Below are positions 1 through 64,000 of a stretch of 64,000 nt of DNA, piece after piece. Source of the DNA: Piromyces finnis finn (Eukaryota; Fungi; Neocallimastigomycota); the NCBI GenBank assembly GCA_002104945.1, contig MCFH01000062.1, positions 124,001 to 188,000 of the forward strand, read 5' to 3'. How positions within the stretch are numbered: the first letter of the stretch is position 1; every line of letters begins with the position of its first letter. Under the pieces are notes generated by a model, which had not been told where the DNA came from, searched no databases, and worked only from the letters and a program-made list of their open reading frames with translations. Made by a program: the position numbers and the translations under genes.

Positions 1-1
1 C

Positions 2-184
2 AAAATCATGAATGCCAGAAGAAAGAAGGATAACTACCAATACTTAGCTACCTTTAGTGACTTTAGACAAGAGTGGGTTGATGCTGATATCATTGACAAG
101 AACTCCCACTATGATAAGCTACTCAAGGAATTTCAAGATAAATGCTACCAGGAATTCATGGTTAGTGTCCAAAACCCTGCCTAG
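2..184 (+). CDS. C-terminal end (chromodomain-like) of the Ty3/Gypsy pol of element F; ORF begins outside the window
   Basis: Frame from base 2 reads KIMNARRKKDNYQYLATFSDFRQEWVDADIIDKNSHYDKLLKEFQDKC...NPA*, a chromodomain-like YL..W....LL.EF pattern. It is followed directly by a polypurine tract and an LTR. Confidence 0.7.
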   Translation, partial: KIMNARRKKDNYQYLATFSDFRQEWVDADIIDKNSHYDKLLKEFQDKCYQEFMVSVQNPA

Positions 185-195
185 GTTTTCTCCTC

Positions 196-205
196 AGGGG
201 GGCAT
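196..205 (+). promoter_or_regulatory. Polypurine tract (PPT) of element F
   Basis: AGGGGGGCAT immediately before the TGTAAG LTR start at 206. Confidence 0.8.
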
Positions 206-699
206 TGTAAGAAATATTTGTGGCCATAAGTTTGCCCACAAATATTTCAATTGAAACCATATATTCTGGTCACCATTTATTGGCCAAATATATGCATAAC
301 CATATATTAATGGTTATTAATTAAATAGGAAGTCTATTTGCTTTACCCAATCAAGTGGTAAAGAAAATAAACTCATATAGTTAAATAGTATAGTCAAAAC
401 TAACGTTAAATACTTTAGCGTTAGTATTAAAGTAAATTAATAGCTATAATAATAATTAATGTATATAATTATAACTAATAAATAAAAGATAATAATTATA
501 ATAATTATTTAAGTAAATAATATTTCATATTAATATTTATCGTATTATATTTATTTTTGTGTTATAATATTTATTTTACTTCTTTTATTATTTTTTATAA
601 AACTTTATTTAGTTATTAACTCGTATAGAGAGGTAATAACTAACTTAATTAACTTGTTATATTTAACTTATTAACTAACATATATAAAAACCTTTTACA
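206..699 (+). mobile_element. 3' LTR of element F (F1, about 494 bp)
   Basis: TGTAAG...TTTTACA after the PPT. Homologous to 918-1412 and, reversed, to 51188-51633. Confidence 0.8.
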
Positions 700-840
700 G
701 TATTCATTACATTAAGAAACTACTTGAAAATAATCTTTATGTTAAAATTCTTAACCAATCAATAATCTTCATATAAAATAAAATTTAAAAATAAAATAAA
801 ATAAAATAAAATTATAATTTTTTTAAAATAGTATCTATGA

Positions 841-895
841 GGTCTCGAACTAGTGTCATTCAGACTCAAAGTCTTAGCTACTAACCACTAAGACA
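841..895 (-). promoter_or_regulatory. tRNA-derived A-box/B-box module in a K-family LTR fragment (copy 1)
   Basis: Minus strand reads TGTCTTAGTGG (A-box-like), 34 nt containing TAAGA-CTTTGAG-TCTGA (anticodon-arm-like, TTG), then GTTCGAGACC (B-box). Confidence 0.7.
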
Positions 896-917
896 ATTTA
901 GTTATTTCTAGTATTCA

Positions 918-1412
918 TGTAAGAAATATTTGTGGCCATAAGTTTGCCCACAAATATTTCAATTGAAACCATATATTCTGGTCACCATTTATTGGCCAAA
1001 TATATGCATAACCATATATTAATGGTTATTAATTAAATAGGAAGTTTATTTGCTTTACCCAATCAAGTGGTAAAGAAAATAAACTCATATAGTTAAATAG
1101 TATAGTCAAAACCAACGTTAAATACTTTAGCGTTAGTATTAAAGTAAATTAATAACTATAATAATAATTAATGTAGATAATTATAATTAATAAATAAAAG
1201 ATATAATTAAAATATAATTATTTAAGTAAAAGTTATTTCATAAAATATTTATACATTTGTTTATATTTATTTTAGTGTTATAATATTTATTTTCTTTCTT
1301 TTATTATTTTTTATAAAACTTTATTTAGTTATTAACTCGTATAGAGAGGTAATAACTAACTTAATTAACTAATTAATAACCTATTAACTAATATTATAAG
1401 AAACCTTTTACA
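918..1412 (+). mobile_element. Solo LTR of family F (F2)
   Basis: TGT...ACA, about 495 bp, flanked by the 5-bp TSD ATTCA (913-917, 1413-1417). Several substitutions and indels relative to F1. Confidence 0.85.
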
Positions 1413-1457
1413 ATTCATTACATTAAGAAACTACTTGAAAATAATCTTTATGTTAAA

Positions 1458-1633
1458 ATTCTTAACCAATCAATAATCTTCATATAAAATAAAATTTAAA
1501 AATAAAATAAAATAAAATAAAATTATAATTTTTTTAAAATAGTATCTATGAGGTCTCGAACTAGTGTCATTCAGACTCAAAGTCTTAGCTACTAACCACT
1601 AAGACAATTTAGTTATTTCTAGTATTCATTACA
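1458..1633 (-). mobile_element. 5' part of a K-family LTR (K4), inserted into the RT of element B
   Basis: Minus strand starts TGTAATGAATACTAGAAATAACTAAATTGTCTTAGTGG, collinear with K2 (TGTAACGAATCATAGAAATAAAGAAATTGTCTTAGTGG). Right flank is RT coding sequence (L)KKLLENNLYVK. Confidence 0.75.
1552..1606 (-). promoter_or_regulatory. tRNA-derived A-box/B-box module in the K4 LTR (copy 2; upstream site unoccupied)
   Basis: Same sequence as 841-895. The A-box starts 27 nt from the LTR 5' end. Confidence 0.7.
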
Positions 1634-1635
1634 TT

Positions 1636-3993
1636 AAGAAACTACTTGAAAATAATCTTTATGTTAAATTAGAAAAATGTGAGTTTGATGTTGAGAAAAC
1701 CACTTTTCTTGGTTATGTCATTTCAAAGGATGGATTGCAAATGGATGAGAATAAAGTTAAAGCAATTCTCGATTGGCCGGTTCCCAAGAATGTTAAAGAG
1801 GTTCAGTCTTTTATTGGTTTATGCAACTATTACAGAATTTTTATTAAAGACTTTGCTAAAATTGCAAACCCTCTTCACAAACTCACTAGAAAGAATGTTG
1901 CTTTTAACTGGGTGAAAGAAGATCAGGACGCTTTTATTTTATTAAAATCTCTGTTCACGTCAGCTCCTATTCTGAAACATGCGGATAGTAATAAACAATT
2001 TATTGTAGAAACTGATGCTAGTAATTATGCTGTCGGTGCTATTCTCTCTCAAGAATTTGATGGCAAATTACATCCTATTGCATTTCTTTCTAAAAGTTTG
2101 ACGAGTTGTCAAAGAAACTATCCTATATATGACAAGGAACTTTTTGCTATTGTAGTTGCTCTTGAAGAATGGCGTCATTATTTAGAAGGTGCACGCCATC
2201 CGTTCATAATTTATACTGATCACAAGAATTTAACATTTCCTAGAAAACCTGAAATGTTATCTCAGAGACAAATTAGATGGAATTTGTTCTTATCCAGATT
2301 TGATTTTAAACTCATTTATAGAGCTGGAAAGAAATCCGGTAAGCCTGATATCCTGTCTCGTAGAAGTGACCATTTAGAGAATAATATTAATTCTGATGTT
2401 TCTTGTCTTACTATTTCGTTTCATCATAGCGATAACAAACCGTTAATCGATTCTATTTTATTAGAACTTAAAAATGACGATTTGTATAATTCTATTGTCC
2501 AATTTAAAATGAATGGTTCTGCATGTAATGCACCTATTAAAAATATTGATAAAGTTATTATTGATAACGAGGGATTTTTGTTATATAATAATCTTATTTA
2601 TGTTCCTAAATCTCTTAGGACAAGAGTTTTGGAACTTCATCATGATTCTGTTGCTGCTGGTCATTTCGGTATTAAGAAAACCACTGAACTGATTTCCAGA
2701 AACTTTTGGTGGCCAAGGTTTCATTCAGACGTTAAATCTTTTATCAAATCTTGCGTGACTTGTTGCAAATCCAAAGTCCCCAGACATAAGCCTTATGGAT
2801 TGTTATCCCCTTTGGACACTCCCAGTAGGCCCTGGTCTGATATTTCTATTGATTTTATTGTTGATCTTCCTAAGTCCAGAGATATGACAACTCTCATGGT
2901 TGTTGTCGATAGATTTACTAAATTTGCTCACGCCATTCCTTTACGTTGTCTTCCTACTGCTTCAATTGCTGCTGATGCTTTTATTGCTAATGTCTTCCGT
3001 TTGCATGGTCTTCCTGATTCCATCATTTCTGATAGAGGCTCGCAATTTACTTCTGACTTTTGGTCAAGACTTTGTGACCTTCTTAATATCAATCATTCAT
3101 TATCAACTGCCAACCATTCGCAGACAGATGGTCAAACGGAGAGGGTGAACGGCATATTAGAACAATATTTCCGTTGTTTTATAAATAAAAAGCAGAATAA
3201 CTGGGTTGATCTTATCCCATTTGCTGAATTTGCATATAATAATACTTTACAACAATCTATAAATCAATCTCCATTCTTTGCTAATTATGGTTTTCATCCA
3301 AAGTTCAGCTTAGAAATTCCAGCTAATGATAGACCTAGTAGAGCTGAACAAAGAGTAATTGATATGAATGAAAATTTTAAATTATTAAAAGAAAATTTAG
3401 AAAAAGCAAAAGAAACATATAAGAAATATGCCGATATGAAGAGAATGATTCCCCCGGAGTTCGAAGTGGGAAAGAAGGTATGGTTATTGAAAGATTCTCC
3501 TGGAACTAACCTAAAGAGAAAATTAGCACCTCAAATGCTTGGCCCATTTGAGATAATTGGAAAAGTTAGTTCTCTCGCTTTCAAATTGAAACTTCCAAAG
3601 ACAATGAGATGTCATCCAGTCTTTCATGTTTCATTGTTAGAACCATACTTTGAAAACAAGTTTAACGACAGGTCTAATCGTAGGAAGAGGAACATTCACC
3701 TTAACACAGATTTAATTGAAAAAATTCCAGAGAAAATTGAAAAGATGAAATCTGTTAATGGTGAAACATTTTATAAGTTATCATGGAAAGGATTTGACAA
3801 ATCCACTTGGATTTCTGAAGATCAGATTCCAGATAAACAATTAATACAAGAGTTTGAAAGAAACTCTAAAAAGTCAAAATATAAGTCGAACGACTCCTCC
3901 ATGAAAATTAGAAAGAATAAAGTTGGTAATCTAATCAAGCACAGATACCAACCATTTGTAATTGAAATTCCTTCGAGAAAAGATTCCTTATAA
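1636..3993 (+). CDS. Partial pol of element B: end of RT, RNase H, integrase, chromodomain-like C-terminus
   Basis: ETDASNYAVGAIL (RNase H), HDSVAAGHFG...CVTC (integrase zinc finger), ISIDFIVDLP / SDRGSQF / QTDGQTERVN (integrase core), CHPVFHVSLLEPY, YKLSWKGFDKSTWISE. Confidence 0.92.
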   Translation, partial: KKLLENNLYVKLEKCEFDVEKTTFLGYVISKDGLQMDENKVKAILDWPVPKNVKEVQSFIGLCNYYRIFIKDFAKIANPLHKLTRKNVAFNWVKEDQDAFILLKSLFTSAPILKHADSNKQFIVETDASNYAVGAILSQEFDGKLHPIAFLSKSLTSCQRNYPIYDKELFAIVVALEEWRHYLEGARHPFIIYTDHKNLTFPRKPEMLSQRQIRWNLFLSRFDFKLIYRAGKKSGKPDILSRRSDHLENNINSDVSCLTISFHHSDNKPLIDSILLELKNDDLYNSIVQFKMNGSACNAPIKNIDKVIIDNEGFLLYNNLIYVPKSLRTRVLELHHDSVAAGHFGIKKTTELISRNFWWPRFHSDVKSFIKSCVTCCKSKVPRHKPYGLLSPLDTPSRPWSDISIDFIVDLPKSRDMTTLMVVVDRFTKFAHAIPLRCLPTASIAADAFIANVFRLHGLPDSIISDRGSQFTSDFWSRLCDLLNINHSLSTANHSQTDGQTERVNGILEQYFRCFINKKQNNWVDLIPFAEFAYNNTLQQSINQSPFFANYGFHPKFSLEIPANDRPSRAEQRVIDMNENFKLLKENLEKAKETYKKYADMKRMIPPEFEVGKKVWLLKDSPGTNLKRKLAPQMLGPFEIIGKVSSLAFKLKLPKTMRCHPVFHVSLLEPYFENKFNDRSNRRKRNIHLNTDLIEKIPEKIEKMKSVNGETFYKLSWKGFDKSTWISEDQIPDKQLIQEFERNSKKSKYKSNDSSMKIRKNKVGNLIKHRYQPFVIEIPSRKDSL

Positions 3994-4029
3994 ATTAATC
4001 TCGCAGGAGCTCGACTTAGAGAGAGAGAT

Positions 4030-4301
4030 TGTAAAGATATCAAACGCCTCTGTTTGATATCTTTAATGTAACTTAAGCCACAAGTATTATTGTTTAAGTT
4101 ACACAAATTATATTCAGAAAAAGAAAATGAGACATAATTTATTTATTAATAATTAAAGTTTAAAACAAAATAAATTATTAATTTATTTTTAATGTTTAAC
4201 AAGTAAATTAATATTCTCAATTTAAATCCCTAGTTTTAGTATTGTTTTTTTTAGAAATAGATAAATAATAAATGATTAATATATCAATAATACATGGGCA
4301 C
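4030..4301 (+). mobile_element. B 3' LTR, left part
   Basis: TGTAAAGATATCAAACGCC after the PPT; matches 63059 onward. Confidence 0.85.
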
Positions 4302-5024
4302 TGTAAAGATATAATATATATCTTTAAATTATTTAATAATTAATTAATAATTATTAAATAATAATTTTGATATTTTTAATGAAAAATTATTTATAAAATT
4401 TATTATATAAATTTTAAGGAATAATTAAATAAATATTAATTTTAAAATATCAAAATTGGAAATGAAATTTGGATAAATATTTAAATTAATGGATAATTAA
4501 ATTTAAATATTTTAAATATTCAAATTAAATCTTAAAAAGTTCTTATTTAATTAAAAATAGTTTAATAACTTTAGCGTAGTTTTAAATTAGTATTTTTTAA
4601 TAGTAAATATATAATAAATAGTATTATTAATATTTAATTAATATATAGGTAATACATGGACTGTATTCAATTTGTAGTTTACTCAAATTGAATCAAAAGT
4701 GTATTTAATTAGTTTTAGTTTAGTTTTATTATTTTATTATTTAATTAAATTAGTATTAAATTAGTTTTGTTTATTTTATATTGAATATATGTATAATTAA
4801 ATAGAATAGTATATTAAATATAATTTGTAAAAAATATAAATACATGTAAAATTTCATAGTTAAACGATGTAATTGTTATTGACTATAGTTTAGTTAATAA
4901 CTAAATAAGAATAAATAAAAGAGGATATAAATAAATTTTGTTTTGTTTTTAATTTTTTATTTTTAGTGTTTTTGTTTTATTGTAAAAAATTTTATAATCT
5001 GTTTTAAATTTTAAAATTTTTACA

Positions 5025-5035
5025 ATAACAATTAC
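5025..5035 (+). promoter_or_regulatory. Self-priming-type PBS of element A
   Basis: ATAACAATTAC is the exact reverse complement of GTAATTGTTAT at 4869-4879 inside the LTR. No TGG tRNA-type PBS is present. Confidence 0.8.
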
Positions 5036-5100
5036 CTTTTGCATAATAAAACACGTTATAAAATTTTTTTAATAAAACATATTTTAAATTTTTTTTTCAT

Positions 5101-5300
5101 ATCTACCGCGTTTCTAGGAAAATCTACCGTGTGTATAGGGAATCTACCGCGTTTCTAGGAAAATCTACTGTGTGTATAGGGAATCTACCGCGTTTCTAGG
5201 AAAATCTACTGTGTGTATAGGGAATCTACCGCGTTTCTAGGAAAATCTACTGTGTGTATAGGGAATCTACCGCGTTTTTAGGAAAATCTACCGCGTTTCG
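5101..5300 (+). repeat. 41-bp tandem repeat in the 5' leader of A
   Basis: ATCTACCGCGTTTCTAGGAAA+ATCTAC(C/T)GTGTGTATAGGGA at 5101, 5142, 5183, 5224, with a partial copy at 5265. Confidence 0.95.
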
Positions 5301-5540
5301 GAATTTCATCGTACCTTCTGAGGGCTAGTTAACTTGGTGCTTGTTACTCAAAGGTCTTCCATATATATTGAATATATTTAATTTTGTTATAATATTTTTA
5401 AGAGCTCGTCTAACACCGTTTGACAGGATAGAGTTACGACGACATCTTAACTAAAATATTATAAAAAATTAAATATTTATAACATAATCATATTGGAAGA
5501 AATAAACCATCTCTTAGATAAATTACACTTAAACGAAAAC

Positions 5541-8500
5541 ATGGAACGCCAAGGAGCGTCCTTGAGGATAGTTAATGATCCTCCGGTTTTCGCAGGCCGC
5601 AGACAAGAACTAGACGGGTTCTTGACTAGGGTTGAGCTAGCTATTGAAGCTAACCCTGATAGATTCGTTAATGATGAAGCGAGAGTCCGCTTCTTGATAT
5701 CCTACTTTGTTAATAGACCTTTAGAATGGGCCGCCCGTTTAAGACAAAATAACGACGCCGTTCTAAGGAACTATGATCAATTTATTACTGCCCTTCGTAC
5801 CAATTTCGGGGATCCGAATAATGATACGATTGTTGCAAATGGAAGACTTTGCAACATTAAACAAAGAAAATTTGGTAAGGTGTTCGAATACATTAACGAA
5901 TTTCAACGCGTTAGCCAAAATTCGAATTTCAATGAAGCAGCAAAAATATACATGTTCACAAAAGGATTACATCCAAAAATGCGTGAACATTTAGCTGTAG
6001 CGAATCCAAATCCCTCTCAATTAGAGCGTCTTTATTCTGATGTCCTTAGTATTGAAAATCTTACTAAGAGAAATGATATCAGTGAATATTACATGACGCA
6101 TCAAGACCGAAGAAATTATAACCAAAATGATCCTATGGATGTGGACTTATATAGGATCAGTTTAGGTCAAAGAAAGGTTAATTACTTCCCTCCTCATAGA
6201 AGTAATTATGATGAAAATAAAATAAATCGCACTGAGGCTAAGAAGAAGGGAGTTTGCTTTACTTGTGGAAAGTCTGGACACTTTCAATTCAATTGTCCAA
6301 ACAAAAAGAAACCAAAAAATGTAAAAATTATCAAGAGATGCTATTCAGAAGACGAAGCTAGCCCTTCAATCAAGAAAATTAAAAAGGATAATCTTAATTC
6401 CAAGGGAACTTCAAACATATTCGAAATTCATAAAGGTGAAAAGAAAAATATCATTGATTTTTATATCAAAACCAATGATATTGATGAAGTCAAGGCTAAG
6501 GTACTTATTGATTCTGGTTCCGATCTTAATTTCATCCACCCCGAGTTCGCCCGAGTCAATAATATTAAACTTTCAAATATTGCTGAATCTTTCAAGGTTT
6601 CTGGTTTAGGGCAAGGTACATCTACCGTGAAAAAGGAATCCGAAAAGTGCATCCTTCGTTTGAGAAATCATTACGAAATCATTCAATTATATGCACTTAG
6701 AATTCCTGAAGTTGATATAATTCTTGGAGTACCTTGGATCGAGAAACATTGTCCGGTTTATTATCACGATTCCTCCAAAATTGCCTTTAGCTCCGGATAC
6801 TGTGCTCGACACTGTAATGTAGGTAAAAGGAAAAATAAGGGCACAATCAATAAGAATAGGGAATCTATGACATCATCAAGAAAAGGGAAAGAAGCTGTCT
6901 TGGATAGTGAAAACGAACAATCCTATTGTAGTGACCTTGGTTCCCCCGAATATGACGAATCCTCTTATTGTGACTCCAGTGATGACGAGGAAACTGTTAA
7001 TATTAGAGGTCGAAGAACCTCTGTTAAAACCATTAGTAAATTAGATAGTTTGGATAAAATTAAATGTAGTAACAGTTTAAATAATAATAATGATAATAAT
7101 TGTATTTTTAAATGTATATGTAATGACATTAATTGTATTGATGAAAATTTAAATAAAGATAATAATTCGGTCACTGGACCAAAACAGTACTCATTTTCAA
7201 AAAACGTGTGTAATAATAATAATTCTCGTGTATTAAATTCAGTTAGTAACTGTAATGATTTATTTTGTAATATTATTAATAAATGTAAAAGTGAAAGTGA
7301 TAATTTGAATAAAGATAAAAAATCTATTGAAATTCCAAAACAATATTTATTATTTAAAGAGGTTTTTAATGAAAAGAATTGTAATATTTTACCTCCACAT
7401 CGTGAATACGATTGTGAAATCCGATTAAAGGATAATGCTAACTTGTTTTATGGTCCTCTTTATCCTTTAACTGAGGCAGAGAGAGATGAATTAAAAAATT
7501 ATATCAATGAAAATTTAGAAAAAGGTTTCATTAGGAAATCTTCATCTCCTGCCGGTGCACCAGTTTTATTTGTCAAAAAGAAAGATGGATCATTAAGACT
7601 TTGCGTTGATTATAGGAAACTTAATGACATGACAATTAGAAATTCATATCCTCTTCCGTTAATTGGTGACTTATTGGATAGAGTGAAAGGTGCAAAATAC
7701 TTTACTAAGTTGGACTTAAAGTCTGCTTATAATTTAGTTAGAATCAAAGAGGGTGATGAATACAAAACTGCCTTTAGAACAAGATATGGGCATTTTGAAT
7801 ATCTCGTCATGCCTTTTGGTTTAAAGAATGCACCAGCTACGTTTCAACATTTCATAAATGATGTCCTTAGTGATTACTTAGATGATTTTGCTATATCATA
7901 TATTGATGATATTCTAATATATTCAAATAGCCTAGAAGAACATCATGAACATGTTAAAAAAGTATTGAAAAAATTATTAGAAAATAATTTATATGTTAAG
8001 TTAGAGAAGTGTGAGTTTGATGTTTCAGAAACCACTTTCCTTGGTTATGTATTATCCAAAGATGGTCTGAAAATGGATAGAGATAAAGTTAAAGCTATCC
8101 TCGACTGGCCTGTTCCTACAAACGTTAAAGAAGTTCAATCCTTTATTGGATTATGTAATTATTATAGAATTTTTATTAAAGACTTTGCGAAAATTGCTAG
8201 TCCTCTACACAAACTTACTAGGAAAAATGTTCCTTTTAATTGGGTTTCTGAGTGTCAAAATGCATTTGTTACACTTAAAAAGGCTTTTACTTCAGCTCCT
8301 ATCTTAATGAACCCTGATAGCAACAAACCTTTTATTGTTGAGACTGACGCTAGTAACTTTGCTGTCGGTGCAATTCTTTCACAAGAATTTGAAGGGCAAT
8401 TGCACCCTATTGCTTTTATTTCATCTAGCTTAACCAAGTCTCAAAGAAACTATCAAATTTATGATAAAGAGTTGCTCGCTATCAAAGTGGCTCTTGAAGA

Positions 8501-10358
8501 ATGGAGGCATTATCTGGAAGGTGCAAAGCATCAGTTCATCATTTATACTGATCATAAGAATTTAACCTTTCCAAGAAAGCCTGAGATGCTCTCACAACGA
8601 CAGATAAGATGGTATGAATTTTTATCAAGATTTGATTTTAAGTTAATTTATAGAGCTGGAAAAAAGTCTGGTAAACCTGATTTGTTATCCAGACGTAGTG
8701 ATCATATCTGTAATATTTATAATAATGATAGGATTAATGAAAATATTGAATGTAGTAATTTTAGTTGTAATTTTATTTCATGTAATGTAATTAATTCTTT
8801 TAATAAAGATGATTCTTTAATTAATTCTATTCTATGTTCCTTAAAAAATGATGATTTATATAATAAAGTTTGTGTATTTCTTAATGATAAAAATTCTTCG
8901 TCCCCTCCGATTAGGAATATTAATAAAGTTAAAATTGATAAAGAAGGATTTTTACTTTATGATAATTTAATTTATGTTCCTTCTTCACTAAGAACTGGGG
9001 TCTTAGAATTACATCATGATTCTATTTCTGCTGGTCACTTTGGTGTTAATAAAACTATTGAATTAATTAGTAGAAATTTTTGGTGGCCAAAGTTTAGTTA
9101 TGATGTTAAAAAGTTTATAAAGTCTTGTGAAACTTGTTGTAAAGCTAAAGTTCCAAGACATAAACCATATGGTTTGCTTTCTCCTCTTTCCACACCTAAT
9201 AGAGCTTGGTCGGAATTGTCAATGGATTTTATTGTCGAGCTTCCTAAATCCAAAGACATGACTACCATTATGGTTATAGTAGATAGGTTAACAAAAATGG
9301 CTCATTTTATTCCTTTAAGATGTTTGCCTACTGCTTCTATAGCAGCTGATGTTTTTGTTAACAATATCTTTAAATTACATGGTTTTCCTGATTCCATCAT
9401 TTCTGATCGAGGTACTCAATTTACCTCAGACTTTTGGAATCGTTTATGTAATTTGTTAAATATTAAACTTGCTTTTTCTACTGCAAACCATCCTGAAACT
9501 GATGGTCAAACGGAGAGGGTAAACGGGATATTGGAACAATATCTCCGTTGTTTTATTAACGAAAAACAGAATAATTGGGTTGACTTGTTACCTTTTGCTG
9601 AATTTGCTTATAACAATACTTTACAGCAATCAATCAACCAATCTCCGTTTTTCGCTAATTATGGGTTCAATCCAAAATTTAACCCTGAAATCCCTTCAGC
9701 GAATAGACCAAATAGAGTTGAACAAAGAATTTTGGATATTACTGAAAACATTAAATTTTTAAAAGTAAATCTTGATCAAGCAAAAGAAACCTACAAAAAG
9801 TATGCTGATCAAAAGAGAATGGAATCCCCAGATTTCGAAGTTGGTAAAAAAGTTTGGTTATTAAAAGGTATTAATCCTTCAAATAAAAATATCAAAAGAA
9901 AACTTGCTGATCAAATGCTTGGACCTTTTGAAATAATCAAGAAGGTAAGCCCTTTAGCATTTGAATTAAAACTACCAAACAATTTACGTTGCCATCCTGT
10001 TTTTCATGTTTCGTTATTAGAACCTTATAACGAAAATGAATTTGTAAATAGATCAGTAATGAATAAAAGAAAAAATGTTAAGTTAACTACTGATACTATT
10101 GATAGGATTCCTGATAAGATTATTCAAGAAAGAAATTATCATGGAAAGAAATCTTTCTTGATGACATGGAAAAATCTTGACGAAAATACTTGGATCCCGG
10201 AAGATCAAATTACAGATGTACAATTGATCCAAGAATTTTATAGAAAAAATAAAAAGTCTAGAAAAGAAAGTCAAGATCAAGTCTATACAAGGAATAACAA
10301 TGGTATGATCAAACATAGATATCAACCATTTGTAATTGATATTCCTTCAAAGAAATGA
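5541..10358 (+). CDS. Gag-Pol polyprotein of element A (Gag-CCHC, PR, RT, RH, IN, chromodomain-like)
   Basis: First ATG at 5541 (the ORF track starts at a TTG). Motifs: CFTCGKSGHFQFNC, LIDSGS, LDLKSAY, YIDDILIYS, ETDAS, HDSISAGHFG, MDFIVELP, SDRGTQF, GQTERVN, FLMTWKNLDENTWIPE. Confidence 0.95.
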   Translation: MERQGASLRIVNDPPVFAGRRQELDGFLTRVELAIEANPDRFVNDEARVRFLISYFVNRPLEWAARLRQNNDAVLRNYDQFITALRTNFGDPNNDTIVANGRLCNIKQRKFGKVFEYINEFQRVSQNSNFNEAAKIYMFTKGLHPKMREHLAVANPNPSQLERLYSDVLSIENLTKRNDISEYYMTHQDRRNYNQNDPMDVDLYRISLGQRKVNYFPPHRSNYDENKINRTEAKKKGVCFTCGKSGHFQFNCPNKKKPKNVKIIKRCYSEDEASPSIKKIKKDNLNSKGTSNIFEIHKGEKKNIIDFYIKTNDIDEVKAKVLIDSGSDLNFIHPEFARVNNIKLSNIAESFKVSGLGQGTSTVKKESEKCILRLRNHYEIIQLYALRIPEVDIILGVPWIEKHCPVYYHDSSKIAFSSGYCARHCNVGKRKNKGTINKNRESMTSSRKGKEAVLDSENEQSYCSDLGSPEYDESSYCDSSDDEETVNIRGRRTSVKTISKLDSLDKIKCSNSLNNNNDNNCIFKCICNDINCIDENLNKDNNSVTGPKQYSFSKNVCNNNNSRVLNSVSNCNDLFCNIINKCKSESDNLNKDKKSIEIPKQYLLFKEVFNEKNCNILPPHREYDCEIRLKDNANLFYGPLYPLTEAERDELKNYINENLEKGFIRKSSSPAGAPVLFVKKKDGSLRLCVDYRKLNDMTIRNSYPLPLIGDLLDRVKGAKYFTKLDLKSAYNLVRIKEGDEYKTAFRTRYGHFEYLVMPFGLKNAPATFQHFINDVLSDYLDDFAISYIDDILIYSNSLEEHHEHVKKVLKKLLENNLYVKLEKCEFDVSETTFLGYVLSKDGLKMDRDKVKAILDWPVPTNVKEVQSFIGLCNYYRIFIKDFAKIASPLHKLTRKNVPFNWVSECQNAFVTLKKAFTSAPILMNPDSNKPFIVETDASNFAVGAILSQEFEGQLHPIAFISSSLTKSQRNYQIYDKELLAIKVALEEWRHYLEGAKHQFIIYTDHKNLTFPRKPEMLSQRQIRWYEFLSRFDFKLIYRAGKKSGKPDLLSRRSDHICNIYNNDRINENIECSNFSCNFISCNVINSFNKDDSLINSILCSLKNDDLYNKVCVFLNDKNSSSPPIRNINKVKIDKEGFLLYDNLIYVPSSLRTGVLELHHDSISAGHFGVNKTIELISRNFWWPKFSYDVKKFIKSCETCCKAKVPRHKPYGLLSPLSTPNRAWSELSMDFIVELPKSKDMTTIMVIVDRLTKMAHFIPLRCLPTASIAADVFVNNIFKLHGFPDSIISDRGTQFTSDFWNRLCNLLNIKLAFSTANHPETDGQTERVNGILEQYLRCFINEKQNNWVDLLPFAEFAYNNTLQQSINQSPFFANYGFNPKFNPEIPSANRPNRVEQRILDITENIKFLKVNLDQAKETYKKYADQKRMESPDFEVGKKVWLLKGINPSNKNIKRKLADQMLGPFEIIKKVSPLAFELKLPNNLRCHPVFHVSLLEPYNENEFVNRSVMNKRKNVKLTTDTIDRIPDKIIQERNYHGKKSFLMTWKNLDENTWIPEDQITDVQLIQEFYRKNKKSRKESQDQVYTRNNNGMIKHRYQPFVIDIPSKK

Positions 10359-11119
10359 TCTCGCAGGAGCTCGACTTTAAAGGGCGAGATTGTAAAGATA
10401 TAATATATATCTTTAAATTATTTAATAATTAATTAATAATTATTAAATAATAATTTTGATATTTTTAATGAAAAATTATTTATAAAATTTATTATATAAA
10501 TTTTAAGGAATAATTAAATAAATATTAATTTTAAAATATCAAAATTGGAAATGAAATTTGGATAAATATTTAAATTAATGGATAATTAAATTTAAATATT
10601 TTAAATATTCAAATTAAATCTTAAAAAGTTCTTATTTAATTAAAAATAGTTTAATAACTTTAGCGTAGTTTTAAATTAGTATTTTTTAATAGTAAATATA
10701 TAATAAATAGTATTATTAATATTTAATTAATATATAGGTAATACATGGACTGTATTCAATTTGTTGTTTACTCAAATTGAATCAAAAGTGTATTTAATTA
10801 GTTTTAGTTTAGTTTTATTATTTTATTATTTAATTAAATTAGTATTAAATTAGTTTTGTTTATTTTATATTGAATATATGTATAATTAAATAGAATAGTA
10901 TATTAAAATATAATTTGTAAAAAATATAAATACATGTAAAATTTCATAGTTAAACGATGTAATTGTTATTGACTATAGTTTAGTTAATAACTAAATAAGA
11001 ATAAATAAAAGAGGATATAAATAAATTTTGTTTTGTTTTTAATTTTTTATTTTTAGTGTTTTTGTTTTATTGTAAAAAATTTTATAATCTGTTTTAAATT
11101 TTAAAATTTTTACAGGCAC

Positions 11120-11449
11120 ATATTCAAATTAAATAGTACTTAATTTGAATTGCCAATTGTATTTTACTAAAAATAGTTATAGTTTAAATATTTATTAATA
11201 ATCAAGATTTTAGTGTAGATTTTAAATAATAATATATAAGAAATAAATAGTTATAATATAATATAAATGTATTTAGGAAAAATATAAATAGAAGATATTT
11301 TTCATCATTTTATCGATGTAATTGTTATTATTAAAATTCTATTATAATAAAAGATATTTTTAATAAAACAATTTTTATTTTTATTTTAAATTTAGTGTTA
11401 TTGTAATAGAATAGATATCCTAATATATTCTTTCTGTGTCGCCATTACA
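11120..11449 (+). mobile_element. B 3' LTR, right part
   Basis: Continues the 63059-type LTR after the GGCAC TSD and ends CCATTACA. Confidence 0.8.
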
Positions 11450-11485
11450 TTATTATATAAATACAAATAATGAATTTATAACTTT

Positions 11486-11920
11486 GGGGGAGTGTGAAAA
11501 TAAAATACATTCCAAAATAATATTTTATGTATTTTTTATGTATTTGTATTTTATAAAATTATAAATTAATATTGTACTACATTTTTATTCTTTGGTTATT
11601 TTTTTTTTAATAAAAAGATTTTAAGAAAGTTACAATATTTATATTATAAAATAAATATAAATAAATAAAAGATTATAAAAACCCAAATAGTTTTATAAAC
11701 AAATTTAAGTGTAAACTAAATTTATCTGACATATTGATTTACTGAAAATGAAAATAATGAGATTAAAATGAAGCCTAATAATAAGATAAAATTTTATAAA
11801 TTTAAATAACCATTTTATAAGAAACAAATACAAGTTAACTAAAGATGTTAAATTAGTTATTATTATTTTCCATAATCAATGTCTTTGTCGCAGAAATAAT
11901 AATTAAAATATCCAACATTG
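11486..11920 (+). mobile_element. Probable PPT plus 3' LTR start of another (Copia-like) element; right end uncertain
   Basis: GGGGGAG immediately followed by TGTGAAAA at 11493, the same PPT/LTR pattern as the Copia at 34799-34808. No second copy to define the end. Confidence 0.3.
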
Positions 11921-12364
11921 ATTAACTAAATACCTCATATTCAATGATTAAAAAATATTTCTCTCTAAAATCTAATCTATCAAATGATATTGATAATTGT
12001 AATAATAACATAAAAATTATTATTGCTACTACCATAATAGTATTATAAAATTTAGATATTTTGAATTATTAGTATTAGGTTTTTAAATAAAAACTTTTAT
12101 TTTTTTTAAATATAGATATATAACCAAAAAAAAAAAAAAAACAATTAAATTTATATAATTTTTAATTATCTTTTCTAAAATTAATATCTTCATGTAAAGT
12201 AAAATTTTTTATTCACTTTTTTTTTTTCAATAAGTTGTTTCATATAGATATATTTTATATTGTTATATATATATCAATTTATACTCTATTTATTTCAATT
12301 ATTAAAAACTGTATATATATACTTAATTCTTCAAACCCACAAAATGAAGTAATCATATTAACCT

Positions 12365-13690
12365 CTAGTAATATAATCTAACCCTTTATAAATTTTGTTT
12401 AAAAATATTACATCTATGACAGTGGTAATTTATTATTTTAATTATATACAAATGATATAGCACACAGTTTTATTATTACTCATTTACTTTACTTAATAAA
12501 ATAGTATTAAAATACCATTTTTAAAAAATAATTGAAGTAAAAATAAATATTTACACATATATTTTTATTTTTTCAATGTAAGTTTTATAAATTATCATCT
12601 TTCTTTTATGTCCTATTTAAACAGTTTTCTCATGATAAAAATTAGCCATAAAATTGTTTAAGTATTTTGTTTAAATTTCTTTTATAAAATATTTCGAGTT
12701 GTTTATATATACTATAAAAGAAAAATATATAAAACATATAATAAATAGTTGAAAATTGAATTAATATAAAAAATGAAGTACGCTTCAAATATTTCAATAC
12801 AACTTTATACAAGACATATTTATTATATTTATTATATTTTATTTTAACTTGCAATTCGATATAAGTTAGAAAAACATTAAACTTTATATTAAATAATAAT
12901 GATGATGATGGTGATAATGGTAATAATTAGATATTTTTTTTCGTTTTTAATACTAATTAATACTTGATTTTATATTTTATTTGGTAGAAATGTAGAAATG
13001 TAGTTAGAAATTACTTATCAATATAGATTTTGATTAATTTAAATTATAATCTATATATACATCTTTGAATAGTAAATTAGAACCATTACTCTACCATTTA
13101 ATAATTAACTATAATTTTTAAATATACATTAATAAATATAGGTAAATTCTTAATATTTTTTAATAGATAAAAATGTAATTTGACATATGGAAAAGTTTAA
13201 AATTTTACTTATTTCAAAATCATTAAATAAATGAATAAATCAAATGATATATAACTGAATAAAAGAATTATTAATTAAATAAATAACGAAAGAATCAATT
13301 TATTAATAGATAAATGAATGAATCTATTATTATATTAATGAATAAATAAATTAATATATATAAATTAATAAATGAATATGCAAATAAATGACTATTTTAA
13401 CTAAAATAATTTGAAAAGTCTCAATGTTTTTTTTTTTTTTTTTTAATTTCTAACATATTAAAATAAAGAATTTTTTTTAAAGATAGTTGAAAATAAATAT
13501 TAAATATGAAGATGTTATTATATTAAAATATACTTAATAGTTAAAGTTTATATAAAATTAAAAATAAAAAAGTAATAAAATATAAATAATCTATAATGTG
13601 TAATACTTTAATAAAAATGTAATTTAGGAAAAAATAAATTATCTTTTTACGATTTTAATTCATAATATTGCTTATTTTTTTTTAATTTTT
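12365..13690. repeat. ~1.3-kb AT-rich non-coding direct repeat, copy 1
   Basis: Near-identical to 29315-30641 (offset about 16950). Confidence 0.9.
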
Positions 13691-13699
13691 TTGTAGTTT

Positions 13700-15400
13700 T
13701 ATTATAACTTTTTGCTAAACTTAATAATTAAATATCTGGATATCTAATTGCATTTGAAATTCACGGTATGTTTCTATATTTTTTTGGAATTCTTTATCTA
13801 TCCTCCACATTATATCCTAAATCCTTTTTTGTATTATTACTTTAGAAAATATTAAATGAATCAAAAATTAAATTCCTTAAACATTCTTTTTTATTCTCAT
13901 TTACTAATATTCCTAATTTAAATTTAAATAAAACTAGTATTAGCTTACTATTTTATTAATTTTATTATTTTATTATTTGTAATCGTGAAAAATAGTTTAT
14001 ACTCTTTCTTGCTACATTATTATTATTGTTTTATTGTGATTTTTTTTAATAAAGGAAGAGATTATATTATTTAAATATTTCTTTTTAACTTTTTAAAAAT
14101 AATATATGAACACTTCATTATTTATATTTATATTTCATTTTAATCCATTCAAATAAAACTTTAATATACAGTTTTATATATTTATTTTTGTTGCCTTTTT
14201 TTTTTATTATTTTATAATTTTATATATTATATTATTTTTTTTTAATAAAAACATATGTAGTAATTTATTTTTAAAAATAAAAGTAAAAAATATATAAAAA
14301 TATATTTTCTATGCATAAAAAGAATTCCATTTCAATCATAGATAATGCGGAATTAACAAAATTACATTAAACAATACGTCTAGGATAATAAAACTATTTT
14401 AATAAAAGAATTTCCAAATAAATATTTATATTTATTTTTTTCATATATATCCATTCAGACTTATAAAATAAAACTTGATTCTTTTTTATCAACAAGAGTT
14501 ACTCTATAATTTTTTTATAGAAAGAATAAATTAGTATTTCCAAAAGAGTACTTATTTTTGGAGTTACAATAATTTAATGAAAAAGAATGGTTTAAAATAA
14601 AAAGTATAGAAAATATATATATTTAAAAGCTATATAGAGCTATGGATGAAATTGCTTTATAAAGTTATGAATCATTTAAAAAATTAAGGAAATGTTTATA
14701 AAACTTTTAAATTATATTTTTTAATAATTTTCTAATTATTATATAGTATAACCCTAGTTACAAATGAATTATCATCTTTATTATTTTTTTTTTTTTTTTT
14801 TTGTAATATTTGCAACATTTTACATAACAATAACAACAATTATGTATTAAAATATTAATTATTATTATTGTAAGAAGAATAATAAATATGAACAATTTAT
14901 TATTAAGAACGATACATTCTGAGCACGATATAATAATTATAAATGTATTGATGTTATATTTAATATTGATCCTATCACTAATAAAATCACCAAGATAATA
15001 AATAATAATAAAGATGAACATTTATCTTGTTCATCTATATTTTCATATCTTGGTTATAGATGTTGTTATAACGAAGATACTTAAATGTGTTAATGAAATT
15101 AGTAATTGAAGTGTTCAAAAATAGTGAATTAGGTACTTTTGGTTATCCGTGCAAATAGAGATGAACAATCTGAATTAATTATTGTAATGGAGAAAAATGT
15201 AATGATATTCATTTCATACTTTCAGAAAGTAGTGATAAATCTATATATAAATCATCATCGGTAATATTTAAACATTTACCATCATAAGATGATACAATAG
15301 AATAATGTTGATCATTTTGTCTGAAAAATTATTATTTCTTTTAATTCACCTTGCTTATCATACAATTCTTTTACGTTAAAGACTAGCTAAATTATCACTT
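13700..15400 (-). pseudogene. Decayed coding remnants of unknown family
   Basis: Minus-strand protein-like stretches broken by stops, e.g. GILVNENKKECLRNLIFDSFNIF* and YSIVSSYDGKCLNITDD, plus a hydrophobic/Cys-rich ORF at 14758-15021. Confidence 0.25.
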
Positions 15401-18063
15401 CCTGATAATAATAAATAAAAAAAAAAAAAAAATAATAATAATGAAAATCAGTGTATATTAAATAATTAATTTACTTCTTTCATTTAATTTATAATTCGAA
15501 CTATGATGAATCTTACGTATCAAATCACTTACTTGAATAATCTAAAACCAACCATGGATGATATAATTTTGGATTGTTATTCATATAATTAATTAATTAA
15601 TATATCATTTATATAGTTTCTATTGTATTAAATGGATTGAGATTATTCACATTCATAATATTTATATCAAGTACATTATTACCCTTATAAAAATTTAAAG
15701 CATTTTCATGATATTTACTATAATAGCATAATCATATAAATTGTTGTATTATTATCTTTATCCTTTTCTTCTCTTTTATTTACTATTGAAATATCATTAT
15801 TTAAAATATTGTAAGTAAGATTCCATTTATTATGTTGAAATATTAAATTATAATTATTTTGAAAAAGAAAATGATTATTGTAACGAAAATCACTTTGTGG
15901 ATAACAATATTCACAATGTGTATTTCTTTAATTGTAGTACTATCTGTAGGTAATATATTTTTATATGTACCATTAACTCAAAAATTAACATAATTTTAAT
16001 AGATAACTTTACTTATTTATATAAAATAAATAAAATTATCATTTTATTTATTTTTATTCAATGTTTATTATTTATTAAATATCAAATATATACACTTTAA
16101 AACTAAATTTAAAATATTATACATCTATAATTATTTACAATTATATTAATATTAAAAAATTATAAGATTAGTTGATGGAATCATCTTAATATCTCTTTAA
16201 TAATAAACAAGATTAACTTATTTGATTTCAATATTTACATGGATAATATACTTTTATTATTCCTTGTACTATAAACAATAATATTTTATTTATACCATAA
16301 TGAAAACAGATACATTTTTTATAATAATTTTTCATAAAATGAAAATGATGGTAGGATATTGTAAATTCAATATTTTTTATGATTGATATTGCTGTTATTA
16401 CTTATAAATAAATAAATTATCACAAATATATTTTTTCAAAACAGTTTTTATGTTATGAAACGAATTGTCTAAATTTACTTCATTTAATATTACTCAAAAT
16501 TGAAATAAAATTATTATTATTATAGAAAATATTGTTTAACAAAGCTATTGTTATAATTGAAACAATTATCTTTTTTTGGACCTATTACATATTCATGTTG
16601 ATCGCCAGAAATCGTATATTTTTAATTTAATATTTAAAAATATCTTAAAAGTATATTTATAAAAATAACAAACATCATTTTATAATTATGGTATTGAAAT
16701 AACTCTGCTTTAATTATTACATATATTACACAACGCCAAATATCTTCCAATATATATATATTCATATACTATTAATTAAATATTGCGATTTTTATAATAA
16801 AAGAATACATTTATAAACAATAATTAATATTTTATGAATAACTCTATTAAAAACATTGATTAGTATTATGTATCATTTCCATTATATATAATTATTAAAA
16901 TTAAAAAGTTTGTAATTTTAATGGTTGATAACATTCTTTTAGTTTTTCTTTTCTTTAAAAAGAAAAAACATTTATATATATTGTGAAATTATTTATTATA
17001 ACACTGTATGAATATCCAAGTAGTATATTAAATAAATATTATATTATTGAATAAATTATTATTATTTCTTCATTAAAAATTCAATAATTTTTAAAACAGT
17101 AATTTTCAAAACATTTATTATATAAATATACTGAAATAATTGTCTCAATTCTCTCTCTCTCTCTCTCTTTTTTTTTTTTTTTTGTAATCTTCCTTTTTAT
17201 CATGTATTTGTCAAATAATATATATTAATTATTGAAAATTCAAATAACAATAAATCAATACAATAAAGTATTGTAAAAGTATGATAATTAAAATTAAACC
17301 ATAAAGTTAAAACATATAAACATTAAATATAAAATGTAATTACAGTAGTAAGTTATTAGATGTTACATCCATGATCCATGATACATCAATCAAAGAGTAG
17401 CTAAAATCATCCTATTGAAAAATATTTCTATATTAAACTATGATTGGTGGCAAAATGTTTTATAAAATTAAATTATTAATAAATTTTCATTTTTTTTTTT
17501 TAAGAAAGAATTTGAACATTATAAAAATAGTCTTTTTATATAAATATAAATGGGATAAAATATCATTTTATCTTTTTCAATTTTATAATGAAATGATGAT
17601 ATTAATATAACTCATATTATAAAGTATAATATGTATATAAATAGAAATGAACAATGATTATTATAAAAGTAAAAAATAGTCAATAGCAATACAGTCTAAA
17701 TATATATGATTTGCATAAATAGAGATATTTTAATTCTTAAGATTTAAAGTTATTAAATTATTTATTAATTCAAAAGGAAAAAAAAAAATATTGAAAATCG
17801 TATTGAAAGAATTATTTGAAAATTATGAATGTGAAAGAGATTATGAATTTGGCAAATATTTTAAATAGGATAATAGTTTTATTATAAAAATACAATAGGA
17901 AGTATTATAGCAAGATTTTAAATTAATATTAGTAAAAGAAAAAAAAAAAAAATAAAAATAAATCCAATTCTATTCTCAATTTTAATATATTTTAATATAC
18001 AATGAAATATTTAAAAACCGCTGGTGTGAATAAAAATGAAACAATAACTTAATTGTATATAGT

Positions 18064-19585
18064 TTGTTTGACTTAGAAATAAACACTAGAATTTCAGAAT
18101 ATGGTCTTAAGAATAATTTCATTAGATTCAAACAATTTGGATTTCGTAAAAAGGAAGAAAGTATCAGTCTTTTCATTTCAATCCAAGAAATATGTCGTAG
18201 ATGTCAATTAGATAATAAAGATATTTATTTAGCCTTTTTAGATCTCAAGAAAGCATACGATTCAGTCCCAATCGGTAATATTCTCCATAAATTAGAATGT
18301 TTAGGAATCAGAAGTAAGAGTTTACAATTTATCAAAAATTTATATTTAACATCTAAGGCTAATTTCAAATTAGATGGTCAATTCTCAAAATCTTTTGATG
18401 CGAAGAAAGGAGTCCGTCAAGGTCGCCCACTTTCACCTATTCTGTTTAATCTCTTTATTAATGATATTTTTAAAGAGTGCAAAGATCTCGGAGTTATTTT
18501 AGGAGGTATTCGATGCTGTGGTGGACTTTTTGCAGATGATATAGTTATTTGTGCTCCATCAAGAGGATGCTTAAAAAAGTTGCTAAAAAGAGTTAATGAA
18601 TGGATTTTGTATAATGAAATGGAATTTGTTATCCAGAAATGTTCAACGATGGTGATTCGTTCTGAATCATCAGAAAATCAGAAAAAGAAAGATCCAATAT
18701 TTTATTTAGCAGGAAAACTCATTTCAACTACTGATTGCTATACTTATCTTGGTGTTTCATTTAATAAGAATTTCTCCCTTAAACCAGTTATTAAAATTCT
18801 TAATAATAAGATTTTGAAAGGACTTTTCTAAGTCAGTAAATTCTTAAGAAATCCTAATATTCCTATTTCTTTCAAAAAGCTAATACTTAACTCACAAGTA
18901 ATCAGCAGAGTTTCATACTTTGCGCCATTACTTGGATCCAACAAAGCTAGGTATAGGATTGCTCAGAAGAATGTTAACAAAGGAATATGATGGGTTGCCG
19001 GAGTTTATAAGGCTGTATCGTTTATATCTCTATACTTTATTTCAAAAGATTTGAATATTCCTCCATTGTCGGCCAAATGCGCATTAGCTCAGGTTACATG
19101 TGTTATGCTAACAAGTGGGAAAACTCAAATTATATTATCTCACACTTTGCAAATTACATTCATAAATTTAGAAAATATACATGGTACAAATCAAGTAGGG
19201 CACTTGATAAAAAATTAAAGAAGCATGGAGATATTAAAACAGTTAAAAACATTTATTGGAAAGATCCCAAGGGAAATTCAATCAAAGCACAATATTATGA
19301 CGATAATAAATTTATTGAAACTAAAAATTTTATTAAATTATGTTATGAGTACCCAGAGTTTGCCTATGGTTTCTATTGGCTATTGAAACAAGAAGCGGAT
19401 ACAGGTTGGATGCTAGAGTTTCAAAATATGCTAAATTTATTGATCCAGTTTGTCTTAATTACTGTTCATGTTGCAAGAGTGGTGGATATAAGTACCCTAG
19501 GTATACCACAAGACCAACTGTTGCTGGGAGTGTCGATGTTGAAAAGGATAAGGCAAAAAAGAAATTCAAATATAGAATCAAATAA
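18064..19585 (+). mobile_element. 5'-truncated, mutated non-LTR retrotransposon (LINE-type RT plus Cys-containing C-terminus)
   Basis: QFGFRK, FLDLKKAYDSVP, GVRQGRPLSPILFNLFINDI, LFADDIV, YTYLGV. The frame continues through in-frame TAA (18829) and TGA plus frameshifts to RSGYRLDAR...CLNYCSCC. Followed by a (TAA)n-like run. Confidence 0.88.
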
Positions 19586-21171
19586 TAAATAATAATAATT
19601 CGCAATGAATCAGTGTCGAAGAACGGGAAGAGTTAGAAGCTCTTTTCATCCTTTTTTTTTTTACTATCTGGTTTTCTTTTATTCATTTTAATTTTAATAT
19701 ATTTTATTATTTTATTTTTTTTTCTTTTTTCTTTTTTCATATATAATGTAATTTAATAAAATTATAGCTATTGATAAATAAAAACTACATATTCAAAAAA
19801 AAAATTATATAAATATATTATCAACAGATATTAGTTCAACATTATCTAATATATACTTAATAATTATATTCAAATATTTTTAATTCATTTATAAAACTAA
19901 AGATTTTAAATTTATTATAATGTATCCCCTTTCATTTATAGTTTCAAAAAATTTCAAGGGATAATATTCCAACCTACTTGAAATATGTTTATTATTATCC
20001 ATAATAATATGGTAAATATTAATTTCATTCAAAATATAATTTGCTTTATATCATAAAGATCTATATAAATTCAATGTATCTTTATCATCAGTAATTTTGT
20101 TAACAAGAGTATAAATCAATATTCTATTTAATTAATATAAATACATAAATATAATTTATTAATTGTTTATTACACATTGATATTATAATATTTTAATTTT
20201 ATAATTTTTTGTGAATCAATTCTTTTTTCTATGTTATAATTTAGTTAATATTTAAAAAAAAAATAAAAATGAATCTCAGTTTATCTATTTTAAAAAATTT
20301 TTATGACTTATACAACAAAAACTAATTTTAATTTTAGGTAGAATAATAATATAATAAAAGAAATAACGGTTTCCTCTATTTCTATATATAATTCGATAGA
20401 TTCTGAAAATCTATTAACAGGAAAAAATTTTTATCCCATATTTTAATGTTTTATTTCACTACATTTTTTACTATCTTCTTTTATAGGCAGGCATTTTAAT
20501 ACTAATTTCTATTAATAAAAATAATGATGATAATATTAATGGCAACAATAGAATTTTACTACATTTTAATTCATTAATGAACTTAATATTATTAATTATT
20601 ATAATAAAAAAAAGTTCATAATTTAATATTAATAAAAAAAATGTAATATCAAAATAAATAATAAGTTTAAATAGTAGGTAATAACTATTGAATTTTATTA
20701 TCATATTTTATAAAATTTTTTTAAATATTAAAAAAAAATTTTAATTAATATGATCCTTGAATTGAAAAAATAGTTTTTTTTTTTATTTAAATATTAAAAA
20801 TGGTTGATCCATTTAAAAATGTGATATCTTAAAAAAAAAACCTAATATCTAATATCTAATATTTATATATTATAATATTAATTAAATAACTTATAATAAT
20901 ATTAAAAAAAAAATAAAATTAAAACTGTAAAGAAATAAGAAAAAAGAAAGTACAACTTTATTTATTAAGGATATTTTAATTAACGAATCATATTAAATCA
21001 ATGAATATTAATTATTAAAAAAAGTTTAAAATGTTATTTATTGTAAATATAGTTATGTTGTTATCATTTTTATTTTTAAATTTATTGTCTTGTTTTTACA
21101 ATTTAACAAAATAAATTATCATTTTTAAAAAACACGTAATCACAATAAAAATCATTTAAATTATAAAAAAA

Positions 21172-22824
21172 ATGTCATCTTTTGAAATTGATAGTACTGA
21201 AACTTCAACAATGATCTTGTCAAATAATTCTTACACTTCAGATATAGAGTTATTTGAGGATATAGAAGTATCAAATGAAATGATTCAACCAAACCATTTA
21301 ATTGAGGAAAAAGATTTTGATGAGGTCATTTCTGCAATTGAATACAATGTTCCAATTGCATATTTAGATTTGTTAATTGAAAAAAAGAATTATCCGCTTA
21401 ACAAGTTCATCATTTTCAAAAATGGTGAAATAAAGTCCCCATTATACGCTGCAATTGCTAACAATCATTTTAAAATTGCAGATTTCATTATCAGCAAAGG
21501 GGGCGATATTAATTTTACTCAACACAATATTAATATAGTCAAATTATTAATTGAAAAAAATTTACTAACTACTAAAACTCTTTCATATCTTTTAAACAAA
21601 AATTGGAATATAATGGAGATTAAAGATTATATTTACAATTATAGTTTTAACTTCAATTTAGCATCCAAATATATCAAATATAAGTGCGATAAAAACTTTG
21701 TTATTAAATTACTTAAAATATACCAATCAAAAAAAAGCATATCGAAAGATCAATTTGATAAAATAATTATTAATGAAAGAAATTTTGATGTACCATATCA
21801 ATGGTACTATAGGTGTATTTATTGTAGTTCATTTGATCAATTAAAATTTTTTTCATGTTATGATATTCCAAGTTCAATTAGAGAAAAAATTGAATTCATA
21901 ATGGATAATAATAATGATATAATATATCCTGGATTCTCCCTTAAATTATATGAATTCATAATTAACTATAAGTATAAAAATATTTTCTTAAATAATATAT
22001 TAGATACTAATCATCTTAACAGATATTTGAATAAAATTTTGATTAAGAAAAGAATGGAATTAAGTCAATTTATAAAGAACGGAAATATGGAAAGAATATT
22101 TTATTTTTATCAAGAAAATGAAATATTAATAAATGATATAAACTCTTCAGATTATGACGTATTAACAAATTGTATTACTTCAGGATTTTCTATTGATTCA
22201 CTTAAAAAAATAATAAACTTGTTCTCATACACTAACTTCAATTATGAGATTCCAAGTACATTAATTAATGAATCAGTACCTTTAGTCATTTATACATTAT
22301 TAATAAATAGAAGAGATGTGTGCACCTTTCTTATTTCTAAAGGTGCGGATATTAATTATAGATTTTTGGATAAGGACAATTCCTTCAACAATGTGATACA
22401 ATTTTTAATTCATCAAAAAAACTTTTCGTGTGAAAATTTCGATTACATTATTGAAATATTAAAAAAAAAATTTAAAAAAATTGAAAAGTTAAATATACCT
22501 CAATATATATTAAAATTATTAATAAAAGAAAAGAAAAATAAAATATTTTTATTATTGGTGAAGGAATTTCTTCATTATAACAATTTTCAAGATGAATGGT
22601 ATACTTTCGCCTTGAAGAACGACAACTATAAAATCATTGAAAATCTCTTTGTTATTGATAAAAGATCATCAGAACAAAAAGTAAAATATATTTTAAAAGA
22701 ATTAAAAAAAGCAGGAGGAGATGATAAAAATACTTACATATTATCTACAACAATAAAAAACCATGAATTTCATAAATATTTTAATAGATATATTGATCAT
22801 GATCAATGGATTTTTAATGTATAA
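21172..22824 (+). CDS. Ankyrin-repeat-containing protein (550 aa, two related modules)
   Basis: SPLYAAIANNHFKIADFIISKGGDIN is a canonical ANK helix-turn-helix. A second module reads PLVIYTLLINRRDVCTFLISKGADINY. Confidence 0.7.
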   Translation: MSSFEIDSTETSTMILSNNSYTSDIELFEDIEVSNEMIQPNHLIEEKDFDEVISAIEYNVPIAYLDLLIEKKNYPLNKFIIFKNGEIKSPLYAAIANNHFKIADFIISKGGDINFTQHNINIVKLLIEKNLLTTKTLSYLLNKNWNIMEIKDYIYNYSFNFNLASKYIKYKCDKNFVIKLLKIYQSKKSISKDQFDKIIINERNFDVPYQWYYRCIYCSSFDQLKFFSCYDIPSSIREKIEFIMDNNNDIIYPGFSLKLYEFIINYKYKNIFLNNILDTNHLNRYLNKILIKKRMELSQFIKNGNMERIFYFYQENEILINDINSSDYDVLTNCITSGFSIDSLKKIINLFSYTNFNYEIPSTLINESVPLVIYTLLINRRDVCTFLISKGADINYRFLDKDNSFNNVIQFLIHQKNFSCENFDYIIEILKKKFKKIEKLNIPQYILKLLIKEKKNKIFLLLVKEFLHYNNFQDEWYTFALKNDNYKIIENLFVIDKRSSEQKVKYILKELKKAGGDDKNTYILSTTIKNHEFHKYFNRYIDHDQWIFNV

Positions 22825-23949
22825 ATAATAATTATTTTTTATTTTTTATTTTGTTTTAGTTTTTGTTTTATATATTTGTATTATTTATATTAATAAAAAA
22901 AACATGTAATAATTTATTTTTAAAAATAAAATATAAATAAAATATAAATAAAAAATAAATAAAATATAATAAAAAATAATTATAAAAAATAAAGTATTTC
23001 TTAAAGTGTAAAAATTTTAAAAAAAAAGTTTAAGTTTTTTTGTGTCAATGTTCAAATGCTTTTTTTTTCAGATCAAATTTTTTAAATGGATGATGAATAA
23101 TTAATTAATTAATTAATTAAAAAATTTAATGAAAAATTCAAACTTTGAAAATTTTTCAAAAAATTTCAATATTTTTTAAAATTTTACTTGAAAAAAGTTT
23201 AAATAAAAAGAAATTATAAAAATTTTATAAAGAATAATTGAAATGTTGATAAAGAATTGAATTCATGCTTTTATTTTTTGACATTTTAATTTTTTCAAAT
23301 TTTTTTCACTTTTTTTTTACATTCCATTTGAATACTTTTCTTATAGGAAAAAATAGCCATAAAATTATTTTAAAGTTTTACCTTTTTTTTATAAAAATTT
23401 TATCAATTATTTGCATAATCTATAAAAGAAATAGATTTATATAACAAATAGTAAAAATATTGAATTTTCATGAAAAGTAAAATATATTTAAAATATCCTA
23501 CAATTTTAAACAAGGCATATTAATTATATTTTATTTTAACACCTATTTTTTAACTTGATATTACATAAATCATTAAACATGATTAAAGTTTAATTATTAT
23601 TAATATTTATTAGAAGTTTGGTTAGAAATAATAACGACCTTCACTTTTAATTTAAAAACAAAAATAAAATCATACTTTAACAAATAAAAGATAATTATTA
23701 TAAATTTTTTAAATCATTATAATTATGAATATATAGATAATAATTTTATAATTAATATAAATGTAAAATTATTTAAAAAATTCAGCTTTTCCATGAAAAA
23801 CAAATATTATGAAATCTATTTAATTAAAAAAAAAATTAATAATTATTTTAGTTTTCATTTTTTTTTAATAAAGCTTTATTTATATCATATGAAGATAAAA
23901 GTGAGAAAAATAATAACGATAAATTTTATTTTCTATTATCAAGAAAAAC

Positions 23950-24920
23950 ATATAAATATATAATATTTAATACATCTTCAATTGAAAGAGCAGCTGAAGT
24001 AAATTCTTTGGAAAGTTCATCTGTTGAAATATCAGGATCATTGAGTTTTGATGAAAGTATTTGGGATTTATTAGGACTGAGTATCGATTCCTTTTCCTCA
24101 ATAAAAGTTTTAATTTAAAAATGATTCAAGAATTCTTTGAAAGGCCTATTAATAGAAAAAAATTTAAGAAATGATTTATTTGATAGTTTAGAAGTTTCTA
24201 AAAATGGAAAAAGCATGAGAGGATTTTATAAATATCCTGTTCTTTATTTAAATTTTAAAGATGAAGAATCTAAAGATTACAAATACACTATTGAACATCT
24301 TAAACCCAAATTAACTGAAAAAAATGAAAATTTAAGTCAAATTAAAAAATATAAAAATAGTGTGTTAAATCGAATCATTGAAGGTAATATGAATATGTTA
24401 AAATAGTGGATATGGTAGATATGATTTCGGATTTCCTATTGGAAAGTATTTTAATAATAAAGAAAAAAATATATTTTAATTAAAGTTAAGATTTTTAAAA
24501 AAAAAATAAAAAAATACATGAAAAAATAAATTATGAAGAGGAAGAAAAAGAAGATATGAATTTTTTATCAAAACCTGTCTTTTAAAGGAATGTGAAGATG
24601 CTATAAACCAAATTGAAGAAAAATCTAGAGCTAACGATTATAATAATTTTATTAAATATGGTATTGCCTTATATAAAAGAACATGGGATGTTAATTGAAA
24701 ATAAATAATGGAGAAATACAAGACACATCAGTAACTAGTAATTGTGGAGGTAATAAAAAAGGAAGAAAAGAACTACTATAAAAAAACAAGAGTCATAACA
24801 ACAACAAGAGAAGCAGGAACAAGAAAAAGAATAAAAACGAGTATAGCAAAGAACACAGTAAATAATATCGAAAAAGAAGCAGGAAAAACATCAAGAACGA
24901 AAGAAGGGGATAAAATAAAG
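23950..24920 (+). pseudogene. Pseudogene of a bacterial-type AAA-ATPase-like plus PD-(D/E)XK nuclease protein (PF09820/PF08011-like)
   Basis: Ordered fragments KSFNLKMIQEFFE (24103), NDLFDSLEVSK...YKYPVLYLNFKD (24137 ORF), SGYGRYDF (24405), LKECEDAINQIEEK...FIKYGIALY (about 24580-24680). Multiple deletions and frameshifts. Confidence 0.7.
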
Positions 24921-27322
24921 TAAAATAGTTATAATTTGTTTATTTGTTTTATTTATAACCATGGTTTTTAAATTATTTTATTGTAGTATTAATTATTCTC
25001 ATGCATTGATAAATACTTCTGATATTATTTAATAAATGAAAGTTAAATATATTTATCACAACTACTTTAGGAAGATTTTTATTTTTATATCTAATATTAT
25101 GAGATAGTGATTTGAATTAGATGAATAAGAAAGTGATCATTTAAAAATATCGTGAGCTTTACTAATTTGTATTTTAATGTTTATTATTTCATCACTTCTT
25201 GTTATTACTTTTACATTTATCATAATAATATTTTCCACCCAGTTTAAATAAATCAATCATAAATTTTTTAAGACCTTTTTCTTCTGTAGTTTCAATTATA
25301 ATAATTAAAAAATTTGTGTCATTAACAAATGAAAATAAATCCGTTTAATTTATTCTTTTTATAGGCATTCAGATAAAGCAATTGTAAAGCTTTTTATAAT
25401 CACATTTTTATTTCTTTAGACTATAAAAAACCTATTAAAAATTAATATATTTTATATTTTCATTTTTGAAGAATATAAAATATAAATTATAAAAATAAGT
25501 AAATATATTTTTAGAGTAAAATTAGAGAGAGGATAGATTTTATAAAAATTGATATATAAACCTCCTTTTTTTTTAATTTTTTGTTTTTTATATTTAATTT
25601 ATACGTGATGTATCTAGATTTCTTTCCACAATATTAAAAAAAAATAAGAATCTAAATAAAATAACATAACTATAAAAAAATATTTCTAGTATATATGTTT
25701 AATCTTTATAATAAAAATTAAAATGCTTTTTTTTTTTTCTAATTCATACTTCATAAAACTAATGGTGGAAATAAATCCGCTTAAATTTCATTTTTATTTT
25801 TAAAAAAAATAAATATAAAAATAAAATAATAGATTAAACATAGGTTAAATATTTTTTTATATAAAAATAATAAATTATTATTTAGTTAATTACTTCGCAA
25901 GTTATTACTTGTTTCTTAATATAAACTAATTATTCTTTTTAAATATTTATATTTATAATTTTATTATTAAATTTTAATAATGTCTTTATTTTTGTTATAT
26001 AATTTTGCTTATTCAACTACCTTTTTTTAAATTTTAAATATTATTTCTATATAATAAGTATAAGTTGTATATTTGTATATTATTTTATGGTACTTGTATA
26101 TATTTTGATTATTGAAAGAAAATATTAAACTAGGCATAGAATAGGATTCTATTGAAGGATTACTATATAGAATTTGTCGAGAATGAAAAGGACTTTATTT
26201 TTAATAAATTTAAACATATATGTAAATATAGATTAATACCAATTGCATATTAAAAGAAATTATATATATTAAATAATATTAAAGACACAAAATTGTTGAA
26301 TGATAATGACTAGATAATTATCCTATAAATATATTAAAATTAATACCTGAAAAAAATAACAACATTGTAAATTTTGAAAATAATTTGAATAAAGAAAACA
26401 AAAAAAGAAAAAATAACAAGGTTTCTTGAAAGGGAAATTTACATGTTTCATATTATATATTATAAAGAAAATTGAATGAATGACGTAAAATATTAAGAAT
26501 ATAAAAAATTAATTGAGAATTTTAACATGAAAATATACGTTAATGTAGATTTTTTTTGTGATAAATAACGAATATATGGAGATATAATAAAAATAAAAAT
26601 GTTGAAGATTCGGATAATTATCATAATTATTAAATGCTGTCATGGTAGTATAAGAATTACAAAAAGTAGAAATTATGTTCTATGAAAGAGATACCTGATG
26701 CCTATGATAATATTATTTGTAAAACTATTACTATGTTTTAATTTTTCAGGTGATCAAATATTAATTAGATTCACATCATGTATTACTTTCTTTACCTAAC
26801 CAATATCTATTAATTTCCAATTGCTTGATTTGACGCTATATGAAAATGATTTATATCCCTTCATATAAATATGAAAAAGCGATGAAGAATCAAGAAAAAC
26901 TAATATACACAATGAATATTTTTAATCAAACATAAAATATAAAGTTTTACAACAAATATAAGTAATTGACGGAAGTTATTCAGTTTCAAAATTTGAAATT
27001 CTATATGAATTTGACTGTTAAAAAAGTATTAAAATAATAGATATAGATTTTATTTTCTATTATCAACAAAAAAACACATAAATGTCAATTGAATCAAATA
27101 AATTAAATAGTAGAACTACTTTATATGAAAATGCAACAAATAATAATCCAATTAGAAGATTAATTATATGATAAAAAATATAGGTGATAGCAAATGTAGT
27201 TATAGTAAATATATGGATATGAGTTTTAAAGAAAAAACAATAGAATGAAATTGAGTATTTAGAAAAATTAGTAGTAGAAGATTTTATACCTTAAAAGTAA
27301 TATATGTTTAAATTATAAATTA

Positions 27323-28147
27323 ATGTTGGACAATAACCAGGTTAAAAGATGCATGGATAAAATCATCAATGAAAAAAGAAATAAATTAAATAATATTATT
27401 AAAGAATGCGACATTGAGAAATTGATTTGTTTTTATCAAGATAATGATGCATTAATGGACAATATTAACGATTCAAATTATGATGTACTCTCCAATGCTA
27501 TATCTTTCGGGTTACCTTTGAATTTTATTGAATCTATTATTAATTTATTTTCATATTCAAACTTTGATTATGAAGTTCCAAAAAACATTTTCGCAGAAAC
27601 AATAACTCCCGCGGTTTATTCTCTTTTATTAAGTAGAAGCGATGTATGTTCTTTGCTCATTTCCAATGGTGCAGATATAAATTATGGATTTATAGATAGT
27701 ACTAATTCATTTAATATTTTAATAGATTTTTTAATTTTTCATAGGAAAGCATCTTTTAATGTTTTATATTATATTATTGAAAAATTAAAAAATGAAAGTA
27801 AAAAAATTGAAAAATTGAGAATCCCAGAATACGTATTTCATATAATAATTAAACATAAAAAGAATGAATATTTCCCACTTTTGGCAAAAGAATATTTATG
27901 CTATAAAAAATTTCCAACAGGATGGTACTCTATGGCATTAAAATATAATAATTATGAAGTCGTAAATGATATGTATGTGCTTGATGAAAGCACACCAGAT
28001 CAAAAGGTAAAATTTATTTTAGAAGAATTAAAGAGAATTGGAAGTAATGACAAAGATGTCTATATATTATCTATGACAATTAAAAATCAAGAATTTATTA
28101 AATATTTCAATAAATATAATGATTACAATGAATGGATAACTAATTAA
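27323..28147 (+). CDS. Ankyrin-like protein, paralog of the C-terminal half of the 21172 gene (possibly the surviving 3' part of a decayed copy)
   Basis: Collinear similarity: INDSNYDVLSNAISFG vs INSSDYDVLTNCITSG; LLISNGADINY vs FLISKGADINY; QKVKFILEELK vs QKVKYILKELK. The 3' flanks (22825-23200, 28148-28520) are also homologous. Confidence 0.65.
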   Translation: MLDNNQVKRCMDKIINEKRNKLNNIIKECDIEKLICFYQDNDALMDNINDSNYDVLSNAISFGLPLNFIESIINLFSYSNFDYEVPKNIFAETITPAVYSLLLSRSDVCSLLISNGADINYGFIDSTNSFNILIDFLIFHRKASFNVLYYIIEKLKNESKKIEKLRIPEYVFHIIIKHKKNEYFPLLAKEYLCYKKFPTGWYSMALKYNNYEVVNDMYVLDESTPDQKVKFILEELKRIGSNDKDVYILSMTIKNQEFIKYFNKYNDYNEWITN

Positions 28148-29033
28148 AATAATTTTATATTTAAATTTTTATATTTAAATTTTTTCTTGTTTTATATTTT
28201 TATTAATAAAAAAGACATGTAATAATTCATTTTTAAAATAAAATATAAATAAAATAATAAAAATATAATAAAAAAATAAATTATTTCTTAAAGTATAAAA
28301 ATTTTAAAAAAAAAGTTTAAGTTTTTTCGTGTCAAAGTTCAAATGTAATTTTTTTTTTTTTTTAGATCAAATTTTTTTAAATGGACGATGAATAATTAAT
28401 TAATGAATGAATGAAAAATTAATAAAAAATTCAAACTTTGAAAATTTTCAAAAATTTCAATATTTTTTAAAATTTTACTTGAAAAAAGTTTAAATAAAAT
28501 GTTTTAAATAAAAAAAAATTTTAAAATTTTAAAAGTTATTGCCATGTTATAGCCCACAAATATATTATTACACATTTACTTTACTTAGTGAATTAATGCT
28601 AAAATGCCATTTATTAAAAAAAATTTTATCATGAAAAAAATATTTTAATATAAAAGAAATAAATGAAAAAGATTTACGCAATTCACAATTAAAAAAATAA
28701 AAATATATATAAAAAATGAAAATGAAATGTATTGTAAATATTTTAATATTATAAATTTATGCAAGAAATGTTTATTATATTTTATATATTATTAAATATC
28801 AAGTCAATATAAGATATTGTAAATTAATAATTATAATAATAATCTTATTATGATTAATTTTTATTTATATTGTAAAGAATATAGAGAAAATAAATAATTT
28901 TATATATTTTTATTTATTATTACAAACTTTTCTTAATTTTTACTTATTTTTTAATTTTTATTGTTATTTTTAAATTGATTAAAAACTAATACTATTTATA
29001 TATTATAATTTTATTATATAATTACTTATTTAT

Positions 29034-29258
<225 letters not shown>

Positions 29259-29314
29259 AAGCATCATGTTTTAATTTAAAAATATTTTAAATTTAAAAAA
29301 AAAACGATTAACTC

Positions 29315-30641
29315 CTAGTAATATAATCTAACCCTTTATAAATTTTGTTTAAAAATATTACATCTATGACAGTGGTAATTTATTATTTTAATTATATACA
29401 AATGATATAGCACACAGTTTTATTATTACTCATTTACTTTACTTAATAAAATAGTATTAAAATACCATTTTTAAAAAATAATTGAAGTAAAAATAAATAT
29501 TTACACATATATTTTTATTTTTTCAATGTAAGTTTTATAAATTATCATCTTTCTTTTATGTCCTATTTAAACAGTTTTCTCATGATAAAAATTAGCCATA
29601 AAATTGTTTAAGTATTTTGTTTAAATTTCTTTTATAAAATATTTCGAGTTGTTTATATATACTATAAAAGAAAAATATATAAAACATATAATAAATAGTT
29701 GAAAATTGAATTAATATAAAAAATGAAGTACGCTTCAAATATTTCAATACAACTTTATACAAGACATATTTATTATATTTATTATATTTTATTTTAACTT
29801 GCAATTCGATATAAGTTAGAAAAACATTAAACTTTATATTAAATAATAATGATGATGATGGTGATAATGGTAATAATTAGATATTTTTTTTCGTTTTTAA
29901 TACTAATTAATACTTGATTTTATATTTTATTTGGTAGAAATGTAGAAATGTAGTTAGAAATTACTTATCAATATAGATTTTGATTAATTTAAATTATAAT
30001 CTATATATACATCTTTGAATAGTAAATTAGAACCATTACTCTACCATTTAATAATTAACTATAATTTTTAAATATACATTAATAAATATAGGTAAATTCT
30101 TAATATTTTTTAATAGATAAAAATGTAATTTGACATATGGAAAAGTTTAAAATTTTACTTATTTCAAAATCATTAAATAAATGAATAAATCAAATGATAT
30201 ATAACTGAATAAAAGAATTATTAATTAAATAAATAACGAAAGAATCAATTTATTAATAGATAAATGAATGAATCTATTATTATATTAATGAATAAATAAA
30301 TTAATATATATAAATTAATAAATGAATATGCAAATAAATGACTATTTTAACTAAAATAATTTGAAAAGTCTCAATGTTTTTTTTTTTTTTTTTTAATTTC
30401 TAATATATTAAAATAAAGAATTTTTTAAAGATAGTTGAAAATAAATATTAAATATGAAGATGTTATTATATTAAAATATACTTAATAGTTAAAGTTTATA
30501 TAAAATTAAAAATAAAAAAGTAATAAAATATAAATAATCTATAATGTGTAATACTTTAATAAAAATGTAATTTAGGAAAAAATAAATTATCTTTTATTTT
30601 ACAATTTTAATTCATAATATTGCTTATTTTTTTTTAATTTT
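29315..30641. repeat. ~1.3-kb AT-rich non-coding direct repeat, copy 2
   Basis: Near-identical to 12365-13690. Confidence 0.9.
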
Positions 30642-33600
30642 CAAGTTTTAAATATTAAAGCATTTCAATATTTAAATAAAATATGCTTTAATGTAAATAG
30701 TGTAATATGTATAAATAACATAATATATTAAAACATTTTAATGATATATACACATACATGATATGATATACAAGTTTATTATTATTCATTTACTTAATAA
30801 AATGCCATTTTTAAAATAATATTTGAGGTACTAATAAAATATTAAAAGTATATTTTATGATTTTTTTTTAAATTATAATTATTTAATATTAGACAGATTT
30901 TTTAAAAGATGCCTAGTTCATCAATATTTATAATTCCTTTAATTCAACTATTATAAAAAAAATGTATATATATTTTAACAATGAAATATATATACATTTT
31001 TATTGATTACATACATTTTATTAACTAATAAAGCTAACAACAATGTTAATTGATAAATTAATATACATCCTAGACTTTGGACGAAATTAGCCAGATATTT
31101 TAGCCATAAGAATTTCGATCTCTTCCAGACTTTCAGGCAGAAAAATTATTAAAACTAATATTTTTGAAATATTCTTATATTTTTTTTTTATAATAAATAT
31201 ATAAATATATATAATATATATTTATATATAATCCCAAAATATATATACGTTATTTCAATTAGATAAATTGTTTACATGGTTCCTTAGATTAAATATTGAA
31301 TATAAATGAATATGTTTATTATAATAAAATTTTTATTTCATTATTTAGATATTATTAATAAATAATTATTATATGAACTTTTTTTGATAATACGTGATCA
31401 GTTTCAATAAAATATTTTACTATTTATTTTTTCTTCATGTATTAAATAATTCGCTGCAACAGTCGAAGATATAAATAATTTTCAATTTTTGCTTTATTCA
31501 TTTCAACACTTTTATACAATATATTATTTATATTATTAGAGTATGTACTGTTTTTTTTAAATATCATATAAATATTAGTTTTATATTGTTTAATGAAATT
31601 TTTACTAATACAAAATATACATTAGATTTGCAAAAAAAACTATGCATTGTAGTATTTTTCTTTTTTCTTTTGTATTTTCTACAAAATACCTCCAACAATA
31701 TTGTATTCATTCTTTTATACAATCATTAATAAATTATTTGCTTAATTATTTTTTTAATATAGTTTATTAATGTTTATTCGTATTTTTATGGTATTGGATT
31801 TTTAATTACTTATAAATATTAATGTATCTTATATATTAATATACCTTTTCTAATGTATATATATACATATTATTATATTAAAAATTATTAGGGTTAATAA
31901 TTAAAGAAAGTTTTTAGTTTCAATATTCAAATATTAAAATAGAAAATTTTCAATCAAACTTTTTTAATGAAATATTTAAACTTTTAAAATTATATTTAAA
32001 AAGAAATAATAAAATTCTAAAAAATAATTAAAAATGAATTATTAATGTTTAATTATAATAGTATTTCAAATGAAAGAAAAGAGCTGTAATTTGTTAATTG
32101 TTAATATTAATACTTTTAATTTTAGTATAACAATTTTAAAATGATTTGAAAATAGAAATTAAATATATATATGAAGATATTTTACAATAAAAGATTTCTA
32201 ATAGTTCAATTATACATATTATAGGAAATTAATAATAAAAACAATATAATAAAATATAAATAATCTTCAATATGTATGTGTAATAGTACTTTAATTAAGT
32301 TAATAAAAATATAATTTTAAAAATATATGTTTTTTTTTTCTTTTACAACCTAACCCATTATAATAAAGATAAATTATTATCTATCATATAACCATATATC
32401 ACACACAAATTTATTATTACTCATATACTTAATATATTAATATTGAAAGCAGATTTTTAAAGAATAATTGGTATAGTAGTAAATAATTAAGGATATGTTT
32501 TTATTTTTTCAATTTTAAATTTTACAAAATTTATTTTTTTTCCTTTTATTCACCATTGAAATATTTTTCTCATAAAAATTAGCCAAAAAATTATTTAAAA
32601 TTTTTTTTTTATTTTCTTTGATAATATATTCAAATTATTTATTTAAACTTAATATATAAAATATAATAAATTAAATTTTTATAAAAAATGAAAATGAAAT
32701 ATATTTTTTCATTTTTGCTTTTTCTTTACTATAGTTTTATATTTATTTAGTATAAATATAATTTTTATCCATTATATCTGAACCTACTACAGTTTTCATT
32801 TTATTTTTATTATGAAAATAAGATAAAAGAATATAGCTATTATTTTACTTATAAATAATTCTGAATATATTAATGAAGAAGAAGAAAGAAATAAACGCAT
32901 AAAAACACAAATTTAAATGAATGCTTATATTTTAATAATTTTATAATTCATATTTAATTGAAATAGATAATATTTTTAAAATACTTGAAAATTTTTATTT
33001 TATTTTTGATATTTGTCAAAATTTTGACTATGAAAGTAATATTAATGCTTTCAAACAGAAATAAACATAAATATTGGTATAAATTATTTATAAAATAAGA
33101 TAAATTTAACAATGAAATAAATTTCATTGGTAAAATAAATATAAAAGAATATTATGATTATTAATTTATAATTATATATAAAAAATTGATATATCAAATG
33201 CAAAAAATTTCAATCTTTATAATACTATTTTTTAAAAAAAGATTATTATTTATATCATAAATATAAATAATAAAGTTAGCTTTTTTTTATTTCTCTAAAA
33301 TAAAAAATTAAAATTTTGATATGTTGTTTAGTATTCCAGAATTTTTTTCATAATTTATTTGAGATTATAATCATATTAATATTTAATATTGATAAACAAG
33401 TTAAATATTATATTAGACTCAAAAGCATATTAATCATTTTACATGTTCTTCTCAAGCTAAAAATAATTTATTTTCCTTCAAAAAACAATGATAATAGCAA
33501 ACAATCAAATAATTCTGTTAATAAAAGTTCTTGAGTTGTCTCCAACATGACAAAAATTCAGCTATGTTTTTGCTTTTTTTTTTTATTACTTTTTAATTTT

Positions 33601-34068
33601 TTATATACATAAATATAATAAAACAATATAGTCAATATAAAAATAAATTTTTTATATATCTAAATATTTTTATTATTTTCTATATATATAACCTAATAAT
33701 ATAAATGAAAAAATGTATTATAAAAGATAAAAGTCATATTTTTATCATTTAATTAGTATCTAAAGGTATCCAAAAGAGTCCAAAGGAAAATAAATTTTGT
33801 GTTAATATTAAAATTTTAAATATACAATAAATTTTTAATCTACCAAAAAAAATTTAATTCTTCAAGTTTTACAAAGATTGAAAAAAATTTATTCTTATTC
33901 CAAAGAGGTTCATAAAAGTTTAAAAATTCCAAAGATTCTAAAATGTTCTTAAAGTCCATAAGACTTTCATATTTCTCATCAATCACAACTTTAAAAAATA
34001 TTTTAATACTTAAATGCAATGTTCTTATTTAATATTGTATTAACTTAAAGAACTTTATTTATCCAACA

Positions 34069-34799
34069 TGTAAACACTAAATAATTAAGTAAATATATTT
34101 TCTTTAAAAATGTATTTCTTTATTTTATTTTATTTTTTATATTAATATAGTAATAAAAACACAAAGAAAAAAAAATATATTTCTTTTTTTTCAAATTTAT
34201 TTTTTATATATATTTTTCCAATGCTTGAATAATCTAATCAAAACATTTTGAATTATAAAGTATTAATTTTATTGTAATACTTATTTGTATTACATTAACT
34301 TTCCTTATATAGTAATATTTCATATAAAATGTAAAATATATTATATTATATCCTATTTAATTATTATTCCTATATTATGAATACATTACATTATATAATT
34401 GATATTCAATTATATTATAGGAATTTTATAATATAAAAATATCCATGTAAAAATAATTAATAATGAGAAAGGAGAGCTTTAATAATTAATAAGAAAATAT
34501 TATAAGTGAAATTATTAATAAGAGATAAGTTAATAATAGTAATAAAATATTTTTCACCTAATATAATAAATTATAAATAAACTAATATTAAATTACTACA
34601 GCATAAAAGAAACATATATCAGATACAAGGTCACGTGGTTATTATAAAATAAAATAAATAAAAAATGCCTATCTCTACAACACGTAGATATTACGTTTAC
34701 AACACTTTTAATACATGTTTATGTATTTATAAGTTAGTCACATGTGTTTATAAATATATGATATAGATAAATAAAATTATGTGTCCATAAATGTTTACA
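34069..34799 (-). mobile_element. Probable Copia 3' LTR (about 731 bp)
   Basis: 8-bp terminal inverted repeat TGTAAACA...TGTTTACA next to the PPT. The left end is inferred from the TIR only. Confidence 0.55.
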
Positions 34800-34812
34800 C
34801 TCCCCCTCAAAT

Positions 34813-36097
34813 TAGATTTTCTTTAAGAATATCTTATTTATATATTCAAACATTCTTGGACCAGGTAAATCTTTAGTTAAAGGGTAAAGGGTCAGCTAGC
34901 ATTTCTTTAGTGTTTATGTATTCAATTTTTATATTATTCTTTTCTATGTTGTCTATGATAAAGTGATAGTGTATATTTATGTGTTTTAGCTTATTTCACC
35001 GTTTTCTATTATTTTCTTGCCTGCCTTGTTATCGGTGAATAAAGTTATATTTTTGCTGTAATTAAAAATTTCATCTACCATGTTTTTGATCCATAAGATT
35101 TTCTTTGTATCCATTGACGTACTGATGTACTAAGCCTCAGCGGTAGATGTAGCTACACAAGTTTGTTTCTTGGATAACCAGCATATTGGACTGTTTCCCA
35201 TTAGAATTATTCCTCAAGAGGTAAATTTAAAGTCTTCTGCGCCTCCGTAGTCCGAATCAGTGTATCCTTGGATTTTTCTTTCCCCACTGTATTCGATTTT
35301 GTAATGCTTGGTGGTAGATAAGTATCTGAATATATTTACAATTGTGTTCCAGTCAGATACTGTTGGGCTTTCGGATTTTCTTGCCGCTTTTTTTACTGCA
35401 AACGCAATATCCGGTCTTGTACATTTTGTCAAGTATATAAATGCACCGATTGCACTTTTATATTTGGTTTTATCAAATGGATTATTATTTGAGGTGCTCT
35501 TGTCAATTGTTGTACATGGCGTATTTCTTCTACGTACGTTTTCCATATGAAATCTTTGTAATACATCATTAATGTAATTCTTTTTAATGGTTTAAAGTTA
35601 TTATTTTTCAGGAATTTATCTATTGTTTTGTTCCATTGTCTTCCTGATTGTTTTAAACCATAGAGAGCTTTATTCAGCTTCCAGTATCTTCCCCCAAAGT
35701 TGCTATCTCCAAGCAGAATTGTAATATAGATATCCGTATCAAAAAGAGCATTGAGGTAGGCAGCTTTAATATCAAGCTGATATATATTCCACTTAAATTT
35801 TGCTGCAATAGCAATAATAAATTTTAGACTGTCAATATTTAAAATAGGAGAATAGGTCAAGTCAAAATCAATACCCTATTTTTGACGGAAACCTCTAGCG
35901 ACAAGTCTAGCTTTAAAACGTACTATTTTATTATTGCTGTCCCTTTTAATAGAAAAAACCTATTTAGTAGATATAATGTTTTTATTTTTTTTGGATATTT
36001 TTAACCAGGGATATAATCTTGTTTGAATACAGATTATTTAATTCATCTTGAATGGCAGCTTTCCATTATTTCGAATTCGTAAAAGTACAAGACATAG
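34813..36097 (-). pseudogene. Copia RT-RNase H pseudogene
   Basis: WKAAIQDELNNL, RFKARLVARGF, YQLDIKAAYLNA, LNKALYGLKQSGRQW, CTRPDIAFAV, YTDSDYGG, WLSKKQTCVATSTAEA*Y, EMLADP. Several stops and frameshifts. Confidence 0.9.
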
Positions 36098-36444
36098 TGT
36101 AACGCTTCTTAGTTTAATTTTTTATTAATTAAGAAGCTTTGTTGATTCAACAGGTTTACACCCAAGAAAATAATTTATTTTGAAAAAATATATTTTGTTG
36201 ATTTTATTTTTTTCTTTTTATTAATTTTGTTTGTTAATAAAAACACAAAAGAAAAATTTTATATATTTTTTAATTTTATATCTATTTATATTTTTTCAAT
36301 ATTTAAATAATCCAATCAAAAAAATATATAATTATAAATCTTTAATTTGATTTGATTAAATAATTTAATTAATAAAATCTAAGAAAAATAATGAAACATT
36401 AATTATGTAAAACAATTACTAATTAATTTTGTTGGAAACAGTAT

Positions 36445-36498
36445 GAATCGAACCTATGATATTTTGATTCATAATCTTAGTACTCTACGACTAGGACA
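36445..36498 (-). promoter_or_regulatory. tRNA-derived A-box/B-box module in the K LTR
   Basis: Minus strand reads TGTCCTAGTCG, about 33 nt, then GGTTCGATTC (near-consensus B-box). Confidence 0.65.
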
Positions 36499-37346
36499 AA
36501 TTTCTAAATTTAATAATAATGTGTAAGAATTAATAATTATTTATTGAATAATTATTAATTCTTATTTAATTATTTTTTTAATTATTAAATTAATTAATTA
36601 TTTAAATTATTAGCATACATTCATTTAAATTACTATAAACAGTTATTTATATTAATATTAATTATTCATTTACTAAATGTAAAATTTATTTAATTATTAT
36701 ATTAATTAATTATTTATTTAATTTAGTAATTTATCTAAAATAATAGTAAACATTCATTTATTCTATTATTTAATAATTTTTGTATTACATTTTATAAGAA
36801 ACATTATGTATTTTATTTTACGTTTGTATTTTATATTTATGTATCGTATCTTGAAATAACTTATAGAAACAACTAGAAGATATAAATAAATATTAGGGCA
36901 ATCGGATATTAAGGTTTTTCCGAATTTTATTCGGTTTTACTTAATATTACGATGATTGATATATTAGTTATCAATCGAATATCTTTTTAGGTTTTTCTTC
37001 TAGTCTTTTCCTAAAAAGATTATTTGTTAAGATTAGAAATTTTTTATTAAACTTTAAATTATTAAAAAATTATAAATAAAAGAACTCTGGAATACCACTT
37101 AAAAATCCAGAGTTATTATTATAAGAACTATTATAATAAATAACCTTTACTAAAACAATATTAATAAAATATTTTAAATTAATTAACATTAAAAGTTTTG
37201 TGTTGTTTATTATACTTCCTTATAATAAACTCTTATTAAGATAAGTATAAAATTTTATTTTAACTTCTCAGTTTAATAATACTAATTATTATTAAATTGA
37301 AGATAATAATTATTATTATATAATATATATAATAATAATTATTACA

Positions 37347-37357
37347 ATAATAACTCT
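37347..37357 (+). promoter_or_regulatory. Self-priming-type PBS of element C
   Basis: ATAATAACTCT is the reverse complement of AGAGTTATTAT at 37109-37119 in the LTR. Confidence 0.8.
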
Positions 37358-37526
37358 CCTACATCAGATTGTTTAATAATTATTATTTTATTGGCATTAG
37401 AATTTCAATTCACAATATAAAATTTTGCAAAAAATAAATAAATACAATATATTAATAATTAATAATACATAAAAAAAAAATTTACCAATAAGAAAAAAAT
37501 ATATATATATATATTACCAATCAATA

Positions 37527-37561
<35 letters not shown>

Positions 37562-37818
37562 TTTTTTTTTTTACCAATCAATATATAAAAAAAAAAAAAA
37601 AAAAAATTGATAATAATAGTAATAATAATAGATAACAATAATAACAATAACAAAAGATATATAAACTGTATTATATTATAAAATATCAATATTTTCACAA
37701 ATAAGATATACTACAATACTACAGTATTAGTAAAAAAAAAATATAATAATAATATCAATAAATAATATTTTATTCTACACTGATCTTATTTTATTTTTAT
37801 AATTTAAAAATAGATAAT

Positions 37819-40800
37819 ATGGAATTCAATAGTAATAGTCAAGACATACAAGAAAATACTCCAAGGAGCGATAAGGCAACTGTTGAAACTTCCAAATTAA
37901 TAGCTACCCTAACAGATATTCTACCAGCATTCCTCTCGCCTAATGGGATTCTTGCAAAAGAATCAGAAACTCAAGACGCGCCTAACTTATTGGAAATTAT
38001 TGCTCAGAGTGAGGATTTCTTCGCAGAACATCCTAACTCTTTCTTGAGCGACGACAATAAGAGTTCCTTCATCATAAACAAGTTACATGGAACCACAAGG
38101 AAATGGGGGCTATCTCTATTAGCCGATGGAACTCTGAAGAATCTAAGTTATGATAATTTTAAGGAACTACTTTTAAGGAACTTTGATGGAGGGGATAGCA
38201 GAAAAGAAAAATATGTTCTCATGGAAAAGCTATGGAAGTTAAAGCAGCAACAGTTGGGGAAAGTAACTGACTACACTATTGAATTCCGCCGCATCGCAAG
38301 TAGGATAGGATGGCAAGACGAAGTTTTCATTGATATTATTGGAAAGGGCCTACTAGATCGAGTCCGCGAAGAGTATGACAAGATTGAAAAACCAAGAACC
38401 TTGTTTGAGGCTACCAATGCTATCATAGGTATCGATAGGAAATGCTACTTAGAAAGTTATATCAGACACAAACCAAGTAAAATTCATGGAAAACATCATA
38501 AATCTTTTGGAAGGAAAAAGCACGACTTAACTAAAGTTGAGAATAAGTTTACATCGTTCAACCAAAGAAAGGGCAAGACTAAGAGTGAAATTTTATCAGC
38601 AAATTACACTCCTAATAACAAAACCTCAATGACAACTGTTTTCACTATTCACATAAAGGGAAAAGTCATCAAATGTAATTTTTTGATTGACTCAGGATCT
38701 GCGAAAAGCTTTATCTGCCGAACCTTTGCTACCAACAACAAATTACCAACTTCAGGTCTCACCTCTCCCATCAATATTCAGCTTCCCAACAGTAAAAACA
38801 TGACCATCAGACATGTTACTACCCCTTTGAAGCTCAAGTTAATGGATCATGTTGAGGATTACGAATTTTTTATTGGTAATCTTCAACTTCACGGCATCTG
38901 TGGAATTCTAGGAAGGGATTGGCTTGCAATTCATAATCCTTATATTAATTTTAAAACAAATAAAATATATTTCTTGGATTATTATTGCAAAGATCATTGT
39001 AAGTCTTGTAGAGGTAATAAATTTGTTTTTAAATCAAAAGATGTTACAGCTACAATGGTTTATAATGAAAACTGTATTAACGACTCTATTATCCCGGAGA
39101 ATATCACAGAAGAAGAAATCCAAGACCACAACTACAACTGGTGCAACGCTATGATAGAGATGGGAACTATCATAGATGGGAAGGCTACCGAGGATGCAAC
39201 CATCAGCAAAGCTCTAGCCAAAGAAGACATTATAAAGAAGTACTACTCTAATTTAATGAAGGTGTTCGAAAAGACAGAAGCCGACAAACTTCCACCTCAT
39301 CGAGTTTATGACATTTCGATTGACTTAATACCAAATAGTCAATTATACTTTGGTCCAATATATTCATTAACAGTTGTCGAGTTAGAAACCTTAAAAAAAT
39401 ATATTAATGAAAATCTTGAAAAGGGTTTCATTCGAAAGTCCAAGTCACCAGCCGGTGCTCCTGTCTTGTTCGTGAAAAAACATGACGGATCCCTTCGACT
39501 ATGTGTAGACTACCGACGTTTGAACGCAGTTACCATCAGGAACAGCTACCCCCTTCCAAAGATTAATGATTTGATTGAATCATTCAAAAGTGCTTCAATC
39601 TTTACTAGGCTCGATCTTAGATCAGCCTATAATTTGGTTCGTGTCAAGGAAGGCCACGAATATTTAACTGCTTTCCGAACTCCGCTTGGACATTATGAAT
39701 ATCTTGTAATGCCCTTCGGTCTTCGTAACGCACCTTCGGTCTTTCAAAGATTCATACAAGATGTGCTTACAGATGTTATCGGTTCTTATGCTCAAGTCTA
39801 TTTAGATGATATAATTATTTATTCAAAAAATATAGACGAGCATATCAAGCATGTCAAGAAAATACTTCAACTCCTTATCGATAATGGCCTCTATGTGAAA
39901 CTCGAAAAATGCGATTTTCACGTTAAGTCAACTACATTCTTAGGATTCAATGTCTCTCCAAATGGCCTTACAATGGATCCTAACAAGGTGAAATCAATCT
40001 TGGATTGGCCAACGCCAAAAAACTTAAAAGAACTCCAGAGTTTTTTGGGTTTATGCAACTTTTACAGAAAGTTCATAAAAAACTTTGCCGAAATAATGGA
40101 ACCTCTTCGTAGACTACTAAAAGGTAACTCTGTTTTCAATTGGGATACTCAAGCTGAACGGTCCTTCAATCTACTTAAACAGGCTTTTAAAAATGACGAA
40201 TTACTTATCTTTCCAAATCCAGACAAAGAATTCGTAGTTGAATCAGACGCAAGTGACTTTGCGTTAGGATGCGTTCTCTCACAAATTAGCGATAAAGATA
40301 ATATGTTACATCCTGTAGCATTTTACTCAAGATCTTTGAACAAAGCTGAAGCTAACTACACTATCTATGATAAGGAGCTTCTTGCTGTTATTACTGCCTT
40401 TGATGTATGGAGACATCATTTAGAAGGCGCAAAGTTCCCAATTCAAGTTATCACCGATCACAAAAATCTACTCTATTGGAAAAAGCCTCAACGTCTTAAT
40501 CAGAGACAAATCCGCTGGGGCATGTTCTTGTCAAAATTTGATTATAGAATTTCTTTCAGACCCGGTGCTAGAAGTGGGAAGCCTGACTCGCTCTCAAGAA
40601 GGCCAGATTACAAACCAAATGAATATAAATCTAATGAATATATCATTCCTGAAAAGAATATTTGCTGTGCCACAAGAGATAATATTAATAATCTTATTGA
40701 GTCACAGAGGTCTGATAAATATTGTAGAAACATCCTTTCCAAAATCAAATCAGGGACTGAAATAAAAAGTGCCTTGTTCAAAATCGTCGACGGTGTTCTC

Positions 40801-41904
40801 CATTTTCAAAACCGTATATTAGTGCCATCTGCGTTGAAAGGAAACATATTAAAATCCTTTCATGATACTCCTACAAATGGTCACCAGGGTATTGACAAAA
40901 CGCTTGAAAAACTTAAACGTTACTACTGGTGGCCTAATATGAAAAATGATGTTAGAAATTTTGTCCTTTCATGTAAAACTTGTGGAAAGAACAAAATAAG
41001 AAGACATAAACCATATGGTAAGATTCAACCTCTCCCTGTTCCTAACAAGCCATGGGAAATAATAGGTGTAGACTTCATTGTCTACCTTCCAAGCTCTCAG
41101 GACTGCTCTTGTATTATGGTTGTATCGGATCATTTTACTAAAATGGTTCATTTAATTCCCTGCTCCGACGTACCCTCTGCTGACCTAACAGCTAAACTTT
41201 TGTTATTCAATGTATTTCGCTACCATGGATTTCCTAAGGTAATAGTTTCGGATCACGGTACCCAGTTTTCCTCCGAATATTGGACTTCGCTTTGTTCGGC
41301 CTTGCATGTAAAGCCTCGACTTGCTACAGCTCACCATCAACAGTCAAATGGACAAGTCGAGAGAGCCAACTCAGTGATTGAACAATATCTTCGCTGTTAC
41401 TGTTCTTCGGCACAACATGAATGGTTTTCTTATCTTCCCTTATGTGAGTTAGCTTATAACAATTCTCTTCACAAGTCTATAGGAATGTCGCCATTTTTCG
41501 CCAATTATGGGTTCCATCCGGAATGTAATATTGATTCTCCCCCGATTCTACTTAAGGATAACGCTTCATCTCTTACTAGAGATTGGTCGTCCCATTTTAA
41601 TGCCTTAAAAAAACAACTAAATCAAGCTAAAGAAGACTTCAAGAAGTATGGAGATAATCACAAATCCACGGGTCCAGAGCTTAAGGTCAATGATATGGTT
41701 TGGCTCAAGCGCCATTATTTTACTAATGAACCTGCTAAGAAGCTAGCTTCTCAATATTTAGGACCATTCCGCATTTCTGAAAAGAGGGAACGTATGAATT
41801 ACAGGCTTGAATTACCAGAAAATCTTAACATTCATCCTGTATTTCATATTTCACAATTGGAACCTTATACGAGTAGAAATCCTGAACTAAAGGAACATTT
41901 ATAA
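37819..41904 (+). CDS. Gag-Pol of element C (no Gag CCHC, no chromodomain)
   Basis: LIDSGS, LDLRSAY, YLDDIIIYS, ESDAS, HDTPTNGHQG...CKTC, GVDFIVYLP, SDHGTQF, GQVERAN. Ends right after HPVFHISQLEPY. Confidence 0.95.
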   Translation: MEFNSNSQDIQENTPRSDKATVETSKLIATLTDILPAFLSPNGILAKESETQDAPNLLEIIAQSEDFFAEHPNSFLSDDNKSSFIINKLHGTTRKWGLSLLADGTLKNLSYDNFKELLLRNFDGGDSRKEKYVLMEKLWKLKQQQLGKVTDYTIEFRRIASRIGWQDEVFIDIIGKGLLDRVREEYDKIEKPRTLFEATNAIIGIDRKCYLESYIRHKPSKIHGKHHKSFGRKKHDLTKVENKFTSFNQRKGKTKSEILSANYTPNNKTSMTTVFTIHIKGKVIKCNFLIDSGSAKSFICRTFATNNKLPTSGLTSPINIQLPNSKNMTIRHVTTPLKLKLMDHVEDYEFFIGNLQLHGICGILGRDWLAIHNPYINFKTNKIYFLDYYCKDHCKSCRGNKFVFKSKDVTATMVYNENCINDSIIPENITEEEIQDHNYNWCNAMIEMGTIIDGKATEDATISKALAKEDIIKKYYSNLMKVFEKTEADKLPPHRVYDISIDLIPNSQLYFGPIYSLTVVELETLKKYINENLEKGFIRKSKSPAGAPVLFVKKHDGSLRLCVDYRRLNAVTIRNSYPLPKINDLIESFKSASIFTRLDLRSAYNLVRVKEGHEYLTAFRTPLGHYEYLVMPFGLRNAPSVFQRFIQDVLTDVIGSYAQVYLDDIIIYSKNIDEHIKHVKKILQLLIDNGLYVKLEKCDFHVKSTTFLGFNVSPNGLTMDPNKVKSILDWPTPKNLKELQSFLGLCNFYRKFIKNFAEIMEPLRRLLKGNSVFNWDTQAERSFNLLKQAFKNDELLIFPNPDKEFVVESDASDFALGCVLSQISDKDNMLHPVAFYSRSLNKAEANYTIYDKELLAVITAFDVWRHHLEGAKFPIQVITDHKNLLYWKKPQRLNQRQIRWGMFLSKFDYRISFRPGARSGKPDSLSRRPDYKPNEYKSNEYIIPEKNICCATRDNINNLIESQRSDKYCRNILSKIKSGTEIKSALFKIVDGVLHFQNRILVPSALKGNILKSFHDTPTNGHQGIDKTLEKLKRYYWWPNMKNDVRNFVLSCKTCGKNKIRRHKPYGKIQPLPVPNKPWEIIGVDFIVYLPSSQDCSCIMVVSDHFTKMVHLIPCSDVPSADLTAKLLLFNVFRYHGFPKVIVSDHGTQFSSEYWTSLCSALHVKPRLATAHHQQSNGQVERANSVIEQYLRCYCSSAQHEWFSYLPLCELAYNNSLHKSIGMSPFFANYGFHPECNIDSPPILLKDNASSLTRDWSSHFNALKKQLNQAKEDFKKYGDNHKSTGPELKVNDMVWLKRHYFTNEPAKKLASQYLGPFRISEKRERMNYRLELPENLNIHPVFHISQLEPYTSRNPELKEHL

Positions 41905-43598
41905 AGGGAGCAATGTAAGAATTAATAATTATTTATTGAATAATTATTAATTCTTATTTAATTATTTTTTTAATTATTAAATTAATTAATTATTTAAATT
42001 ATTAGCATACATTCATTTAAATTACTATAAACAGTTATTTATATTAATATTAATTATTCATTTACTAAATGTAAAATTTATTTAATTATTATATTAATTA
42101 ATTATTTATTTAATTTAGTAATTTATCTAAAATAATAGTAAACATTCATTTATTCTATTATTTAATAATTTTTGTATTACATTTTATAAGAAACATTATG
42201 TATTTTATTTTACGTTTGTATTTTATATTTATGTATCGTATCTTGAAATAACTTATAGAAACAACTAGAAGATATAAATAAATATTAGGACAATCGGATA
42301 TTAAGGTTTTTCCGAATTTTATTCGGTTTTACTTAATATTACGATGATTGATATATTAGTTATCAATCGAATATCTTTTTAGGTTTTTCTTCTAGTCTTT
42401 TCCTAAAAAGATTATTTGTTAAGATTAGAAATTTTTTATTAAACTTTAAATTATTAAAAAATTATAAATAAAAGAACTCTGGAATACCACTTAAAAATCC
42501 AGAGTTATTATTATAAGAACTATTATAATAAATAACCTTTACTAAAACAATATTAATAAAATATTTTAAATTAATTAACATTAAAAGTTTTGTGTTGTTT
42601 ATTATACTTCCTTATAATAAACTCTTATTAAGATAAGTATAAAATTTTATTTTAACTTCTCAGTTTAATAATACTAATTATTATTAAATTGAAGATAATA
42701 ATTATTATTATATAATATATATAATAATAATTATTACATAAACTGTAATAATTATTATATATTTAATAATAATTATTATCTACAATATAATAATACAAAT
42801 CGTAATATGTATTATTAAATTGAGAAGTTTCTTAATAGTAAATAAAAATGAATACTTATCTTAAAGAGTTTATTATAAGTGAATTATAATAACAAACACA
42901 AAATATTAAGACTATCTTTAATGTAAATATTTTTTATGAATATAGTTTTTGAAAGGGTTATTTATTATAATTGTCTTAAAATAATAACTCTGGATTCTTT
43001 AGTGGAATTCCAGAGTCCTTATATTTATAATTTTTTGATAATTAAAGTTTAATAAAAAATTTCTAATCTTAACAAATAATCTTTTTAGGAAAAGACTAGA
43101 AGAAAAACCTAAAAAGATATTCGATTGATAACTAATATATCAATCATCGTAATATTAAGTAAAACCGATTAAAATTCGGAAAAACCTTAATATCCGATTG
43201 TCCTAATATGTATTTATATTTTCTAACTGTTTCTATAAGTTATTTCAAGATACGATACATAAATATAAAATACAAACGTAAAATAAAATATATAATGTTT
43301 CTTATAAAATGTAATACAAAAATTATTAATTAAAAAATAAATGAATGTTTACTATTATTTTAAATATATTACTAAATTAAATAAATAAATAATTAATATA
43401 GTAATTAAATAAATTTTAAATTAAGTAAATGAATAATTAATATCAATATAGATAAATGTTTATAGTAATTTAAATGAATGTATGCTAATAGTTTAAATAA
43501 ATAATTAATTTAATAATTAAAAAATAATTAAATAAGAATTAATTTATACAAAAAATAATTATTAATTCTTACATTGCTCCCTTTTAAAAAAAACATTG

Positions 43599-46500
43599 TT
43601 ATTCCAGTTCTGGATTTCTCTTTGTGTAAGGTTCCAATTGTGAGATATGAAATACCGGATGAATATGTAGGTTTTCAGGTAATTCAAGCCGGTAATTCAT
43701 TCTATTTCTCTCCTCGACGATTTTAAAAGGACCAAGATATTGAGATGAAAGTTTTTTAGCGGGTTCGTTGGTAAAGTAGTATCTTTTCAACCATACTAGA
43801 TCATCAACTTTAAATTTTGGCCCACTCAATTTCCTGTAATCACCGTATTTTTTAAAATCTTCTTTTGCCTTATTTAAGTGTTGTTGTAGAGCATTGAAAT
43901 GAGACGACCAGTCTCTAGTGAGATTCGAAGCATTGTCCTTGAGTAACGATGGAGGTGATTCAATAACAAAATTTGGGTGAAACCCATAATTGGCAAAAAA
44001 CGGTGATATGCCTAAGGATTTGTGAAGTGAGTTATTGTACGCAAGTTCACAGAGAGGTAGATAGAAACACCAATCACTTTGAGCAGAGGAGCAGTAGCAT
44101 CTAAGATATTGTTCTATGACCGAATTTATCCTTTCAATCTGGCCATTTGACTGTTGGTGATGGGCTGTGGCTAATCTTGGTTTTATATGTAGAGATGAAC
44201 ATAAAGATGTCCAAAATTCTGAGGAAAATTGGGAACCGTGATCAGAAATGATCATGTTCGGAAATCCATGGTAACGGAACACATTAAGTAAAAGGAGTTT
44301 GGCAGTAAGGTCGGCAGAAGGGACATCAGCACAAGGCACTAAGTGAACCATTTTTGTTAAATGGTCAGCAGTTACCATGATACATGTGCAATTTTGCGAA
44401 CTAGGTAGATAGACAATAAAATCTACACCAATAACTTCCCAAGGTTTATTTGGAATGGGCAGTGGCAGGATTTTCCCATACGGTTTGTGCCTGCGGGTCT
44501 TACATCTACAACATATATCGCATGAAAGGACATAATTTATAACGTCCTTTTTCAAATTTGGCCACCAATAGTAACGTTTAATTTTTTCTATGGTCTTATC
44601 AATCCCTTGATGGCCATTAATTGGTGAATCATGGAATGACTTAAGTATTTTTGCCTTGAGAGGTGAGGGAACGATAATACGATTTTGAAAATGGAGCACA
44701 CCATTGATGACGGTGAAAAGAGAACTTTTGACCTTGCCAGAGTTGTCTTTAATTTTTTGAAAAGTTTCCTTGCAAAATTTATCTGTTTTTTGGAATTGAA
44801 TTAAATGACTAATGTTATCATCTGTAGTACAGCAAAACACATCATCTTCAATTATTCTATGGCAGTCGTTATCATGCTTTATCTTGTAGTCTGATCTCCT
44901 TGATAAGGAGTCAGGTTTTCCACCCCTGGAACCAGGTCTATAAGAGATTCTATAGTCAAATCTTGATAGAAACATGCTCCAGCGGATTTGTCTTTGACTT
45001 AATAGTTGTGGTTTTTTGAAGTATAAAAGGTTTCTATGATCAGTAATAACTTGGACAGGAAATTTAGCACCCTCTAAGTGGTGCCTCCATGTATCGAACG
45101 CGGTAATAATGGCAAGGAGTTCCTTGTCATATATGGTGTAGTTACACTCAGCGTTATTTAATGAACGAGAATAAAATGCAATGGGGTGTAAGAGATTATC
45201 ATTATTACTTACCTGTGAAAGGATACATCCTATTGCAAAATCACTGGCGTCTGTTTCTACCACAAATTCCTTCTCTGGATCAGGAAAAATGAGTATTTCA
45301 TTAGTTAAAAAGGATTCTTTGAGCTTTGAAAAAGCAGTAGCAGCGATATTATCCCAATTAAACACAGAATTTTTTCTCAAGAGTTTGCGAAGTGGGTCCA
45401 TTTTTTCAGCAAAATTTTTTATAAACCTTCTGTAGAAATTACAGAGTCCTAGAAAGCTTTGAAGTTCTTTAATGTTTTTTGGTGTAGGCCATTCTAATAT
45501 AGATTTCACTTTGTTTTTATCCATTAGGAGTCCATTAGTAGAGACAGTAAAGCCTAAAAAGGTGGTTTCCTTTACGTGAAAATCGCACTTTTCTAATTTT
45601 ACATATAACCCATTATCGATTAAGGCTTTAAGAATTGTTCGAACATGACTAACATGATCCTTAAGGTTAGGAGAATATATTATAATGTCGTCCAAGTACA
45701 CCTGGGCAAATGAACCTAAAACTTCCGCGAGAACATCTTGTATGAATCTTTGAAAAACGGATGGTGCATTACGAAGACCAAAGGGCATCACAAGATATTC
45801 GTAATGACCGATAGGAGTTCTAAAAGCCGTGAGATATTCATGGCCTTCTTTAATACGTACAAGGTTGTACGCAGATCTTAAATCCAATCTGGTAAATATT
45901 GAAGCGCCTTTGAAAGATTCAATCATATCGTTTATTCTAGGAATAGGGTAACTGTTTCTAACTGTAATTGCGTTTAGTCGACGATAATCGACACATAAAC
46001 GAAGGCTTCCATCATGTTTCTTTACAAAAAGTACAGGAGCTCCGGCTGGTGACTTCGACTTCCGAATAAAGCCTTTGTTCAAATTCTCATTGACATATTC
46101 TCTTAAAGTTTTTTGTTCATCGATCGTAAGAGAATATATCGGACCAAAATATAACTGTCCACCTGGAATTAAGTCTATGGACATATCGTAGTCCCTATGA
46201 GGGGGGAGTACGTCGGCCTTTTGCTTCTGAAACACTGTCGTCAAGTCATAATAATATTTTTTTAGGATTTGAATATTATTATTTTCAGCATTATCTTGAA
46301 AGCTGTCTAATTCTAAGATAGTAGCACAAACATCCTGGTCGTACAGTTCGTTTTCAGAGATTGAATCCGGGATAATTGAGTCATTATTCAAACTATTTAC
46401 CATAGGAGCGGAGATTTCATCAGAATGGTATACAAACTTATTGCCTTTTGCTGAAGGACAGTGTTTACCGCAGTACTTCTCCAAAAAGTATATTTTGTTA

Positions 46501-47645
46501 GTCTTATAATTTAAGAAAGGATTATGAATGGAAAGCCAATCACGTCCAAGTATTCCTGAGATTCCCTGAAGAAGCAAGTTCCCGATGCAGAATTCATATT
46601 TTTCTTCATGATCCATAATTCTTAATCTTAATGGTTTGGTTGCCTGCTTAATAATCATACTCTTACCATTGGGTAAATGTATATTGATTGGGGATGTCAA
46701 CCCTACAGTAGGAATTTTATTTGCATTCGCGAAGGTTTTGCAAATAAAACTTCTAGCAGACCCTGAGTCAATAAGAAAGTTTATTTTTAAGTTTTTAGTT
46801 CCTAAGTTCAAAAAACACATAGTAGTTATTGTGTTCTGTTTATCAGGAGTGTAATTAGTAGTAGCAGAAAGAATACTATGTTTTGCTTTACTCTTTTTAT
46901 GTCTATGAAATGGGTTTCCATTTTCTGTTTTGTTTAATTCAGCTTTCTTTCTTCCAAATGATTTGCTGCCTTTCTTTTGCATTTCGGTATGTTTGTTTCT
47001 AATGCAATTTTCCAAAAAACATTTTTTGTCAAGGTTAATTATAATATTTGTAGCTTCAAATAAACTATTTGGCTTATCCATTTTATCGTATTCCTCACGT
47101 ACTCGATCAACGAGTCCTTTACCAATGATGTCAATAAAAACGTCATCTGGCCAACCGATTCTACTTGCCAACCTTCGAAATTCAATGGTATATTCAGTAA
47201 CTTTCCCAAGTTGAAGCTGCTTTAGGTTCCATAACTTATTTATAAGCATATATTTTTGCTTACGTTCGTCTCCGGTATCGAAGTTATTAAGGAGTAGTTT
47301 TTTAAATTCATTAAAACTGAGAGTCCTAAGCGTTCCATCGATCAAAAGGGATAAACCCCACTTTCTAGCAATTCCATTAAGTTTATTTATAACAAACGCA
47401 TTTTTTTCTTCGTCGCTAGTAAATGATTTAGGATGATCCTTAAAGAATTCTTCGCTTTGGATTAATGTCTCTAGGACATTCTCTCTAGTGTTAGCTTCCT
47501 TTTCCTTCGATAATACACCGTTCGGAGAGAAGAAAGTGGGGATGAATTCCGTCATGGCTTCGATTAATTTAGAAGTCACAGTGCTCTTAGGGAATTCATC
47601 AGCATTAACTTCAACAGAGTCCTTATCAATACCATTGAGTTCCAT
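43599..47645 (-). CDS. Gag-Pol of element D (no Gag CCHC, no chromodomain)
   Basis: LIDSGS, LDLRSAY, YLDDIIIYS, ETDAS, HDSPINGHQG...CDIC, SDHGSQF, GQIERIN, HPVFHISQLEPY then stop. Collinear with C. Confidence 0.95.
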   Translation of the reverse strand: MELNGIDKDSVEVNADEFPKSTVTSKLIEAMTEFIPTFFSPNGVLSKEKEANTRENVLETLIQSEEFFKDHPKSFTSDEEKNAFVINKLNGIARKWGLSLLIDGTLRTLSFNEFKKLLLNNFDTGDERKQKYMLINKLWNLKQLQLGKVTEYTIEFRRLASRIGWPDDVFIDIIGKGLVDRVREEYDKMDKPNSLFEATNIIINLDKKCFLENCIRNKHTEMQKKGSKSFGRKKAELNKTENGNPFHRHKKSKAKHSILSATTNYTPDKQNTITTMCFLNLGTKNLKINFLIDSGSARSFICKTFANANKIPTVGLTSPINIHLPNGKSMIIKQATKPLRLRIMDHEEKYEFCIGNLLLQGISGILGRDWLSIHNPFLNYKTNKIYFLEKYCGKHCPSAKGNKFVYHSDEISAPMVNSLNNDSIIPDSISENELYDQDVCATILELDSFQDNAENNNIQILKKYYYDLTTVFQKQKADVLPPHRDYDMSIDLIPGGQLYFGPIYSLTIDEQKTLREYVNENLNKGFIRKSKSPAGAPVLFVKKHDGSLRLCVDYRRLNAITVRNSYPIPRINDMIESFKGASIFTRLDLRSAYNLVRIKEGHEYLTAFRTPIGHYEYLVMPFGLRNAPSVFQRFIQDVLAEVLGSFAQVYLDDIIIYSPNLKDHVSHVRTILKALIDNGLYVKLEKCDFHVKETTFLGFTVSTNGLLMDKNKVKSILEWPTPKNIKELQSFLGLCNFYRRFIKNFAEKMDPLRKLLRKNSVFNWDNIAATAFSKLKESFLTNEILIFPDPEKEFVVETDASDFAIGCILSQVSNNDNLLHPIAFYSRSLNNAECNYTIYDKELLAIITAFDTWRHHLEGAKFPVQVITDHRNLLYFKKPQLLSQRQIRWSMFLSRFDYRISYRPGSRGGKPDSLSRRSDYKIKHDNDCHRIIEDDVFCCTTDDNISHLIQFQKTDKFCKETFQKIKDNSGKVKSSLFTVINGVLHFQNRIIVPSPLKAKILKSFHDSPINGHQGIDKTIEKIKRYYWWPNLKKDVINYVLSCDICCRCKTRRHKPYGKILPLPIPNKPWEVIGVDFIVYLPSSQNCTCIMVTADHLTKMVHLVPCADVPSADLTAKLLLLNVFRYHGFPNMIISDHGSQFSSEFWTSLCSSLHIKPRLATAHHQQSNGQIERINSVIEQYLRCYCSSAQSDWCFYLPLCELAYNNSLHKSLGISPFFANYGFHPNFVIESPPSLLKDNASNLTRDWSSHFNALQQHLNKAKEDFKKYGDYRKLSGPKFKVDDLVWLKRYYFTNEPAKKLSSQYLGPFKIVEERNRMNYRLELPENLHIHPVFHISQLEPYTKRNPELE

Positions 47646-47947
47646 TATATTTAAATATAATTGTTATATAATATATATCACTAAAAAAAAAATTTTTTTA
47701 TTAATAAAATTTATATTATATATTTGAATACTTGTATATTTAAAATCACTATTATAAGAAAATAAACTATATGTCTTTTAATATTATCACTATATTTAAT
47801 TATTATTATTATTTGTCTTAAAATTTAAATTTTTTTTTTTTTTTTTTTTTTTTAACTAATTAATTGGAAATTTAATTTTTTTTTTTAAACTATTTAATTG
47901 GCAATTTAATTTTTTTTTTTTTTTTAAAACTATTTAATTGGTAATTT

Positions 47948-47984
<37 letters not shown>

Positions 47985-48050
47985 TATTTAATTGGTAATT
48001 TAATTTTTTTTTTAATCTAATTGGCTACTTAAAATTTATCTATCTACAGT

Positions 48051-48061
48051 AGAGTTATTAT
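48051..48061 (-). promoter_or_regulatory. Self-priming-type PBS of element D
   Basis: Minus-strand ATAATAACTCT directly after the 5' LTR; complementary site at 48299-48309. Confidence 0.8.
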
Positions 48062-48946
48062 TGTAATAATTATTATATATTTAATAATAATTATTATCTA
48101 CAATATAATAATACAAATCGTAATATGTATTATTAAATTGAGAAGTTTCTTAATAGTAAATAAAAATGAATACTTATCTTAAAGAGTTTATTATAAGTGA
48201 ATTATAATAACAAACACAAAATATTAAGACTATCTTTAATGTAAATATTTTTTATGAATATAGTTTTTGAAAGGGTTATTTATTATAATTGTCTTAAAAT
48301 AATAACTCTGGATTCTTTAGTGGAATTCCAGAGTCCTTATATTTATAATTTTTTGATAATTTAAAGTTTAATAAAGAATTTCTAATCTTAACAAATAATC
48401 TTTTTAGGAAAAGACTAGAAGAAAAACCTAAAAAGATATTCGATTGATAACTAATATATCAATCATCGTAATATTAAGTAAAACCGATTAAAATTCGGAA
48501 AAACCTTAATATCCGATTGTCCTAATATGTATTTATATTTTCTAATTGTTTCTATAAGTTATTTCAAGATACGATACATAAATATAAAATACAAACGTAA
48601 AATAAAATATATAATGTTTCTTATAAAATGTAATACAAAAATTATTAATTAAAAAATAAATGAATGTTTACTATTATTTTAAATATATTACTAAATTAAA
48701 TAAATAAATAATTAATATAGTAATTAAATAAATTTTAAATTAAGTAAATGAATAATTAATATCAATATAGATAAATGTTTATAGTAATTTAAATGAATGT
48801 ATGCTAATAGTTTAAATAAATAATTAATTTAATAATTAAAAAATAATTAAATAAGAATTAATTTATACAAAAAATAATTATTAATTCTTACATAAACAGA
48901 TTCGTTACACATAGCTTCTTTGTACTTAGTTGGAGCATCAGTAAAT

Positions 48947-49940
48947 TGTGAAGATATTAACTGAATTTAAAACAAATTCAGATAATATCTATAATTAATT
49001 AAACATAATAATTAGAATTAAATAATCCCAATAATTATTTTAAAACACCTTTAAAAGTCACCTTTTTAAATTCTGATTCAGTGAAAGGGTTATGATTTCA
49101 AAAATTTAATATCAATACACTATAACCCTTAACTAAAACTAAACAAACACGAAACAAGGCATAACTCGCCAAAAACGAGCGCTACGGTAAGTGCTACGGC
49201 TGTGAAACCAAGTTTATTAGAAAGCTTAAGGAAAAGGCTACATTTTGGTACAATCGCGGTCCTTCTAACAGGTCATTTAAGGAAGATATGATCATTCGAA
49301 GATTTTAATAAGTAAATTAAAATTAATATGATATCAAGTATGGATCATAGACATTTCTTATGACTTGACGAAAATTAAAAAGATATCAATAGAAATTCTA
49401 ATTATATTAATTTAATTAATGATAGTGACTGTTACTAAAAATAGAACTAAACCATTTAGGTGTAACAGTTAACATTTATAAATTAAATAATTTTAATTAT
49501 TATAAAATAGGTTAATGGATCAAGTGTTTAAATGATTAATCATATGTTTATTTTATTTTATGTCATGACAAAACAAACAAACAAACAAACAAACAATCTT
49601 ATTATATTATTAACATATTACATGTAATACTTTATTTTTATCAATTTAATAATCTGAACAAAGAATATAAAATAGAATGAATTGAATTTGATTTTAATTC
49701 TTTGTAAAGATTATAGTTATAATCTTAATTATATAGTTATTAAATATATTATCATTTATATTATTATTACTAAATAAATAAAATTTTATAAAAGGTTATT
49801 CTAAAGAATAAATATTAATTTTTCATTTGGAAGTTTTAAAGTGTTATTTTATATTTAAATTTAATTTCTTAAAAAACATATTTACTATATAATTAATAAC
49901 ATTCTGACCTGGCCGCATAACCAAATCCCAAAACTTAACA
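48947..49940. mobile_element. Solo LTR E1 (994 bp) inserted in the Copia linker
   Basis: TGTGAAG...TTAACA; TSD TAAAT (48942-48946, 49941-49945). Removal restores the Copia frame FIATLFTDAPTKYKEAM. Confidence 0.88.
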
Positions 49941-50007
49941 TAAATAAGGTAGCTATAAATTTATATTTGTGCTTCTTAGAAGTACCAGAATTATACAAAG
50001 AGGTAGA

Positions 50008-50118
50008 TGTAATGTTGAACTCTGGAAGAATAGATTAGGATATCTATTCTATTACAATAACACTAAAATTTAAAATAAGAAAAAAAATTGTTTTTATAAA
50101 AATATCTTTTATTATAAT
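50008..50118 (-). mobile_element. 3' end of a B/J-family LTR, inverted and truncated
   Basis: Reverse complement matches 11345-11449 and 63560-63666 (GAATAGATTAGGATATCTATTCTATTACAATAACAC). Confidence 0.7.
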
Positions 50119-50136
50119 TGTAACGATGATAAATAA
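50119..50136 (+). mobile_element. 18-bp stub of a TGTAACGA-type LTR start
   Basis: TGTAACGATGATAAATAA then LTR E2. The rest is missing. Confidence 0.35.
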
Positions 50137-51130
50137 TGTTAAGTTTTTGGATTTGGTTATGCGGCCAGGTCAGAATGTTATCAATTATATAGTAAATATG
50201 TTTTAAGAAATTAAATTTAAATATAAAATAACCCTTTAAACTTCCAAATGAAAAATTAATATTTATTCTTTAGAATAACCTTTTATAAAATTTTATTTAT
50301 TTAGTAATAATAATATAAATGATAATATATTTAATAACTATATAATTAAGATTATAACTATAATCTTTACAAAGAATTAAAATCAAATTCAATTCATTCT
50401 ATTTTATATTCTTTGTTCAGATTATTAAATTGATAAAAATAAAGTATTACATGTAATATGTTAATAATATAATAAGATTGTTTGTTTGTTTGTTTGTTTG
50501 TTTTGTCATGACATAAAATAAAATAAACATATGATTAATCATTTAAACACTTGATCCATTAACCTATTTTATAATAATTAAAATTATTTAATTTATAAAT
50601 GTTAACTGTTACACCTAAATGGTTTAGTTCTATTTTTAGTAACAGTCACTATCATTAATTAAATTAATATAATTAGAATTTCTATTGATATCTTTTTAAT
50701 TTTCGTCAAGTCATAAGAAATGTCTATGATCCATACTTGATATCATATTAATTTTAATTTACTTATTAAAATCTTCGAATGATCATATCTTCCTTAAATG
50801 ACCTGTTAGAAGGACCGCGATTGTACCAAAATGTAGCCTTTTCCTTAAGCTTTCTAATAAACTTGGTTTCACAGCCGTAGCACTTACAACCGTAGTGCTC
50901 GTTTTTGGCGAGTTATGCGTAGTTTCGTATTTGTTTATTTTTGGCTAAGGGTTATAGTGTATTGATATTAAATTTTTTGAAATCATAACCCTTTCACTGA
51001 ACCAAAATTTAAAAGGTGACTTTTAAAGGTGTTTTAAAATAATTATTGGGATTATTTAATTCTAATTATTATGTTTAATTAATTATAGATATTATCTGAA
51101 TTTGTTTTAAATCCAGTTAATATCTTCACA
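50137..51130. mobile_element. LTR E2 (994 bp), inverted relative to E1, no TSD
   Basis: Near-identical reverse complement of 48947-49940. Confidence 0.88.
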
Positions 51131-51187
51131 CACTTTCTATATTCATTTATAGAATTAAGATAATATTTTTCTTCGTATCACAAATAC

Positions 51188-51633
51188 TGTAAAAGGTGTT
51201 TATATATATTAGTTAATAGGTTAAATATAACAAGTTAATTAAGTTAGTTATTACCTCTCTATACGAGTTAATAACTAAATAAAGTTTTATAAAAAATAAT
51301 AAAAGAACTAAAATAAATATTATAACACAAAAATAAATATAACACAAATAAATATTAATATGAGATATTATTTACTTAAATAATTATTATAATTATTATC
51401 TTTTATTTATTAGTTATAATTATATACATTAATTATTATTATAGCTATTAATTTACTTTAATACTAACGCTAAAGTATTTAACGTTAGTTTTAACTATAC
51501 TATTTAACTATATTAGTTTATTTTCTTTACCACTTGATTGGGTAAAGCAAATAAACTTCCTATTTAATTAATAACCATTAATATATGGTTATACATATAT
51601 CTGGCCAATAAATGGTGACCAGAATATATGGTT
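51188..51633 (-). mobile_element. Family F LTR (F3), inverted, 5' end replaced by E3
   Basis: Reverse complement of about 255-699. Confidence 0.85.
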
Positions 51634-52765
51634 TGTTAAGTTTTTGGGTTTGGTTATGCGGCCAGGTCAGAATGTTATTAATTATATAGTAAAAATGTTT
51701 TTTAAGAAATTAAATTTAATTATAAAATAACACCTTAAACTCCCAAATGAAAAATGAAAAATTTATATTTACTTTAAAATAACTTTTTATAAATTTTTTA
51801 TTTATTTAATAATAATAATATAAATGATATTATAAGTAACTATATAATTAAGATTATAACTATAATCTTTACAAAGAATTAAAATCGAATTCAATTCATT
51901 CTCTTTTATATTCTTTGTTCAGATTATTAAATTGATATTAATAAGAATAAAGTATTACATGTAATATATTAGTAATATAATTAAATAAGTAATAAGATTG
52001 TTTGTTTGTTGGTTTGTTTGTCATGACATAAAATAAAATAAACATATGATTAATCATTTAAACAGTTGATCCTAATTAGTAATTATAAAAACTATTCAAT
52101 TAATAATTCATCATTATTAATTGATATTACCATAACATATTTGTTATAATTAAATAATTATTATTTTCAAAATTATTTCTAATAAAACTTGCCGTTAACC
52201 TATTTTATAATAATTAAGATTATTTAATTTATAGGTGTTAACTGTTGCACCTAAATGGTCTAGTTCTATTTTTAGTAACAATCGTTATCATTAATTAAAT
52301 TAATATAACTAAAATTCCTATTGATATATTTTTAATTTCATCAAGTCATAAGAAATATTTATGATCCATACTTGATATCATATTGATTTTAATTTACCTA
52401 ATAAAATCTTTAAATGATCATAACTTCCTTAAATGATCAGTTAGAAGGACCGCGATTGTACCAAATTGTAGCTTTCTTCCTAAGCTTTCCAATAAACCTA
52501 GTTTCATCACCGTAGCACTTACAGCCGTAGCGATCGTTTTTTGGCGAGTTACACCTTATTTCGTACTTGCTTATTTTTGGTTAAGGGTTATAGTGTATTG
52601 ATATTAAATTTTTGAAATCATAACCCTTTCACTGAATCAAAATTTAAAAGGTGACTTTTAAAAGTGTTTTAAAATAGTTATTGAAATTATTTAGTTATAA
52701 TTATTATGTTTAATTAATTATAGATATTATCTGAATTTGTTTTAAATCCAGTTAATATCTTCACA
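51634..52765. mobile_element. LTR E3, a more diverged E copy with a ~130-bp extra segment, same orientation as E2
   Basis: TGTTAAG...CTTCACA, collinear with E2. Confidence 0.85.
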
Positions 52766-52911
52766 TAATTCCATTCTTGTATACTCATTTGTTCTGGAAG
52801 TTTCGTTATATTGTAACGATGTAAGAAATAATAATTATTTCAATCTAAATAATTAATATTTTTTATTAGTTTAATAATTTATTTATTTATTTAGTTACAT
52901 AATATTCTATA

Positions 52912-53180
52912 CACTTAATTTATTTAGTTAAATAATAATTTATACACTTAATTTATTTATTTAATTTATTTAGTTAAATAATATTTTATGCACTTAATTT
53001 ATTTATTTAATTTATTTAGTTAAATAATATTTTATGCACTTAATTTATTTATTTAATTTATTTAGTTAAATAATATTTTATACACTTATTTTATTTATTT
53101 AATTTATTTAGTTAAATAATATTTTATGCACTTAATTTATTTATTTAATTTATTTAGTTAAATAATATTTTATACATTTG
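52912..53180 (+). repeat. 46-bp tandem repeat within LTR H (about 5.7 copies)
   Basis: CACTTAATTTATTTATTTAATTTATTTAGTTAAATAATATTTTAT(G/A) at 52945, 52991, 53037, 53083, 53129. Confidence 0.9.
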
Positions 53181-54622
53181 ATTTTTAAATAATATTTATA
53201 TATAAGAATCCTGTAATTTAATTGTGTATTACTAATTAATTTACATATTATATCTAAACACGGATTTACTTTAGGAAATCGGTATTTTAAGGTTTTCCCG
53301 ATTATTATAATTGGTTTTACTTAAAATTTACACGATGACTAATATGATTAGAATATTGGTCGAAAACTTGTTTAGGTTTTTCTTCTAGTCTTTTCCTAAA
53401 CATTTAATTTGTTAAGATTAGAACCCATTTATTTAACCTTAATTTCTAATAAAAATATAAATAAGACACTCTTGAAATTCTTTAGAAATTCAAGAGTTAT
53501 TATTATAAGAAAAATTAATTATAATAAATAACAAATAATTCTATTTTAATAAAAAACATATTATTAAAACATAATTTTAATACATCTCACTCTTATCCTC
53601 CTTCCCATTTGTGTTTTTGTTGTTTATTATAAATCCTTATAATAAACTCGCTAAGTTCTAATCTTAATTCTATATTTAATTTTTTATTATTTTTTTCTTT
53701 CTATATACATATAATTTAATATTAAATTTTAATATTGAGTTATCAATAAGTAATTATATTGTACTATTTATTATATACATTACAATATAATTTGTAAAAT
53801 ATTGTATTAGTTAAATGTATTAGTTAAATAATGTATTTAATACGTATGTAGAACAATGTATAATGTATTGAATTAATGTACCGTAAATTTTACAAAAATT
53901 TACATCACAATACATTAACATAAATTTATGTAAATTTAATTTTATGATAAGATAAAGTTTTGATGATAAAATAAAATTTTAAAATTAAATAATTTTTAAC
54001 CAATAAATATTTGAGATAAGAAAAAATTTTTTTTATAAACTAAGCCTCAAAATTAGAAATAAATAAATTAAATATATGTTTGAAATATAATCAACCATAT
54101 AGTAAATAAATCAAAACTTTATTTTAAGTTTAGAAAATTCTTTAGTAAATAAATTGAATTTAAATAGTTTAATACAAATAATTTCTTTTAATAAATGTAT
54201 AAATGTAAACAATGTAAAATTATAATATTAAAACATGTATATTAGAATTTATTCAATTTATTTAAAAAGTATAAATAAAGAAAATTTCTCAACTATTGAA
54301 ACGATAGTTGGAAAATAGTAATTAATACAATTGTATCATTAGTATTAATAATATTAGATTATTAATAAAGCTTATAATAAAACATTTTTTATTTAATTGA
54401 AAACTGATTACCTAGCGAAGGCTCTGGTTAAATAACCTTCGTGGTAAAGTAATCAGCAGTTGTCATAGTTTAGAAGATAAAGTTATTATTTAAATAAATA
54501 AAAAAGTATTAAAAAATAAATTGGAATTTTTTCTTTCTTTTGTTTTGTATTGTTGTTTTGTTAGCACAGACCTAAATCCAATAATTTAATTTAAAGGTTA
54601 GATTTAAATTAAATATTTTACA

Positions 54623-54633
54623 ATTTTCCAACT
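54623..54633 (+). promoter_or_regulatory. Self-priming-type PBS of element G
   Basis: ATTTTCCAACT is the reverse complement of AGTTGGAAAAT at 54306-54316. Confidence 0.8.
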
Positions 54634-54761
54634 TTTTAGAATAGTGGATTTACCTTTGTGTGGGAAATAAATAAATAAATAAATAAATAAAAAAAAAAAA
54701 AAAAAAAATTTAAATAGTGAGAATTTAATATTAGAATTAAATTCGGGGATATATATATGTG

Positions 54762-54794
<33 letters not shown>

Positions 54795-54901
54795 GATTTT
54801 AGAATAGAAAGGAATTTGTAGGATTTGGATAATCGAGGATTAAAATTTTGGAAATAAGGAATAATTTAGATTGTATTGTTTGGTGGATAATATATTTTAG
54901 T

Positions 54902-57900
54902 ATGAACGGGGAATATAGGTATATCGACAACTGTAATGGTAATGGAGTAGCTGGAATCAGTGACGACGATTCTGAGGCTAGCTCCATGGAAATAGAACAT
55001 GAGGATGGCGAAATCGTCAACGCCAGGGATAACCTCATACCAAGACCACCGAAGTTTTATGGAAAAAGGAATGAGTTAGCAAGTTTCTTTGCTAAACTCG
55101 AAAAATATTTCAAGTATAATCTAAGACAGAATGCTACCGAAGCTTACAAGATTGATGTACTTAGTTGCTATTTAGAAGGACCCGCCGCCGAATGGTATGC
55201 CGACTTGGAGAAAGAAGAAAGCCCTTTAATAAAATCTTATGAAGACCTTAAAGCCGCAATGCAAGCAAGGTACCGAACGTGCACGAGTTCTGATGTGGCT
55301 AATAGAAGATTAACGAAGCTCAACTACAAACAATTCAAAAGTGTGATGGATTACTGCGACTGTTTCGAAAAAACTTCTAGGGACTCGTCTTTTGACGATG
55401 AAGCCAAGATACATTTCTTTGTAGAAGGATTGCCGCCGTCTGTTCAGGAGAAGACAAAACTAGTATATCCTAAGATAAGAAAGCTGTATGATCTAATCAA
55501 TACTGTAGCTGCCAATATTGAAGAAGACTGGAGAATCTACGGAAAGGACCCAATGAATATAGATGGAGAAAGAGGAAGAAGATATAACCGGAATCTAGGA
55601 AAGCGACTCTACCAAGGGAATTATGGGATGAAATTCAACAACTACCGAGACTTTCATCACGAGGAAAAAGTACAAAAGACCAAGAAATGCTTCATTTGTA
55701 AATCAACAGGACATTTGAAGAAGGATTGCCCAATGCTCAAAGATAAATTGGCAAACCGCCCAAAAGCATTCATGATCAAGGAAAACAGAAAACAGCACTT
55801 ATTGAATGTTTTCGATGTTGTACTTCATGTCAATCGAGGAATCTCACTAAATGCGTTAGTTGACTCAGGATCCGACTTGGAATTCATGGATTGGAAAACG
55901 GTCAATAAATATAGAATACCAATCCAAAGGATGATGAAAGACAAGTTTGTGGAAGGACTGAGAGGAAATGGATTACTGAAGTATGAAACGATCCCGTTGA
56001 TCATGTCTATCGGCAATCACAAGGAGTCTATTCAATTTTATATTACGACTCTACCTTCAGACGTATCACTTATTTTAGGAAACAAATGGCTAAGAAAACA
56101 TGATCCGATTATCAGTTTCAAGAATCAAAAATTAGAGTTTAAGTCTGAATTTTGTAAGACGAATTGTTGCGCTACTGATGAAGAAATAAATGAAAGAATT
56201 GAACAAAATAAATTAAAAGAAGAGGAAGATAAAAGAAAGAGATTAGAGTTAGCTGAAGAAATTATTAATAATTATAAGAATAGTTTAGTTATTAGAGATA
56301 GTAAACTTAAAAATAAAGAAAATGTATTAGTAATAGAAAAGAAAAAGAAAAAGTCATGTATAAATAAAAAATGTAAAACATCAAAATTAAATAAAATTCT
56401 TCATCAAAAATACTTAGTATGTTGTGCGATTACAAGTGATAATGATGGTACACCTGAAGTCCCAAATGAATACAAAGAATTTAAAAATGTATTTGATGAA
56501 ATTGAGTGTAATGAGTTACCTCCTCATCGAATATATGACTGTAAGATTAAATTAAAGGATGATAATGAATTATTTTATGGACCATTATATCCTCTAACCG
56601 AGGAAGAGAGGGAAACGTTAAAGGAATATTTAAAAGAAAATCTAGAAAAAGGATTCATAAGACCCTCAACTTCACCTGCTGGAGCACCTGTACTGTTCGT
56701 TAGGAAAAAGGATGGAACTTTAAGATTGTGTGTTGACTACCGAAGACTCAATGAAAACACAATTAGGGATTCATATCCGTTACCTCTTATATCCGAATTA
56801 TTCGATAGGTTAAGAGAAGCTAAAATTTTTACTAAACTTGATCTCAAGTCTGCTTATAATCTAGTCCGAATAAATAAAGGCGATGAATATAAAACTGCAT
56901 TTAGGACAAGATTCGGTCACTTTGAATATCTTGTCATGCCGTTCGGATTAAAAAACGCTCCTGCAACCTTCCAACATTTTATCAATGATGTCCTCGGGGA
57001 ATATTTGGATGAATTCGCGTTTTCTTATATTGATGATATTCTTATCTATTCAAAAGACTTAGAAGAACACCGAACTCACGTAAAGAAAGTCCTTAAAAAA
57101 TTACAAGAAAATGGGTTATATGTAAAATTAAGCAAATGCGAATTTGAAACGAATAAAACGTCATTTTTAGGTCACATAATTTCGGACAAGGGCATCTCCA
57201 TGGATCCAAAGAAGGTAGAAGCAATTATGAATTGGCCAATTCCAAAGACTGTAAAGGAAGTTCAATCATTTTTGGGTTTATGCAATTACTATAGAAGATT
57301 CATTCCGAACTTTGCAGAAATAGCGAAACCTTTGCACAATCTAACAAAGAAAAATGTAGTTTTTGACTGGACTATAATTTGTAATAATGCTTTTGAGAAG
57401 TTAAAGCAGTGCTTCACTGAAGAACCAATTTTAGTACATGCCGATCCAGAATTACCTTATATAGTGGAAACTGATGCTAGTGATTTTGCAATTGGTGCAG
57501 TATTATCTCAAAGAATAAACAATAAGGAACTACATCCAATTTGTTATTTTTCAAGAGGACTTACTAAGTCAGAAAAGAACTATCCGATCTACGATAAAGA
57601 ATTATTAGCGGTTATATGTGCACTTAAAGAATGGAGACATTATTTGGAAGGAGCTAAGCATCAATTCACTGTGTTTACAGATCACAAGAATCTTACCTTT
57701 CCAAGAAAGCCTGAATTATTATCTCAAAGACAAATTCGATGGAATTTGTTCTTAACTCGTTACGACTTCAAACTCCAATACAGACCAGGAAAAGAGGGAG
57801 GAAAACCGGACTCATTTTCAAGAAGACCTGACTTTCAAAAAGAGGAAATTAAAGATGAAGAAACATTTTCTTGCTTAACTATAAAAGAAATTAAGGAAAA

Positions 57901-59386
57901 CTTATGTTGTATTGCAATCCAAGGAAATCTTAAAGAAGAATTAATCAAAGAAGTTAAAGAAGATACGGAAATACAAGAATTAACAAAAATTCTACAAGGG
58001 AATTCTATTGCAAGCAGAAAGTATAAAAAGCTTATGAAGAACTTTAAATTAAATGAAGAAGGTATTCTTTTGTATAAAGGATTAATTTTCGTACCAACTA
58101 AAATGAGAGAAAACATAATTTCAATTCATCATGATAATCCAGTTCATGGCCATTTTGGTATTATCAAAACCAAAGAATTAATAACAAGAAATTTCATTTG
58201 GTTAAACATGACTCAAGATATAGTAAAGTATATAGCTTCTTGCAAGACTTGTGGTGCAGCTAAAGACAATCGCCATAAACCTTATGGATTATTGCAACCT
58301 TTACCTACTCCTAGTAGACCTTGGTCCTCGGTATCGATGGATTTCATAACTGATTTACCAAGATCTCATCAGAAAACGGTTATAATGGTTGTGGTTGACA
58401 GACTAACAAAAATGGCTCACTTTATTCCATTCAGAATGATTCCAACTGCTCAAATTGCAGCAGATGTCTTCTTTAGAGAAATTTTCCGATTACATGGATT
58501 GCCAGACGAAATTATATCTGATAGAGGAACGCAATTCACTTCTGAATTTTGGCAACGTTTATGTTGCCTATTAAATATCAAACATAATGTTTCAAGTGCT
58601 CACCATCCACAATCTGATGGTCAAACTGAACGAGTTAATAGCATTCTAGAACAATTCTTAAGATGTTATATCAATAAAAGAAAAGATAACTGGATGAATC
58701 TCTTACCTTATGCGGAATTTGCATACAATAATACACTACAACAATCGATTAACCAAACACCTTTCTTTGCTAACTATGGTCAAAATCCAAGATTTGATTT
58801 AGAAATTCCAGCTGATAGTGGTAATAGAAGTGCTAACCGTCACGCCTCTCAAATGCAAAACAACATTAAATTTTTAAAGAAAAATTTAGAAAAAGCTAAA
58901 CAAAGATACAAGAAATATGCTGATTGTATAAGACTTATTGGTCCGAAATTGAGAATTGGTGATTTAGTTTGGTTAAAGCGTCCTGATTTACTTCCTAAAG
59001 GACCTCCTAAATTAACTGATAAAAAACTTGGACCTTTTGAAATCATCGAAAAGACTGGACCAGTTTCTTATAAGTTAAGATTACCTGAGTCTTTTAGATG
59101 TCATCCTGTTTTCCATATCTCGAATTTAGAACCTTTTGTAGTGAGAGAAAATAGTGATAATTTGCAACATTCTATCAAGATACCTAATATCGCTACTGAT
59201 TCATCTGTAGAAAGAATTCCATTGAAAATAGTTAGTGAAAAAATTGTCAATGGAATCAAGTATTATTTCATGGTTTGGAAAGATCATCTTCCTTCAGAAA
59301 GTTCTTGGCTTAGAGAAGATGAAATTGAGGACCCTCAAATGATTCAAGAATTTCTTAAACACAAGTCGCTCAGGGGCTCGACTTAA
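54902..59386 (+). CDS. Gag-Pol of element G (Gag-CCHC, PR, RT, RH, IN, chromodomain-like)
   Basis: First ATG at 54902 (the track starts at a TTG). CFICKSTGHLKKDC, LVDSGS, YIDDILIYS, ETDAS, HDNPVHGHFG...CKTC, SDRGTQF, YFMVWKDHLPSESSWLREDEI. Confidence 0.95.
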   Translation: MNGEYRYIDNCNGNGVAGISDDDSEASSMEIEHEDGEIVNARDNLIPRPPKFYGKRNELASFFAKLEKYFKYNLRQNATEAYKIDVLSCYLEGPAAEWYADLEKEESPLIKSYEDLKAAMQARYRTCTSSDVANRRLTKLNYKQFKSVMDYCDCFEKTSRDSSFDDEAKIHFFVEGLPPSVQEKTKLVYPKIRKLYDLINTVAANIEEDWRIYGKDPMNIDGERGRRYNRNLGKRLYQGNYGMKFNNYRDFHHEEKVQKTKKCFICKSTGHLKKDCPMLKDKLANRPKAFMIKENRKQHLLNVFDVVLHVNRGISLNALVDSGSDLEFMDWKTVNKYRIPIQRMMKDKFVEGLRGNGLLKYETIPLIMSIGNHKESIQFYITTLPSDVSLILGNKWLRKHDPIISFKNQKLEFKSEFCKTNCCATDEEINERIEQNKLKEEEDKRKRLELAEEIINNYKNSLVIRDSKLKNKENVLVIEKKKKKSCINKKCKTSKLNKILHQKYLVCCAITSDNDGTPEVPNEYKEFKNVFDEIECNELPPHRIYDCKIKLKDDNELFYGPLYPLTEEERETLKEYLKENLEKGFIRPSTSPAGAPVLFVRKKDGTLRLCVDYRRLNENTIRDSYPLPLISELFDRLREAKIFTKLDLKSAYNLVRINKGDEYKTAFRTRFGHFEYLVMPFGLKNAPATFQHFINDVLGEYLDEFAFSYIDDILIYSKDLEEHRTHVKKVLKKLQENGLYVKLSKCEFETNKTSFLGHIISDKGISMDPKKVEAIMNWPIPKTVKEVQSFLGLCNYYRRFIPNFAEIAKPLHNLTKKNVVFDWTIICNNAFEKLKQCFTEEPILVHADPELPYIVETDASDFAIGAVLSQRINNKELHPICYFSRGLTKSEKNYPIYDKELLAVICALKEWRHYLEGAKHQFTVFTDHKNLTFPRKPELLSQRQIRWNLFLTRYDFKLQYRPGKEGGKPDSFSRRPDFQKEEIKDEETFSCLTIKEIKENLCCIAIQGNLKEELIKEVKEDTEIQELTKILQGNSIASRKYKKLMKNFKLNEEGILLYKGLIFVPTKMRENIISIHHDNPVHGHFGIIKTKELITRNFIWLNMTQDIVKYIASCKTCGAAKDNRHKPYGLLQPLPTPSRPWSSVSMDFITDLPRSHQKTVIMVVVDRLTKMAHFIPFRMIPTAQIAADVFFREIFRLHGLPDEIISDRGTQFTSEFWQRLCCLLNIKHNVSSAHHPQSDGQTERVNSILEQFLRCYINKRKDNWMNLLPYAEFAYNNTLQQSINQTPFFANYGQNPRFDLEIPADSGNRSANRHASQMQNNIKFLKKNLEKAKQRYKKYADCIRLIGPKLRIGDLVWLKRPDLLPKGPPKLTDKKLGPFEIIEKTGPVSYKLRLPESFRCHPVFHISNLEPFVVRENSDNLQHSIKIPNIATDSSVERIPLKIVSEKIVNGIKYYFMVWKDHLPSESSWLREDEIEDPQMIQEFLKHKSLRGST

Positions 59387-60262
59387 GAAGAGGGGAATGT
59401 AAAATATTGTATTAGTTAAATGTATTAGTTAAATAATGTATTTAATACGTATGTAGAACAATGTATAATGTATTGAATTAATGTACCGTAAATTTTACAA
59501 AAATTTACATCACAATACATTAACATAAATTTATGTAAATTTAATTTTATGATAAGATAAAGTTTTGATGATAAAATAAAATTTTAAAATTAAATAATTT
59601 TTAACCAATAAATATTTGAGATAAGAAAAAATTTTTTTTATAAACTAAGCCTCAAAATTAGAAATAAATAAATTAAATATATGTTTGAAATATAATCAAC
59701 CATATAGTAAATAAATCAAAACTTTATTTTAAGTTTAGAAAATTCTTTAGTAAATAAATTGAATTTAAATAGTTTAATACAAATAATTTCTTTTAATAAA
59801 TGTATAAATGTAAACAATGTAAAATTATAATATTAAAACATGTATATTAGAATTTATTCAATTTATTTAAAAAGTATAAATAAAGAAAATTTCTCAACTA
59901 TTGAAACGATAGTTGGAAAATAGTAATTAATACAATTGTATCATTAGTATTAATAATATTAGATTATTAATAAAGCTTATAATAAAACATTTTTTATTTA
60001 ATTGAAAACTGATTACCTAGCGAAGGCTCTGGTTAAATAACCTTCGTGGTAAAGTAATCAGCAGTTGTCATAGTTTAGAAGATAAAGTTATTATTTAAAT
60101 AAATAAAAAAGTATTAAAAAATAAATTGGAATTTTTTCTTTCTTTTGTTTTGTATTGTTGTTTTGTTAGCACAGACCTAAATCCAATAATTTAATTTAAA
60201 GGTTAGATTTAAATTAAATATTTTACATAATTACTACAAACGAATCATAGAAATAAAGAAAT

Positions 60263-60315
60263 TGTCTTAGTGGTTAGTAACTAAGACTTTGGTCCGAATG
60301 TCTTGAGTTCGAGAC
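60263..60315 (+). promoter_or_regulatory. tRNA-derived A-box/B-box module in the K2 LTR
   Basis: TGTCTTAGTGG, 33 nt, GTTCGAGAC; the spacing equals G19 to G53 of a tRNA. Confidence 0.7.
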
Positions 60316-60664
60316 TTCTAAATTACTTTTTTTTTATTTTTATTTTAATTTTTTTATTTTGATTTTTTATCAACTCGAAATTCTTTGATTGGTTAAGAAA
60401 TTTAAGTTGTAAAAAATCTTTTAGATTAATTTTAAAAATTTTTATATAAATACGAGTGGATTTTTCTAAATTTAAAAAAAATTGAGTTTTTATTAATTAA
60501 TAAATTATTGTTAAACACTAACCTATTAAGTTAAAATTTGTGTGTTTTTAATAATAATTTTAAATATTAATAATTAACAGTAAGATAAAAGTGTTTTATA
60601 TTTACTAAGTTATTTTAGTAAATTGTTATAAATTTTTTTATTGTTAAGAACACATTTCTTTACA

Positions 60665-60674
60665 ATAAAAACTC
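60665..60674 (+). promoter_or_regulatory. Self-priming-type PBS of element I
   Basis: ATAAAAACTC after TTTACA is the reverse complement of GAGTTTTTAT at 60484-60493. Confidence 0.6.
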
Positions 60675-61932
60675 CTTTATAATAATAGACTTAATACCTT
60701 AGTGTTAAAGAATTAGTTATAGATAAAACTTATGTTTTATTATTGAAGCTTTTCTTTTAAAACATATTAAAAAAAAATATATATATAATTAAAATATAAA
60801 ATAATAAAATAGTTAAAATTTATTATAAAAAAAAAAAACAGAGTATAGCTAGTAACAACACTTGAGTTGTGGAGGAGGCGCTCAAAGTTATTTTATAAAA
60901 ATAAAAACTATAATTATTTTATAAATTTTAAATTATTTTTTATTTTTTTTGGAACGAAGTTTTTAATAAAACACTTTATTTTTCAAGTTTTCTTGAAAAT
61001 TAGATTTATTTAATAATATTTTAAAAATATTATATAATAAACTAATATTGACTTCCTACGCGTCAAAAGTTAGACTTTGATACCATAATACTTTTGCGTT
61101 TAGGTATAGTTGAAACACGGGGAAACTAATTTGTTCAATTCTTTCATACTAACAAGAGTTAGCTATTATAAAGAATTAAACAATATTACTTCCTATTATC
61201 GAAAGATATTAACATTCGACTTTACCTACTTTATCGTAAAAGAGCTAAAGGAACTCTTAGATATTAGTTTATAACAAATTGTATATTTGGTGGTCTAACA
61301 CTATATAATTTGGCATATATTTTTAAATTATTTTAGTTAATAAATATAATTGAAGAAAACTTTTTTTAATAAAACATCTTTCTCTTTTTCTTTTACTTTT
61401 AATTCGTTCCATTAAAAAAAAAAAAAAAAAAATATTTTTTATTGGAGGCTTTGTTTAATTTAATATTGATAATTGAAATATTCTTTTCTTATCAATTTTG
61501 AGTTAAACAAATTATATTTCAGCAATAGACAGGCCTTATTGATTTATCAACAGGGGCATATTAGGGGTAATAGTAAGAACCTGAAGCGCGTGACGGAACT
61601 TAGATCGCGTGAATAGGGCGACGGAAACATCTATTATCGGACGAAAGACCCTTAATCAATAGTCTATTAAATATAATTTGGTCGGTAACTCAATTTGATA
61701 ATAACAATATTAAATTTTCTTTCTTTAATTTTCTTAAAAATATTATTTTCTTTGTATTCTAATTATAACTTAAATCAATTCAAAATTCATAATTCCAAGA
61801 CATTTTTTTTAAAAAAAAAAAAAAAAAAACAAGTATAATCTCAAGTTTAAGTGGTAGTCTAAGCTTCCTAAATCAATTAACAATAATCAAAAGTCAAAGT
61901 CAAATAATCTAAGCTTCTAATAATAAGTCAAA

Positions 61933-62940
61933 ATGGATGAAATTAATCAAAACATCTTTGACAATGCTGCTCTGAAGGATGGATTTGCTGGGGATAAAAG
62001 ATTTCTAAAAGGATTCCTGGCCAAGATAGAATTAGTATTTCTTCTTTACCCTGAGAGATACCAAAATGATGAAACGAAAATTTTATACATTATCTCTCGC
62101 TTGTATGGAAATGCCTTGAATTGGGCAGCTACCTTAATCGAAAATCATGATCAATGCCTCCTAAACTACGATGCTTTTGTCAGTAGATTAAAAACCTTCT
62201 ATGGGAACAATGATGAAGTTTTCTTTGCTAACCAAATGCTTAAGAGGGTTAGACAGAAGAATATCGGCCGTGCCAACGATTACATCATGGAATTTAATAA
62301 ATATGCAGATGTTTCCTCTTGGAATGAAGAAGCCAAGATGGATGCTTTTTTGGCAGGTTTGGTCGACCAAGTTGCTTCACGTATTATTGAGATGTTTCCC
62401 GGACCAAAGAATCTTTCTTCTATGCAAACTATTGCTTCTAGGATTGATTCAAGACTCGCCGTTAACAAAAAATTCTTTGGTCATAGCAATTCTGAAAACT
62501 ATAAATCTAGAAGAAATAATAATTTCCCGAAGAAAAGCAATAATAATTCTAATAAAAATAAGTTTCATGGACCTTTAAGCAAAGCTGAAAAGGACAGAAG
62601 AAGAAAAAATAATTTATGTATGTACTGTGGCTCTTCCGATCATTCACTTGATAATTGTCCTTTAAAGCAAAAGAAGGATAAATCTTCGAATACTTCCTTT
62701 ATGTCCATTCCAACTAAACCAATTCGTCCAAGTCAAAGAACTATTGAAAATTCAGACTTTGTTGCAAACTTCAAAATTTCCTTTGAAAATTCCGTCCAAA
62801 TTCTTATTGATTCAGGTTCAAAACTTAATCTAATTGATCGTGCTTATTGTGAAGAGAACTCCATTCCTTATTACGATCATTGTGATCTTCCAAAAATTAT
62901 TGGCATTGGTGGTAATCAGGCAATTTTCGGTATAACTCCA
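61933..62940 (+). CDS. Gag and partial protease of element I, truncated by an LTR insertion
   Basis: Retrotransposon Gag pattern (FAGDK..LKGFLAKIELVF...YIISRLYGNALNWA), CMYCGSSDHSLDNC, ILIDSGS. The frame runs into the inserted LTR at 62941. Confidence 0.88.
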
Positions 62941-63058
62941 TGTAAAGTCGACACAAAAGAATAGATTAGGATATCTATTCTATTACAATAACACTAAAGA
63001 TTTATATAAAATTGTTTTGTTAAAAAAATATCTTTTATTATAATAGAAATTATAATAA
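62941..63058 (-). mobile_element. 3' end of an inverted B/J-family LTR, interrupted by J
   Basis: TGTAAAGTCGACAC is the reverse of the J LTR end (GTGTCTGACTTTACA). Confidence 0.75.
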
Positions 63059-64000
63059 TGTAAAGACATCAAACGCCTCTGTTTGATATCTTTAATGTAA
63101 CTTAAGCCACAAGTATTATTGTTTAAGTTACACAAATTATATTCAGAAAAAGAAAATGAGACATAATTTATTTATTAATAATTAAAGTTTAAAACAAAAT
63201 AAATTATTAATTTATTTTTAATGTTTAACAAGTAAATTAATATTCTCAATTTAAATCCCTAGTTTTAGTATTGTTTTTTTTATAGAAATAGATAAATAAT
63301 AAATGATTAATATATCAATAATACATGGGCACATATTCAAATTAAATGGTACTTAATTTGAATTGCCAATTGTATTTTACTAAAAATAGTTATAGTTTAA
63401 ATATTTATTAATAATTAAGATTTTAGTGTAGATTTTAAATAATAATATATAAGAAATAAATAGCTATAATATAATATAAATGTATTTAGGAAAAATATAA
63501 ATAGAAGATATTTTTCATCATTTTATCGATGTAATTGTTATTATTAAAATTCTATTATAATAAAAGATATTTTATAAAACAATTTTTTTATTTTATTTTT
63601 CAAATTTTTGTGTTATTGTAATAGGTTAGATATCCTAATCTATTCGGTTTAGTGTCTGACTTTACAATAACAATTACCTAAACAGATCGTTACGAATACG
63701 TTAGGGTATCAAGAAGAAATAGAAGAACTTTTGGGAAGATTCTACTAGGACAAATAGAAGAATTCTACTAGAAGAAATATAAGAACTTTTTGGAAAACTC
63801 TACTTGAAGAAATAGAAGAAATTTTTGAATATTTTGCTAAGGCTACCTAAGGAAGATTATCAAGAACTTTGGGATATTCTACCGGACTACAAGAATACTT
63901 TAATCAATCGGAACGCTTCACCGAATAATTCATATTTGAAAAGGACTATTACTACGGCTGAAGTTTGGAATTAACATTAGTTAATAACTTGTTCGACACT
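63059..64000 (+). mobile_element. Start of element J (B family): 5' LTR 63059-63666, PBS 63667-63677, leader with degenerate tandem repeats
   Basis: LTR matches the split B LTR and shows the empty GGCAC site (about 63328). PBS ATAACAATTAC is complementary to 63531-63541. Confidence 0.88.

Follow-up and report, generated by a model that had tools for sequence, protein, structure and literature searches.

Long terminal repeats (LTRs) with Pol III promoter boxes have been described in short retrotransposons. The LTRs of Helenus, also named TRIMp3, include tRNA-like A and B boxes, and those of Cassandra and Ajax include 5S sequence (Kojima, 2024; PMC10886601). Both Helenus and Cassandra are TRIMs, non-autonomous and 0.3–1.3 kb long, with presumed transcription by Pol III; fungal Helenus elements have target-site duplications (TSDs) of 5 bp and are linked to Copia helpers (PMC10886601). 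So far, tRNA-like LTRs are known only from the non-autonomous Helenus TRIMs, and the Results and Discussion of that paper make no mention of Helenus LTRs as targets of other elements.

Other retrotransposons home to Pol III genes. Integration of Ty3 in S. cerevisiae is tethered by TFIIIB (bioRxiv 10.1101/2021.07.27.453949; review, PMC5911963), and in Dictyostelium integration profiling of TRE5-A and DGLT-A has addressed cryptic Pol III sites (PMC5391098, PMC5006619). These two phenomena, which are unconnected in the literature searched, meet in the element described here. The LTRs of K, a retrotransposon of the anaerobic gut fungus Piromyces finnis finn, carry a tRNA-gene-type module, their tips are a hot spot for insertion of other LTR families, and the same families are found upstream of tRNA genes with the same spacings.

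The K element and its Pol III-type module

K is an autonomous, chromodomain-bearing Ty3/gypsy LTR retrotransposon (chromovirus) of 6.5 kb. Its polyprotein of 1480 aa contains the Pfam domains Ty3_capsid, RVT_1, RT_RNaseH, Integrase_H2C2, rve, SH3_Tf2-1 and Chromo (E = 7e-16), which is the gypsy order with a C-terminal chromodomain. No Pfam protease family is listed for the polyprotein; the protease region aligns with the protease of element C (see below). The LTRs are 429 nt long with TG..CA ends (TGTAA...TTTACA), the polypurine tract (PPT) is GGAGGAGGACCA, and copy L082 is flanked by the TSD CCTAG. K is a true LTR family, as a preliminary description of this DNA had proposed: copies pair about 6.1–6.3 kb apart, a PPT precedes the 3' LTRs and the TSD is 5 bp.

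The K copies of the window, which is the whole 64,000-nt stretch analysed, are as follows; positions relative to +1 refer to a putative tRNA-like start site placed from the A box alone, in a module that is not recognised as a tRNA.

60239..60664, plus strand: K2 5' LTR, positions 4-429; LTR position 1 corresponds to -20
60256..60335, plus strand: K2 Pol III-type module; putative +1 at 60256, with A box TGTCTTAGTGG (60263-60273), B box AGTTCGAGACT (60306-60316) and T9 (about 60326-60334)
61933..62964, plus strand: gag ORF of the K2 element (Ty3_capsid, Retrotrans_gag), downstream of the K2 5' LTR
C192:197646-198070, beyond the window: K2 3' LTR
52812..52819, plus strand: detached K2 LTR 5' tip TGTAACGA, cut off from the K2 body by H and G
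36098..36521, minus strand: K1, a diverged K-like LTR body; A box 36498-36488, B box 36454-36444, putative +1 at 36505
48898..48909, minus strand: detached K1 5' tip TGTAACGAATCT, cut off from the K1 body by D and C
206..1633, minus strand: K4 array, consisting of K4 LTR 5' parts with modules, split by F solo LTRs; tandem duplication with a 711-nt unit

The K2 LTR family has at least 40 copies, of which the intact ones begin with TGTAACGAATCATAGAAATAAAGAAATTGTC followed by TTAGTGG, and the PPT ..GGAGGGCCA precedes its 3' LTRs. Internal sequence of the K family follows the K2 LTR. K1-type LTRs are present in about eight near-full copies in the genome.

The module occupies LTR positions 21-100, at the 5' edge of U3, and has the layout of a type-2 Pol III promoter: an A box from +8, a B box about 43 nt further and often a downstream T-run (T9 at about +71 to +79 in K2, just T4 in K4). 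CCAAT- and TATA-like motifs lie downstream of it. The K2 A box matches TRGCNNAGTGG at 10 of 11 positions, and the core of the K2 B box (G53 T54 T55 C56 G57 A58 .. C61) is intact. On the minus strand, K1 has the A box TGTCCTAGTCG and the B box GGTTCGATTCA, and K4 has A boxes at 1606-1596 and 895-885 and B boxes at 1562-1552 and 851-841; all the boxes that the preliminary description had read near the 5' ends of K1, K2 and K4 are thus present. Genome-wide, the module pattern has at least 239 matches in 56 Mb and a reversed control pattern has none, indicating that the module is not a chance occurrence.

The module was initially called tRNA-mimicking. This holds for the promoter boxes of a tRNA gene, but not for the fold: ARAGORN finds no gene in it and no match to Rfam RF00005 is obtained at E <= 10. 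The idea that the module is a genuine tRNA gene is rejected because neither ARAGORN nor Rfam gives a cloverleaf or tRNA-model score, even at permissive E-values. Global alignment to the Arg, Glu, Thr, Gly and Ala tRNAs of this genome gives no convincing parent. An anticodon-loop-like CTTTGAG/CTTTGGT in the module is just a hint of Gln(TTG). By eye, no obvious complementarity is seen between the primer-binding-site region and the module, as would be needed for K to prime on its own module, and a metagenome scan gives no match to the exact module.

In having a Pol III promoter of small-RNA-gene origin inside the LTR, with conserved A and B boxes and usually no functional tRNA, K resembles Helenus and Cassandra as defined in PMC10886601; with 6.5 kb and a 1480-aa polyprotein, it is no short non-coding TRIM. 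The tRNA-like LTR itself is therefore not new, given the tRNA-derived LTR sequence that this paper describes in Helenus TRIMs, whereas no report of such LTRs as targets is found.

Insertions at the K tips of the window

Six foreign insertions lie at the tips of K1, K2 and K4.

52820..53792, with the last 6 nt at 60233-60238, plus strand: H, solo LTR of a C/D-related family, inserted in K2
53793..60227, plus strand: G, full-length Ty3/gypsy element whose two 830-nt LTRs are identical; ORF 54848-59386
42744..48892, minus strand: D, full-length element of the C family, in opposite orientation to C; ORF 43599-47645
36522..42738, plus strand: C, full-length Ty3/gypsy element without chromodomain; 825-nt LTRs differing at 1 base; ORF 37819-41904
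918-1412: F2, F solo LTR in K4; TSD TGAAT at -15..-11
206-699: F1, F solo LTR in K4, following K4 positions 1-12

H has a perfect TSD, AACGA (52815-52819 / 60239-60243), corresponding to K2 LTR positions 4-8, or -17..-13, and D has a perfect TSD, TAAAC (42739-43 / 48893-97), at -21..-17 of K1. For these two and F2, the junction positions first assigned stand with clean TSDs. F1 had been placed at -13..-9, which is deduced from one side. C adjoins K1 at -16, with its end 16 nt upstream of +1, and is flanked by GTTTA / CATTA on the strand of K, with no clean TSD found, so the interval -16..-12 given for C is one-sided. Inversion or recombination between C and D was considered as the source of the missing TSD and set aside as a misfit with the 5-nt spacer. 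G likewise has a perfect TSD, TAATT (53788-92 / 60228-32), at -28..-24 relative to the K2 +1 as first described; this site, 28 nt upstream of +1, is within the last 11 nt of H and not in K. The clean TSDs of H, G, D and F2 indicate insertion into K, with the site of G itself inside the end of H.

A genome-wide hot spot at the K tip

Among 57 K copies picked by a 28-nt core alone, foreign LTR ends break 18 inside a tip window of 22 nt, and only three breaks are found in the next 382 nt. Breaks are thus about 100-fold denser at the tip (P = 2e-20). About 96 of the at least 239 modules in the genome were read. The hits come from several LTR families in both orientations and affect several K subfamilies. 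In two abundant LTR families that have no module, 0/40 and 1/40 copies are shortened at the 5' side versus 12–14/40 in K (P = 5e-6 for the 12/40 of K2 versus the module-less families), with alignment start coordinates as the sole basis for the control families. The landing spot proposed from the window is therefore a strong and specific hot spot; insertion along K is not uniform, and the clustering is absent from LTRs without A and B boxes.

Clustering of this kind could also arise by retention or copying, if insertions elsewhere in K were lost, or if a few composites of K and insert were multiplied by duplication or by retrotransposition of K. Some junctions are indeed duplicated copies (L028/L029, L086/L092, L097/L117), the K4–F unit of the window is tandemly duplicated, and one string is common to six F-to-K junctions. 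However, the 18 exact F-to-K junctions, found among 226 F termini, comprise 11 distinct strings, which points to many independent events, and families, positions and K subfamilies are many. In L098/L099 and L087/L088, the 5' LTR is hit and the 3' LTR of the pair is unbroken, which excludes copying of those junctions by retrotransposition. In addition, solo LTRs are mostly neutral DNA, and differential loss would not yield breaks that are locally 100-fold in excess and spaced according to family. Retention or copying is thus very improbable as the source of the hot spot.

Two further comparisons were dropped. A striking-looking asymmetry between 5' and 3' LTRs (1/33 3' LTRs hit) is not used because the flanks available do not separate a hit 3' LTR from a solo LTR, and C-to-T variants of the B box are not related to hit status because the mutations are undatable relative to the insertions.

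The same families upstream of tRNA genes

At least nine families of termini found at K tips also lie upstream of real tRNA genes, each with its own spacing. Such termini are present in 20 of 45 distinct upstream contexts, at 11–16 nt or 30 nt from the gene (tRNA-Arg, Thr, Gly, Glu and Ala). Targeting of tRNA genes is widespread in the 40 tRNA loci sampled. F lies at 11–12 nt at tRNA genes and at 10–15 nt in K, and the '..CCTTAACA' family at 14–16 nt and 13–16 nt, respectively. For the G family, the terminus ..CAATATTTTACA lies 29–30 nt upstream of other K modules and, at a tRNA-Ala gene, 30 nt upstream. Median spacings (K/tRNA) are 12/11.5 for F+, 12/12 for F-, 14.5/15 for CC, 15/14 for CD, 29/30 for G, 15.5/15.5 for TATCA and 12/12 for TTGACA, and across families the two spacings are correlated (Spearman 0.79). 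F, C/D/H, G and others thus lie in the narrow windows that characterize tRNA-gene-targeting LTR retrotransposons; as had been anticipated for F, C/D/H and G, these families are abundant near tRNA genes at the family-specific distances seen in K. Literature searches found no prior report of tRNA-gene targeting in Neocallimastigomycota.

Among the inserting elements, C, D and G share with Ty3 the Ty3/gypsy type, the 5-bp TSDs and a landing window of a few nucleotides just upstream of tRNA genes, with both orientations found. Unlike Ty3, distinct families are involved here, in an early-diverging fungus, and their spacings from the mature 5' end are several (11–16 nt and about 30 nt). No Pfam-detectable chromodomain is present in C and D, and tethering by TFIIIB is proposed for these elements.

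The shared spacings also bear on the idea that integrases recognise the sequence or shape of the K tip (TGTAAYGAATACTAGAAAT...) itself, without Pol III factors. The tip is well conserved across K subfamilies and relatives, and the 10-mer AATCATAGAA occurs both in K2 (positions 8-17) and in the flank upstream of some tRNA-Arg genes, as such recognition would predict. Yet each of the at least nine families keeps its own distance at tRNA genes whose upstream sequence is unrelated to the tip, and G, at 29–30 nt, lands outside the LTR in whatever DNA flanks it, be it the end of H, a PPT or host DNA. Direct recognition of the tip is therefore quite improbable.

Proposed targeting of K through Pol III factors

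The pattern is best explained if the K module assembles TFIIIC and TFIIIB in vivo and thereby attracts Ty3-like, Pol III-directed integrases, a reading drawn from sequence to which we assign a probability of roughly 80%. TFIIIC would bind the A and B boxes and place TFIIIB on the tip of the LTR and on the adjoining upstream DNA. The integrases of the tRNA-targeting families (F, C/D/H, G, '..CCTTAACA', '..GCGTATCA', '..TTTTTGACA' and others) would then be tethered at K as at real tRNA genes, and each K copy would be an additional, mobile landing site from which nests grow; it might also, a possibility raised in the preliminary description, draw insertions away from real tRNA genes. Three RNA runs of uncertain type, present as contigs that do not resolve transcript starts or ends, give no coverage of 60161-60465 and so speak neither for nor against transcription of the K2 module.

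The pattern of insertions is evidence, from natural events in vivo, that cells treat an A/B-box module on a transposon much as they treat a tRNA gene; for the binding of Pol III factors its support is indirect. As in Dictyostelium, the positions at which retrotransposons insert are taken to report Pol III complexes in vivo away from annotated tRNA genes; the extra sites there are on an rDNA element, which is host DNA, whereas here they are on another mobile retrotransposon. K offers a simple system for how mobile elements create or compete for 'safe' integration sites, and a way to ask whether TFIIIC sites borne by transposable elements serve as chromatin barriers.

Retention of the module in K and its relatives

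Relatives of K with 61–70% protein identity are found in other anaerobic-fungal assemblies. The PPT and the TGTAACGAA tip are conserved in them, and they retain A/B-box modules whose sequence differs from that of K.

This retention matters for the possibility that the module is an inert relic, such as an old SINE or tRNA pseudogene in an ancestral LTR, and that the insertions simply follow from elements favouring LTR ends in general. The module is not a functional tRNA, and an origin by SINE insertion into an LTR is proposed for Helenus in the paper by Kojima (PMC10886601), both of which fit a relic. The boxes, however, persist in divergent relatives, including those with another module sequence, and the two abundant control families have no such end preference, leaving this explanation with hardly any probability.

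Instead of being a relic, the module may be kept by K as a Pol III promoter or as a TFIIIC barrier that shields its own Pol II promoter. A more speculative extension, which we regard as possible but rather unlikely, is that the K lineage has long kept the module since it is useful to K, either as a portable TFIIIC/TFIIIB barrier for its own promoter in chromodomain-targeted heterochromatin or as a small-RNA promoter. As a side effect, new 'safe-harbour' sites would enlarge the niche of the guild of tRNA-targeting retrotransposons, and one element family would then shape where others can live. In one of the K relatives, a foreign '..TTTTATCA' end is present at K position 6.

K elements and their Pol III-type module

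The LTR family K, which carries an A-box/B-box module near the LTR 5' end, is an autonomous chromovirus because its structure comprises LTR pairs, a polypurine tract (PPT), a target-site duplication (TSD) and an ORF running from gag to chromodomain. A genome search with the K2 LTR (window 60228-60664) returned at least 40 copies, many paired at 6.1-6.3 kb distance; the window K2 is a 5' LTR with its partner 3' LTR just beyond the window end. Intact copies aligned in register start with TGTAACGAATCATAGAAATAAAGAAATTGTC, then TTAGTGGTTAGTAACTAAGAC..., and the PPT (..GGAGGGCCA or ..GGAGGAGGACCA) precedes 3' copies. In the reference K4 element (L082), the two 429-nt LTRs are identical, the TSD is the 5-bp CCTAG, and a single 1480-aa ORF encodes gag, RT, RNase H and integrase together with a strong chromodomain. 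This structure rules out K as a SINE and the K repeats as tRNA gene duplicates.

The inferred tRNA-like +1 sits 20 nt downstream of LTR position 1. The A box (TGTCTTAGTGG; 10/11 match to TRGCNNAGTGG) begins at +8, and the B box (AGTTCGAGAC) begins 43 nt after the A-box start and retains the invariant G53 T54 T55 C56 .. A58 .. C61; in K2, a T9 run follows at the place of a tRNA-gene terminator. ARAGORN and Rfam made no tRNA call on the module, permissive thresholds included; its likeness is to a tRNA-gene promoter and not to the tRNA itself. Its 28-nt core has at least 239 genome matches, against 0 for the reversed control.

Polyproteins at 61-70% identity to K are found in other assemblies and metagenomes. 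In three relative contigs, the PPT and TGTAACGAA tip are kept, with an A box 20-35 nt on and then a B box, in differing module sequences (TGTCTTAGTGG..AAGTTCGACAC, TGGCTTACTCG..GGGTTCAATAC and TGGTTCAGTGG..GGGTTCGACTC). In a fourth contig (L126, GCA_016295205.1), neither a PPT nor a full tip can be recognised; its module reads TGTCCTAGTGG..AAGTTCGATCC, and a foreign '..TTTTATCA' end lies at K position 6. The presence of the boxes despite differing module sequence suggests that they are a maintained feature of the K lineage. The leading guess is that K, a heterochromatin-seeking chromovirus, would keep them as a barrier or insulator.

Insertions at the K tip

In the 56-Mb genome of this anaerobic gut fungus, the window (C192:124001-188000) is very AT-rich, and nested Ty3/gypsy elements make up most of it.

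Features of the nest (negative positions relative to the inferred +1 of K)
H: solo LTR in K2 LTR positions 4-8; perfect TSD AACGA at -17..-13
52812-52819: K2 tip TGTAACGA, detached from the K2 LTR
G: identical LTRs; perfect TSD TAATT at -28..-24, within the last 11 nt of H
D: perfect TSD TAAAC at -21..-17 of K1
48898-48909: K1 tip
C: adjoins K1 at -16
F2: TSD TGAAT at -15..-11 of K4
F1: junction with K4
12357-30641: large element, 3' LTR at 29307-30641
51188-51634, plus strand: truncated F LTR directly after ..CTTCGTATCACAAATAC (region 51100-51634)

The junction anatomy in the preliminary description, which placed six insertions just upstream of K modules, was essentially right: the TSDs of H, D and F2 stand, but that of G lies in H, C is without a clean TSD and F1 is known from one side only. 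No TSD of C is present at 42739-42743 / 36517-36521, the flanks being TAATG and TAAAC; its LTRs are near-identical (1 mismatch/825), and it lies back-to-back with D, whose 5-nt TSD is the sole spacer. The K4+F unit is in tandem duplicate (206-1633, period 711 nt), and each unit holds ~35 nt of a chromovirus pol gene in reverse complement; therefore, the duplication postdates the joining of K4 to a truncated chromovirus (1634-4301).

The proposed clustering of insertions at the module tip was borne out genome-wide. Among 57 K4-type modules, sampled solely by a perfect 28-nt core, 22 are 3' LTRs with intact PPT, 17 have an intact tip and unique flanks, and 18 are cut by another LTR's terminus, which lies at LTR positions 3-11 except where the inserted element is G (9 nt upstream). 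The next 382 nt of the same LTRs contain only 3 breaks, making tip breaks ~100-fold denser (binomial P = 2e-20). In the K2 set, 14/40 are cut at positions 2-12 and a further 2 have a G terminus ~10 nt upstream; in all, the reading covered ~96 of the 239 or more modules, and some K junctions are duplicate copies. By one criterion applied to alignment tables only, 5'-shortened alignments number 0/40 and 1/40 in two abundant module-less LTR families versus 12/40 for K2 (P = 5e-6). Genome-wide, 18/226 F 3' termini have a K module at matching distance downstream, with 11 distinct junction strings, indicating many independent events.

Shared spacing at tRNA genes

The same LTR termini recur upstream of real tRNA genes in 40 sampled loci around Arg-TCT, Thr-TGT, Gly-TCC, Glu-TTC and Ala-TGC genes, and family spacings correlate between K and tRNA genes (Spearman 0.79).

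Distance of LTR ends (nt) upstream of tRNA genes; from the inferred +1 of K
F ..GGCCACAAATATTTCTTACA, reverse ..CCTTTTACA: 11-12; 10-15
..CCTTAACA: 14-16; 13-16
C/D: 14; 15-17, single outlier 23
..GCGTATCA: 15-16; 15-16
..TTTTTGACA: 12; 12
..ATTATTACA: 16; 15
G: 30; 29-30

The sampled tRNA genes have upstream DNA that is unrelated to the K tip. A protein complex positioned from the A/B boxes would therefore account best for the landmark that both share. In yeast, Ty3 integrase is tethered by TFIIIB, which covers -15 to -32 (bioRxiv 10.1101/2021.07.27.453949). The comparative insertion-site evidence thus supports well, with a probability of roughly 80%, the K module as a landing pad for other LTR elements. 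Whether in consequence or not, K copies might also draw insertions away from real tRNA genes, as the preliminary description proposed.

The C-terminus encoded by the G ORF (54848-59386) is still weakly chromodomain-like (Pfam E = 6e-4), and G lands ~30 nt upstream; C (ORF 37819-41904) and D proteins stop right after the SH3 domain, and these land ~14-21 nt upstream. These differing integrase tails may be the basis of the differing spacings.

Non-autonomous Helenus TRIMs, fungal ones included, have tRNA-like LTRs, and according to the same paper tRNA-like parts are present in 'not a few' Repbase LTRs (PMC10886601). TE-borne modules as targets were found neither in that paper's Results and Discussion nor by term searches of a review of Pol III-directed targeting (PMC5911963), and elements that target tRNA genes in Neocallimastigomycota did not come up in the literature searched.

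Other features of the nest and tRNA loci

The ..CTTCGTATCACAAATAC before the truncated F LTR has its match upstream of tRNA-Arg(TCT) at loci elsewhere in the genome (L059/L060), and the tRNA gene is absent beside this LTR; 51100-51634 looks like a remnant of a real tRNA locus within the same nest. Long AT-rich tandem arrays lie within the H LTR (52824-53270; 13/33/46-nt periods) and just 5' of the large element's 3' LTR (28940-29308; 9/12-nt periods). Some tRNA genes form fixed dicistron-like pairs, 7-10 nt apart (Glu-TTC then Arg-TCT; Gly-TCC then Thr-TGT; L043, L045, L061-L075), in many near-identical copies, and tRNA-Glu has an internal deletion at L048-L050.
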